Made by a program: the position numbers and the translations under genes | Assembly (NCBI GenBank): GCA_003194425.1 | Contig: PQXB01000001.1 | Coordinates: forward strand, 1-32,000 | DNA from: Candidatus Methanophagaceae archaeon | Lineage (GTDB): Archaea > Halobacteriota > Syntropharchaeia > Alkanophagales > Methanospirareceae | Length of the DNA stretch: 32,000 nucleotides | Reading direction: 5' to 3' | In this document: in pieces, positions 1-32,000 of the stretch | Numbering within the stretch: the first letter of the stretch is position 1 | Layout of the letters: every line of letters starts with the position of its first letter | Notes under the pieces: model-generated | The model's input: only the letters and a program-made list of their open reading frames with translations | Database searches by the model: none | Told to the model about the DNA's origin: nothing

Positions 1-117
1 GAACTCCGCGATGTCTTGAACCTCGGGTCGCTGGTAGTTGTGAGCTAGAATAATCGCGTTCTTCCTGCGTTTTAAACGCTCTATTTTCTCTACCTGCTCT
101 CTCCTCTCTGCCCTCAT
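1..117 (-). CDS. nadA: Quinolinate synthase NadA, first 39 codons; the gene runs off the left edge
   Basis: Reverse-strand ATG at 115-117. Hand translation gives [39 protein letters not shown], which contains the NadA N-terminal signature ILAHNYQxPEVQDIA. It is absent from the ORF track because the window edge truncates it. Confidence 0.7.
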
Positions 118-305
118 TTTATTAATCATTTATCTGCAAATGGATTGTCGGATAATAAAACAAGTAATTTTATGATAAAAGAGATTGGAAGGGAAAGTTT
201 ATAAAGGCAAGGCCAACAGGTTCGTGAAGGATTAAAGATTTAGCAAGAAAGGTTAATTTTTAGACAAATCTCCCCCTCAAATCTTTTAGAGAGTTTTTGG
301 TGTCT

Positions 306-352
306 TCCTCCTTCCCCCGGCACGTTGCCTCCTCCTTCCCCGGCACGTTGCC
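306..352. repeat. Intergenic tandem direct repeat, 24 nt + 23 nt (tcctccttcccc(c)ggcacgttgcc)
   Basis: Copy 1 at 306-329 and copy 2 at 330-352 are identical except for one extra c in the C-run. The repeat is pyrimidine-rich on the + strand. Confidence 0.9.
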
Positions 353-684
353 AAAACTTGCCTACATCGTGCAGAAGAGCTGCAAGTTGGATTATTTTTT
401 TACATTTGACAAGAAAAGGAATTAGCTCAGACGAGCATATAAAGTGTTCTGCTTAACTTGCTTCTAGCAGGCATGAATCGGTTAGAAGATGGAGAATAAA
501 AAGGTCGTATTAAATTTTTATTCTAATACAATATTGTCTCCTCTTGAATATTTTTTTATGTTTTTATAATGTTAATATAATTGAAAGTTTATAAGTAAGG
601 TAACAAGATATTTTTATTATCTTGCCCCACGCGGAGGGGAAAGGTAAAGGGAAAAAGTCAGGGAAATGAAAGCAAAAAGCGTAG

Positions 685-919
685 AAGTGGATCTGGTGCG
701 TAACACCTGCGGCAAACACAACTGCAACACCAACTCCTACATTTAAACCCTCGCCCACACCTCCCACTACCTCCTCCCCTACCTCCTACCTCTGCACCCA
801 CACCCAAACCCACGCCTACACCAAAGTCAGCGTTGCCGGGATTTGAGGCTGGATTCGCTTTCGCCGGAATCTTTGCAGTGGCTTACTTGCTGCTGCTGTT
901 CAGGAAGAAAAGAGGATGA
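685..919 (+). pseudogene. Frameshifted remnant of a surface-anchored protein tail: Thr/Pro-rich linker plus PGF-CTERM sorting signal
   Basis: The frame open over 704-919 ends in PTPKPTPTPKSALPGFEAGFAFAGIFAVAYLLLLFRKKRG*, that is PGF, a hydrophobic helix and a basic tail. The adjacent frame (685-846) reads TPAANTTATPTPTFKPSPTPPTTSSPTS. Neither frame has a start codon or a signal peptide. The stop at 917-919 overlaps the ATG at 916 of the next gene (ATGA). Confidence 0.5.
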
Positions 920-1999
920 GAGGATTAATCACAAAAGTAGTTAGTTACGGCATAATAATTTTCATAATTCTCTCGCTCAACTTCTTTCTGCCACGAATGT
1001 CGCCCGCGGGTCCGCTCTCGCTATCAGGCTCGGGCTTAACGAGTGCGGACCAGCAGGAGCAGGTTTTGGAAGAATACGGGAATTATCTGCGCGGTCTTAC
1101 GCACGGAGACCTGGGCTGGTCAAGTTCTAAAAACGCACCTGTCTCGGAAGTGTTGAAAAGGAGTTTAAAATGGACGCTACTGCTCGTCGGCACTTCAACC
1201 GTAGTTTACATAATTTTAGGAATTCTGACAGGTGCGGTCTCGGCGTGGAAGAAGGGGAAGAAGACGGACGTTGGGCTGCTCGTCTTGCTTGTTTCTCTGG
1301 CTTCGGTCCCGCCGTTCTTTCTTGGAATGCTCTTTATTATTTATTTCGAGTGGAAGTGGGACTTGTTCCCGAGGTTTGGTGCGCAGACGCTGTTTGTGAA
1401 TTATTCAACGCCTTTTGGGGTGGTGTTGGATATTTTGCACCACTTAGCGCTCCCGGCTGCAACGCTCACGCTTACCAGCGTCGGCGTAATTTACCTACTG
1501 ACTTCCGAGGCTTCCGCTGATAATCCTGATCGCTGCGTTCCTGCGTCCAAGCGTCTTGAACCTCGTCTTTGTATTCGCGTTCTTCGAGTGGTCAGTAACC
1601 GCCCGTGTCATTCGGTCAGAGGTTTTAACGCTAAAAACCCGATCGTACGTGGATGCAGCGAGAATGCTCGGCGCGGGCGATTTTCATATCCTCGGGCGGC
1701 ACATTCTGCCAAATGTTGTTCCGTTAGTCGTTGTGCAGTTGGTCTTGGTCTCGAGGTACATAATTCTCGCCGAGTCGGGATTGAGTTTCATTGGGCTCGG
1801 CGACCCGACTGCGAAGAGCTGGGGAATGATGCTGCACGACGCTTTTGAATATCCCACGATTTTCATAACAGACCTGTGGAAGTGGTGGATGCTGCCTGCG
1901 GGGTTGCTTATTGGACTTACGATCCTTTCCCTCAGTTTCATCGGCTACGCACTGGAGGAAGTGGTGAATCCGAGGCTGAAGCGGTCGTTAGTGATATAA
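916..1999 (+). pseudogene. Chimeric, out-of-frame ABC permease: OppB/DppB-like N-terminal half joined to an OppC/DppC-like C-terminal half
   Basis: From 916 to about 1500 the sequence parallels the intact OppB paralog at 2325, up to ...HHLALPAATLTLTSVGVIYLLT. After that this frame becomes Arg/Cys-rich nonsense. A different frame, open from 1502, reads LPLIILIAAFL...FEWSVTARVIRSEVLTLKTRSYVDAARMLGAGDFHILGRHILPNV...NPRLK, which parallels the C-terminal half of the intact OppC at 3256. Confidence 0.6.
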
Positions 2000-2225
2000 A
2001 AACCCCGAGGTAGACCGCTTGATAGAAGAGGGACGAACCACCTTTGACTACGACGACCGATGGGAAATCTACAGGAAAGCACAGGAGCAAATCTTGGAGG
2101 ACTCGCCCGAGATATTCGTTTTCTATCTGAACGAACTTGTCGGCTTGACCAACGAGGTGCAGGGCTACGAAATCTACCCGAACGAGATAACATTCCTTAC
2201 GGGGGAGATATACAACACAGCGTAG
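1995..2225 (+). pseudogene. C-terminal roughly 76-codon fragment of a family-5 (OppA/DppA-type) substrate-binding protein
   Basis: The frame opens right after an in-frame TGA (1992-1994). It reads YKNPEVDRLIEEGRTTFDYDDRWEIYRKAQEQILEDSPEIFVFYLNELVGLTNEVQGYEIYPNEITFLTGEIYNTA*, a typical SBP_bac_5 C-terminus. No N-terminal body is present. The fragment abuts the stop (1997-1999) of the permease remnant. Confidence 0.65.
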
Positions 2226-2268
2226 CGTAGTCGCGACAGACAACAGGAAAGGAGAAGGAAAGTGTGAG

Positions 2269-2300
2269 GAGGGATTTTTTCCCTCTTTTTTATTTTTTTT
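2269..2300 (+). terminator. Hairpin plus T-tract after the SBP fragment
   Basis: gaggga (2269-2274) pairs with tccctc (2280-2285) across a ttttt loop. T-rich sequence tttttatttttttttg follows. Confidence 0.4.
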
Positions 2301-2324
2301 GTTTTTATCAAAATAAAAGTAAAA

Positions 2325-3281
2325 ATGCTCAACTACATTTTAAAACGGATAATTCTTCTGGCTCCAATCTTACTTCTGGTCTCTCTAATAACTTTTTCAA
2401 TTTTATACATTATCCCCGGCGACCCCGCCGAAACTATCCTCACAGGTCCCGGCGGTGCCGCCGACCCAAAGGCAGTCGAGGAATTCCGAGTTAAAATGGG
2501 CTTGGACAGACCGCTGCACATCCAATATCTCAAATGGCTGAACAATGTTCTGCACGGCAACTTCGGATATTCTTATATGACCGAGCAGCCGGTTCTTGAC
2601 CCCATTCTGCCCGCGTTCAGAGCCACTCTGAAACTCGCGGTCGCAAGTATGATTTTGTCGCTCTTAATCTCGATTCCCGTAGGAATTATCTCTGCGATTA
2701 AGCAGTATTCGCTCATCGACAATCTCAGTATGACAGGCGCGTTGCTCGGCGTCTCAATGCCGAACTTCTGGCAGGGGCTGCTTCTCATTCTCTTATTCGC
2801 GGTTTATTTGGGTTGGTTTCCTGTTGCAGGCTACGGCGAGAACGGCGATTTTGAACACCTCGTGCTACCTGCGATCACGCTTGGAACAAGTTCGGCTGCG
2901 ATTACTACACGGCTGATGCGGTCAAGTATGCTGGAGACGATTAGGCAGGACTACATCCAAGCAGCGAGAGCGAAGGGCTTGTCCGAGCGAGTGGTTATTG
3001 GAAAGCACGCCTTAAAGAACGCTCTTATTCCTGTCGTGACCGTGGCGGGCTTAAATTTTGGGTATTTGCTTGACGGCTCGGTGGTGGTGGAGACGATTTT
3101 TGCGTGGCCCGGGATTGGCAAACTTATGGTCGGCTCAATTTATATGCGGGACTACCCGATGATTCAGGGCTGCATTTTGTTCGTCGCGCTCGTTTATGTG
3201 GCGGTTAATTTAGTCGTGGACATTTTATACACCTTCCTTGACCCGAGGATTCGTTATGAAACAAAAGCAAAAGCAAAATAG
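2325..3281 (+). CDS. ABC peptide/nickel transporter permease, OppB/DppB type
   Basis: 318 aa. N-terminus is MLNYILKRIILLAPILLLVSLITF. Binding-protein-dependent transport motif region LVLPAITLG...QDYIQAARAKGLSERVV is present, and the C-terminus is DPRIRY. Confidence 0.9.
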   Translation: MLNYILKRIILLAPILLLVSLITFSILYIIPGDPAETILTGPGGAADPKAVEEFRVKMGLDRPLHIQYLKWLNNVLHGNFGYSYMTEQPVLDPILPAFRATLKLAVASMILSLLISIPVGIISAIKQYSLIDNLSMTGALLGVSMPNFWQGLLLILLFAVYLGWFPVAGYGENGDFEHLVLPAITLGTSSAAITTRLMRSSMLETIRQDYIQAARAKGLSERVVIGKHALKNALIPVVTVAGLNFGYLLDGSVVVETIFAWPGIGKLMVGSIYMRDYPMIQGCILFVALVYVAVNLVVDILYTFLDPRIRYETKAKAK

Positions 3282-4131
3282 CGAGTTGGCAGACTTCGTT
3301 TCGCAGTTCCGAGAGAACAGGACTGCCTTAGTCGGTGCTGCGGTTATTTTACTGCTCGTTTTAGTCGCGATTTTTGCACCTCAACTTGCGCCGCACAACC
3401 CGATTAAAGCATCCTTAGGCGACCGATTAAGTGCTCCGTCTGAAAAATATCCGCTTGGGACAGACCACCTCGGGCGGTGCGTTCTCAGCAGGCTGTTATA
3501 CGGCGCCAGGATTTCGTTAGCGGTTGGTGTGGTCGTGGTCGGGGTGGCGGCTGCAGTCGGCGTTGCACTCGGCATAATCTCTGGATTTTATGGCGGCGTC
3601 CTCGACGAGATAATTATGCGTCTGGTCGATGCGATGTTAGCGTTTCCGAGCATTTTTCTGGCGTTGGCAATCGCAGGCACGCTCGGACCTGGGCTTGGGA
3701 ATGTGATGATTGCGATAATCGTCGTAGAATGGACGCGGTATGCAAGAGTAATGCGGGGCTCGATTCTGTCTGTGAAAGAGAATTATTATGTCGAGGCGGC
3801 GAGAGCACTCGGCGCCAGCGATTTTTATGTCGTCACCCAACACATTCTACCGAACGCGATCGCACCGATTATCGTAGTTGCAACGCTCGGAATGGCGCCG
3901 GTAATCCTGGCAGCGACGAGCCTGAGTTTTCTCGGGCTTGGCGTGCAGCCGCCGACGCCTGAGTGGGGAATGATGCTGAACGACGGGCGTTTATTTATGC
4001 GTAGAGCGCCGCATCTGACGACCTTTCCGGGCGTGGCGATAATGATTACGATTTTGGCGTTCAACCTGCTTGGCGACGGGCTGCGGGACGCCTTGGATCC
4101 GAGGGCGAGGACAGAGAAAGAATTAAGATAA
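3256..4131 (+). CDS. ABC peptide/nickel transporter permease, OppC/DppC type
   Basis: ATG at 3256 was chosen over the TTG at 3238 and overlaps the oppB-like 3' end. Motifs GTDHLGRCVLSRLLYGARISL, EWTRYARVMRGSILSVKENYYVEAARALGAS and LLGDGLRDALDPR are present. Confidence 0.9.
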   Translation: MKQKQKQNSELADFVSQFRENRTALVGAAVILLLVLVAIFAPQLAPHNPIKASLGDRLSAPSEKYPLGTDHLGRCVLSRLLYGARISLAVGVVVVGVAAAVGVALGIISGFYGGVLDEIIMRLVDAMLAFPSIFLALAIAGTLGPGLGNVMIAIIVVEWTRYARVMRGSILSVKENYYVEAARALGASDFYVVTQHILPNAIAPIIVVATLGMAPVILAATSLSFLGLGVQPPTPEWGMMLNDGRLFMRRAPHLTTFPGVAIMITILAFNLLGDGLRDALDPRARTEKELR

Positions 4132-4152
4132 AGTAGCATAAATTATCTGCTA

Positions 4153-5100
4153 ATGACCCTGTTAGGCGTAAGAAATCTGAGAGTGCATTTCCCGACCGAA
4201 GAGGGGCTCGTGAAGGCGGTAAACACCGTTGACCTTGAGATGAAAGGGAGAGAGAAGTTGGGGTTAATCGGCGAGACCGGCTGCGGAAAAACAGTGTTGG
4301 GGATGTGCATAATGCGACTGCTGCAGCCAAACACGGAGGTCGCGGGCGAGATTTGGTACAAAGGAAGAGACCTCCTAAGGCTGAGCGAGGGAGAGATGCG
4401 GAAGGTGCGGGGCAGGGAGATTGCGATGATTTTGCAGAACCCTGCGACCTCCTTGAACCCGGTCTTGAGAGTTGGCGAGCAGATTGCAGAGGCGATTCGG
4501 CTGCATCAGGGCTTGGATAAGAGGACGGCGTGGGCGAGAGCGGTTGAGGAGCTTGAAGCCGTGAAAATAGCGTCGGCGGAGGAGAGAGCAAAAGAATATC
4601 CGCATCAGTTCAGTGGCGGAATGCAGGAACGGGCGATGATCGCGATGGGGCTTGCGTGCGACCCGGCTTTGATCATCGCGGACGAGCCGACGAAGGGCTT
4701 GGATGTGAAGATAAAAATGCAAGTGGTAAGGCTTTTGAAAGAGGTTGTGAGGGAGAAAGCGATGCTGTTCATAACGCACGATTTGGGTGCGGCGGCGGAG
4801 ATTTGCGACCGGATCGCTGTGATGTATGCCGGCGAAATCGTTGAGTGCGCGGAGACTTCGGAGATATTCAGAAATCCGCTGCACCCTTACACACAGGGGT
4901 TTCTCAATTCACTGCCGAACAGGGGTTTAAAACCGATTCCCGGCGTTAGTCCGTCTTTGATTGACATCCCATCAGGTTGCAGGTTTCACCAGAGGTGCGA
5001 CTGCGCGACAGAAATCTGTGAGGAGGAGCATTCAGAGATGGTGGAAGTAAAGGAGGGGCATTTTGTGAGGTGTTTCTTGTTTGGTGAAAAAGATGCTTGA
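4153..5100 (+). CDS. ABC transporter ATPase, OppD/DppD type, with C-terminal oligopeptide-transporter domain
   Basis: Walker A GETGCGKT, signature [12 protein letters not shown], Walker [13 protein letters not shown] and H-loop ITHDL are present. The C-terminal domain has [12 protein letters not shown] plus a Cys-rich tail. Confidence 0.9.
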
Positions 5101-5833
5101 AGTGGAGAATTTGAGCAAGTATTTTTGCAGTGGGGTCTTGAGAAAGCGGTGCGTGAAGGCGGTGGACGGCGTCTCGTTCAGGATCGAGAAGGGCGAGACT
5201 TTGGGGCTTGTCGGCGAGAGTGGCTGCGGTAAGACGACGCTTGGGCGTTTGCTCTTGCGGTTGCTTGAGCCGAGCGAAGGGCGGGTCGTTTTTGACGGCG
5301 TGGACTTGCTGCGGTTGAAGCGGAAGGAACTGCGACTGCTCAGACCCCGAATGCAGATGATTTTTCAAGACCCCGACGCGTCGCTCAATCCGAGAATGAA
5401 GACTTGGGAGAGCGTTGCCGAGCCTCTGAAGTTGCAGGGAAACAGGGATAAAAAGCAAATAAAAGAAAAAGTTTTGGAGCTGATTGAGACGGTGGGGCTG
5501 AGCCCAGAACACGCGAGCAGGTACCCTTACCAGCTGAGCGGCGGGCAGAACCAGCGGGTCGTGCTTGCGAGGGTTCTCGCAATGAACCCCGATTTTATCG
5601 TTGCGGACGAGCCCACCTCTTGTTTGGATGTCTCGGTTCAGGCGCAGATACTGAATTTACTGAAGGATTTGAGGCAGGAGTTTAACTTGACGCTGCTCTT
5701 CATCTCGCACGACCTCGAGGTTGTGCGGCAGATGAGTGACCGGATCGCGGTAATGCACCGTGGTAAAATCGTGAAGGTCAGTCCGCTCAACCCGCTCAAC
5801 CCCCCTAAGAAGGGGAGGGACTTGCATAATTAG
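5093..5833 (+). CDS. ABC transporter ATPase, OppF/DppF type, lacking the usual C-terminal domain
   Basis: ATG at 5093 overlaps the oppD-like stop (ATGCTTGA); the track start at 5081 is TTG. Walker A GESGCGKT, signature [12 protein letters not shown], Walker [13 protein letters not shown] and ISHDL are present. Homology ends after [10 protein letters not shown], followed by [19 protein letters not shown]. The HPYT-containing domain seen in the D subunit is missing. Confidence 0.8.
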
Positions 5834-5850
5834 ACAACTGTTTGATGAAG

Positions 5851-6060
5851 TTACCGTTCAGATTTTTGACAAATCAGAAATTTCTCGAGGTCACCGTATT
5901 CCTCTTGTAACTCAAATTGTTTCGTCTCGTCTAGATCTAATATCCTCACTGTCGTCGGCTCGTGTTTCAAAACTTCTCGCATGATTTCCTGACCTATCGA
6001 GCCAGTGCCACAGGTTATCAAAATATTTTTATCCTTACATATCTTCTACTGATTCTTCAT
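5851..6060 (-). pseudogene. N-terminal remnant of a CapD/PseB-type NAD-dependent polysaccharide dehydratase/epimerase
   Basis: Hand translation gives MKNQ*KICKDKNILITCGTGSIGQEIMREVLKHEPTTVRILDLDETKQFELQEEYGDLEKFLICQKSER*. This is a Rossmann loop of the ILITGGTGSIG type with a Gly-to-Cys change. There is an in-frame TAG at codon 5, and the fragment is truncated at about 65 residues. Confidence 0.5.
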
Positions 6061-6125
6061 AATATCTCCCCCTCTATCTTACCTAATTATTTATAAACGA
6101 TTTTGTAGTAATGGGAGATTGAATG

Positions 6126-6171
6126 CATGATCGAAGCATTGAAACAAACATGATCGAAGTATTGAAACAAA
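6126..6171. repeat. Tandem direct repeat 2 x 23 nt (catgatcgaag[c/t]attgaaacaaa)
   Basis: 6126-6148 and 6149-6171 differ at a single position. The repeat lies in an AT-rich region of gene fragments. Confidence 0.9.
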
Positions 6172-6489
6172 ATAAGGAACTCTGGGATTTGTTTTCCAGA
6201 CGAGAGGAATACAATCCTCTGATTTCAGATTAATATCAGAGATTCCTTTACTACTTGAGTAAGCACCGAAACATTTTAGAGCCAGAAGTATCGAAATTCC
6301 TGATAGGAAACGGTTTAAATTTAGAAGTTTAAAGCACCAAATCAAGAATGCCTTTAAGACGCTTCTCAAGAGCATAAAGAAACGACGGAACCCTTGGTGG
6401 AATTTTAAAGATATTATGGCATTAGAGGCAAAATACGGCGCGAAGTCAAGTTTTTATTTCTTGGCATTGAGCACAGGGGAAAGGTTTAA

Positions 6490-7917
6490 ATGAGAGGGTT
6501 CAAAGAGAGGTTGGCGAGGGAAGGGGGGTTAGTAGAGATTGAGCGGGCGGTGTCGTCAAAATACGAGGTTGCGTCGGTTTGTGCAGAGTTGGAGCGGAGA
6601 GGGAATAAAAAACCTGTCTTTTTTCACGCGGTTGACGGCAGGCACAAAGTCCTGACGAACGTGCTGGGCGGGAGAGAGAGGCTGGCGGAGCTGCTGGGAC
6701 TTGGCACCGCTGCCTCCGCTGAGGTCGCACCGTTTTTGGCGAAAGTCGCTGAAGGTGGAAGAGGAGGAGGCAGCGAAGGAGAGGAAGAGGGAGCGAGAAA
6801 GGGAGAGGGAGCGGGAGAGAGAGAGGTGAAAATAGTGGAGGACTCGCCGACGAGGGAAGTAGTCAGCAAGGAGCCGGATTTAAGCGAGTTGCCGATTTTA
6901 ACGCATTTTCACGGCGACGGCGGCGCCTACATCACGGCAGGGGTGGTGGTTGCGGAACTGGACGGCGTGAGGAACGCGTCGTTTCACAGAATGATGGTCT
7001 TGGACGCGAAGAGGCTCGCAGTGCGGCTCGTTCCACCCAGACACCTCTACAAAATGCACCGCGAAGCAGTGGAGCGAGGCGAGGAGTTAAAAGTGGGAAT
7101 CGCGATCGGAGTGGAGCCGTTGGTTCTTTTGGCGGCTGCTACAAGAGTTCCGCCGGGCAAGGAGTTCGAGTACGCGGCGGCGTTAAAAACCCTTTCTTTA
7201 GAAAAGAAAGGTTTGCCAAAGAAAAACGAGTCAGTGGAGCTTTTTAGGTTGAGCAACGGCGTTGCAGTTCCGCACGCAGAATTCGCTTTGGAAGGCTTTT
7301 TAGGCGAAGAGAGAGCGAGAGAGGGTCCGTTTCTGGACCTTACCGGGACTTACGACTGCGTGAGGGAAGAGCCGGTTCTCAGGCTTACGAAGATTTACCA
7401 CCGCAAAGACCCGATTTACCACGCCATTCTTCCCGCGGGTGCGGAGCACAAACTCTTGATGGGTGTGCCTTACGAGCCCTTGATTTTCCGGGCGGTAGAG
7501 CGTGTTGCACGAGTGAAGAATGTGTTTCTAACCGACGGCGGGTGCTGTTACTTGCACGCGGTGGTGCAAATAAAAAAGGAGGGGAAAGGTGGCGAAGGGG
7601 AAGGAGAAGGAGTGGCGAAGAATGCGATTATTTCGGCTCTCGCTGCTCACCCCAGCCTCAAACTCGTCGTCGTTGTTGACACTGACATTGACCTGTTCAA
7701 CCCCGCGGAGGTGGAGTACGCGTTGGCGACGCGGGTGCGGTGGAGTGAGGATTTGGTGCTAATTCCTGGTGCGAAGGGCTCGTCGCTTGACCCGTCTTCG
7801 CGAAACGGGCTGACAACAAAAATCGGAATTGACGCCACAAAAGAGACAGGGAGAGGTGAGGAGGCGGGCGGAGGCGAGGAGGCGGCGAAGAAGTACGAGC
7901 GGGTCGTGACTACTTAA
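6490..7917 (+). CDS. UbiD-family (prenyl-FMN dependent) decarboxylase
   Basis: 475 aa. The UbiD-like N-terminus is FKERLAREGGLVEIERAVSSKYEVASVCAE. Core segments include GAYITAGVVVA..NASFHRMMV and DPIYHAILPAG. Three Gly/Glu-rich low-complexity inserts are present. Confidence 0.8.
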   Translation: MRGFKERLAREGGLVEIERAVSSKYEVASVCAELERRGNKKPVFFHAVDGRHKVLTNVLGGRERLAELLGLGTAASAEVAPFLAKVAEGGRGGGSEGEEEGARKGEGAGEREVKIVEDSPTREVVSKEPDLSELPILTHFHGDGGAYITAGVVVAELDGVRNASFHRMMVLDAKRLAVRLVPPRHLYKMHREAVERGEELKVGIAIGVEPLVLLAAATRVPPGKEFEYAAALKTLSLEKKGLPKKNESVELFRLSNGVAVPHAEFALEGFLGEERAREGPFLDLTGTYDCVREEPVLRLTKIYHRKDPIYHAILPAGAEHKLLMGVPYEPLIFRAVERVARVKNVFLTDGGCCYLHAVVQIKKEGKGGEGEGEGVAKNAIISALAAHPSLKLVVVVDTDIDLFNPAEVEYALATRVRWSEDLVLIPGAKGSSLDPSSRNGLTTKIGIDATKETGRGEEAGGGEEAAKKYERVVTT

Positions 7918-8614
7918 TCTTTGTCAATTTCGTTAAGTCTTCTATAAATTTCGGAAATCCTTTCACTTTTTCACTCTCGCTGACTTCTCGGAGAACGTAG
8001 GTCCCGTCTAATTCGTGCTCCACGACAATCCTGTTTCGAGAAGGTTCTCCCGAAAGACCTCTTACAAGGTCGCCATCTTCGTCGGCGGTAACAAAATAAC
8101 CTTTTATGTGCATTGTAAAGGGGTCGCTGGCGAGCTTCAGTTTCCAATAAGCGGTCTGTGCAACTCTTTCACGTAAGGTGATTTTGCAGGAAATTATTCC
8201 GAGAACTTTACGCGTCTCGGGGTCAAAGACCACCAAGTCAGTGTCAGGTAGCAACGCCCACTTTGTGTACCTAACCAAAAGCTGGCGGTAAATTCCGCTA
8301 AGTTCCGCGTCAAGGTTCTTTCTCTCAAGCCGACTTCCCGGAATACAGCGAAGCCCAAGACCTTTTATTTGGTCTTCAATTATGTGCAGAACCAGTCTCT
8401 CAAAATTGTTTCCTTTGAAGGCTTTCCAAGATTGCTCTGCATCTGGCGTTTTGCCGTCTGCGATTTTCTTTAGCGCTTTTGGACTGCTGAGATACTCTCG
8501 TTTGTATTCTTCACGAGCCTCCTCAAAAATCTCTGAAATGTGAAGGTAAGCCCCGTCGCTGCCGTATTCTTTCTTCTTGCTCTCATACCGCTCTTTTAAG
8601 TCGTCAAAGTTCAT
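7910..8614 (-). CDS. Putative type II restriction endonuclease (PD-(D/E)xK-like)
   Basis: 234 aa, lying 3 nt downstream of the methyltransferase gene on the same strand. Candidate catalytic segment is LLPDTDLVVFD...GIISCKITLRERVAQ. The SxK..R-E-R arrangement is reminiscent of the Cfr10I/NgoMIV-type CCGG-family enzymes, but that comparison is from memory only. Confidence 0.5.
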   Translation of the reverse strand: MNFDDLKERYESKKKEYGSDGAYLHISEIFEEAREEYKREYLSSPKALKKIADGKTPDAEQSWKAFKGNNFERLVLHIIEDQIKGLGLRCIPGSRLERKNLDAELSGIYRQLLVRYTKWALLPDTDLVVFDPETRKVLGIISCKITLRERVAQTAYWKLKLASDPFTMHIKGYFVTADEDGDLVRGLSGEPSRNRIVVEHELDGTYVLREVSESEKVKGFPKFIEDLTKLTKIK

Positions 8615-8617
8615 AAT

Positions 8618-9439
8618 TTACTTCCCTCCTCCTCTTTCATAATGTGCCCATTTAACTTCTCTACGCCCGCCTTTTTTTGGTTTTGCGTCAGGCTTTCGCA
8701 TAATAAACAAATATTTGAAACCTCGTAGAAAAAAGTTGAATTTCCTCGCTCTGTAGTACCAGACCGCGGTGTTCGACGCTTGACCTCTGCGGACCACGCA
8801 AATAATATCCACAGTCTCAAAATATTTGCACAACCGCTCGTAAACCAAGAAGCCGACAGGAGTGAATTTCTTTTTTACCCACTGGTCGCCAATCAGCCAG
8901 CCAAGCACTTTGCCAGGCTTCAAAATCCTGCAGCATTCGCCCATCGCCTTCTCCAACTCGTCAAAGAACCGCTCCTCTTCGCACGAAATCTTGCCTATGC
9001 AGGCGGGATGATCGTTGTATTTTAGGTTGTCTGAATACGGCGAATCCACGAAGACCAAGTCAGCGGTTTCCTCTTCCAACGGTATTTCTCTTGCGTCGTT
9101 CTGAATAATATCGGAGCGAGCAGGAGCAATGTCAAAACAGACAGCCTTGCGTCCCTCTTCTTCGCAGACATCAATCGTCGTCCCGCTTCCACACATTGGG
9201 TCAACGACCAAGTCGCCAGGTTTTGTGTACCTTTGAACCAGATTGTAAATAATAAAGGCAGGAGTGACGCCGGGATATTTGTTATTTCCTTTTGGTCTTT
9301 TGCCGTAACTCTGCGTTGGGTAGTCCCACAGCGTTGTAGCCTCCACAAGCGGTTTCTTTTCTCCTTCTTTTTCTTCCGCTTCTGCTGCCTCAACCTCTTC
9401 TTCAAAGAGTGGTAACTGCTTGTTTCCTTTCCTATTCAT
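8618..9439 (-). CDS. DNA methyltransferase, amino (N6-adenine or N4-cytosine) type
   Basis: 273 aa. The AdoMet motif I (YPGVTPAFIIYNLVQRYTKPGDLVVDPMCGSGTT) precedes catalytic motif IV (ADLVFVDSPYSDN). This is permuted relative to the beta class, where DPPY comes first. The N-terminus is acidic and low-complexity. Confidence 0.8.
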   Translation of the reverse strand: MNRKGNKQLPLFEEEVEAAEAEEKEGEKKPLVEATTLWDYPTQSYGKRPKGNNKYPGVTPAFIIYNLVQRYTKPGDLVVDPMCGSGTTIDVCEEEGRKAVCFDIAPARSDIIQNDAREIPLEEETADLVFVDSPYSDNLKYNDHPACIGKISCEEERFFDELEKAMGECCRILKPGKVLGWLIGDQWVKKKFTPVGFLVYERLCKYFETVDIICVVRRGQASNTAVWYYRARKFNFFLRGFKYLFIMRKPDAKPKKGGRREVKWAHYERGGGK

Positions 9440-9473
9440 TTAGTTCTCTCCCCCTACCCTCATTTCAGCGTCT

Positions 9474-11345
9474 TCAATACTTACCTAAAGAGAGAAAGGA
9501 TTTAAATATTTCTTCTTCCTTTAGGACGGAAATCCCCAACCGACCCAAAGTGGCTTCGGTAGGCACACCGTCCTCGTCCCACCCGCGCGCACGGTAGTAC
9601 TCGCCAAGCGTCTTTAAAAACTCCTCCCGCTCGACCACCCGCCCGTTCACCTGCTCCTCAAAGAACCGCTTGGGCAGAGAGTCGTCTTCCCTCGAAAAGC
9701 CTGCCCTCAAGTTGTAAAGCCGTTCCAGATTCCAAATCCGCTCGCCGACGAGCATTAAGTCCTCGGAAGTGTAGTCCACCCCCGTTACGGCGGTCAAAAT
9801 GTTCGCGTACTCCTCCTCGCCCGCGCCGAAGAAAGCGAACTTGCAGACAACGAGCGAGTCGACCGCAGCGAAACGGTCTTGAAAAATCTTTGTGTGTCCT
9901 GCCTTGCCTGCGAGCGTGTAGGGGTCGATTGCCTTCGGCTTCCGCAGAATCTCGGGAGCGACGAGGTAAGCCCTGGTGTGGCAGCCGCCGCGGTTGGAGG
10001 TGGCGTAGCTGAAGCCCAACCCTTTCACGCCGCGGGGGTCGTAAGCAGGGAGTTCAAGCCCCTTCACCTGAACCCCCGCCTCTGGCTGCCCTTCGGCAGC
10101 CGCAAAAATCCTCGCTCCCCTGCCGAGCCGCTCGCCAAGCCCCTCTTCCCGCTCCCCGATTTTCCTCACCAACCCCAAAAGTTCAGCACCCGAGACGCCC
10201 GAATTCCGCAGTTCAGAGTAGCAGCCCAGAACGCCGGCGACCGAAATCGTGTCCAAGCCGTAGTCGTTGCAGAGCCGGTTCGCCTCAACGACCGCCTCGT
10301 AGTTCGGTTTTTGACTCTGAAGTGTCTGAATATTCGGACCAAACAGACCGACGGTCTCGTACTCCGGCAGCTCCCTGCCTTCTCTGTCCTCTCGTCTGCA
10401 CGCGATTGGGCAGGAGTAGCACGCCCTTCTTCTCGGCGAATATTTCTCGGCGACGGTCGTTGCAAAAAACTGCGTCAGGTCAAACTGCGTCAAGTCAAAC
10501 CCCTGCTCTAGCGCAGGCTCAGGCACAGACCTCCTGAAATTCGCGAAAGGCAGAATTTTCATCCAACTCGTTATTTTTACCAAGAACGGCGTTCCAAAGA
10601 CCGAGAGCCCTTTGCTTACCGTTGGGGAGGCGACGAGTAGCCGGTTAACCGCCCGCTTCTGCCTTGAAAATTCCGCAGAGTCGCAAACCTCCACTTTACC
10701 CCTGCCCTTCACCACGACCGCCTTCAGGTTCTTCGAGCCGAACACCGCCCCCACGCCGCCACGCCCGAAAGCGTGAACCCCGCCGCCGTCCGAGACTGAA
10801 ATTACCGACGCCAAATTCACGAGCCTCTCGCCTGCCCTCCCGATGCAGACTACGGTGCCCTTACTGCCCGCGTTTTTCAGAAGCTTCGCAGTCTCTTTGA
10901 CATTCCTACCCCACAACGACAACGACTCTGCTGATTTTACTTCCACCCTCTCGTCCTCCACCTCAACAAAGACCGGCTCTGTGTCTGGCGACTTGCCAAC
11001 GACAACTAACGCGTCGTAGCCCGCCTTCTTCAACTCAGGACCAAACGAGCCACCGCAGTTAGAGTCGAAAATCGTCCCAGTCAAAGGCGACTTCGTGGAG
11101 AGCGAGACTCTGCCCGAGGCTGGTGTTGTAGTGCCTGTCAAGGGACCTGCGGCAAAGACAAGCGGGTTTTCCGGCGAGAGGGCGTCCACCTCTCCGGCGT
11201 CGTAAACTATTTTCGCTCCGAGCCCACGCCCTCCAAGATATTTCTTGAGCAGCGACGAAGCGGGCGTGAAGCTCTTTATTCGCCCTTCAGAGAGGTCTAT
11301 TTTTAGTATTTTGTTCCGCCAGCCGCCCCCGTCCAAGTCAGTCAT
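9474..11345 (-). CDS. aor: Aldehyde:ferredoxin oxidoreductase family (tungstopterin enzyme)
   Basis: 623 aa. The N-terminus is GWRNKILKIDLSEGRI. The [4Fe-4S] ligand cluster is ACYSCPIAC. SYATSNRGGCHTRAY and an AOR-type C-terminal domain are present. Confidence 0.9.
   Translation of the reverse strand: MTDLDGGGWRNKILKIDLSEGRIKSFTPASSLLKKYLGGRGLGAKIVYDAGEVDALSPENPLVFAAGPLTGTTTPASGRVSLSTKSPLTGTIFDSNCGGSFGPELKKAGYDALVVVGKSPDTEPVFVEVEDERVEVKSAESLSLWGRNVKETAKLLKNAGSKGTVVCIGRAGERLVNLASVISVSDGGGVHAFGRGGVGAVFGSKNLKAVVVKGRGKVEVCDSAEFSRQKRAVNRLLVASPTVSKGLSVFGTPFLVKITSWMKILPFANFRRSVPEPALEQGFDLTQFDLTQFFATTVAEKYSPRRRACYSCPIACRREDREGRELPEYETVGLFGPNIQTLQSQKPNYEAVVEANRLCNDYGLDTISVAGVLGCYSELRNSGVSGAELLGLVRKIGEREEGLGERLGRGARIFAAAEGQPEAGVQVKGLELPAYDPRGVKGLGFSYATSNRGGCHTRAYLVAPEILRKPKAIDPYTLAGKAGHTKIFQDRFAAVDSLVVCKFAFFGAGEEEYANILTAVTGVDYTSEDLMLVGERIWNLERLYNLRAGFSREDDSLPKRFFEEQVNGRVVEREEFLKTLGEYYRARGWDEDGVPTEATLGRLGISVLKEEEIFKSFLSLGKY
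10470..10499. repeat. In-frame tandem duplication 2 x 15 nt inside AOR (FDLTQ FDLTQ)
   Basis: ctgcgtcaggtcaaa (10470-10484) and ctgcgtcaagtcaaa (10485-10499) differ at one position. Confidence 0.9.
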
Positions 11346-11363
11346 TTATTTACCAAACATAAT

Positions 11364-11720
11364 TCAGCAGGTCAAGTGCAAAGCAGCCGCGACTTTTTTG
11401 GACTTCGAGAGGCGGTTGTAGGTCTCGCAAGCCCTCGCGGTCGGCTCAGCGATTAACTCTACGCCCTCAGTCTCGGCGAATTCCCTCGCCTCTGGCAGAA
11501 CTTTCAGCACTCCGTACTTCCCAGTCCCCACAATTAGCACCTCCAGCTTCTCTTTGCCTTTGCTCCCGACCCTTACCACCGCACTAACATCCTCTCTGCG
11601 AAGAGCGTGTCCCTCTTTCCGCTGCCACCCTGCCTCGACCCTGTCGGGAAAAATAATCAGGTCGCTCGTGTACGCCCGCCCGTTCACGACAATCCTGCCG
11701 AACTCGTAAGCCTCGATCAT
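11364..11720 (-). CDS. Mth938-like domain protein (DUF498/COG1504)
   Basis: 118 aa. The pattern [30 protein letters not shown]....[16 protein letters not shown]......[17 protein letters not shown]......AAALHLTC matches this family. Its ATG overlaps the purE stop (ATGA at 11717-11720). Confidence 0.65.
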
Positions 11721-12163
11721 TTTCTTCGTTGCGAAAGGTTCAGTATTCGCACTGCGAGCAGAGCCGCGTTCGCACCGCTGTCAATTCCCACCACCGCCAC
11801 CGGAACGCCCGAAGGCATCTGCACCATCGAGAGCAGCGCGTCCAGCCCACCCAGCGACTTACCGCTCACCGGAACGCCGACGACTGGCTTCTCGGTCTTT
11901 GACGCCACTACGCCAGGCAGAGCCGCCGAGAGCCCTGCAATCGTGATAAACACCGCCACCGAACCGTCCTCCTCCTTCTCCTCCTCCTTCTCCTCTAAAT
12001 ATTTGTCCAGCGCCTTGGGGTTCCGGTGTGCAGAAATCACCCGCACCTCGTAAGCGACTTTCCGCTCCTCCAAGACCTTCACCGCCTTTTCCGCCACTGC
12101 TCTGTCGCTCTCTGAGCCCAAAATTATCGCTACTTTTTGCACTTCCTTCTGCTCCTTTTTCAC
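11717..12163 (-). CDS. purE: PurE, N5-carboxyaminoimidazole ribonucleotide mutase / AIR carboxylase catalytic subunit
   Basis: 148 aa. [18 protein letters not shown] (SAHR, class I-like) and [28 protein letters not shown] are present. There is an acidic insert, [11 protein letters not shown]. Confidence 0.9.
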
Positions 12164-12169
12164 TTTGCT

Positions 12170-13177
12170 TCACCCCTCCGCCCGCTCCTCTAACAGACAG
12201 GCAAACTCCTCCGTGTCCCGCATCTTCTTCAATTCCTCCTTCTCAATCAGAACCGTGTTCTCAATCTGCACCCGCCTGACCTTTCCGTTCACGACGAAGA
12301 CCGACTTCGTTCTCGTAACCTCCGAGAGACTGCTTGTTATTTTCGCTCGTTTTATCATTCGGGCGGTGTACTTGCTTACTCCTGTCAGAATTTTCACGCC
12401 TCCACTTTCTGAAACAGCACTAAAAGGGGCATAGGCAGTTCTAAAAATCTCGAACCCGATTTCTTCCAACACCCCTAAAATATCCTTCTCTAACCCCGAA
12501 CACGCTTCTTCTACTCCCGCTCCCGCTCTCACCCCCCCTTCCGCTCTCGCCTCCGCTCTCGCCTCCGCTCTCGCCTCTGCTCCTAACGCGGACAAAGGAG
12601 AGGGTCTTTCAGACTTTAAAAAATCCAACGGCACAATTAACCCTACCCGCAAAATCTCCTCGAGTCGCAGTGCAATTTCTACCGCAGTGCTCGCCCCGCC
12701 TTCCTCGTACTTGCTGACGCTCCGCCTCGAAACCCCCAACTCCGCAGCGACATCGCCCAGTGAAAAATTCTTCTTCTCCCTCGCCTCTCGCATCGCCGCC
12801 CCGTCAATATTTACAAACAATCCCCCGGTGGCGGAATAAACGAGCGGCTGCACGCCTTCGACGAAATGGTCGTACAGGGTGTGTGCGTTCAGAGCGGGAA
12901 TGCCGTACCTGTAGTAGACGACGTCGTCTTCTAAAACAGAGCCTCCCCGCCGCTCGCCCAAGACGATTGGAGAAGCGAGCAGGCAGAACGCCGCCCGTTT
13001 TATGCTCCTCGCCACTTCTTCTCTAAAGCTGTCGATGTTGTGCAATATTTTCGCTAACAGAGTTACTTCCTCACGCCGAGCCGCAAGGTCGAAACTACGG
13101 GCTTCGCACAGGGACGAGACGAGAAAGCCCGCCTCATTCAAAATCCCCTGCACCCGCGCAACCAAATCCTTCTTCAT
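12170..13177 (-). CDS. Archaeal XRE-type HTH transcriptional regulator (COG1395-like)
   Basis: 335 aa. The central helix-turn-helix is FSLGDVAAELGVSRRSVSKYEEG. The N- and C-terminal domains look typical of the conserved euryarchaeal COG1395 family. Its start overlaps the proC stop by 4 nt. Confidence 0.7.
   Translation of the reverse strand: MKKDLVARVQGILNEAGFLVSSLCEARSFDLAARREEVTLLAKILHNIDSFREEVARSIKRAAFCLLASPIVLGERRGGSVLEDDVVYYRYGIPALNAHTLYDHFVEGVQPLVYSATGGLFVNIDGAAMREAREKKNFSLGDVAAELGVSRRSVSKYEEGGASTAVEIALRLEEILRVGLIVPLDFLKSERPSPLSALGAEARAEARAEARAEGGVRAGAGVEEACSGLEKDILGVLEEIGFEIFRTAYAPFSAVSESGGVKILTGVSKYTARMIKRAKITSSLSEVTRTKSVFVVNGKVRRVQIENTVLIEKEELKKMRDTEEFACLLEERAEG
12541..12576. repeat. 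In-frame perfect tandem repeat 3 x 12 nt (ccgctctcgcct) encoding (AEAR)n in the HTH regulator
   Basis: Three identical 12-mers lie at 12541, 12553 and 12565. Degenerate copies flank them. Confidence 0.9.
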
Positions 13178-14142
13178 TTTGAATTCTGATTTTTTATTTG
13201 TCTGTTCTTTTGCTCTGCTATTTCCCTTGCACGCCGTGTCGCAGCAATTACCGCCATCATCATCGCCGCCTTAACAGCCCGCGATTCAAGTGCGTACAAC
13301 CCGCGCACTGTCGTCCCGCCCGGAGAAGCGGTCATTTCTTTTATCGCAGACGGCTTCTCCCCTGCTAAAACCAGCCGTGCAGCCCCAACCGCAGTCTCAG
13401 CCGCAATCGCGAGCGACAATTCGTACGGCAGCCCCTCGTGCACACCGCCCGCCGCCACCGCGTCTAACACCTCGGCGAAGAACGCAATTCCACTGCCACT
13501 CAACCCCGTGACAACGTCCAACTCGCTCTCTTTCACCGAGTGAACAGTGCCAACCGCACTAAAAATCCACTTTGCCAGCTCTTCGTCCTCTTCTGTTGCG
13601 TACTTCCCCCGGCACACCGCAGAGACCGCCTCTCGCACGCGTGCTCCTACATTCGGCATCACACGAACAACCTTCACCCTCGCTCCTTCCCTTCCTTCTA
13701 CCCCTGCCTCTACTCCTGCTTCTGCCTCTACTCCTACTCCTGCTTCTGCCTCTACTCCTTCTCCTACCCCTGCCTCTGCAAACCAGTTCTCTACCGCGCT
13801 TGTCGGCACGCCAGCAGCCACCGAGATCAAAACCTTCTGCCCGCCACTCAGGAACGGTGAAATCTCTTCTACCACCTTTCGCACGTCGTTCGGCTTAACC
13901 GCAAGAATGACCACCTCCGACTTCTCCGCCACCTCCGCGTTGCTCTCGCAGACAACGACTCGTGAGCTTGAAAAAAATCCGAGCCGCTCTTTGTCTACGT
14001 CGCTTAAAAAAATCCTCGCTCCTTCCTCTGCTGCACCCGGTTCAGCAGCAGCCAAGAGCCCGCGAAGAATTGACGCTCCAATGTTTCCCACACCGACAAT
14101 TCCAATTCGCTTCTTCGCTGCCCCTGAATTCCTTGCGTTCAT
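13174..14142 (-). CDS. proC: Pyrroline-5-carboxylate reductase
   Basis: 322 aa. The Rossmann motif is IGIVGVGNIGASILRGL. VVRVMPN and the C-terminal MTASPGGTTVRGLYALE are present. It is about 50 aa longer than typical ProC because of Ala/Glu/Gly/Val-rich inserts. Confidence 0.85.
   Translation of the reverse strand: MNARNSGAAKKRIGIVGVGNIGASILRGLLAAAEPGAAEEGARIFLSDVDKERLGFFSSSRVVVCESNAEVAEKSEVVILAVKPNDVRKVVEEISPFLSGGQKVLISVAAGVPTSAVENWFAEAGVGEGVEAEAGVGVEAEAGVEAGVEGREGARVKVVRVMPNVGARVREAVSAVCRGKYATEEDEELAKWIFSAVGTVHSVKESELDVVTGLSGSGIAFFAEVLDAVAAGGVHEGLPYELSLAIAAETAVGAARLVLAGEKPSAIKEMTASPGGTTVRGLYALESRAVKAAMMMAVIAATRRAREIAEQKNRQIKNQNSK
13711..13758. repeat. In-frame perfect tandem repeat 2 x 24 nt (tactcctgcttctgcctctactcc) inside proC
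   Basis: 13711-13734 is identical to 13735-13758. Related cccctgcctc motifs flank it at 13701 and 13767. It encodes GVEAEAGV-type repeats on the minus strand. Confidence 0.9.
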
Positions 14143-14171
14143 TTTCTTTTAAAAATTGTTTTTATTGTAAA

Positions 14172-14195
14172 ATTTAAAAACAGATTTAAAAACAG
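14172..14195. promoter_or_regulatory. Duplicated AT-rich TATA-like element (2 x 12 nt atttaaaaacag) in the proC/ilvC divergent intergenic region
   Basis: 14172-14183 is identical to 14184-14195. It lies 27-50 nt upstream of the ilvC ATG at 14222. Confidence 0.3.
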
Positions 14196-14221
14196 CAGCA
14201 TAAAAAGAAGCGGTGAGAAAA

Positions 14222-15214
14222 ATGGCGAAGTTGTTTTATGACGAGGACGCGGACTTGGGCGTGCTGTCCGGCAAAACGGTAGCGGTGGTCGGCTACGGGA
14301 ACCAGGGGTCAGCACAGGCACAGAATTTACACGACTCGGGCGTGGAAGTGGTAGTGGGGGTGCGAGAAGGTGGGAAGAGCTGGGAGCGGGCGAGAGCGGA
14401 CGGTTTGAAAGTTGCGACGGTCGAGGACGCTGCGGCAGGGGCGGAGATAATTCACCTGCTCGTGCCGGACGAGGTGCAGTCGCAGGTCTACGAGGCGAGC
14501 ATAAAACCGCACCTCAGCGAAGGAAAGGCTCTGGGCTTCTCGCACGGGTTTAACATCACCTTCGGCTGGATAAAACCGCCGGAGAACATCGATTTAATAA
14601 TGATCGCACCGAAGGGACCCGGATTTATGGTCAGGCAGCTCTACAACGAGGGTTTCGGCGTTCCAGCTCTAATCGCGGTGGAGCAGGACTTCTCGGGCAA
14701 CGCAAAGGCGACTGCGTTGGCACTGGCGAAGGCGATGAATTTCACGAAACCCGGCGTGCTCGAGACCACCTTTTACGAGGAGACCACGAGCGACTTGTTC
14801 GGCGAGCAGGTGGTTCTCTGCGGTGGCGTCTCGGAATTGGTGAAAGCGGGGTTTGAGACGCTTGTTGAGAAGGGCTACCAGCCCGAGGTCGCGTACTTCG
14901 AGTGCCTGCACGAGTTGAAACTCATCACTGATTTGGTGCAGCAGGGCGGGCTGGAATTTATGTGGCAAATGGTCTCCAACACCGCAGAGTTCGGCGGCAG
15001 AACGCGGGGCAGCCGCATAATTTCGGGGGCGACGAAGCAGGAAATGAGGCGGATTTGGGACGAAATCGTGAGCGGTAAGTTCGCAGAGGAGTGGCGAAAG
15101 GAGAGCGAGGGCGGGATGAAATTCTTGCGGGCGGAACGCGAGAAGGAGAAAGAGGAGCAGATTGAAGTGGTTGGACGCAGGATTCGGGAACTCTTTCAGA
15201 CTGCTGCGAGGTAG
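14222..15214 (+). CDS. ilvC: Ketol-acid reductoisomerase (class I)
   Basis: ATG at 14222 gives MAKLFYDEDADL; the track start at 14213 is GTG. VAVVGYGNQGSAQAQNL, GFSHGFNI and LFGEQVVLCGG are present. Confidence 0.92.
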   Translation: MAKLFYDEDADLGVLSGKTVAVVGYGNQGSAQAQNLHDSGVEVVVGVREGGKSWERARADGLKVATVEDAAAGAEIIHLLVPDEVQSQVYEASIKPHLSEGKALGFSHGFNITFGWIKPPENIDLIMIAPKGPGFMVRQLYNEGFGVPALIAVEQDFSGNAKATALALAKAMNFTKPGVLETTFYEETTSDLFGEQVVLCGGVSELVKAGFETLVEKGYQPEVAYFECLHELKLITDLVQQGGLEFMWQMVSNTAEFGGRTRGSRIISGATKQEMRRIWDEIVSGKFAEEWRKESEGGMKFLRAEREKEKEEQIEVVGRRIRELFQTAAR

Positions 15215-15221
15215 TTTTTAA

Positions 15222-15734
15222 TCAGTCCACCACCAGCTCCACCCCGTACTCCTTCTTGAGAAACGCGAAGACATCGGCTCGGTTTATTCGCTGCCTGTTC
15301 TGGAGTTTCTTCTTCTGAATCTTCCGCTCTTTTATTCGGTAGCCCGGTCGTTTTAGCGAGACCGAGACATCCATTCCGAAAATTCCCACCGCTGGGTCGT
15401 AGCGAATTCCGAAGTCGGTGTGCTCTGCGACACCGAACGAGAAGTTGCCGTAGCTGTCAAACTGGCTCTCAAAAAGTCGGTTCTGAATCTTGAAACTCCG
15501 TTTTAGGAACTCCGCTGCACGCTCCTTTCTGAGCGTGACCTTGCAAGAAATCGGCTCGCCCTTTTTTATGCTGAACGGCTGAATGCTTCTTTTCGCCTGC
15601 AGTTTAATCGGCTTCTGACCTGCAATTTTTTCTAACAGCCTCTCCGCCTTCGCCAACTTCTCTCCGCTCTCGCCCACACCCATATTTATCACTACCTTCT
15701 CTACTTTTACCAGCCTCATCGGATTTTCCGCCAT
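15222..15734 (-). CDS. rpl5: Ribosomal protein uL5 (L5)
   Basis: 170 aa. NPMRLVKVEKVVINMGVGESG and GMDVSVSLKRPGYRI are present. Confidence 0.92.
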   Translation of the reverse strand: MAENPMRLVKVEKVVINMGVGESGEKLAKAERLLEKIAGQKPIKLQAKRSIQPFSIKKGEPISCKVTLRKERAAEFLKRSFKIQNRLFESQFDSYGNFSFGVAEHTDFGIRYDPAVGIFGMDVSVSLKRPGYRIKERKIQKKKLQNRQRINRADVFAFLKKEYGVELVVD

Positions 15735-15770
15735 TTTTTCCTCCTTCTCCTATTTAACCCCCTCCACTTC

Positions 15771-16577
15771 CTATTTAACCCCCGCCGCTCCCGCTGCTAC
15801 TTCTACCGCCGCTACCTCTACTTTCTCTTCTCCAACCACAAAAACATAATCCTCAATCGTCTCAAACTCAAAACTTTCTCCGCCTTCCTTCTTTCCACCG
15901 CCGTTACCGCGGTCGTTAAGAAGTTTTATCTTCACCACATTTGGCTCGGGACTTCGCACCTTTCTTATCTCCGCGATTTCGCCGGTCTGAGCCGAGTGCT
16001 TCCCCCCTACGACCATCACTTTGCTCCCCTCTTTGTACGCGAAGTGCTGCAATATTTGGTTCTCAGGAACGGAAATCAGCAACGAGTCGTGCGTTTTTAT
16101 CTTCGTTCCCTCCCCCTCCACAGCCTCCTCTCCCAGCAGAATATTCCTACCGTCGTGCAGGTTCAACTGCGTCCGCCCTTCTCTTAAGACCCTCTTCCCG
16201 TTCACGCGGCAGAGTTTCTTGGACGCTTCCCTTTCCTCCGTCGCCTCGGTCTCCACCAGTCTCAGCCGCCCTTTTTTGTCCAACAGCACCAAATAATCGG
16301 CTTTTACAGCGGGAACAGAAAGAATGTCAAAGATGCCGACGGGAAACTTGTGGTCTCTTCTCTCCTTGCCGTTAACCACGACATTGCCCTCGTTCAGTAC
16401 TCTCCTCGCTTCTCTGCTACTGTCCGCCAACTTCAAAATGTCCCGCACGATCAAAAGCAAAGGCAAACTTCTCTCCCCTGGGTGCGGTCCTGGTCTTGGC
16501 TTCACCGTCCAGTAGGCTGTCTTCCGCTCTATTCGCCAGCTACGCGGCGCTGCTATTCTCTTCTGATGTCTTCCCAT
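15771..16577 (-). CDS. rps4e: Ribosomal protein eS4 (S4e)
   Basis: 268 aa. The N-terminus is MGRHQKRIAAPRSWRIERKTAYWTVKPRPGPH. S4 and KOW regions are present. Low-complexity inserts (GNGGGKKEGGE, a VEVAAVEVAAGAAG tail) are also present. Confidence 0.92.
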   Translation of the reverse strand: MGRHQKRIAAPRSWRIERKTAYWTVKPRPGPHPGERSLPLLLIVRDILKLADSSREARRVLNEGNVVVNGKERRDHKFPVGIFDILSVPAVKADYLVLLDKKGRLRLVETEATEEREASKKLCRVNGKRVLREGRTQLNLHDGRNILLGEEAVEGEGTKIKTHDSLLISVPENQILQHFAYKEGSKVMVVGGKHSAQTGEIAEIRKVRSPEPNVVKIKLLNDRGNGGGKKEGGESFEFETIEDYVFVVGEEKVEVAAVEVAAGAAGVK

Positions 16578-16657
16578 TTCTCTTCACTTCTTTAGTAAAG
16601 CCTTCTTTACTCTTAACTTTTCTTTCGCTTCGCTAAAAAAGAGACTTCTGGTTGATT

Positions 16658-17521
16658 TTATTTTAGTTCCTGTGAGTCTTTCACGCCACTGCCGGTAATG
16701 AAAAACTCGCAAGAAGTGTCCTCCGGCATCGAGCGGTGCTTCCTCAGTGTCGCCCGTCTTTTACCTCGCCCCTCCACCGCCTTCTCGAGCTGCACAATCA
16801 CTTTAGAGAGGTGCTCAAGCGAGTAGCCACCAGCGGGTCGTAAATTCCCGTTTCCGACATCAAAATAGACCTGATTCGTGATTAGGACTGCGAGGTCGTG
16901 CTTGCGGGCGATTTCAAGGAGTTGCATTATTTGGTTCGCCAAAACCCGCCGCAGATAAATGCTCCGCTCGTCGTCCAACTCCAACCTGTAGAAGAGCGTG
17001 GCAGAGTCAAGAACCACGAGTGCAACTCGGCTCTCCTCCCCCCGCTTCTCCTTTACCACCGTCTCAATCTCGTTTATGCAGGAGGTCTGCTGCTCAAAAC
17101 TGTGCGGCTCGTAAATTATAATTCTTCGTGCTGCCTCTTCTACATTTTCTACACCTCCTCCTTTCTCTCTCCCTTCTTCTCTCCCTTTCTCTCTCCCTTC
17201 TTTTCTCCCTTCCTCTCTCCCTTCTTCTCTCCCTTCCTCTCTCCCTTCTTCTCTCCCTTCCTCTCTCCCTGCGTCCTCGTTCGTGCTTGAACAACAGGCA
17301 CTGGCGATCTGCAGGAATCGCTCGGGCGAGAAGCCCTCGCTGTCGATAAAAATCACGCTCCTGCCTGCTTTCGCGCATTTTACCGCTGCCTGCAGGCAGA
17401 GGTTCGTCTTTCCGCTGCCTGCCTCGCCGTACAACTGCGTTACGGCGCCGGACTCGAAGCCACCGCCCAGCAGTCTGTCTACGCTCCTGCAGCCGCTGCT
17501 GTATTTCGTGGGAAGTTGCAT
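16658..17521 (-). CDS. radB: RadB recombinase paralog with a roughly 50-aa (EGRE)n insert
   Basis: 287 aa. VDRLLGGGFESGAVTQLYGEAGSGKTNLCLQ (Walker A) and ALVVLDS (Walker B) are present. The insert is AGREEGREEGREEGREEGREEGRKEGREKGREEGREKGGG. Confidence 0.85.
   Translation of the reverse strand: MQLPTKYSSGCRSVDRLLGGGFESGAVTQLYGEAGSGKTNLCLQAAVKCAKAGRSVIFIDSEGFSPERFLQIASACCSSTNEDAGREEGREEGREEGREEGREEGRKEGREKGREEGREKGGGVENVEEAARRIIIYEPHSFEQQTSCINEIETVVKEKRGEESRVALVVLDSATLFYRLELDDERSIYLRRVLANQIMQLLEIARKHDLAVLITNQVYFDVGNGNLRPAGGYSLEHLSKVIVQLEKAVEGRGKRRATLRKHRSMPEDTSCEFFITGSGVKDSQELK
17154..17270. repeat. 117-nt uninterrupted homopyrimidine tract (+ strand) with 12/24-nt periodicity inside radB
   Basis: There is no a or g between 17154 and 17270. 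A perfect 24-mer, ctctcccttcttctctcccttcct, occurs at 17215-17238 and again at 17239-17262. Confidence 0.9.
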
Positions 17522-17559
17522 TTGAACTTTTCTTTAAAGAAAGGTTTCATCAAAAAAAT

Positions 17560-18834
17560 TCACAAAATCACAAGCATCGCAAACAAGAGGCAGAGCACGC
17601 CCACCGCGTCTGTTAGGCTTGTTATCAGCGGAATTGTGTCGTTGTCCGGGTCCAGCCCGAACCGAAAGGAGAGAACCGCGATGTAGTAGGCGGCGAGGTT
17701 AAGAAAAGTCGTGCACAAAAGACCTCCCAGCAGCGAAACCAAGAGCAGCTCAAACAGCCCTGGCGCCGCCGCGTTTTGTGCTGCAGTAAGGTGGCTCGCA
17801 AAATACGACAAGACGCCGACGAGCGAGAAGATGAAGACCGAGAAGAGGTAAATTACAGCGAAGTTCGCAGAGACGACCTTCTCGGGAAACGGCTTTGGTC
17901 TGATCGTTCCGATGTGAAGCATCGAGGAGAGGCGGGCACTCAAAATACCGCCCAACGCGTTGCTCTCGCCCAAAAACGGCGGAACAAGCACCAAAACCGC
18001 AGGAACCGCGATTAAACTCGGCAGCCTACTGTCCAGCGTCAGCCCTGCGAGCGTGCTGAGAAGACTGCAGACGAAGAGCATTGGAATGCTCTCTGCAAGA
18101 ACCCGCCGCACCGTTGCGTCGTTCGACCACCACACCCCCTTCACTGCACAAAAGACGGCAGCAAGGAGAAACAAAATTGAAGACGCCGTTACAAACCCAG
18201 CAGGCGTTCCTCGCAGCAGAACGGCAGCCAAGAAGAGCGACGGAATTGTAATCACATCGCCCGCGGAAGTAATTATCGGCGACGACACGTTGTCCAAATC
18301 CCAGCCTCTTCGGTACCCGACGACGGAAACGAGAATTGCGACGCCGAGCAGATTACACCCTGAGATTAGACCCGCGATCACCGAGACTAAAATGAACCCG
18401 CAGACCGAAATGCTCGGCACTCCAAACGCCCCTGCCACCACTCTCGCAAGCACGCCTAAAACAACCGAGAGAACGAGGGTCAGCAGCAGCGAGACGTAAG
18501 CGTTTTGGTAGAGCACGCCACCCTTCTTCAAGGACGGGGAGAAGAGCCCGAGGTGCATTGAAGTCCCGAGCCGAGAGACGAAGGCGCTGTAAATATTGCC
18601 TCGCATCGCAATCGCAGGCGGAATGAGAATCATTAGACCGGGAAGCAGCTGCAACAGGTCGGTCATCAAACTCAACCCCACTCCTGCCAGAAGCCCTGAA
18701 AAAGAGCAGAACAGCAGCGAAAACGGCGCCTGTCTAAACAGGTCCGAGAAGTCGTGAAAAAAGAGGAGAGCAGCCCTTAGGGTAAGAAATGTGGGCAAGG
18801 CTTTCTTTCGCTTTTGCGCTCTCTCCCGTCCCAT
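17560..18834 (-). CDS. Divalent-cation (Mg2+) transporter, MgtE/SLC41-like membrane domain duplicated
   Basis: 424 aa and polytopic. There are two homologous halves: LLPGLMILIPPAIAMRGNIYSAFVSRLGTSMHLG and LIAVPAVLVLVPPFLGESNALGGILSARLSSMLHIG. The start is uncertain, because a TATA-like tataaaaa abuts the ATG and an internal TTG at 18798 is an alternative. Confidence 0.75.
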   Translation of the reverse strand: MGRERAQKRKKALPTFLTLRAALLFFHDFSDLFRQAPFSLLFCSFSGLLAGVGLSLMTDLLQLLPGLMILIPPAIAMRGNIYSAFVSRLGTSMHLGLFSPSLKKGGVLYQNAYVSLLLTLVLSVVLGVLARVVAGAFGVPSISVCGFILVSVIAGLISGCNLLGVAILVSVVGYRRGWDLDNVSSPIITSAGDVITIPSLFLAAVLLRGTPAGFVTASSILFLLAAVFCAVKGVWWSNDATVRRVLAESIPMLFVCSLLSTLAGLTLDSRLPSLIAVPAVLVLVPPFLGESNALGGILSARLSSMLHIGTIRPKPFPEKVVSANFAVIYLFSVFIFSLVGVLSYFASHLTAAQNAAAPGLFELLLVSLLGGLLCTTFLNLAAYYIAVLSFRFGLDPDNDTIPLITSLTDAVGVLCLLFAMLVIL

Positions 18835-18841
18835 TTTTATA

Positions 18842-18930
18842 CCCTCCTCTGTTCTCCCTTCTTCTCTCTACTCTACTCCCTTCTCTACTCTCTACACTCT
18901 CCCTTTCTCTGCCCCCTCCTCTGCCTCCAC
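18842..18930. repeat. Intergenic polypyrimidine (+ strand) tract
   Basis: Only 9 of 89 positions are purines. CT-rich motifs (ctctact, cttctct) recur. It lies immediately upstream of the minus-strand MgtE-like gene. Confidence 0.8.
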
Positions 18931-19037
18931 CGTCGTTCAAACGATCCGGAGGCTTCTGTTCTGCTTCGCTTTCGTTTTCTTGCACTCTCATTCTCTCGCT
19001 ATTCATTCTTTTTTTAGCAGTCTTTTATAAAAACAGA

Positions 19038-19343
19038 ATGTCGTCAAAAGAAGAGAAAAAAGACAAACAGGAGGCAGAGGAGAGACTGAAGGAGGCACGG
19101 CGGAGAATTGACGAAATAGATGATGTCATTGCAGATTTACTCTACAAGAGAATGCAGTGTGCGAGGCAGGCGAAGGCTGCGAAATCGCTGATGAATAGGA
19201 AGGTTGTGGACGAGCGAAGGGAAGAAGAGGTGGTGAAGAAGTGGCGTGCGCGTGCGAGAAGGGGTAGCTTAAGCGAGGAGATGCTGGAGAAGTTGGCTGA
19301 ACTCATAATTAAATACACGCTTAAGACAGAGATGGAAGAATAA
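19038..19343 (+). CDS. Chorismate mutase, AroQ class (stand-alone)
   Basis: ATG at 19038, 101 aa. LKEARRRIDEIDDVIADLLYKRMQCARQAKAAK...VVDERREEEV fits the AroQ helical pattern. The 5' extension in the track (from 18789) is translation of the CT-rich tract. Confidence 0.7.
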   Translation: MSSKEEKKDKQEAEERLKEARRRIDEIDDVIADLLYKRMQCARQAKAAKSLMNRKVVDERREEEVVKKWRARARRGSLSEEMLEKLAELIIKYTLKTEMEE

Positions 19344-19384
19344 GTGAAAAGGTAAAAGAGAGTGAAAAGGTAAAAGAGCGAAAA

Positions 19385-19873
19385 TTGAGAGCTTTTAGGA
19401 TTAGAACGACGAAGGGGCTCGCGATAAAAATACGGAATTTCGGAGTGCCGGACATCAGGAGAGTTGTAGAAATAGAGGAGAACTCGTCGTTGGACGGGGA
19501 CGCGGGGTTGTATTTGGAGGTGTACGAAGAATGGCAGGAGGGATTCTTGGTTGCTGAGAGGGAGAAGGAGGGGAAAGAAAAAGAAGAGGTGATTGGATTT
19601 ATAGTTTTGGTGCTAACGCCAGAGGGGGAGGGTCGAGTCTTTGCGATCGCGGTTGATTCGAGGTACCGCGGGAAGGGTGTGGGCAGGGCGTTGTTGAAAG
19701 CGGGTTTTAGCGTGCTGCGGAAACGGAAGATTGGGTTCGTTGAGTTGGAGGTGCGTGTGAGCAATGTCGTGGCACAGCGGTTGTACAGCAGTCTGGGGTT
19801 TCTAGAGGTCGGGTTCGTCCCACTCTACTACAAAGACGGAGAGAGTGCGATTTTTATGAGGAAGGTTTTATGA
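19385..19873 (+). CDS. GNAT N-acetyltransferase (RimI-like)
   Basis: 162 aa. The acetyl-CoA motif is VFAIAVDSRYRGKGVGRALL, and VELEVRVSNVVAQRLYSSLGF is present. The TTG start is uncertain. Confidence 0.7.
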   Translation: MRAFRIRTTKGLAIKIRNFGVPDIRRVVEIEENSSLDGDAGLYLEVYEEWQEGFLVAEREKEGKEKEEVIGFIVLVLTPEGEGRVFAIAVDSRYRGKGVGRALLKAGFSVLRKRKIGFVELEVRVSNVVAQRLYSSLGFLEVGFVPLYYKDGESAIFMRKVL

Positions 19874-19913
19874 GTGGCGGAACGGCTGCAGCAAAACAAA
19901 AATTCCGACAGTC

Positions 19914-19945
19914 TCCGCTCTGACTTTTCTAAAGAGCGGATTTTT
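19914..19945 (+). terminator. 8-bp hairpin followed by T5
   Basis: tccgctct (19914-19921) pairs with agagcgga (19933-19940) across an 11-nt loop, followed by ttttt (19941-19945). It lies 41 nt after the GNAT stop. Confidence 0.35.
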
Positions 19946-19979
19946 GGCACCTCCTTCTCCTTTTCGATCAAATCACTTC

Positions 19980-20219
19980 TCATTCTATAAAACCCCCTTC
20001 TCCCTCCTTACCCTCTTTTTCTGTCCAGTACGAAACCGCCCCTTCCCGCATTTTCAAGTCAAGAAAATCCTTCCGCAGCAATTTCGCTACCAACCCGTAA
20101 ACCGTGAAGACCGTGTAAAACATAAGACCAAGCAGCAATTTGGTGTTGTAGTATCCAATAATTTTGCCCACCCGCAGCCATTTCTGCCAGACCCTTTTGA
20201 AGAACGATTTTAGATCCAT
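19980..20219 (-). CDS. Small membrane protein, SxtJ-like (tentative)
   Basis: 79 aa. WQKWLRVGKIIGYYNTKLLLGLMFYTVFTVYGLVAKLLRKDFLDLK....SYW resembles, from memory, the C-terminal half of the SxtJ family. It has one clear hydrophobic helix. It is divergent from carB. Confidence 0.45.
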   Translation of the reverse strand: MDLKSFFKRVWQKWLRVGKIIGYYNTKLLLGLMFYTVFTVYGLVAKLLRKDFLDLKMREGAVSYWTEKEGKEGEGGFIE

Positions 20220-20267
20220 TGTTTATAACACTACATTTTACATCTATATAAATATTTAAGTGCTAAA

Positions 20268-23200
20268 ATGCCAAGAGCAGAAGATGTCAAGAAGGTGCTG
20301 GTAGTCGGGTCGGGTCCGATTCAAATAGGGCAGGCGGCGGAGTTCGACTTCTCGGGCTCGCAGGCGTGCCGTGCGTTGCGGGAAGAGGGAGTGGAGGTGG
20401 TGCTCGTGAATTCCAACCCTGCGACGATAATGACCGATTTTGAGATGGCGGATGTGATTTACATCGAGCCGCTGGTTGCGGATGTGTTGGCGAAGATCGT
20501 GGAGAAGGAGCGACCAGAGGGTATTTTGGCGGGCTTGGGCGGGCAGACGGCACTGAACCTGACCGCGGAGCTGGCAGAGCGGGGCGTGTTGTCAGGCTGT
20601 GGCGTAAAAGTTCTCGGTACGCCTTTAGAAGCCATTTACGACGCCGAAGACCGCGAGCGGTTCAAACAGACGATGAAAAGGATAAACGAGCCGATTCCGC
20701 GGGGCGTTACTGTCAATTCGGTAGCAGAGGCGGAGGTGGCTGCGGCGGAACTGGGACTGCCACTCGTCGTCCGACCTTCTTACACGCTGGGCGGCACGGG
20801 AGGGGGAATTGCGCGGACGCTGGAGGAGTTGCGTGAGACGGTGGCTTACGGGCTGCAAATGTCACGGATTCATCAGGTCTTGGTCGAGGAGAGCGTGCTC
20901 GGGTGGAAGGAAATTGAGTACGAGGTGATGCGGGACGCGAACGACACCTGCATCACGATTTGCAATATGGAGAACCTCGACCCAATGGGAATTCACACTG
21001 GCGAGTCCGTCGTGGTCACGCCGTCGCAGACATTGACCGACGAGGAGCACCAAATGCTGCGGTCCGCGGCGATAAAAATAATTCGTGCGCTGAAGGTTGA
21101 GGGCGGCTGTAATGTTCAGTTCGCACTGCGGAACGGGGAGTACAGAGTAATTGAAGTGAACCCGCGTGTCTCGAGGTCGTCGGCGCTCGCGTCGAAGGCG
21201 ACGGGCTACCCGATTGCGCGGGTCGCGGCGAAGATCGCGATTGGGCTGCATTTGGACGAGATCCAGAACAATGTGACTGCGGAGACGCCTGCGTCTTTTG
21301 AGCCTGCGATTGATTATGTTGTGGTAAAGATTCCGCGGTGGCCGTTTGACAAGTTCCCGAGCGCGGACAGGACGCTGACGACCGCGATGAAGAGCACGGG
21401 CGAGGTGATGGCGATCGGGCGGAGTTTTGAGGAAGCGCTGCAGAAGGCTCTTCGCTCTCTTGACCTTGACGCAGACAAGGGATTTGGTGCGGGGTGGGGG
21501 AGTGAAAGTGAGCCGGGGTGTGGCAGTGAGCCGGGGTGTGGCAGTGAGCCGGGGTGTGGCAGTGAGCCGGGGTGTGGCAGTGAGCCGGGGTGTGGCAGTG
21601 AACGAGAGAAAAGGTCGGAAGCGGAGTTGAGGTGGCTTTTAGAAACGCCGACCGACGAGCGGATTTTTGCGATTTACGAGGCTTTGAAACGGAAACAAGA
21701 ACAGGAACAAGGACAGGGGTTTAGCGTTGAGGAGGTTGCGGAGCTGAGTGGCATCGACAAGTTTTTCATAAAGAAAATTGCGAAGATTGTGGAGTTGGAG
21801 GGGAAGTTAAAAGAGAAAGGGAGAGAGAGAGAAAAAGAGAGAGAGAACAGGGATCTGGAGGGGAATTTGAGGGAGGCGAAGCGGTTGGGGTTCAGCGACG
21901 AGCGAATTGGTGCGCTGACTGGGCGAAGCCGAGAGGAGGTGAGCGACATAAGAAGGAGAGCGGGCGTTCTTCCGACTTACAAAATGGTCGACACCTGCGC
22001 GGCGGAGTTCGAGGCGAAGACGCCCTACTTCTACTCCTGCTACGAGACGGAGTGCGAACTGAAGCCGTCGCAGTCGAGACGGAAAAAGATCCTGATCGTC
22101 GGTGCGGGTCCGATTCGGATTGGGCAGGGAATCGAGTTCGACTACTGCACCGTGCACGCGGTCAAGGCGCTAAAGGAGGAGGGAATCGAGGCACACATCA
22201 TAAACAACAACCCCGAGACCGTTTCCACAGACTACGACACCTCGGACAAGCTCTTCTTTGAGCCGCTGACGCTTGAGGATGTAGTGAATGTGGTGGAGAA
22301 AGAGGGCTACGACGGCGTGATGCTGCAGTTCGGCGGTCAGACCTCTGTGAATTTGGCGGTACCGCTGAAGCGCGAACTTGAGCGGCTGGGGTTGGGGAGG
22401 GGGGAGGCGAAGATGAAAACGAAGACCGTGATTCTGGGGACAGACCCCGAGAAAATAGATGTCGCAGAGGACAGGGAGCGGTTCAGCAAGTTCCTCCGCC
22501 GTCTCGGAATTCCGCAGGCTGACAGCGGCTACGCAACTTCGGCAGCGGAAGCGAGGGAAGTAGCCGAGCGGATTGGGTTTCCTGTGCTTGTCCGCCCTTC
22601 TTACGTGCTGGGCGGGCGGGCGATGGAAATCGTGCACGACGAGGACGAACTGGCGAGGTACATTCGAGAGGCGGTGCGGGTCTCGAAGGAGAAGCCGGTG
22701 CTGATTGACAGGTTCTTGGAGAAAGCGACTGAAATCGATGTGGACGCAGTCTGCGACGGCGAGGAGGTTCTAATCGGCGCGGTGATGGAGCATATTGAGG
22801 AGGCGGGCGTTCATTCCGGCGACTCTGCCTGCGTTATTCCACCACAGTCGTTGTCCGCGGAGGTCTTGGCGACGGTGCGGGACTACGTGCGGCGAATCGC
22901 AGTAGGGTTGGAGATAAAAGGGCTGCTCAACATTCAAATGGCTGCCAAAGACGGCGTGGTCTTCGTGCTTGAGGTGAACCCGCGGTCGAGCAGGACAATT
23001 CCGTTCGTTGCGAAAGCGACAGGAATTCCGCTTGCGAAGCTCGCGGCGAAAGTGATGCTCGGGCACAAACTGCAGGAGTTGGGTTCGGCAGTGCAGGAGT
23101 TGGGTTCGGCAGTGCAGGAGTTGGGTTCGGCAGTGCAGGAGTTGGGTTCGGCAGGCGCGAGCGTCGGCGTTAAGGGCAAAGAACGCGAGCCGGGGCAAGG

Positions 23201-23789
23201 GCATGTCGCGGTGAAGGAGGTCGTGCTGCCGTTCTTGAAGTTGAAGGGCGTTGACACGATTTTGGGTCCCGAGATGAAGAGCACGGGCGAGGTGATGGGA
23301 ATAGACGACGACTTCGGTAAGGCGTTCTTCAAGTCCGAACTCGCGGCTTACAACCCCCTGCCTCTCGATTCGGGCAGCACGGTCTTTATTTCGGTCTGCG
23401 AGGCAGACAAAGAGGGAGTGGTGGAAGTTGCACGGAAGTTGAAGGAGGCGGGACTGTCTGTTGTCGGCACAGAGGGGACTGTGGAATGTCTGCGGCGGTG
23501 CGGGATTGCCGCTCAGAGCCTGAGGAAGTTGCACGAGGAGCACGAGGGGGTGCCGAATGTTGTAGAAATGATGCGGTTGCGGGAGGTGAAATTAGTGATA
23601 AACACACCCACAGACAAGCAGTCCTACAAGGACGGCTACCAGATTCGACGGGCTTGCATTGACCTCGGAATCCCGTACATCACGACGATGCAGGCGGCGA
23701 GCGCGGCTGCGGACGCGATATTGGGCGTGAAAACATTCGGACGGAGGGGAGGGGTTGAGGTGAAGTCAGTGAACGAGTATTTCAAATAA
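20268..23789 (+). CDS. carB: Carbamoyl-phosphate synthase large subunit (fused, full length)
   Basis: 1173 aa. It has two ATP-grasp halves (VLVVGSGPIQIGQAAEFDFSG and ILIVGAGPIRIGQGIEFDYC). VDTCAAEF, LGPEMKSTGEVMG and an MGS-like C-terminus are present. No carA is adjacent. Confidence 0.95.
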   Translation: MPRAEDVKKVLVVGSGPIQIGQAAEFDFSGSQACRALREEGVEVVLVNSNPATIMTDFEMADVIYIEPLVADVLAKIVEKERPEGILAGLGGQTALNLTAELAERGVLSGCGVKVLGTPLEAIYDAEDRERFKQTMKRINEPIPRGVTVNSVAEAEVAAAELGLPLVVRPSYTLGGTGGGIARTLEELRETVAYGLQMSRIHQVLVEESVLGWKEIEYEVMRDANDTCITICNMENLDPMGIHTGESVVVTPSQTLTDEEHQMLRSAAIKIIRALKVEGGCNVQFALRNGEYRVIEVNPRVSRSSALASKATGYPIARVAAKIAIGLHLDEIQNNVTAETPASFEPAIDYVVVKIPRWPFDKFPSADRTLTTAMKSTGEVMAIGRSFEEALQKALRSLDLDADKGFGAGWGSESEPGCGSEPGCGSEPGCGSEPGCGSEPGCGSEREKRSEAELRWLLETPTDERIFAIYEALKRKQEQEQGQGFSVEEVAELSGIDKFFIKKIAKIVELEGKLKEKGREREKERENRDLEGNLREAKRLGFSDERIGALTGRSREEVSDIRRRAGVLPTYKMVDTCAAEFEAKTPYFYSCYETECELKPSQSRRKKILIVGAGPIRIGQGIEFDYCTVHAVKALKEEGIEAHIINNNPETVSTDYDTSDKLFFEPLTLEDVVNVVEKEGYDGVMLQFGGQTSVNLAVPLKRELERLGLGRGEAKMKTKTVILGTDPEKIDVAEDRERFSKFLRRLGIPQADSGYATSAAEAREVAERIGFPVLVRPSYVLGGRAMEIVHDEDELARYIREAVRVSKEKPVLIDRFLEKATEIDVDAVCDGEEVLIGAVMEHIEEAGVHSGDSACVIPPQSLSAEVLATVRDYVRRIAVGLEIKGLLNIQMAAKDGVVFVLEVNPRSSRTIPFVAKATGIPLAKLAAKVMLGHKLQELGSAVQELGSAVQELGSAVQELGSAGASVGVKGKEREPGQGHVAVKEVVLPFLKLKGVDTILGPEMKSTGEVMGIDDDFGKAFFKSELAAYNPLPLDSGSTVFISVCEADKEGVVEVARKLKEAGLSVVGTEGTVECLRRCGIAAQSLRKLHEEHEGVPNVVEMMRLREVKLVINTPTDKQSYKDGYQIRRACIDLGIPYITTMQAASAAADAILGVKTFGRRGGVEVKSVNEYFK
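21507..21596. repeat. In-frame perfect tandem repeat 5 x 18 nt (agtgagccggggtgtggc = SEPGCG) in the carB oligomerisation domain
   Basis: Five identical 18-mers start at 21507, 21525, 21543, 21561 and 21579. Confidence 0.95.
23071..23154. repeat. In-frame perfect tandem repeat 4 x 21 nt (tgcaggagttgggttcggcag = QELGSAV) in carB
   Basis: Four identical 21-mers start at 23071, 23092, 23113 and 23134. Confidence 0.95.
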
Positions 23790-24135
23790 AAAAAATTGGT
23801 TTGTCTAAAAATTAATAAATCAGCACAGTTTACGGAGAAGGATTTAGAGGAAGATATCAATGCGGCGTTAAAGGAGTAATGTATGCCCGTTTCAAATGCT
23901 TCGCCTTTTAATATACCTTGCAAAATTAGGATTTTTGACTTTGTTTGTTGAGACGTCTCTGCCAGCAGCAAATTGTTGCAGGTAAAAAGGAACGCCACCA
24001 GTTTCAAGTCCAGGACTGTCTCGTCACCAAGTGCGTCGTAAACGCTTGCTATAAATTGCCCTACTTGCTCGTTAATGGCTATTTTTGACGAAAGGGAATA
24101 GACGTGCTCTTTCCCAGCGAAAAGTTTTTCACCAG

Positions 24136-24145
24136 TTTTTTATGA
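24136..24145 (+). promoter_or_regulatory. TATA-like box upstream of mutS
   Basis: ttttttatga is centred about 27 nt upstream of the ATG at 24168. That spacing is consistent with a leaderless or short-leader archaeal transcript. Confidence 0.3.
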
Positions 24146-24167
24146 GGTTCTACCCATTTACCCATTA

Positions 24168-27100
24168 ATGAGTGCTATGCCAGAGAAGACGAGAATGATG
24201 CAGCAGTACTACGAGGTAAAAAAGAAGCACCGCGACTGCATCGTGCTGTTTCGTGTCGGTGATTTTTACGAGACCTTTGGCGAGGACGCGAAGGTGGCGT
24301 CGAAGGTGCTGAACATTACTTTAACCGCAACTGGGCGGGGTAAAGGAGCAGCGAGGAGAATTCCAATGGCTGGCGTCCCTTTCCACGCCGTAACACCTTA
24401 CATCAAGCAACTCGTGAAGAAGGGCTACAAAGTCGCAATCTGCGAGCAAGTAGAGGGTAAGAAGAACGACAAAAAAGGGAAGAAGGTTGTGCAGCGGGAG
24501 GTCGTGCGTCTGATTACGCCGGGCACGGTGATCGAAGATTCTTTCCTGGAAGAACGGCTCAGCAACTACCTGATGTGCGTGAACATAATGGGTGAGAGAG
24601 AACCCAGGGTCGGAGTTGCGGTCGCTGACGTCTCGACAGGCGAGTTCTTGCTGACCGAGTTGGAAGACGACGCCTCCCACTCGTCGCTGCTAAACGAGGT
24701 GGAGCGGGTGAAGCCTGCGGAGATAATTCTGCCCGAGTCGCTTGAACTCGAACTTGGGCTGGACAGTAGCCAGTCTAGCTTGAAGAGGCAGGAGGGGTGC
24801 ACGGTCTCCCGCTACGACGACTACTACTTCGACTACAAGAACGCCTACACGACGCTGCTAAACCATTTTGGAGTAATTTCGTTGGACGGCTTCGGGTGCG
24901 GTGGCGGTGGCAGAGGCAGGGAGTTCAGAGCAGGAGTAACAGCCGCGGGTGCCGTGATTTCTTACCTACGCGAGACGCAGAAGAAGGTGCTCTCGCACAT
25001 TAAACCGCCCAAGACATTCTGGGTCTCGGATTTTATGATTTTAGACAGCGTTACTGTTCGCAACCTCGAAATCTTTAACAACATTCGCGACGGGACGCAA
25101 CGAGGGACGCTCGTTAGCGTGCTTGACAAGACGCTGACTGGAATGGGCTCACGGCGGTTGCGGAAGGCTCTGCAGTTCCCCCTGCTCGACACCCGCGAGA
25201 TAAAACGCAGGCAGGAGGTGGTGGGCGAGTTTTTTGCGGACATTCTGCTGCGGGAATCGTTAAAGGAGGTTCTCAAGGAGATTTACGACCTCGAGCGAAT
25301 TGTTAGCCGTGTCTCGTACGGAAATGCGAACGCACGGGACTTGGTCTCGCTGAAGCGGAGTTTAGAGCAGTTCTCGACGCTGCGGGAGGTCTTGAAGGGC
25401 TGCCGCTCGGAGAAGATAAAAGAGGGGTTGCGGACTTCTTTGAGGTCTTCTTCAAGCGACCTCGGCTTCGGTGAAATTGTGGATTTGGTGGAGCGGAGCA
25501 TCGTGGAGGAGCCGCCGGCGACGGTGAAGGAGGGAGGGTTGGTGAAGGCTGGGTTCAACGCCGAGTTGGACGAGTTGAGGAAAATAAAGAGCGAGGGGCG
25601 GAGGTGGTTGGCGGAGTTTGAGGGTCGCGAAAAGGCACGAACAGGAATAAAATCGCTTAAGGTCGGCTACAACAAGGTCTTTGGCTACTACCTCGAAGTG
25701 CGGAGGGCGTGGCTCGGGAAAAGGAAAGTGCCTGCCTCTTACACCAGGAAGCAGACGCTCACAGAGGCGGAGCGGTTCGTTACCGAGGAGTTGAAGAACT
25801 ACGAGGCGAAGGCGTTGAGCGCGGAGGAGCGGATAAAAGAGTTGGAGTACGAATTGTTCGAGCAGGTTAGGAAGGCGGTTGCGAAGCGGGCGAAGGAGAT
25901 TCAGGAGGCTGCGGATTTCATCGCCGAGTTGGACACGCTTCTGGCTTTTGCCGAGGTCGCTGCCGAGAACGGGTACTGCTGCCCTGAAGTGAGCGGTGAG
26001 GGAGGTGAAATCGTAGTGAAAGAGGGGAGGCACCCGGTAGTGGAGCGGGAGGTGAAGGAGGGCTTCGTGCCGAACGACGCTCGGCTCGACGAAAACAATC
26101 GGCTGATGATTCTCACGGGTCCAAATATGAGCGGGAAATGTATTGGTCCAGAAACACTGATTTTTACCGAGTGTGGTCTTCTGCCACTTTTGAAATTCAA
26201 ACCTGCGGGAATAAAGAAGGGAGAGTTCAAAGACCTCGAGGTGTGTCTGTGCGGAGAAGACGGAATTGAGCGAACCTCAAAATTTTACTACGACGGCAGG
26301 AGAAAGACCGTGAAAATAACGACACGGCTCGGATACACAATCGAAGGAACAGAGGAGCACAGAATTTTGGTGAGGGAAAAGGAGGAAAAAGGAAATCACT
26401 GGAAGCGACTGGGCGATTTGAAAACAGGCGAATACGCAGTTATAAATCGTGGGATGGATTTTTGGGGAACCGAGACCAAAATAGAGGCGAAGAGAATAAA
26501 AAGGCACTACCACTTTAATACGAAAAAATACAGAGTGCCGAGTGAGTTGGACGAGGACTTGGCTTACTTGCTCGGTCTGCTGATTGGCGACGGCACGCTG
26601 ACTTATAAAAATAGTTTTTCGTTGAGCACTGGAGACGAGTTCGTGGCACGAGAGTTCAGGCAGATAAACAAGAGGCTCTTCGGGAAGGAGGTAGGGCGTA
26701 AAAAGAACGGCAAGGACTACTTCGTCTCAAGCCTATTTTTGCGGGACTTTTTCTTTGACCTGGGCGTCGGCTACCAGGACGCGTGCCACAAGGAAGTTCC
26801 AGAGTGCATTCTCGCAGCACCAAAAGAGATTGTAAGGGCGTTCTTGCAGGGGCTCTTCGACACCGACGGCTACGCGGACGCGAAATACGGGAACGTGAGC
26901 GTCTCCAGTTCCTCAAAGAAGATCGCAGAGCAGTTGCACGTGCTGCTGCTGAATTTCGGGATAATTTCAAGCCTGCGGCGGAAGGAGACGAAGAGGAACG
27001 ATTCTTACACAGTTAGCATTTACGGCGAGAACAGTCTGCGGTTCTACGCCGCGGTAGGGTTCAGGTTGAGGCGGAAAGGGGACAGGGCGTTGTTGGGGAC

Positions 27101-28325
27101 CGATTTGAGAATGCCGAACGTTGATGTTGTTCCTCAAATTGAAGGGAGGTTGAAAAAAATAGAGAAGGAAATAGTGGCGAGGGGAAAGCAGGGTTTGGAG
27201 AGCAGATTGAGGTTAAAGCACAACAAAAGCAGGAGCGGGATATTTTATTCATATTTGAGGCAGGGCAGAAATTTGTCTTACTTCAAACTCAAGCAACTCC
27301 TCGACTACTGCGAGCGGTTAGGGGTTGAGTGCGGGGAATTGGAGGAGTTGAAGGGGCTGTTTCAGAGGAACTACTTTTACGACCGGGTGAAGAAAATAGA
27401 GGCGTCAGAATCGGATGTTTACGATTTCACAGTCCCCAAATCGCATTCTTTCGTTGGAAACGGGTTCTTGAACCACAATTCTACTTTTATGCGGCAGACC
27501 GCGTTGGTCGTGCTACTGGCACAGCTCGGCTCGTTCGTGCCTGCGAAGGAAGCGAGGGTGGGGGTGGTGGACAGGATTTTCACGCGGGTCGGGGCTTACG
27601 ACGACCTCTCGATGGGGCAGAGTTCGTTTATGGTCGAGATGAGCGAGACTGCGAATATTCTGAACAACGCGACCGAGCGGAGCCTGATAATTCTCGACGA
27701 AATCGGGCGCGGCACGAGCACACTCGACGGCGTCAGCATCGCGTGGGCGGTTGCAGAGTACGTTCACACCAGGCTGCGGGCGAAGACGATGTTTGCGACG
27801 CACTTCTACGAACTGACCGAGCTCGCTGACTCTGACAGACTTGTGGGGACGAAATGCTACAACGTCTCGATAAAAGAGGTCGGCGACGAGATATTTTTCG
27901 TCAGGAAAGTCGTGCAGGGCAGGGGCTCAAAGAGCTACGGGATTCAGGTCGCGAAGTTGGCGGGGCTGCCCGCGGAGGTGGTGGAGAATGCGAAAGGTAT
28001 TTTGAAGAGGTTGGAGAGTGGGGCAGGGAAGGGAGGACGGAAAAAGGAAGGAGCGGTGGTGGAGGGAGAAAAGGAGGAGGAAGAAAAGGAGGAGGAAGAA
28101 AAGGAGGAGGAAGAAGAGGAAGAGGGAGAAGAGGAAGAGGGAGAAGAGGAAGAGGAGGGGGGAGAAGAGGAGGAGGGAGAAGAGGAAGAGGAGGCGAAGG
28201 CGACGAAGGAACGCGTTGTGCAGGAGCACCCTGTGGTTGCAGAGTTGAAGTCGTTAAATTTGGAGAGGGTTTCGCCGATCGAGGCGTTGAACAAGTTGTA
28301 CGAGATGAAGAGGAGGTTGCGTTGA
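24168..28325 (+). CDS. mutS: DNA mismatch repair protein MutS (bacterial MutS1 type), intein-containing precursor
   Basis: 1385 aa. The N-terminal mismatch-binding domain has MMQQYYEVKKKH...GDFYETFGEDA. The Walker A motif is GPNMSGK / STFMRQ, interrupted by the intein. SSFMVEMSETANIL, LIILDEIGRGTSTLDG, ATHFYELT and SYGIQVAKLAGLP are present. The C-terminal helix is SPIEALNKLYEMK. Confidence 0.9.
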   Translation: MSAMPEKTRMMQQYYEVKKKHRDCIVLFRVGDFYETFGEDAKVASKVLNITLTATGRGKGAARRIPMAGVPFHAVTPYIKQLVKKGYKVAICEQVEGKKNDKKGKKVVQREVVRLITPGTVIEDSFLEERLSNYLMCVNIMGEREPRVGVAVADVSTGEFLLTELEDDASHSSLLNEVERVKPAEIILPESLELELGLDSSQSSLKRQEGCTVSRYDDYYFDYKNAYTTLLNHFGVISLDGFGCGGGGRGREFRAGVTAAGAVISYLRETQKKVLSHIKPPKTFWVSDFMILDSVTVRNLEIFNNIRDGTQRGTLVSVLDKTLTGMGSRRLRKALQFPLLDTREIKRRQEVVGEFFADILLRESLKEVLKEIYDLERIVSRVSYGNANARDLVSLKRSLEQFSTLREVLKGCRSEKIKEGLRTSLRSSSSDLGFGEIVDLVERSIVEEPPATVKEGGLVKAGFNAELDELRKIKSEGRRWLAEFEGREKARTGIKSLKVGYNKVFGYYLEVRRAWLGKRKVPASYTRKQTLTEAERFVTEELKNYEAKALSAEERIKELEYELFEQVRKAVAKRAKEIQEAADFIAELDTLLAFAEVAAENGYCCPEVSGEGGEIVVKEGRHPVVEREVKEGFVPNDARLDENNRLMILTGPNMSGKCIGPETLIFTECGLLPLLKFKPAGIKKGEFKDLEVCLCGEDGIERTSKFYYDGRRKTVKITTRLGYTIEGTEEHRILVREKEEKGNHWKRLGDLKTGEYAVINRGMDFWGTETKIEAKRIKRHYHFNTKKYRVPSELDEDLAYLLGLLIGDGTLTYKNSFSLSTGDEFVAREFRQINKRLFGKEVGRKKNGKDYFVSSLFLRDFFFDLGVGYQDACHKEVPECILAAPKEIVRAFLQGLFDTDGYADAKYGNVSVSSSSKKIAEQLHVLLLNFGIISSLRRKETKRNDSYTVSIYGENSLRFYAAVGFRLRRKGDRALLGTDLRMPNVDVVPQIEGRLKKIEKEIVARGKQGLESRLRLKHNKSRSGIFYSYLRQGRNLSYFKLKQLLDYCERLGVECGELEELKGLFQRNYFYDRVKKIEASESDVYDFTVPKSHSFVGNGFLNHNSTFMRQTALVVLLAQLGSFVPAKEARVGVVDRIFTRVGAYDDLSMGQSSFMVEMSETANILNNATERSLIILDEIGRGTSTLDGVSIAWAVAEYVHTRLRAKTMFATHFYELTELADSDRLVGTKCYNVSIKEVGDEIFFVRKVVQGRGSKSYGIQVAKLAGLPAEVVENAKGILKRLESGAGKGGRKKEGAVVEGEKEEEEKEEEEKEEEEEEEGEEEEGEEEEEGGEEEEGEEEEEAKATKERVVQEHPVVAELKSLNLERVSPIEALNKLYEMKRRLR
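26139..27479 (+). mobile_element. Class 1 intein with LAGLIDADG homing endonuclease domain (447 codons) in the MutS P-loop
   Basis: It starts at Cys (tgt, 26139) right after GPNMSGK and ends ...FVGNGFLNHN (aat, 27477-27479), followed by Ser+1 (STFMRQ). Block B is GYTIEGTEEHRILV. The LAGLIDADG motifs are LAYLLGLLIGDGTL and FLQGLFDTDGYAD. Sampled intein lines have 24-28 G+C per 60 nt against 39-40 in flanking mutS lines. Confidence 0.9.
28061..28194. repeat. 134-nt uninterrupted homopurine tract near the mutS 3' end encoding a poly-Glu/Lys/Gly linker
   Basis: There is no c or t from 28061 to 28194. It encodes EKEEEEKEEEEKEEEEEEEGEEEEGEEEEEGGEEEEGEEEEE. Internal 15-nt (aaggaggaggaagaa) and 18-nt periodicities are visible. 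Confidence 0.9.
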
Positions 28326-28345
28326 GGTTGAGAAGAGGGAGGAAG

Positions 28346-28358
28346 TTTTTATAAAATA
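28346..28358 (+). promoter_or_regulatory. TATA-like box upstream of the aminotransferase gene
   Basis: tttttataaaata is only about 10 nt from the first ATG (28365) but about 35 nt from the second in-frame ATG (28389). This favours 28389 as the start. Confidence 0.3.
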
Positions 28359-28388
28359 GAAGTTATGCGAAGTTTAGAGAATACGAAA

Positions 28389-29570
28389 ATGTATGCCGAG
28401 AAGATAAGTTCGCTGCCGCCGTATCTTTTTGCGGAGATTGACGAGCGGAAGAGGGAAGCAGAGAGGCGAGGGGCGGAGATAATAGACTTGGGAATTGGCG
28501 ACCCGGACTTGCCGACGCCACCGCACGTGGTGGAAGCGGTCTGCCGCGCTGCGAAAGACCCCGGGAACCACAGGTACCCGTCTTACGACGGAATGCTCGC
28601 TTTTCGTGAGGCGGTGGCTGCGTGGTACAAGCGGAGGAAAAAGGTGCGTTTGGATTTGAACGCCGAAGACGAGGTTCTGACTTTAATCGGGTCGAAGGAG
28701 GGGTTGGCACACTCGGCGCTCGCTTTCTTGAACCCCGGTGACCTTGCTCTCGTGCCTGACCCCGCTTACCCGGTTTACAAAAATGCGACGGTTTTGGCGG
28801 GCGGCGTTCCGCATTCGGTGCCGCTGTTGGCGGAGAGCGGGTTTAAGCCTGACTTGTGGGGCATTGACGAGGCGGTGGCGAGGCGAGCGAAGGTCCTGTT
28901 CTTGAACTACCCAAACAACCCCACCGCGGCGACGGTCGAGAGAGGGTTCTTCAAGGAGGTCGTGGATTTCGCGAGTGAGCACGAGATTCTCGTTCTTCAC
29001 GACAACCCCTACTCGGAGCTGACTTTCGACGGCTACGAGGCGCCGAGTTTCTTGGCAGCCGCGGGAGGTGGTGCGAAGGAGGTGGGAGTCGAGTTCGGCT
29101 CACTCTCGAAGACCTACAATATGACGGGCTGGCGAATTGGGTTCGCAGTCGGGAACTCCGAGATTCTGCGGGGTCTTCGGCTTGTGAAGACGAACGTGGA
29201 TTCAGGTGCTTTTCAAGCGGTTCAGGTAGCGGGGATTACGGCACTTACGGGCTCGCAAGAGTGCGTGAAGGAGAATGTGCGGGTTTACAGGGAGCGGCGG
29301 GAGATTTTGGTCGAGGGCTTGAGGTCTGCGGGGCTGTGGGAGGGGAAGGAAGTGAAGAAGCCGAGAGCGACCTTCTACCTCTGGGTCCCAGTTCCCTCGG
29401 GCTACTCCTCAATTCAGTTCTCGATGTTTTTGCTGGAGCAGGCGGGGGTAGTAGTAACGCCTGGTGTGGGCTTCGGCGAGAACGGCGAGGGCTTCGTTCG
29501 GTTCTCGCTCTGCACGAGTGCGGAACGGCTGCGAGAGGCGTGTGAAAGGCTGCGGGGGTTGAAACTGTAA
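28389..29570 (+). CDS. dapL: PLP-dependent class I aminotransferase, LL-diaminopimelate aminotransferase-like
   Basis: MYAEKISSLPPYLFAEIDERKREAERRGAEIIDLGIGDPDLPTPPHVV, NHRYPSYDGMLAFREAVAAWY and the PLP-lysine motif GSLSKTYNMTGWRIG are present. The ORF is open from 28365. Confidence 0.8.
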   Translation: MYAEKISSLPPYLFAEIDERKREAERRGAEIIDLGIGDPDLPTPPHVVEAVCRAAKDPGNHRYPSYDGMLAFREAVAAWYKRRKKVRLDLNAEDEVLTLIGSKEGLAHSALAFLNPGDLALVPDPAYPVYKNATVLAGGVPHSVPLLAESGFKPDLWGIDEAVARRAKVLFLNYPNNPTAATVERGFFKEVVDFASEHEILVLHDNPYSELTFDGYEAPSFLAAAGGGAKEVGVEFGSLSKTYNMTGWRIGFAVGNSEILRGLRLVKTNVDSGAFQAVQVAGITALTGSQECVKENVRVYRERREILVEGLRSAGLWEGKEVKKPRATFYLWVPVPSGYSSIQFSMFLLEQAGVVVTPGVGFGENGEGFVRFSLCTSAERLREACERLRGLKL

Positions 29571-29844
29571 AGAAAGCTCTAACCCTTCTTTCCCTCAATT
29601 TATTATCTGGCAGAGAATCAGGTCGTCAGGTCGTCCCCTTCTAATTCGGCAACAACCAGAGCAGGGCACAGAGCAGGACGCCTCTTGGCACGGGTTAAAT
29701 CCGAAAATGAAACAAACTGTATAAAATCCAGAAACTCCGCGAGATATTGTTCAGAAATCCTCTCGGTGTCTTTGTGTCGGTTTTAAATTCTGCAACGCAA
29801 CTACGAAAAAACCGAAAAGCATTTTAGGAAGGATGTAGGATATT

Positions 29845-29854
29845 CTTTTAAAGA
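29845..29854 (+). promoter_or_regulatory. TATA-like box upstream of the Nox/CoADR gene
   Basis: cttttaaaga is centred about 25 nt upstream of the ATG at 29875. Confidence 0.3.
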
Positions 29855-29874
29855 TTTCGAGAGGGGGAAAAGAG

Positions 29875-31305
29875 ATGGCGAAAAAAGTTGTAATAGTTGG
29901 AGGAGGCATTGCGGGGATTTATGTGCTGAGGAACTTGCTTGCGAGGAAGGGCGATCTCGGAGCAGGAGAGGAGTTGGAGTTCACGGTCTTGAAGCGAGAG
30001 AAGAGCGGTTGGGTCTCAGTTTGCGGGCTGCCGTTTGCTTTGCGCGGGTGGTACGAGATTGGGCGGACGGAAATAAACAAGCCTGAGTTCTTCCGCGAGC
30101 AGGGCGTTGATTTCAGGACAGAGACAGAAGTGACAAAGCTGAATTTGGAGGAAGGAGAGGGCAGCGTGACACTCAACACTGGCGAAGAGATAAAATATGA
30201 TTTCCTCGTGCTGGCGACGGGGCGAAAGCAGTCCGTGAAAGAGACGGAACTCGACGGTGTTTTCACTTTTAACAACGAGGAGGACGCGGAAAAGATAGAA
30301 GCGGCACTGAACGAGGAGGGAGTGAAAAGCGCTTACATTCGCGGTCGTGGTATTTTGGGACTGCAAGCGGCAGCCGCTTTCGCAACGCGGGGGTTGAAGA
30401 CAACACTTCACGGCGGCGCTCCTTCGTTGCTGCCTTCCAACTTAGACCCCGAAATGGGCGACTTGGTAAAAGAGCGGTTGGAGAAGGAGGGGATAAGATT
30501 TATTCTCGACGCACGAGAAATTACAGCGATAAAAAGTGAAGGGCGAGAGGGCAGAGTGAAGACGGTCGTGATCGGGGAAAAGAAAAATGGAAAGGAGAAG
30601 GGGAGAGAGGAGATTCCTGCGGATATTGTTATAATCGGGAAATGGATGCTTCCTGAGGTAGACCTCGCAAAAGCAGCGGGAGTGGAGATTGGAGAAAGCG
30701 GCGGAATTGTTACGGACAGGGGAATGCACATTAAAAAAGGGCGAGGGCATCTAACCAATGTCTACGCAGTCGGCGACTGCACGGAAGTCGTAGACGCCGT
30801 CACGCACCGACCGCGACTGAACCAACTCGCTTCTACCGCGGTCACTCAAGCCACGGTCATTTCTGACAACATTCTGAGCGAGATTAGCGGGCTGCCAAGC
30901 CTCTACTCGCCTTGCGAGTACTGTTTCGGTCCGACAGTAGCGGATGTCGGAGGCGTCTTGATCGGCTCGGTCGGCGTTACAACCGAAGCAGCGGCACGGG
31001 CAGGCATAAAAACAATTAGCGGGAAGGCGACGAAACTCACGAAGGCACGCTACTTCCCCGGGGCGACTCCACTCACCCTGAAATTGATTTTTGAGGCGTA
31101 CACCAAGAAATTAATCGGGGCGCAAATGGTCGGCGAAGCCACTGTCGCGGAGCGTGTAAACGAGTTAGGACTCGCTGTTCGTGCAGGAGTTACCGCAGAG
31201 GAGATGAGAAGTATGGAGCGGTGCTACGACCCTTCGCAGGCGCTGTTGGTTGATGTGACGGTAGACGCTGCGACCGCGGCTTTGGGAATTACGCCAGTGT
31301 ACTAA
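29875..31305 (+). CDS. FAD-dependent pyridine nucleotide-disulfide oxidoreductase, NADH oxidase / CoA-disulfide reductase family
   Basis: 476 aa. The FAD motif is KVVIVGGGIAGI and the single redox cysteine is in WVSVCGLPF. A second dinucleotide fold (IRGRGILGLQAA), YAVGDC and a C-terminal dimerisation domain are present. Confidence 0.8.
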   Translation: MAKKVVIVGGGIAGIYVLRNLLARKGDLGAGEELEFTVLKREKSGWVSVCGLPFALRGWYEIGRTEINKPEFFREQGVDFRTETEVTKLNLEEGEGSVTLNTGEEIKYDFLVLATGRKQSVKETELDGVFTFNNEEDAEKIEAALNEEGVKSAYIRGRGILGLQAAAAFATRGLKTTLHGGAPSLLPSNLDPEMGDLVKERLEKEGIRFILDAREITAIKSEGREGRVKTVVIGEKKNGKEKGREEIPADIVIIGKWMLPEVDLAKAAGVEIGESGGIVTDRGMHIKKGRGHLTNVYAVGDCTEVVDAVTHRPRLNQLASTAVTQATVISDNILSEISGLPSLYSPCEYCFGPTVADVGGVLIGSVGVTTEAAARAGIKTISGKATKLTKARYFPGATPLTLKLIFEAYTKKLIGAQMVGEATVAERVNELGLAVRAGVTAEEMRSMERCYDPSQALLVDVTVDAATAALGITPVY

Positions 31306-31340
31306 CCTAACCCTGGCCCTCCCTTCTCCCTTTTTATTTT

Positions 31341-31778
31341 TTAAAACAAATCAAATGGTTTTTTTACTGGAACAAACGCTTTTAACCTCGTAAAATGCCG
31401 GTCATCACATAAAAAAACATCAATCTTCTCTCTCTTGTTTAACCACTCGAAAGTAGCGAGGTGAAAAGCGTCCGCAGCGTAAAGGTTCGTCTCTTTGATT
31501 AACCTTTCTGCAATCGGGACCAGCTCATCACGAAGCGAAACAAAATTTATCCTGTGCAACCTCAAATCCTCAATATCTATCGTTATAATCTCTTTTGGCT
31601 TTTTGTCCTTCTTCAACGCCCGTGCAATCTCAAGAAAAGCCCATTTTGACGAGTAACCCTGCCACTCTCCTTTATCAACTTTTTGGATTATTCTGTCCAT
31701 CACGGCACTGTCCTCCTCCTTTTTATACAGTTTCACGAGCACACTGGAATCGAAATAAAGCCGCAAAGAAAGCCTCAA
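31341..31778 (-). CDS. vapC: PIN-domain ribonuclease toxin VapC
   Basis: 145 aa. YFDSSVLVKLY carries the first acidic residue, and DAFHLATF and FLCDDRHF are present. Its TTG start overlaps the upstream antitoxin stop (TTGA). Confidence 0.7.
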   Translation of the reverse strand: MRLSLRLYFDSSVLVKLYKKEEDSAVMDRIIQKVDKGEWQGYSSKWAFLEIARALKKDKKPKEIITIDIEDLRLHRINFVSLRDELVPIAERLIKETNLYAADAFHLATFEWLNKREKIDVFLCDDRHFTRLKAFVPVKKPFDLF

Positions 31779-32000
31779 AGCTCGTCCTCCTCCCTAACCT
31801 CCTCTATTAACTCGCCTGCACTCTTCCCAGACGACCCAAATACCTCGTTTAATGCCCGCAATATTTTGAGTCTTGAGACGGTTTCAGTGCTCATCAGCCC
31901 GAGATAAAGCCTTACTGCTTCCCTCACAAGTTCGCTCTTATCCCGAAGCCCGAGTTCTTTTCTCGTCTTTTCCACTGCGTACAATTCCTTCTCCGAGAAT
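31775..32000 (-). CDS. vapB: Ribbon-helix-helix (CopG/VapB-like) antitoxin, probably 5'-truncated by the window edge
   Basis: The frame is open to the window edge: ..FSEKELYAVEKTRKELGLRDKSELVREAVRLYLG... The SELVREAVRLYL segment is typical of an RHH antitoxin. The tail is acidic. Confidence 0.55.
   Translation of the reverse strand, partial: FSEKELYAVEKTRKELGLRDKSELVREAVRLYLGLMSTETVSRLKILRALNEVFGSSGKSAGELIEEVREEDEL

Follow-up and report, generated by a model that had tools for sequence, protein, structure and literature searches.

Tandem arrays in housekeeping genes of an ANME-1 lineage

The DNA described here comes from an ANME-1 lineage with many short tandem repeats inside housekeeping genes; reports of a comparable repeat density have so far mainly concerned the giant "Borg" elements associated with other methane-oxidizing archaea. 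The repeats probably arose from purine-rich seeds that slipped or were duplicated in tandem in this lineage specifically, with selection filtering for in-frame, hydrophilic loop insertions. We analyzed a 32-kb stretch of DNA (hereafter the window) together with approximately 90 kb of strain loci; the term window-wide denotes the extent shown. Gene identities were checked with Pfam. The UbiD protein of the window is identical to PXF50872.1, encoded on a 1.19-Mb contig, and the window is part of the chromosome of a Guaymas-type ANME-1 (Methanophagales). "ANME-1 cluster archaeon ex4572_4" and GCA_026133975.1 belong to the same lineage, whose GC content is 0.53, compared with 0.43-0.46 in other ANME-1.

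With TRF (score of at least 50), 15 tandem arrays were detected in the window (4.7 per 10 kb), together covering 2.9% of its bases, and the arrays listed in the original prediction were recovered. The corresponding densities were 0.22 per 10 kb for other ANME-1 (279 kb of DNA) and 0.59 per 10 kb for unrelated prokaryotic loci (1.44 Mb), an excess in the window of ~20-fold and ~8-fold, respectively, and of ~37-fold for repeats under a strict criterion (perfect, at least 50 nt, at least three units). The excess over related archaea that the original prediction implied is thus present. Almost no arrays are present in the initial 6 kb, which contain the opp genes and membrane proteins, and microsatellites with units of 1-5 nt are not enriched in the window. 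When the codons of each CDS were shuffled, 4.2 +/- 0.5 arrays remained compared with the 15 observed; the remainder were essentially the unshuffled intergenic arrays. The loss of every coding array on codon shuffling excludes chance as their source. The arrays and related tracts are listed in Table 1.

Table 1. Tandem arrays and low-complexity tracts of the window, with length alleles in aligned strain loci
Feature	Position	Strand	Unit, encoded residues and remarks	Alleles relative to the window
Intergenic tandem duplication	306..352	.	24/23-nt unit x2, C/T-rich on + strand; TRF score 87; unit not divisible by 3	
Intergenic array between OppF and UbiD	6126..6171	.	23 nt x2; TRF score 85	One copy in L172; two in window and L171; 111-bp deletion across site in L170
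UbiD imperfect GA-rich array	6778..6826	+	24/18/6 nt; encodes GEEEGARKGEGAGERE, aa 97-113	
UbiD second lineage-specific insertion	7582..7612	+	GKGGEGE(GEG), hexanucleotide GAAGGA repeats; TRF 7594-7612, period 6; seven-residue insertion vs outgroups	
UbiD C-terminal GA-rich insertion	7853..7884	+	RGEEAGGGEEAA; weak TRF row; ten-residue insertion vs outgroups	
DNA methyltransferase N-terminal E-rich low-complexity tract	9350..9409	-	Not an array by TRF; purine fraction 0.78	
AOR array	10467..10500	-	15 nt x2.3, FDLTQFDLTQF; sole coding array not purine-rich	Unchanged in L085
PurE array	11967..11995	-	12 nt x2.4, homopurine on sense strand	+9 nt in L085
HTH-regulator array	12540..12582	-	12 nt x3.6, EARA repeats	+36 nt in L085; -6 nt in L091
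ProC array	13698..13777	-	24/18 nt, AEAGVGEGVEAEAGVGVEAEAGVEAGVE; between NADP-binding and dimerization domain matches	+42 nt in L091 and L092
S4e stop codon and S4e-L5 spacer duplication	15740..15783	-	21 nt x2.1, TRF; protein unchanged	One copy (-21 nt) in L090, L091, L092; two copies in L084, L085
S4e C-terminal array	15791..15821	-	15 nt x2.1, VEVAAVEVAAG	No length variation seen among strains
RadB array	17160..17270	-	12 nt x9.2 or 24 nt x4.6 (higher-order); fully homopurine sense strand; (GREE)n	-12, -36, -60 nt across five strains
Repeat tract just upstream of MgtE start codon	18852..18930	-	TRF periods 22/12, array at 18852-18910; purine-rich on - strand; divergent intergenic region between MgtE and chorismate mutase genes	-12, -24, -36 nt among L084, L090, L133
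CM-RimI spacer duplication	19343..19378	+	Perfect 18 nt x2, TRF	Single copy in L085 and L091
CarB perfect array	21507..21601	+	18 nt x5.3, GSEPGC x5	-18, -54, -60 nt
CarB 12-nt x2 tract	21694..21717	+	KQEQEQGQG; insertion vs outgroups	No length variation among strains
CarB homopurine AG-rich tract	21812..21846	+	KEKGREREKEREN; inside oligomerization domain	30-nt indel vs L084, L085, L086, L133
CarB perfect array	23071..23154	+	21 nt x4, QELGSAV x4	-21, -42 nt
MutS fully homopurine E-rich array	28061..28194	+	Periods 15/21/30/36; after domain V	-21, -36, -96 nt
Nox purine-rich low-complexity tract	30565..30612	+	EKKNGKEKGREE; not a tandem array; purine fraction 0.88	Nox is 476 aa in all strains

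Location of the arrays and their absence from orthologs

The arrays are head-to-tail repeats, many of them perfect or nearly so and many imperfect, and each has its own unit sequence, which indicates independent origins. The RadB 12-mer occurs outside its own array only once, as a single near-copy with one mismatch in the Nox tract. In UbiD, the array at 6778..6826 sits between the UbiD_N and UbiD domains and is absent from nine ANME-1 orthologs in the alignment. The RadB array splits the Rad51/RecA domain match and is absent from 13 aligned ANME-1 RadB orthologs. The alignment of CarB to the E. coli protein (1bxr_A) breaks at query residues 405-483 and 940-978. The array at 21507..21601 lies at the junction corresponding to E. 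coli CarB residues ~408-445 and is absent from all aligned CarB proteins of no more than 85% identity, and that at 23071..23154 lies in a loop that is also of variable length in other ANME-1 CarB proteins.

Arrays at identical sites were found in approximately a dozen independent assemblies (NCBI, ENA, JGI, and Logan) of strains ~99% identical, and this recurrence shows that they are not assembly artifacts. Nor are they ancient features that diverged in relatives, since the orthologs of other ANME-1 lineages are devoid of them and copy numbers differ between strains. It is therefore exceedingly improbable, and for practical purposes refuted, that the arrays are artifacts or ancient low-complexity linkers of a thermophile-style purine loading. 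Such a reading could draw on the general purine loading of ANME-1 sense strands and on assembly breaks located precisely at arrays (at ProC, where the short-read contigs L081/L082 end and scaffold L171 has an N-gap). Mis-assembly in short-read contigs could also have distorted the copy numbers of the longest arrays, those of RadB (111 nt) and MutS (134 nt). However, the perfect arrays, at 84-95 nt, are below typical read length, the CarB, RadB, and UbiD orthologs at 63-85% protein identity have no arrays, and array density is 4-5 per 10 kb here but 0.22 in relatives with equal purine loading.

Copy-number variation between strains

Pairwise alignments were made with strain loci L083-L086, L090-L092, L133, and L170-L172. 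Copy number differed in 35 of 60 array-by-strain comparisons, and it changes in both directions. Eight aligned strain comparisons contained 47 indels (events common to several strains being recounted), all but nine of them in or beside arrays, so that nearly all of the length variation between strains diverging by 0.6-1% is due to arrays. By a rough calibration, the length-change rate per array is ~100 times the per-site substitution rate. Several alleles recur in independent assemblies: RadB -36 in L084 and L090, RadB -60 in L085 and L091, and the CarB -42 allele in four loci. Substitutions are also found within arrays: UbiD has three to six between strains in the whole protein, two or three of which are inside the array at 6778..6826.

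In the eight comparisons, all indels of at least 6 nt were multiples of 3; the sole length change that was not, found outside those eight, is the 23-nt intergenic copy at 6126. The few 1-bp indels between strains are intergenic. Unit lengths follow a similar pattern. At a TRF score of at least 40, the period is divisible by 3 in 12 of 13 intragenic arrays. The original prediction that every CDS array obeys this rule therefore fails only at the imperfect AG-rich tract at 21812-21846 (TRF period 16/2), which acts as a 30-nt indel between strains. Its corollary, that intergenic arrays are not so constrained, was borne out for three of six units (23, 23, and 22 nt); the other three (12, 21, and 18 nt) are divisible by 3. 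The contrast in unit length between CDS and intergenic arrays is real, with few cases behind it.

Sense-strand purine bias and encoded residues

The 12 coding arrays have a mean sense-strand purine fraction of 0.83, compared with 0.573 +/- 0.03 for random CDS windows of matched lengths, and none of 10,000 random window sets reached 0.83. Eleven of the 12 are above background. The exception is the AOR array (0.44), and the two perfect CarB arrays are modestly enriched (0.62 and 0.67); as these three are not homopurine, purine richness is not required. The base composition of the arrays is 51% G and 34% A. The predicted sense-strand bias is thus well beyond background in the arrays, although part of it reflects the general purine loading of ANME-1 coding strands (R ~0.57-0.60, third codon positions included), which is also found in array-free relatives. 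The Nox and methyltransferase tracts are likewise purine-rich, as had been proposed, but TRF does not recognize them as tandem arrays. GC and AT skew in the window flip with gene orientation. Purine richness of the sense strand in either gene orientation is known as purine loading (Szybalski's transcription-direction rule; Forsdyke and co-workers; Zeldovich et al. 2007, PMC1769408); the arrays differ from plain purine loading in exceeding background by ~8 standard deviations, and because equally purine-loaded relatives have no arrays, a base-composition trend alone does not create them.

Separately, a frameshifted PGF-CTERM remnant contains a tract (754-822) that is C-rich on the sense strand and codes for Thr and Pro, a counter-example in composition.

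Synonymous sites are more purine-biased inside arrays than elsewhere: purine-ending codons make up 0.80 versus 0.51 for Gly and 1.00 versus 0.53 for Val, and AGR codons account for 100% versus 44% of Arg codons. This points to a bias at the DNA or RNA level and not only to amino acid selection. The encoded residues are 36% Glu, 19% Gly, and 10% Ala; His, Ile, Met, Trp, and Tyr are absent from the array-encoded residues. It could be argued that acidic, disordered Glu/Gly-rich loops are kept because they are useful, e.g., for solubility, thermal or ionic adaptation, interaction surfaces, or condensates, a role of the kind proposed for the amino acid tandem repeats of Borgs. Independent arrays converge strongly on Glu, Gly, and Ala, every strain sampled keeps them in the same places, the higher GC content and Guaymas-type names make heat adaptation conceivable, and similar evidence has been used to argue for function in Borgs (PMC9879509). 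We nevertheless consider this unlikely. Copy number drifts both ways among near-identical strains with no preferred length, non-coding arrays behave likewise, and the purine bias is common to synonymous sites. The thermophile-named ANME-1-THS and Alkanophagales have no CarB arrays, and ANME-1-THS also lacks UbiD arrays. Moreover, the same composition would be expected of purine-rich DNA under a filter that is permissive and nothing more, because GAR, GGR, AGR, and AAR encode Glu, Gly, Arg, and Lys.

MutS and the origin of the arrays

It had been suggested that suppression of slippage is weak in this lineage, with an intein-interrupted, tract-bearing mutS allowing slippage products to persist. 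MutS does contain a 447-residue intein in the Walker A motif and the 134-nt E-rich array. The intein boundaries, however, are canonical (Cys1, His-Asn, Ser+1), and splicing would restore the Walker A sequence GPNMSGKST. All five MutS domains are present and score strongly in Pfam, and the E-rich tract follows domain V (which extends to aa 1283) and precedes the short C-terminal segment. Loops of a few nucleotides are the range of bacterial-type MutS, and units of 12-24 nt are outside it. Together with the rarity of 1-bp indels and the lack of enrichment of 1-5 nt microsatellites, these observations make weak mismatch repair a very unlikely cause, and this part of the original prediction was not upheld.

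Its central proposal, that slippage or tandem duplication of the DNA is frequent and that genes retain the in-frame products alone, is supported by the array excess, the variability between strains, and the recurrence in multiple assemblies. Segments of 12-24 nt would have been repeatedly duplicated in tandem in this lineage but not in other ANME-1 lineages, with units probably still being gained and lost. We infer that the duplications occurred while DNA was replicated or Okazaki fragments were processed, through either slipped-strand mispairing or microhomology-mediated tandem duplication. Purine-rich stretches of the already purine-loaded sense strand would be the preferred substrate, as a homopurine tract can pair out of register in many ways and may adopt non-B structures. 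Within genes, selection would retain only units that are divisible by 3, encode hydrophilic residues, and fall in insertion-tolerant places, i.e., interdomain junctions, loops that are length-variable in relatives, and termini. Intergenic DNA also retains units of 22-23 nt. Conserved cytoplasmic enzymes would thereby acquire variable, probably disordered acidic loops. Slippage of archaeal PolB and PolD in vitro is among the results described in PMC4134008, and microhomology-mediated tandem duplication has been presented as the main route to tandem repeats, tied to Okazaki-fragment maturation (bioRxiv 10.64898/2026.02.28.708716). The microhomology arms of the perfect arrays are short or absent in several cases (0, 0, 2, 2, 4, and 5 nt), and a microhomology-mediated origin is therefore only a possibility. 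No feature found in the window explains the difference from equally purine-loaded relatives.

A lineage-specific change in replication or repair (Fen1/Dna2 flap processing, PolD/PolB, PCNA, helicases, or a repeat-adding activity) is a tentative possibility, which would refine the slippage and duplication model and is compatible with it. The arrays would then mark a "minisatellite mutator" state. Arrays are 20-40 times denser than in other ANME-1 lineages despite equal sense-strand purine loading, coding and non-coding arrays behave alike, and the excess is confined to minisatellite-scale units. Yeast rad27/FEN1 mutants exhibit exactly such duplication and minisatellite instability. The link of tandem duplication to Okazaki-fragment maturation in the preprint cited above points the same way. 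The replication and repair genes of the lineage that were examined are mutS and radB, however, and RadB and MutS look intact save for the loop insertions. An equal excess could also result, at an unchanged mutation rate, from selection being relaxed or the effective population size being small.

Comparison with known repeat systems

The closest precedent is the tandem repeats of Borg elements of Methanoperedens (Schoelmerich et al. 2023, PMC9879509), the present case being chromosomal and in core enzymes. Both have many perfect repeats with locus-unique units, in-gene units divisible by 3 (Borg intergenic units are mostly not), copy numbers that vary among close relatives, homologs elsewhere without repeats, skewed coding-strand composition, and encoded repeats rich in disorder-promoting residues (PMC9879509). 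Under the Borg criteria (perfect, at least 50 nt, at least three units), repeats occupy 0.56% of bases in the window, compared with a Borg average of 0.62% and no more than 0.01% in Methanoperedens genomes (PMC9879509). Borg repeats are in extracellular or membrane proteins, with an A-rich bias and CCA (Pro) and ACA (Thr) as the commonest codons (PMC9879509), whereas those of the window are in conserved cytoplasmic enzymes and are biased to G+A and to Glu, Gly, and Ala. Unlike Borg repeats, many of the window arrays are imperfect, and they are on the cellular chromosome of a different order (Methanophagales), adjoining ribosomal protein genes, carB, and ilvC.

In compositionally biased eukaryotic genomes such as that of Plasmodium falciparum, housekeeping enzymes contain lineage-specific, fast-evolving low-complexity loop inserts that mirror the nucleotide bias of the genome. 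Those inserts are eukaryotic, AT-driven, and Asn/Lys-rich, whereas the inserts of the window are archaeal, Glu/Gly-rich, and encoded on a purine-loaded sense strand. In bacterial VNTR or minisatellite loci, repeats follow one another head to tail, slippage or recombination alters their number from strain to strain, and units are in frame where the repeat is intragenic; the window arrays share the head-to-tail arrangement, the strain-variable copy number, and the in-frame units within genes. Burkholderia pseudomallei has been cited as the species with the most highly variable tandem-duplication loci (bioRxiv 10.64898/2026.02.28.708716). Classical bacterial VNTRs are mostly surface, virulence, or intergenic loci used for strain typing, whereas the window arrays are dense in core metabolic, ribosomal, and DNA-repair genes of an uncultured archaeon.

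Gene content and chromosomal origin

Pfam scans bore out the gene identities assigned in the original prediction. The forward strand encodes an Opp-type ABC transporter, UbiD, IlvC, chorismate mutase, a GNAT acetyltransferase, CarB, an intein-bearing MutS, an aminotransferase, and an NADH-oxidase-like flavoprotein; the reverse strand encodes a BsaWI-like restriction enzyme, a DNA methyltransferase, the aldehyde:ferredoxin oxidoreductase AOR, DUF498, PurE, an HTH regulator, ProC, ribosomal proteins L5 and S4e, RadB, an MgtE-like transporter, and a PIN protein. Among named relatives, the best matches to the window CarB and UbiD come from Methanophagales/ANME-1. For UbiD, PXF50872.1 ("Candidatus Methanophagaceae archaeon"), found on a 1,187,124-bp contig, is an identical match, and OYT65383.1 ("ANME-1 cluster archaeon ex4572_4") is 99% identical. 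The CarB and UbiD relatives, together with the length of the PXF50872.1 contig, indicate that the window belongs to the chromosome of an uncultured ANME-1 lineage. The names of the protein matches and the higher GC suggest that this lineage may be thermophilic. Papers citing the accession or run numbers were sought and none was found; names given to identical or near-identical proteins are thus the sole pointer to its environmental origin. Coordinates of individual features are collected in the table below.

Coordinates of features in the window
Feature	Coordinates	Strand	Description
Gene start running off the left window edge	1-117	-	Resembles quinolinate synthase (identified by eye)
Two decayed genes preceding the intact opp operon	660-917 and 916-1999	+	Frameshifted remnant with a PGF-CTERM-like tail (PGFEAGFAFAGIFAVAYLLLLFRKKRG) after a Thr/Pro-rich, C-rich linker; ABC permease divided over two reading frames
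C-rich Thr/Pro tract	754-822		On the sense strand of the degraded PGF-CTERM gene remnant
Short ORF	5851-6021	-	GxGxxG nucleotide-binding motif; resembles an N-terminal epimerase/dehydratase-type fragment (by eye)
Intergenic 23-nt array	6126		Two copies in the window
Imperfect UbiD array	6778-6826		UbiD residues 97-113
Restriction-modification region	7910-9439	-	BsaWI-like restriction endonuclease and N4/N6 DNA methyltransferase, between UbiD and AOR
Ends of Logan contigs L081 and L082	13770, 17157, 17233		Inside the ProC and RadB arrays
Interval between acetyltransferase and carB	19873-20268		Lacks extra genes found in L083 and L084
AG-rich tract	21812-21846		Imperfect; 30-nt indel between strains
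MutS	24168-28325	+	Domains I-V and intein
MutS intein	26139-27479		447-residue LAGLIDADG intein in the Walker A motif
Near-copy of the RadB unit in Nox	30601-30612	+	GGGAGAGAGGAG, encodes GREE; one mismatch, unexpanded

Tandem arrays exceed expectation from codon usage and from related loci

TRF recovered every array named in the original prediction where it had been placed. With overlapping TRF rows merged, a score of at least 50, and a period of at least 6, the window contains 15 arrays; their density is 4.7 per 10 kb, and they make up 2.9% of bases. They are head-to-tail direct repeats with periods of 12 to 36 nt, two to nine copies, and 84 to 100% matches, and seven of them contain perfect blocks of at least 30 nt. 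After codons were shuffled within genes, 4.2 ± 0.5 arrays were left, essentially the unshuffled intergenic ones, placing the coding arrays far beyond the expectation from codon usage. Rfam and tRNA scans of the window returned no matches, so none of the intergenic arrays corresponds to a known RNA.

Array density is 3.7-5.6 per 10 kb in this lineage (window and strain loci), compared with 0-1.0 in other ANME-1 loci (L087-L089), 0.22 across 279 kb of ANME-1 outgroup loci, and 0.59 across 1.44 Mb of unrelated prokaryotic loci, where the maximum of any locus was 2.6. This background comprised 80 distant CarB loci from among the matches listed in a CarB search of genome contigs; no ANME-1 genome was among the matches listed in that search (universally conserved peptides). 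Under the strict criteria used for Borgs, the extrachromosomal elements of Methanoperedens (perfect repeats of at least 50 nt and at least three units), the figure is 0.56% of window bases, contributed by only two arrays in 32 kb, versus 0.015% in the 1.44 Mb background and 0% in L087-L089.

Just a single array was found in 21 kb of L108 (JGI Ga0209614_1000230), another GC-rich (0.53) relative, whose MgtE is 65% identical. Among relatives with thermophile names (P0081, P0098, P0193), ANME-1-THS lacks arrays in CarB and UbiD, and Alkanophagales lacks them in CarB. High GC or thermophily alone is therefore not predictive of the repeat-rich state.

Arrays are lineage-restricted and vary in copy number among strains

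The window CarB is 1173 amino acids long and its strain variants 1137-1143; CarB of other ANME-1 (73-85% identity) is about 1065-1099 amino acids long and lacks all four CarB tracts (alignment A1, with ANME-1 outgroup orthologues). The (GREE)n array is missing from all 13 ANME-1 RadB orthologues adjoining MgtE, and the three UbiD insertions from all nine UbiD orthologues (alignment A2, likewise with outgroups). The arrays are accordingly not ancient. The consensus unit differs at every array locus. A single dispersed element as their source was ruled out: the RadB array is (GGGAGAGARGAA)n, and this 12-mer occurs only once outside its own array, in Nox. That lone near-copy is a possible unexpanded seed.

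Independent assemblies were found by looking up exact proteins, by following the cluster members of near-identical proteins, and by scanning one metagenome set. Exact-protein look-ups of the window CarB and IlvC gave no matches; strain contigs were reached through L5 and through cluster members of near-identical CarB and UbiD. Two Logan contigs (L081, L082) are 100% identical to the window and end exactly inside arrays. Further strain loci, from NCBI MAGs (L084, L171), ENA (L083, L085, L086, L170), and JGI (L090-L092, L133, L172), are 98.9-99.4% identical to the window over aligned bases. Nearly all length differences between strains sit in arrays, with changes in both directions and in unit multiples, and in the aligned strain comparisons every difference of at least 6 nt is a multiple of 3. 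At a SNP distance of 0.6-1.0%, a length difference is present in 35 of 60 array-by-strain comparisons, with up to four alleles per array. The rate of length change per array is about 100 times the per-site substitution rate (mean SNP distance 0.7%), a crude estimate that ignores selection and shared ancestry. The intergenic 23-nt array is present as one copy in L172 and as two in both L171 and the window. Length polymorphism thus extends to a unit that is not a multiple of 3 when it lies outside any reading frame.

Array positions relative to Pfam matches, and length differences from the window in strain loci
Array	Position	Difference (nt)
UbiD	Between N-terminal and core domains	
RadB	Splits Rad51 match	-12, -36, -60
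CarB, 18-nt unit		-18, -54, -60
CarB, 21-nt unit		-21, -42
CarB, AG-rich tract		-30
ProC	Between NADP-binding and dimerisation domains	+42
HTH regulator		+36, -6
PurE		+9
MutS, E-rich	Between domain V and short C-terminal segment	-21, -36, -96	
S4e	C-terminus	
S4e-L5 spacer		-21
CM-RimI spacer		-18
MgtE upstream region		-12, -24, -36

Misassembly, which the original prediction had named as a way its interpretation could fail, does not account for the arrays: they occupy the same sites in independent assemblies, and the recurrence of the same alleles in unrelated assemblies argues against assembler noise. The arrays do break short-read assemblies and scaffolds. L171 has 100-N scaffold gaps at 4206, 5983, 8575, 10721, and 14354, two of the five at the ProC and RadB arrays, resulting in truncated ProC and RadB gene calls; in public protein sets for this lineage, array-bearing genes will appear fragmented. 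Another possible use of the arrays is in telling apart strains of uncultured methane oxidisers.

Reading frame and sense-strand purine bias

Units divisible by 3 had been noted for every array inside a gene, and unconstrained units for intergenic arrays. At a TRF score of at least 40, 12 of 13 arrays inside genes conform, the exception being the imperfect AG-rich tract at 21812-21846. Three of the six intergenic arrays have periods that are not multiples of 3 (23, 23, and 22 nt) and the other three have periods of 12, 18, and 21 nt. The frame rule in genes is real; the number of cases behind its contrast with intergenic DNA is small. Divisibility by 3 is what would be expected from survivorship in intact genes, as the original prediction proposed. 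Contingency (phase-variation) loci were ruled out, all coding length changes being in frame and the genes being housekeeping genes; the arrays in spacers and upstream of MgtE could affect expression.

The purine bias noted earlier proved to be partly generic, although the arrays are enriched beyond that background. Over the whole window, the GC and AT skews change sign with the direction of the genes. With arrays removed, the sense strand of all genes is 57% purine, with 58-64% for soluble proteins (about 0.6 at third codon positions) and 44-52% for membrane proteins. Purine loading of coding strands is a known trend (PMC1769408), and the window displays its features, including orientation independence and bias at synonymous sites. 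Array-free ANME-1 lineages are equally loaded, with a sense-strand purine fraction of 0.575-0.588 (0.58-0.60 for CarB), and CarB values are lower in Methanoperedens and Methanospirillum (0.52-0.56). The existence of equally loaded relatives without arrays rules out purine loading alone as a sufficient cause.

The 12 coding arrays have a mean sense-strand purine fraction of 0.83, compared with 0.573 ± 0.03 in random coding windows of equal length, and none of 10,000 random sets reached the observed value. Their base composition is 51% G and 34% A. Purine-ending codons account for 0.80 of Gly codons in arrays versus 0.51 elsewhere in the same gene set, and for 1.00 versus 0.53 of Val codons, and AGR makes up 100% versus 44% of Arg codons, with the proviso that copies inside one array are not independent. 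This bias at synonymous sites indicates that the array bias is not merely a by-product of selection for Glu/Gly-rich peptides. Exceptions are the AOR array (0.44), two perfect CarB arrays with only 0.62 and 0.67, and the C-rich Thr/Pro tract. In four of the non-coding arrays, the purine-rich strand is that of adjacent or co-directional genes.

Arrays encode hydrophilic segments between or at the edges of domains

Array-encoded residues are 36% Glu, 19% Gly, and 10% Ala, with no His, Ile, Met, Trp, or Tyr. Insertion sites were placed using gaps between Pfam domains and alignment to E. coli CarB (1bxr); an AlphaFold2 model of CarB from a 13-sequence alignment was poor (mean pLDDT 47.6) and was not used for this purpose. 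The arrays lie between Pfam matches or at their edges, and the alignment to 1bxr breaks at the array sites (query residues 405-483 and 940-978). Both UbiD and the second of the CarB sites carry unrelated insertions in other ANME-1 lineages, indicating that these loops tolerate length change. The arrays add about 100 residues to CarB, about 50 to UbiD, and about 40 to RadB, and the membrane proteins in the window (the Opp permeases and the MgtE coding sequence) are array-free.

MutS domains are intact and microsatellites are not enriched

The original prediction had linked the intein-interrupted, tract-bearing mutS to weak suppression of slippage, a link that the data do not support; nothing found points to mismatch repair being involved. 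All MutS domains, I to V, are intact and score well in Pfam. The intein junctions (GPNMSGK/C...HN/STFMRQ) are canonical, with Cys1, His-Asn, and Ser+1, and splicing would be predicted to restore GPNMSGKST; the MutS proteins of strain loci L084-L086 match the same intein families. Repeats with units of 1-5 nt occur at the background rate, and few 1-bp indels separate the strains. The intact MutS domains and the lack of microsatellite excess argue against a mismatch-repair-deficient mutator; mutL lies outside the window. Loops of 12-24 nt are not known to be a substrate of bacterial-type MutS.

Origin of the arrays and comparison with Borg repeats

The strain comparisons and the array excess support the proposal that tandem duplication or slippage operates at the DNA level with survival of in-frame products. 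Behind this mechanism are the independent origins of the arrays, their perfect or near-perfect units, and the same behavior in coding and non-coding DNA. New units would arise by slipped-strand mispairing or tandem duplication during replication, favored on purine-rich low-complexity DNA, and would then pass through a selective filter that, in genes, admits only in-frame, hydrophilic, loop-located products. Slippage in vitro has been described for archaeal PolB and PolD (PMC4134008). A preprint argues that most tandem repeats originate from microhomology-mediated duplication linked to the maturation of Okazaki fragments (bioRxiv 10.64898/2026.02.28.708716). Microhomology arms are short or absent here (0-5 nt), so such an origin is at most a candidate. 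Candidates for what distinguishes the lineage from its equally purine-loaded relatives are altered flap processing, an altered replisome, or relaxed selection.

The arrays are VNTRs or minisatellites, i.e., head-to-tail units of about 10-100 nt whose copy number varies among close genomes. They also resemble Borg repeats, which are locus-unique and perfect, are missing from homologs, change rapidly in copy number, have units divisible by 3 inside genes only, show a coding-strand composition skew, and are prone to disorder (PMC9879509). Perfect-repeat density is 0.62% in Borgs and at most 0.01% in Methanoperedens (PMC9879509), and the window value is close to the former. In-frame, fast-evolving repeats that form disordered segments have been described as a Borg hallmark and reported to be virtually absent from host genomes (PMC9879509). 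Unlike Borg repeats, those of the window are chromosomal, occur in another archaeal order, and reside in core cytoplasmic enzymes; they are primarily G-rich, encoding Glu, Gly, and Ala, whereas Borg repeats are A-rich with abundant Pro and Thr codons. The locus encodes L5, S4e, IlvC, CarB, ProC, and PurE, and its closest relatives are Methanophagales MAGs; it is not carried on a Borg, and the arrays are therefore not members of the Borg-repeat family, although they appear to work like Borg-type repeats.

Our search of papers found no description of such arrays in ANME-1, which is only suggestive given its incomplete coverage of the literature. The arrays are chiefly of value in offering a chromosomal counterpart of Borg repeats in housekeeping genes, one in which the cause of minisatellite birth in archaea can be tested across sister lineages. 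A cellular archaeal chromosome with Borg-comparable density in conserved enzymes provides a natural comparison set, and since array-rich and array-poor ANME-1 are equally purine-loaded, comparing them could reveal replication or repair drivers of minisatellite birth. We consider it rather unlikely that the lineage has an active, heritable propensity for creating and expanding minisatellites chromosome-wide, as a cellular counterpart of the Borg process, with the acidic disordered loops of core enzymes (CarB, RadB, MutS, ProC, and UbiD) perhaps being co-opted for new functions. If true, repeat formation can stem from the replication and repair machinery of the archaeal host rather than from Borg-specific functions.

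Other strain-variable segments

Strain loci L170 and L172 lack the restriction-modification region or have it in truncated form. Its position in L171 coincides with a scaffold gap, and the distance from UbiD to AOR is only about 440 bp in that scaffold. The region looks like a strain-variable insertion. Between the acetyltransferase and carB, L084 (6359-9952) and L083 (1-662) have extra genes, comprising N- and C-terminal parts of a carbamoyltransferase, a GDSL-like protein, and small ORFs; in L084 the segment is about 3.7 kb. Amino acid differences between strains in UbiD cluster in its imperfect array, where positions 99 and 104 represent two of the three to six differences in 475 residues, suggesting that substitution may be elevated inside the repeat.

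Follow-up and report, generated by a model that had tools for sequence, protein, structure and literature searches.

Classical prokaryotic coding variable-number tandem repeats (VNTRs) concentrate in surface, adhesin and host-interaction genes, where they are read as adaptive variation, and contingency loci use repeats to switch genes, either by frameshift, with unit lengths that are no multiple of three, or by promoter spacing. Repeats of another kind, termed aaTRs, are carried by the Borg elements of Methanoperedens, where they make up 0.62% of the genomes, while the genomes of the host Methanoperedens have virtually none; these aaTRs contain no cysteine, and TGC is among the codons that they never use (Schoelmerich et al. 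2023, PMC9879509). More generally, low-complexity regions have been described as forming by short-repeat dynamics that are widespread and transient and that also touch ancestral functions in prokaryotes (Persi et al. 2023, PMC10120016). In the literature on ANME-1/Methanophagales and tandem repeats we found no description of an in-frame repeat phenomenon, and one ANME-1 population-genomics paper disregards variants of 50 bp or less.

Here we analysed a stretch of 32,000 nt in full (hereafter the window) from an uncultured methane-oxidising archaeon, whose closest named relatives are Methanophagales/ANME-1. The genes around carB are chromosomal housekeeping genes, among them those for ribosomal proteins L5 and S4e, ilvC, proC, purE and mutS. 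The window holds a tandem array within carB, the gene for the large subunit of carbamoyl-phosphate synthase, and we consider it likely, with a probability of roughly 80%, that this (SEPGCG)5 array is an in-frame VNTR which arose by slippage or tandem duplication, was filtered by selection and belongs to a lineage-specific regime. The sequence-only reading had reported five perfect 18-nt repeats in frame within carB, and this was borne out by Tandem Repeats Finder (TRF; period 18, 100% matches, 0 indels, score 190), by the translation of the open reading frame, by Pfam and by the E. coli structure 1bxr. The frame is uninterrupted and reads ...GAGWGSE(SEPGCG)5SEREK...; the five whole units end at position 21596 and are followed by a partial unit of 5 nt, AGTGA. 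Of the bases in each unit, 55% are G and 13% are A, and the cysteine codon is TGT. When up to three mismatches were allowed, AGTGAGCCGGGGTGTGGC occurred five times in the window, every time inside the array, while dinucleotide-preserving shuffles gave an expectation of 0.02 matches and reached five in none of 100 shuffles.

The identity of the host gene is secure, as CarB matches CPSase_L_D1 (twice), CPSase_L_D2 (twice), CPSase_L_D3 and MGS above the Pfam cut-offs and aligns with the E. coli large subunit 1bxr over residues 1-1151 at E = 0. No carA (CPSase_sm_chain) was found among the window ORFs scanned, and it may lie elsewhere in the genome; mutS follows carB in the window and in the conspecific contigs, whereas carA follows directly in three other ANME-1 loci. 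The missing neighbour leaves the identity of CarB unaffected. The features discussed below are collected in Table 1.

Table 1. Position and character of carB, its repeats and the other genic repeats of the window. L003 is one of the conspecific contigs.
Feature	Position	Strand	Character	Basis or remark
UbiD-family decarboxylase repeat	6778..6826	+	GGAGAG-type; G/E-rich insert between UbiD_N and core domains	
Aldehyde:ferredoxin oxidoreductase (AFOR) repeat	10467..10500	-	15-nt x 2.3, FDLTQ x 2	TRF
purE (AIR carboxylase) repeat	11967..11995	-	12-nt x 2.4, perfect, in EEKEEEKEE stretch	9-nt indel in L003
HTH_3-domain protein repeat	12540..12582	-	12-nt x 3.6, (AEAR)n	36-nt strain indel nearby
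ProC (pyrroline-5-carboxylate reductase) repeat	13698..13777	-	18/24-nt, AEAGVE-type	TRF, Pfam
Ribosomal protein S4e repeat	15791..15821	-	15-nt x 2.1, VEVAA x 2 at C-terminus	
RadB/Rad51-like recombinase repeat	17160..17270	-	12/24-nt, (GREE)n, ~9 units	TRF
carB, carbamoyl-phosphate synthase large subunit	20268..23789	+	1173 aa	Pfam, PDB, AlphaFold
Degenerate proto-unit in carB	21489..21506	+	GCGGGGTGGGGGAGTGAA (AGWGSE)	Codon layout; 14/18 positions match the rotated unit CCGGGGTGTGGCAGTGAG
SEPGCG array in carB	21507..21601	+	18-nt AGTGAGCCGGGGTGTGGC x 5.3, perfect	Encodes (SEPGCG)5 + SE
(AACAAG)n-type repeat in carB	21694..21717	+	Encodes KQEQEQGQ	TRF; 8-residue insert 476-483 vs orthologs
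GA-only low-complexity tract in carB	21812..21848	+	Encodes KGREREKERENR	TRF; insert at residues 517-528 vs orthologs
Second perfect array in carB	23071..23154	+	21-nt unit x 4.0 = (QELGSAV)4	TRF
MutS repeat	28061..28194	+	Purine-only, units 15-36 nt; E/G/K acidic tail near C-terminus	TRF, Pfam MutS I-V

The segment had been proposed to be an insertion, and alignment with CarB orthologs of 63-78% identity confirms this, as nothing corresponds to it in any of the 81 (81/81). It is one part of a larger gain, since CarB is longer than the median ortholog (1072 aa) and, relative to the orthologs, has 105 lineage-specific inserted residues at nine sites. The site of the array corresponds to the loop at about F409-D417 of the E. 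coli enzyme, which leads into the oligomerisation domain and in which E. coli CarB is itself five residues longer than the ANME-1 orthologs. The placement of the repeat in the oligomerisation domain needs a small correction: the loop does open this domain, but the array lies outside the Pfam-defined core (residues 458-551), in the linker on its N-terminal side.

Modelling of the loop, which the sequence-only reading had suggested, gave a poorly predicted, structure-free segment where the oligomerisation domain begins, with the CarB fold intact elsewhere. The AlphaFold model, built on an alignment of 86 sequences, reached a pTM of 0.83 and superposed on 1bxr_A at a TM-score of 0.95 (target-normalised); an alignment of 14 sequences had given a mean pLDDT of 52 and a pTM of 0.33. 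Residues 400-447 had a pLDDT of about 22-38 (about 22-25 in the array itself) and no secondary structure, although alignment depth over the insert is close to nil, and low confidence is to be expected there in any case. Residues 943-975, around the second array, also fell below a pLDDT of 50, and the segments below this value (400-447, 518-521, 711-717, 943-975, 1091-1093 and 1158-1161) mostly coincide with the lineage-specific inserts. Judging from the model, the SEPGCG insert most likely forms a flexible and disordered excursion, with the remainder of CarB folded normally.

Seven conspecific contigs (L001-L007) from independent assemblies, with 97-99.6% nucleotide identity to the window in BLAST blocks, allowed the array to be compared between strains; five of them were aligned globally to the window and showed 99.0-99.4% identity. 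A comparison of related genomes for copy-number polymorphism had been suggested, and the conspecific assemblies do differ: the array has two perfect units in L006, at least 4.4 perfect units in L007, whose contig ends inside the array, three diverged units in L005 and four diverged units in L002 and in L003, whose allele equals that of L004, while L001 carries a variant with a 12-nt unit. The diverged units include SEPECG, AGSGCG and SELGCG, and the length changes among strains are 6, 12, 18, 24 and 60 nt, all multiples of three, with a raised density of SNPs in and around the array. With tandem identical units, a preserved frame and a copy number that varies within the species, the array qualifies by its sequence as a coding minisatellite, that is, an in-frame VNTR. 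The Cys-Gly codons, TGT GG(C/T), are kept in every unit of every allele, a retention that could reflect selection on the peptide rather than neutrality.

These alleles also bear on the age of the array, which had been interpreted as a very recent expansion because its copies are identical. This holds for the homogeneous five-copy allele, which, as assembled, reads as the product of one unit type that has recently expanded anew, but not for the array itself, which is older than this allele because in other strains its three to four units have diverged among themselves.

The homogeneity of the five copies raises the possibility that the array, though real, owes its copy number or uniformity in part to assembly, through a loop in the de Bruijn graph or the collapse or mixing of strains. 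Tandem repeats are described as a source of assembly error in a report on the subject (PMC6868369), several strains co-occur across the samples, an exact copy of the window's CarB is absent from the assembly collection, and the JGI contig L007 stops inside the array, as happens with repeats that an assembler is unable to resolve. The break in L007 may also be an indirect hint of heterogeneity within a sample, and the Pyr_redox protein of the window likewise has no exact record. We nevertheless consider such an artefact unlikely. Ordinary Illumina reads exceed the 95 nt of the array, as does the k = 141 of several related assemblies, so that reads should span it, and independent assemblies gave perfect multi-unit alleles of different length (L006 and L007). 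Moreover, the alleles with diverged units (L002, L003, L005 at ~500x coverage) have unique k-mers and therefore cannot be loops, and the second carB array and all other indels show like biology.

The second carB array, (QELGSAV)4, was overlooked by the sequence-only reading. Within its first copy lies the native LQELGS, the counterpart of E. coli LAEQG in the alignment, and its alleles in the conspecifics have two, three or four copies, with three in L006; relative to the window, a 42-nt indel separates all five aligned conspecific contigs at this array. The GA-only tract of carB likewise shows a 30-nt presence/absence polymorphism among strains, with an indel at 21819 relative to L002, L003, L004 and L005. 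Comparable arrays were found in the neighbouring genes. In the RadB-like recombinase, (GREE)n sits between the Walker-A region and the remaining core, so that the Pfam Rad51 match is split into two stretches and the RadB structure 2cvf aligns with the parts that flank the repeat but not with the repeat itself, which differs by indels of 36 and 60 nt between strains. The ProC array likewise interrupts a conserved fold, with an insert of about 35 residues relative to solved P5CR structures, and the alignment with PDB 5bse skips residues 122-156. MutS, which also has an intein, is 1348, 1373, 1378 or 1385 aa long depending on the strain, with indels of 96, 36 and 21 nt.

Overall, TRF gave a density of 4.1 arrays per 10 kb for the window and equally for the conspecific contigs, compared with 0.32 per 10 kb at four further carB loci from ANME-1/Alkanophagales and 0.39 across 80 diverse ones, the latter being the CarB matches listed in our contig search, of 47-61% identity and with no ANME-1 representative among them. 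The excess is about 10-fold over both backgrounds (Poisson P ~1e-9). The initial impression that such a repeat is unusual for a prokaryotic housekeeping gene is therefore right for prokaryotes generally, but not within this repeat-rich locus, and given about four arrays per 10 kb across many housekeeping genes, the carB repeat can be regarded as one symptom of a locus-wide regime. From the window (~32 kb) and a further ~5-6 kb of conspecific sequence, all of one chromosomal neighbourhood, we would expect that this regime probably extends genome-wide.

The frame is respected throughout. The period is divisible by three in 10 of the 11 genic arrays, the eleventh being the GA tract with its 30-nt indel, while three of the five intergenic arrays have a period of 22-23 nt. 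All strain indels are multiples of three (6-96 nt) except for two 1-nt changes of homopolymer type and one gene cassette of 3.4 kb, and most are copies or near-copies of the adjoining sequence. Since the genic units, of 12-36 nt, are three-divisible with the one exception of the GA tract, such changes alter protein length and never the reading frame. Contingency loci resemble this situation in having slippage-prone repeats within genes, but a phase-variable contingency locus was rejected here, as the carB array is internal to the ORF and every change is a multiple of three. The pooled genic arrays consist of 51% G and 33% A, and purines make up 85% of their units, compared with 58% overall. 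Purine loading or G+C content was rejected as a sufficient cause, because other ANME-1/Alkanophagales loci are alike in composition (purine fraction 0.567-0.570 in other ANME-1 loci versus 0.573) and have almost no arrays.

How, then, might the array have formed? We propose that a short, G-rich native stretch (GAGWGSE, GCGGGGTGGGGGAGTGAA) was duplicated in tandem, and that the array would then have gained and lost copies, which also recombined in shifted register, by slippage during replication or by unequal recombination. Of the outcomes, selection would retain only units in multiples of three, and arrays only where extra length is tolerated; in CarB the tolerant site would be the naturally length-variable loop that joins the carboxyphosphate half to the oligomerisation domain. 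The proto-unit next to the array, given its partial match to the repeat, is the likely seed, and sequence of the left-flank type, GGTGCGGGG, recurs inside the arrays of L003 and L001, which points to misalignment between flank and unit. The primary cause would be nothing specific to CarB but a lineage-specific mutational or selective regime, with more tandem duplication or weaker removal, because the local repeat density is far above that of other ANME-1 species and of prokaryotes generally. Slippage as the molecular process is suggested by this pattern rather than by a pinpointed polymerase or repair defect, and it is in keeping with work cited by Schoelmerich et al. (PMC9879509) according to which the archaeal polymerases PolB and PolD slip on templates that contain tandem repeats. 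The SEPGCG insert itself may well be nearly neutral.

Two other origins were considered and rejected. Instability driven by hairpins is not supported, as the array folds no better than shuffled sequence on either strand (z = -0.89 and -0.78). A foreign or mobile insertion, such as an intein, an IS remnant or the variable region of a DGR, does not fit units that derive from the local flank and native sequence, and it is further disfavoured because the window has no copy of the unit outside the array, and a metagenome scan turned it up in this species' carB alone.

Near-neutrality would not apply if the repeat were a selected functional module, namely a flexible, cysteine-bearing loop (CxxxxxC) with a metal, redox or thiol role, or one that tunes oligomerisation or condensates, with the copy number serving as a knob. 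The array does lie at the entrance of the oligomerisation domain, the Cys-Gly codons are constant in all seven alleles while G/E, P/L and SEP/AGS vary, and the Borg study argues that aaTRs are selected and create functional disordered regions (PMC9879509). However, the flank has the conserved GGGGTGTGG core as well, and the misalignment process itself would therefore preserve it. The cysteines of the units matched no known metal-binding motif, and we found no functional evidence for them; all 81 orthologs function without the segment, and the alleles span about two to five units with non-conservative changes within units. In addition, the repeats of neighbouring genes (GREE, AEAGVE, QELGSAV and E-rich) are unrelated and share no common chemistry, which argues for a mutational cause. 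We therefore regard a functional module as improbable, and return to the filtered in-frame VNTR as the preferred reading.

Set against the described systems, the array and its neighbours come closest to the Borg aaTRs. Under the criteria of the Borg paper, namely a perfect nucleotide repeat of at least three units and at least 50 nt, with a unit divisible by three in ORFs, perfect arrays account for 0.56% of the window as compared to 0.015% of the background; two arrays pass these thresholds, both of them in carB. As in Borgs, there are perfect repeats of this size that are three-divisible in ORFs and not intergenically, several arrays may share one ORF, copy number varies among closely related genomes, and the repeats are missing from homologs elsewhere, with biased unit composition and a comparable load; the carB array, with its low pLDDT, may also encode a disordered region as Borg aaTRs do. 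Flanking partial repeats are shared too, in carB a 3' partial of 5 nt (21597-21601) and a degenerate 5' unit with 14/18 matches. In contrast, the repeats described here reside on a cellular ANME-1 chromosome and not on an extrachromosomal element of Methanoperedens, and they affect core enzymes along with a ribosomal protein and proteins of DNA repair; Borg aaTRs occur mainly in extracellular and membrane proteins. Borg units are enriched in A and free of cysteine; those of the window are biased to G + A, use cysteine via TGT and in many arrays are already decaying.

It has been hypothesised for Borgs that a dedicated system, with a particular polymerase, nuclease or integrase, acts on purine-rich seeds, and such a system, belonging to the archaeon or to a resident element, might have written the repeats here in place of generic slippage. 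The load is indeed similar to that of Borgs and far from the at most 0.01% of Methanoperedens; perfection, three-divisible units in genes only, flanking partial repeats and compositional bias are shared, and the excess is lineage-specific and unexplained by composition. Yet no candidate enzyme was found, the bias to G + A departs from the Borg bias to A alone, cysteine codons are present that Borg repeats lack, and many arrays of the window are imperfect or have two copies, as ordinary duplication followed by decay predicts. We think a dedicated system, which is itself hypothetical in Borgs, a doubtful explanation and continue to favour generic slippage or tandem duplication.

The remaining systems match in part. 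Coding VNTRs and minisatellites, as in bacterial surface proteins and eukaryotic VNTRs, share the identical head-to-tail units in frame, the gain and loss of whole units between strains and the raised SNP density in and around the array, but the classical hosts differ from the cytoplasmic biosynthetic enzyme and housekeeping neighbours affected here. The growth of low-complexity regions described by Persi et al. (PMC10120016), with transient proliferation followed by fading, fits the perfect, diverged and decayed arrays of this locus, although that study reports a statistical trend across genomes with an emphasis on young, fast-evolving families, whereas the present case is a single old, slow-evolving enzyme.

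Taken as it stands, and subject to the structural model, carB appears to be a clean natural case of a large, essential and slow-evolving enzyme that tolerates a growing disordered insert, having lengthened by about 10% through insertions at nine sites in loops, with strains that capture successive stages of this growth. The density of in-frame repeats is at a level highlighted so far mainly for Borg elements. The arrays could be used as strain markers for ANME-1 populations, and they warn against naive assembly and against length-based quality control of MAG proteins. We tentatively raise the possibility, which we hold at rather less than even odds, that one ANME-1 species runs a Borg-like repeat regime on its own chromosome, with perfect in-frame repeats of fast turnover at near-Borg density in CarB, ProC, PurE, AFOR, UbiD, a ribosomal protein, RadB and MutS, and with sister species of the same composition that lack them. 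If this is true, pervasive repeat formation would not be specific to Borgs but a lineage-switchable mutational state of the cell in methane-oxidising archaea, whose cause, be it polymerase, flap processing or repair, and whose effect on protein evolution could be tested by comparative genomics. Should the pattern hold genome-wide, this species and its repeat-poor sisters would offer a natural comparison for the control of tandem duplication in archaea, one that could also show how disordered regions are born in old proteins.

The sequence-only reading had reported five perfect 18-nt in-frame repeats, (SEPGCG)5, inside carB, and this finding is real and was correctly interpreted in its essentials. 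Five copies of AGTGAGCCGGGGTGTGGC with zero mismatches are followed by a 5-nt partial unit, and Tandem Repeats Finder (TRF) scored the array at 190 (period 18, 5.3 copies, 100% matches). Allowing up to three mismatches, the unit matches at five places in the whole window, all inside the array, with 0.02 expected from shuffles. The array lies in frame in an ORF (translation ...GAGWGSE(SEPGCG)5SEREK...) identified as CarB by the full set of CPSase large-chain Pfam domains and by its match to the E. coli large subunit (1bxr; residues 1-1151, E = 0). The same gene holds a second perfect array, (QELGSAV)4, which that reading lacked. Folding of the SEPGCG array revealed no special hairpin potential. 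The array is best filed as a slippage-type coding minisatellite and as such belongs among the ordinary coding VNTRs.

Coordinates of the features discussed (nucleotide positions in the window unless stated otherwise)
Feature	Position	Details
Intergenic tandem duplications	306-352; 6126-6171; 18853-18910	periods 23, 23 and 22 nt (not multiples of three)
Block-wise difference from conspecific contig L092	6080-6330	blocks of ~110 nt
Restriction-modification pair	7910-9439 (-)	BsaWI-like endonuclease 7910-8614; N6/N4 DNA methylase 8618-9439
Counterpart of this pair in L092	15691-16582 of L092	~560 nt gone
RadB/Rad51-like recombinase	16658-17521 (-)	(GREE)n insert, ~9 units
Cassette polymorphism 5' of carB	~19994	3431 bp; 6305-9727 of conspecific contig L002
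carB	20268-23789 (+)	1173 aa
SNP-dense stretch	21468-21917	450 nt around repeat sites
SEPGCG array	21507-21596	partial unit up to 21601
QELGSAV array	23071-23154	21 nt x 4.0
carB-mutS interval	23790-24167	
mutS	24168-28325 (+)	
carA in three other ANME-1 species	13216-14337 of L088-L090	immediately after carB
CarB insert sites	residues 408-445, 476-483, 517-528, 603-604, 708-716, 939-952, 956-972, 1089-1091, 1159-1160	
CarB model segments overlapping inserts	residues 400-447, 518-521, 711-717, 943-975, 1091-1093, 1158-1161	pLDDT <50

The top protein matches of the window CarB are Methanophagales/ANME-1 CarBs. A cluster 99% identical to the window outside the repeat sites contains, among others, MCW7071383.1 from the Methanophagales MAG GCA_026133975.1. 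At the array site, 81 orthologs (63-78% identity) have no residues and read ...DKDFGAG-YE(N/K)WSE... in both alignments (A1, A3), and the segment is thus a lineage-specific insertion, as had been supposed. Measured against at least 80% of orthologs, the window CarB carries 105 extra residues at nine sites, and it exceeds both the median (1072 aa) and the maximum (1099 aa) ortholog length. An insertion-free ortholog segment aligned without a break to residues 383-548 of E. coli CarB and placed the insertion point in the F409-D417 loop, which is five residues longer in E. coli than in the ANME-1 orthologs. The oligomerisation domain of E. coli CPS spans approximately residues 404-553. Since the Pfam match to this domain starts only at residue 458 of the window CarB, the array lies in the linker that opens the domain; its assignment to an oligomerisation-domain loop therefore stands for that opening loop, which is N-terminal to the Pfam match. 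An AlphaFold model built with 86 sequences (mean pLDDT 77.7, pTM 0.83) superposed on 1bxr_A with a TM of 0.95 (normalised to target), and most of its segments with pLDDT <50 overlap lineage-specific inserts, residues 405-447 being without secondary structure. The model agrees with an intact fold from which a flexible segment loops out at the surface, in keeping with the surface loop proposed earlier, although low pLDDT is expected anyway where alignment depth is lacking.

The array also varies among strains, which answers the proposed check for copy-number polymorphism in related genomes. Conspecific contigs that were assembled independently (ENA, JGI, NCBI) share 97-99.6% identity with the window over BLAST-aligned blocks (99.0-99.4% for the five aligned globally), and their alleles comprise (SEPGCG)2 in L006 and at least 4.4 units in L007, where the contig ends within the array, both perfect; SEPECG-SEPGCG-SEPECG-SEPGCG in L002; SEPGCG-AGSGCG-SELGCG-SEPGCG in L003 and L004; SEPGCG-AGSGCG-SEPGCG in L005; and RGCG-AGCG-SEPECG, with 12-nt units, in L001. 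Because these alleles differ, the array predates the allele of the window. As such, the very recent expansion first suggested applies only to the homogeneous five-copy allele of the window; in some strains the units have diverged over time, and in others they were re-homogenised or expanded. A copy number mis-estimated by assembly is improbable, and would leave the existence and variability of the array unaffected. The left flank, GCGGGGTGGGGGAGTGAA, shares 14 of its 18 nt with the rotated unit, and a sequence resembling this flank, GGTGCGGGG, recurs within some alleles, as expected if local sequence seeded the array and units paired out of register. Cys-Gly is present in every unit of every allele, which could speak for a functional cysteine loop; however, this conserved core doubles as the misalignment motif and the repeats of neighbouring genes are chemically unrelated, so that we consider such a function quite unlikely.

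The QELGSAV array has four copies in the window, three in L006 and two in most strains, its first copy being the native LQELGS aligned to LAEQG of E. coli, and a third carB site, KGREREKERE, shows a 30-nt presence/absence polymorphism. A comparison of six conspecific carB alleles gave 37 SNP columns, 18 of them in the SNP-dense stretch. This clustering could reflect local hypermutability or relaxed constraint, and in part may be alignment ambiguity within the repeat.

Across the locus, in-frame arrays occur in genes for a UbiD-family enzyme, aldehyde:ferredoxin oxidoreductase, PurE, an HTH protein, ProC, ribosomal protein S4e, the RadB/Rad51-like protein, CarB (at least three sites) and the C-terminus of the intein-containing MutS. 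Those of ProC and the RadB-like protein are likewise insertions into conserved folds, according to alignment with solved structures. Periods are divisible by three in 10 of 11 genic arrays, the eleventh being a GA tract with a 30-nt indel, and measure 22-23 nt in three of five intergenic ones. Alignments of the window to the strains show a 3.4-kb gene-cassette indel and, in homopolymer-type runs, two indels of 1 nt; all remaining indels are multiples of three (6-96 nt), the majority copying or nearly copying adjacent sequence. A phase-variation locus is ruled out for the carB array, since its changes never alter the reading frame.

At a TRF score of at least 50, the window and conspecific contigs hold 4.1 arrays per 10 kb (3.1-3.7 with in-frame periods), compared with 0.32 (0.11) in four other ANME-1/Alkanophagales carB loci and 0.39 (0.15) in 80 diverse prokaryotic carB loci (1.44 Mb); at background rate, the count in the window has a Poisson probability of ~1e-9. 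Conspecific sequence outside the window (~5-6 kb) added two arrays, with none in its ABC-transporter segment. On the coding strand, purines make up 85% of the repeat units and 58% of coding sequence as a whole. Purine loading is nevertheless ruled out as a sufficient cause, because sister ANME-1 loci are equally purine-rich and nearly array-free. Coding strands of the window are 33% G and 21% C, with a GC skew of +0.2 to +0.3 on plus-strand and -0.15 to -0.34 on minus-strand genes, a strong purine and G loading regardless of gene strand; being common to other ANME-1 loci, it does not by itself account for the repeats.

Further differences concern the neighbouring genes. The insert of the recombinase lies between its Walker-A region and the remaining ATPase core and differs among strains by 36 and 60 nt. 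The cassette just 5' of carB encodes in L002 a carbamoyltransferase (Carbam_trans_N/C), a GDSL-type lipase and a DUF5989 gene; at least part of it is present in L001 and L005, and its genes are absent from the window and L003. In this species mutS lies directly 3' of carB, in the place that carA takes in three other ANME-1 species, and the scan of window ORFs turned up no carA among those covered. This bacterial-type MutS (domains I-V) is split by an intein, which itself contains a LAGLIDADG homing-endonuclease domain. The C-terminal acidic repeat of MutS varies by strain, giving proteins of 1348-1385 aa. L092 lacks most of the endonuclease gene and keeps the methylase, so that the endonuclease is polymorphic for presence/absence and the methylase is left an orphan. 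In the region of block-wise difference (6080-6330), a 173-aa hypothetical gene called in L092 may be disrupted in the window, which has no long ORF there.

Among described phenomena, the amino-acid tandem repeats of Borgs, extrachromosomal elements of Methanoperedens (PMC9879509), come closest; no account of such repeats in ANME-1 was found in the literature searched. Both are perfect, with unit lengths that are multiples of three only inside ORFs, partial repeats at the flanks, more than one array per ORF, fast copy-number change, repeat-free homologs elsewhere and biased unit composition, and repeat load is similar, at 0.56% of the window versus 0.62% of Borg genomes at the published thresholds. 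Like the Borg repeats, the array may also encode a disordered region. Methanoperedens genomes carry at most 0.01% (PMC9879509). In contrast to Borgs, the repeats here occur on an ANME-1 cellular chromosome, in housekeeping, ribosomal and repair proteins rather than mostly extracellular or membrane proteins, with a bias to G plus A rather than A and a unit that includes cysteine. The best-supported account is that tandem duplication, starting from local sequence rich in G or in purines, would be followed by slippage or unequal exchange, with selection acting as a sieve that passes only frame-preserving units in tolerant loops; the pattern is observed, its molecular agent presumed. Archaeal PolB and PolD slip on repeat templates, according to work cited in PMC9879509. 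The lineage would make such events more often, or clear them less efficiently, than its relatives. That a dedicated system writes the repeats, an idea raised as speculation for Borgs, seems doubtful; no candidate was found.

The carB array fits the transient low-complexity growth that can affect ancestral functions (PMC10120016), and mutS, a mismatch-repair gene in a repeat-rich genome, has a VNTR of its own and may merit attention. Beyond the array coordinates themselves, the main interest of the carB finding is the regional repeat density: the larger claim, based on ~40 kb at one locus, is that this region carries repeats in core genes far above the density of its relatives, resembling the Borg regime.

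Follow-up and report, generated by a model that had tools for sequence, protein, structure and literature searches.

How can a MutS protein form its nucleotide-binding loop when 447 codons lie within it, and what is the inserted element? The question is raised by an ORF in the window (the whole 32,000-nucleotide stretch of DNA analysed), whose protein product is identical to NCBI PXF50888.1 from an ANME-1 (Methanophagales) MAG. The PXF50888.1 entry is annotated as plain MutS. We assigned the following features to the locus:

24168 to 28325, forward strand: MutS1 precursor ORF, uninterrupted, 1385 aa including the intein, stop codon TGA at 28323 to 28325.
24168 to 26138, forward strand: N-extein, 657 aa, ending ...ILTGPNMSGK, i.e. 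the Walker A loop through its Lys.
26109 to 26138, forward strand: left half of the predicted homing site, ATTCTCACGGGTCCAAATATGAGCGGGAAA, from the empty-allele comparison.
26139 to 27479, forward strand: class 1 intein of 447 aa, enclosing a LAGLIDADG endonuclease (Pfam, NCBIfam, AlphaFold, Foldseek).
26139 to 26468, forward strand: N-terminal half of the Hint splicing domain, residues 1-110, with block A (Cys1) and block B.
26544 to 27053, forward strand: LAGLIDADG endonuclease core, residues 136-305 (Pfam, model, Foldseek to I-DmoI).
27054 to 27368, forward strand: putative helical accessory (DNA-binding) domain, residues 306-410, where model confidence is lowest.
27369 to 27479, forward strand: C-terminal half of the Hint domain, residues 411-447, with blocks F and G.
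27480 to 27509, forward strand: right half of the predicted homing site, TCTACTTTTATGCGGCAGACCGCGTTGGTC, from the empty-allele comparison.
27480 to 28325, forward strand: C-extein, 281 aa, first residue Ser+1 (STFMRQ...), then the remainder of MutS domain V and the C-terminal dimerisation region.

Pfam and NCBIfam profiles detected MutS domains I-V in the ORF, and the MutS halves scored 1009.9 bits against the equivalog NF003810 (cut-off 480); judged from its sequence, the host gene at 24168-28325 is a true, full-length MutS1. The insert is flanked by ...LMILTGPNMSGK upstream and STFMRQTALVV... downstream, and interrupts the bond between the Walker A Lys and Ser (GPNMSGK/C...HN/STFMRQ, slashes marking the junctions). 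As had been predicted, deleting 26139-27479 in silico recreates the MutS P-loop: the resulting protein has 938 aa, and its GPNMSGKSTFMRQ loop is contiguous.

The insert comprises codons 658-1104 of the ORF (447 codons, nt 26139-27479, translated from CIGPETLIF to FVGNGFLNHN). It matched Pfam Intein_splicing (E = 3.8e-15) and LAGLIDADG_3 (E = 2e-23), and the intein HMM search also returned TIGR01445 (intein N-terminal region) and TIGR01443 (intein C-terminal region); chance matches would not come near this. Every hallmark named in the original prediction was found: Cys1; the TEEH of block B (GYTIEGTEEHRILV at 26331-26372, with T71 and H74 in T71-E-E-H74); two LAGLIDADG motifs; the terminal His446-Asn447; and Ser+1. 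The first LAGLIDADG motif (LAYLLGLLIGDGT, residues 141-153, nt 26553-26600) carries the catalytic D151 and the second (RAFLQGLFDTDGY, residues 233-245, nt 26826-26876) the catalytic D243, while the conserved endonuclease K282 lies within 26970-26996. D429 and H436 belong to block F (SDVYDFTVPKSHSFVG); H446 and N447 belong to block G (NGFLNHN). An AlphaFold model of the intein (pLDDT 88.1, pTM 0.88) gave top Foldseek hits to the TliVMA, PhoVMA, PI-PfuI and PI-SceI inteins, the best being 7qss (E = 4e-29), and also matched PI-PkoII and I-DmoI; the endonuclease core aligned to I-DmoI with a TMt of ~0.7. Because of the Pfam/NCBIfam matches, the intact catalytic residues, the confident model and the Foldseek matches, we conclude on sequence and modelling grounds that 26139-27479 encodes an intein of the canonical class 1 type, whose LAGLIDADG homing endonuclease has two motifs; it is complete and splits the MutS Walker A loop, as first proposed. 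Residues 306-410 would correspond to an accessory domain, a concept taken from PMC8966425.

We found a homologous intein at the identical MutS position in at least 66 GTDB species representatives, from archaea and bacteria, and in one Lokiarchaeota MAG. These same-site inteins are 38-50% identical to the window copy over the full length, share its domain order and have the consensus GPNMxGK/C...HN/S[TV]xxRQ. The archaeal hosts include Asgard archaea, Woesearchaeota and Methanosarcinales; the bacterial hosts include Chloroflexota, Acidobacteriota, Armatimonadota, Latescibacterota, Poribacteria, Bipolaricaulota, Thermotogae and Gammaproteobacteria, among the last Chromatium okenii DSM 169. C1, H74, D429, H446 and N447 were invariant in 68/68 same-site inteins, whilst the endonuclease Asp residues were both kept in 61/68, with Asp loss in 7/68. 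Several same-site proteins are mis-annotated: their gene calls are cut short at the P-loop Met, and the product names given are 'LAGLIDADG family homing endonuclease' or 'hypothetical protein'.

Within ANME-1 the distribution is narrow. Among the matches listed, 119 other ANME-1 MutS clusters share 69-80% identity with the spliced extein and are 781-889 aa long (~860 aa when complete); the intein domain was not found in any of these 119 next-closest listed clusters, which excludes the 447 codons being a normal MutS domain. The window's own 90%-identity cluster holds 20 members of ~1350-1385 aa and one 93-aa fragment (NCBI, ENA, JGI), metagenome contigs are 98-99% identical, and the intein is present in every sampled allele of this lineage. 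The empty allele, taken from intein-free ANME-1 (L082 and L083), reads GTTATCACGGGACCGAATATGAGTGGAAAA directly followed by TCAACTTTCATGCGTCAAACGGCTTTAATC; the recognition site of the homing endonuclease would presumably extend around the insertion point over the two half-sites listed above.

Could MutS simply have been fused to foreign DNA during assembly or binning? The sequence comes from a MAG, and the G+C content of the intein (48.5%) is below that of the exteins (55.7% and 56.8%), as is its GC3 (0.63 against 0.72 and 0.73). The contrast originally described (24-28 G+C per 60-nt line against 39-40 in the flanks) was overstated: the means are 29.1 (range 24-39) and 33.8 (range 26-41), with overlapping ranges. 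The intein lies only at the 10th percentile for GC among equal-length windows of the 32-kb stretch, and a Lys-rich composition, rather than foreign origin, could partly account for the lower value. Against a fusion stand the identical junctions in independent NCBI, ENA and JGI assemblies, the exact in-frame insertion that leaves a perfect P-loop on removal, and, in 67 other genomes, homologous insertions that fall between the same two codons. Given this recurrence in independent data, we rejected an artefact, the chance of which we regard as negligible.

The explanation that we favour, and consider very probable as a whole, is a standard class 1 intein in the Walker A loop (Lys657/Ser658) of ANME-1 MutS1, with the following splicing, homing and lineage history. 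The 1385-aa precursor would be unable to form the nucleotide-binding loop. An N-S acyl shift at Cys1 would produce a thioester; attack by Ser+1 would convert this to a branched ester; cyclisation of Asn447, aided by His446, His436 and Asp429, would free the 447-aa intein; and an O-N shift would leave a native Lys-Ser bond in an active 938-aa MutS. This scheme follows established intein chemistry, and we infer activity from the conserved residues. In a mutS allele that lacks the intein, the endonuclease would recognise and cut the intact P-loop coding sequence, and recombinational repair would then copy the intein in (homing). Horizontal transfer, with another archaeon as the probable donor, would have brought the intein into a single narrow ANME-1 lineage; in an NJ tree, the window copy falls within an archaeal clade. 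Against this history, no donor more than 50% identical to the ANME-1 intein was found in any collection searched.

Polymorphism in the ANME-1 population (a sample of four DNA sequences) bears on what has happened since. The exteins carry 16 synonymous and 5 non-synonymous differences, the intein 5 and 15, respectively; pN/pS is 0.09 in the N-extein, 0.16 in the C-extein and 0.83 in the intein (Fisher p = 0.0017). The signal is weaker when the divergent assembly L152 is left out (7 non-synonymous and 4 synonymous in the intein versus 5 and 14 in the exteins, p = 0.06). The L152 substitutions are clustered and could be assembly noise. All 14 amino-acid variable sites of the intein fall within residues 98-406 and none in the splicing blocks; 11/14 are in the putative accessory domain (306-410). 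These data suggest exteins under constraint (pN/pS ~0.1) and an intein close to neutral (~0.8). Were the insertion dead for splicing, mutS would be effectively a pseudogene in this lineage, for which strong purifying selection on the exteins is not expected; moreover, the splicing residues are all intact and invariant, and the 1385-codon frame is open in all 14 of the 14 aligned cluster members. We therefore think a pseudogene very improbable.

Under the favoured class 1 intein explanation, splicing function would be kept through selection on MutS, and the endonuclease and accessory part, apparently under relaxed constraint, would represent the stage of that cycle of homing which follows fixation. 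Relaxation may have gone further, leaving the window copy an immobile relic that splices only. The near-neutral pN/pS, the confinement of amino-acid polymorphism to the endonuclease/accessory region, a sister allele with D243A (one assembly, in which this catalytic Asp is gone) and the occupation of all sampled lineage alleles, so that no target remains, each point this way, as does the precedent of PhoVMA, at an analogous P-loop site, where activity was lost with the Asp residues (PMC8966425). The window copy, however, has both LAGLIDADG helices complete and a confidently modelled endonuclease core, and the polymorphism sample is small. Since D151, D243 and K282 are all retained, this copy may still possess full endonuclease activity; that the endonuclease is already inactive is possible but somewhat doubtful.

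Among solved structures, the best sequence and fold matches are TliVMA and PhoVMA (VMA-b site of archaeal A/V-ATPase subunit A; PDB 7qss, 7qsu, 7qst; Beyer et al. 2022, PMC8966425), with a phmmer E of 1.6e-22 and a Foldseek TMq of 0.71. They share with the MutS intein a P-loop insertion and the combination of Hint, LAGLIDADG endonuclease and accessory domains, and the endonuclease decay of PhoVMA by catalytic Asp loss is of the same kind as in the 7/68 MutS copies. However, their host is an ATP synthase, fold-alignment identity is only 20-23%, the phmmer match stops at residue 302 such that the accessory domain (306-410) has no sequence alignment to them, and the MutS intein, unlike them, has Ser at +1. 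The nearest non-MutS relatives are PhoH P-loop inteins (33-37% identity across the full 447 aa), inserted at the equivalent bond past the Walker A Lys (GPAGTGK/C...NHN/TY); these differ in the ATPase host, in Thr at +1 and in being bacterial, PhoH being a bacterial intein host (Novikova et al. 2016, PMC4760082). Inteins of DnaB (site b), RFC small subunit (site a), MCM (site a), RuvB, cob(I)alamin adenosyltransferase and RecA-like proteins also lie past the Walker A Lys (GK/C...HN/T/S), with 26-35% homology, non-orthologous hosts and a more distant relationship. The homing endonuclease is uncharacterised, as suggested at the outset, though within a known P-loop intein group (VMA-b, PhoH, DnaB).

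The clustering of inteins in P-loops (PMC4760082) has been argued by Novikova et al. to suggest selective retention, and the MutS intein might be a domesticated regulator, retained for its benefit to the host rather than as a selfish passenger, whose conditional splicing (redox, temperature, metal ions) would switch mismatch repair off and on post-translationally to give a transient mutator. Unspliced MutS, interrupted in its catalytic P-loop, would necessarily be inactive; at least 66 species, spread over two domains, have the identical site filled; and Cys1 with the N-terminal C12, C36 and C38 could in principle make a redox trap. Yet those three Cys residues are not conserved in same-site inteins, the intein is missing from 119/120 of the ANME-1 MutS clusters listed as closest, and a sporadic distribution with both catalytic Asp residues in 61/68 copies is what one would expect to see for a selfish mobile element. 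We consider regulation unlikely.

The original prediction of an undescribed insertion site, which foresaw that many same-site database inteins would refute the novelty and not the call, holds in part. In the literature searched we found no description of a prokaryotic MutS intein or of the same-site copies in public MAGs and genomes, and the phrase 'MutS intein' gave no result; the main text of Novikova 2016 (PMC4760082) does not mention MutS, and the MutS inteins cited in a MutS-family paper of 2024 come from giant viruses only. The sole MutS-family intein found there, in a giant-virus MutS-like protein of the Mimiviridae (Moumouvirus Monve AEX62724; Green et al. 2018, PMC5784728), resembles the window copy in Cys1...HN and LAGLIDADG, but is preceded by ...NSKMNKKAR/C with no GK P-loop, and was absent among the relatives recovered with the window intein. 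Going by the public sequence data, inteins at the MutS P-loop site are nevertheless not rare but common. The exact protein was already public as PXF50888.1, and the element is of a known kind. With the Walker A loop split, mismatch repair in this ANME-1 lineage would, as predicted, depend on protein splicing.

Two features of the window's plus strand carry the argument:

24168..28325, + strand: MutS1 precursor ORF, a single uninterrupted frame of 1385 aa
26139-27479, + strand: insert of 447 residues by translation, from CIGPETLIF to FVGNGFLNHN

The insert is flanked by ...LMILTGPNMSGK upstream and by STFMRQTALVV... downstream. When it was removed in silico, a 938-aa protein with a contiguous Walker A loop, GPNMSGKSTFMRQ, was obtained, as the original prediction had said that deletion of 26139-27479 would do. 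An alignment with intein-free MutS, suggested at the time as a check, was made with ANME-1 sequences and ran end to end along this spliced protein. The flanks comprise MutS domains I-V (Pfam MutS_I to MutS_V), with matches to the MutS equivalogs NF003810 (1009.9 bits against a cut-off of 480) and TIGR01070 (938.7 bits against 641.7). By these profile matches the host is MutS1, the mismatch-recognition ATPase. The rival reading of mutS as a pseudogene was rejected.

The class 1 hallmarks claimed for the insert were all found in the translation: Cys1 in block A; T71-E-E-H74 (TEEH) in block B; the penultimate H446 and terminal N447 (His-Asn); and Ser+1. The two LAGLIDADG motifs were also there, and block F supplies D429 and H436. 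A search with intein profiles, likewise proposed, gave scores above the curated cut-offs for Pfam Intein_splicing (56.5 bits vs 35.8), TIGR01445 (intein N-terminal; 25.1 bits vs 24.5, with the isolated insert as query) and TIGR01443 (intein C-terminal; 28.9 bits vs 15.6). Class 2 is ruled out by Cys1, and class 3 by block F, which has Asp, not Cys. We also rejected a second conserved Cys as redox partner of Cys1: C12, C36 and C38 are unconserved among the same-site inteins, i.e. the homologous inteins at the identical MutS P-loop position in other genomes. Judged from its sequence, the insert is a real and complete class 1 intein, with autocatalytic splicing itself a prediction, to which the strong purifying selection on the exteins lends indirect support.

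An AlphaFold model of the intein, with 11 same-site inteins as input, was confident (pLDDT 88.1, pTM 0.88). It predicts a beta-rich Hint domain at residues 1-103 and 412-446, so that in the model the Hint fold is built from the N- and C-terminal segments, and a LAGLIDADG core plus a helical segment (306-410), the latter at lower confidence. Foldseek, run on the predicted model, ranked the TliVMA intein (E = 4e-29, TMq 0.71) above PhoVMA, PI-PkoII, PI-PfuI, PI-SceI and the free-standing I-DmoI; 7qss, 1dq3, 1vde and 1am2 were among the intein structures matched. In sequence, the VMA inteins of Thermococcus and Pyrococcus come closest among solved structures, with PI-PkoII and PI-PfuI next. The architecture resembles the HINT, HEN and accessory domain scheme of Beyer et al. 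2022 (PMC8966425), and the VMA-b site also lies in the P-loop (PMC8966425).

The two LAGLIDADG helices carry the catalytic acidic residues (LAYLLGLLIGD151G and FLQGLFDTD243G), and the match to Pfam LAGLIDADG_3 reaches 82.9 bits, where the cut-off is 22.5. As modelled, the endonuclease is a single-chain, pseudo-dimeric alpha-beta-beta-alpha-beta-beta-alpha fold, and Foldseek matched it to I-DmoI (TMt about 0.7), I-Tsp061I and the endonuclease domains of PI-PfuI and PI-SceI. All catalytic residues are kept in the window copy. Its product is a candidate enzyme that may or may not be active, and the predicted intein-less substrate is ATTCTCACGGGTCCAAATATGAGCGGGAAA/TCTACTTTTATGCGGCAGACCGCGTTGGTC, where here and below a slash marks the insertion point.

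The 1385-aa protein is identical to NCBI PXF50888.1, 'DNA mismatch repair protein MutS', from a 1.19-Mb contig of a Methanophagales (ANME-1) MAG. The 90%-identity cluster of PXF50888.1 has 20 members from NCBI, ENA and JGI (about 1350-1385 aa, plus one 93-aa fragment), and the intein is found on JGI metagenome contigs at 98-99% identity. Because the junctions recur in the NCBI, ENA and JGI sequences and in the JGI metagenomes, they are not an assembly artefact, and a chimera was rejected. With the spliced extein as query, the best 120 clusters listed were ANME-1 MutS at 69-80% identity; 119 of these are 781-889 aa long (complete ones about 860 aa) and are without an intein domain, the window's own cluster being the only intein-bearing one. 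The possibility that the 447 codons are a normal MutS domain was rejected, since all 119 other listed clusters are without it. The empty site of an intein-free ANME-1 relative reads ...ATCACGGGACCGAATATGAGTGGAAAA/TCAACTTTCATGCGTCAAACG... In the closest intein-free ANME-1 genome the mutS neighbours differ, and the filled vs empty comparison holds at gene level only. A single gain in a narrow ANME-1 lineage is the parsimonious reading.

The MutS C-extein also has a Glu-rich low-complexity tail (28061-28194) of EEEEK/EEEEG repeats directly before the C-terminal dimerisation helix. The length of this tail varies among otherwise near-identical strains, and explains most of the spread in size (1348-1385 aa) between full-length members of the cluster.

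A much lower GC content had been reported for the insert. The direction of this difference was borne out: G+C is 48.5% in the intein, whereas the two exteins have 55.7% and 56.8%, and the intein's GC3 of 0.63 compares with extein values of 0.72 and 0.73. The size was not: mean G+C per 60-nt line is 29.1 in the intein vs 33.8 in the exteins with overlapping ranges, and the intein lies at the 10th percentile among equal-sized windows of the 32-kb stretch.

The nearest relatives of the intein are 41-50% identical over the full length and all lie in MutS (Anaerolineae, other Chloroflexota, Lokiarchaeota, Fimbriimonadales and Marithioploca). A GTDB scan with one genome per species gave 215 relatives, from which 80 loci were kept. 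In 66 of these 80 the insertion position is identical, GPNMxGK/C...HN/S[TV]xxRQ, and thus at least 66 species in two domains are occupied.

Hosts of same-site inteins in the GTDB scan
Archaea: Hodarchaeota, Promethearchaeota, Woesearchaeota, Methanosarcinales and several unclassified archaea
Bacteria: many Chloroflexota, Acidobacteriota, Armatimonadota, Latescibacterota, Poribacteria, Bipolaricaulota, Thermotogae and Fraserbacteria
Gammaproteobacteria: Thiocystis, Parabeggiatoa and the cultured Chromatium okenii DSM 169

Some same-site inteins are shorter, at 364-372 aa vs about 437-448 aa elsewhere: three from Armatimonadota (L062, L063 and L068), one from Poribacteria (L064) and that of C. 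okenii DSM 169 (L072). These presumably reflect deletions in the endonuclease or accessory region.

Neighbour-joining placed the ANME-1 copy on a long branch within an archaeal clade. Among 5.8 billion proteins, the GTDB species genomes, IMG/VR and the JGI metagenomes, all relatives found beyond the window's lineage were at 50% identity or lower, and on these comparisons no donor of the ANME-1 intein can be named. The intein-only protein search missed the window's own cluster (P0077) and the GTDB scan missed the window's own species; a sequence missed by such word- or pattern-seeded searches may therefore still exist. Viruses as vectors were considered and rejected on the IMG/VR comparison: the relatives there are at most 35% identical over the whole intein, and no MutS host was found among them. 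The regular-expression junction calls for these viral loci were crude and were set aside. In one viral contig (L142, IMGVR_UViG_3300032163_000028) the match covers intein residues 218-313, with 46% identity, and the downstream junction, ...HN/STLLRY..., resembles the MutS C-extein.

A next tier of relatives, at 26-37% identity, lies in other ATPases: PhoH, DnaB, RuvB, cob(I)alamin adenosyltransferase (CobA), clamp-loader-like and RecA-like proteins. Their insertion point is the bond that likewise follows the Walker A Lys (the window junction being GK/C...HN/S), in keeping with the clustering of inteins in P-loops that Novikova et al. (PMC4760082) described. By position and similarity, the MutS intein belongs to the P-loop (post-Walker-A-Lys) group that includes VMA-b, PhoH, DnaB-b and others. 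Its distribution, as far as the compared genomes reveal it, is that of a mobile intein: sporadic spread, empty sites in close host relatives and related inteins in distant hosts.

The original prediction had also suggested an undescribed insertion site. In the searched literature the phrase 'MutS intein' did not occur and no published prokaryotic MutS intein was found, and the survey of prokaryotic inteins by Novikova et al. (PMC4760082) does not name MutS in its main text. To that extent the site is new; as a location in sequence data it is not, with 66 GTDB species occupied at the identical position. Green et al. (PMC5784728) describe two MutS-like inteins in Mimiviridae, and a 2024 MutS-family paper cites those viral cases only. 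The Moumouvirus MutS-like intein differs in that its N-extein ends ...NKKAR/C, another site with no P-loop. Given this non-P-loop junction, we rejected the Mimiviridae intein as the same allele. NCBIfam has intein exception models for GyrA, RtcB, Tes and RecA; none for MutS matched. The MutS P-loop site is thus common in sequence data, uncurated and, as far as the searched literature shows, unpublished: within that literature the host protein has not previously been discussed as a prokaryotic intein host, whilst the kind of element is fully known.

Five NCBI MAG proteins (P0001 and P0003-P0006, at loci L001, L008, L018, L019 and L027 of other genomes) are truncated public gene calls of intein-containing MutS. 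They begin at the P-loop Met, as MSGKC or MAGKC, under the names 'LAGLIDADG family homing endonuclease', 'MutS-related protein' or 'hypothetical protein'. Measured from stop to stop, the frames on the five contigs span 1291-1447 codons; for the Lokiarchaeota contig (L001, 4120-7983) a 1287-aa ORF is in the ORF list.

C1, H74, D429, H446 and N447 are invariant in 68/68 same-site inteins. The endonuclease Asp residues are retained in 63/68 (D151) and 64/68 (D243), with at least one lost in 7/68. Among 14 aligned proteins of the ANME-1 population, the 447-aa intein varies at 14 amino-acid positions. These all lie within residues 98-406, with 11 at 324-406 and none in the splicing blocks; outside the repetitive tail the exteins have 6 variable sites over about 850 residues. 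Four DNA alleles differ in the exteins by 16 synonymous and 5 non-synonymous changes, and in the intein by 5 and 15, respectively. This gives a pN/pS of 0.83 for the intein, compared with 0.09 for the N-extein and 0.16 for the C-extein, with Fisher p = 0.0017 for the four alleles; without one assembly, L152, the extein vs intein contrast falls to p = 0.06. L152 (DRAF01000104.1, HDN68360.1) has D243A and clustered multi-nucleotide substitutions at residues 324-326, 371-372 and 389 (RMP to SRT, SY to AG), which might have arisen by true divergence or gene conversion, or be noise in the assembly. These patterns fit the homing-cycle picture, in which splicing is under strong selection because MutS is, and the endonuclease and accessory part drift once empty targets are gone.

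From established intein chemistry, the nucleotide-binding loop of the precursor would be non-functional before splicing. A thioester would form at Cys1 and be attacked by Ser+1 to give a branched ester; cyclisation of Asn447 would free the intein; and an O-N shift would restore the Lys-Ser bond. In homing, the endonuclease would cleave uninterrupted P-loop-coding DNA, with recombinational repair from the occupied allele. The intein might also be a conditional switch and more than a passenger, stress (oxidants, heat, metal ions) stalling splicing and depleting active MutS. Its position in the P-loop and the many species in which the site is occupied are all that speaks for such a role; the absence of the intein from nearly all ANME-1 relatives speaks against it, and we regard a switch as very improbable. 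Were it true, stress would produce a reversible mutator or hyper-recombination state, and selection for the switch would explain why the site is occupied repeatedly in sediment and hydrothermal microbes from two domains.

Other coding sequences of the window contain in-frame repeats:

21507-21601, + strand: in carB (carbamoyl-phosphate synthase large subunit; ORF 20268-23789), perfect tandem repeat, 18-bp unit x 5.3, 100% identical, encoding GSEPGC
23071-23154, + strand: in carB, perfect tandem repeat, 21-bp unit x 4, 100% identical, encoding QELGSAV
17160-17270, - strand: in a RadB/Rad51-like ATPase (ORF 16658-17521), 12/24-bp repeat array encoding (GREE)n, about 45 aa
6778-6826, + strand: in a UbiD-like ORF (6490-7917), a housekeeping enzyme, another G/E-rich repeat insert

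Both carB repeats fall between conserved domains. The GREE array interrupts the Rad51 profile match, which covers residues 6-61 on one side and 140-281 on the other; the array is not an intein. This genome seems generally prone to in-frame insertions of purine-rich repeats.

Conceptually the MutS intein is nothing new, following the homing-cycle model, and for a specialist it is a useful addition rather than a surprise. It exposes a recurrent annotation error that an intein-aware MutS model would mend. It also presents an uncharacterised LAGLIDADG family of at least 67 natural variants with one predicted, highly conserved coding target of 40-60 bp, a possible resource for the study or engineering of target specificity, with one carrier, Chromatium okenii DSM 169, in culture. 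MutS1 joins the P-loop ATPases known to host inteins, and in the organisms that carry this one, mismatch repair would depend on protein splicing.
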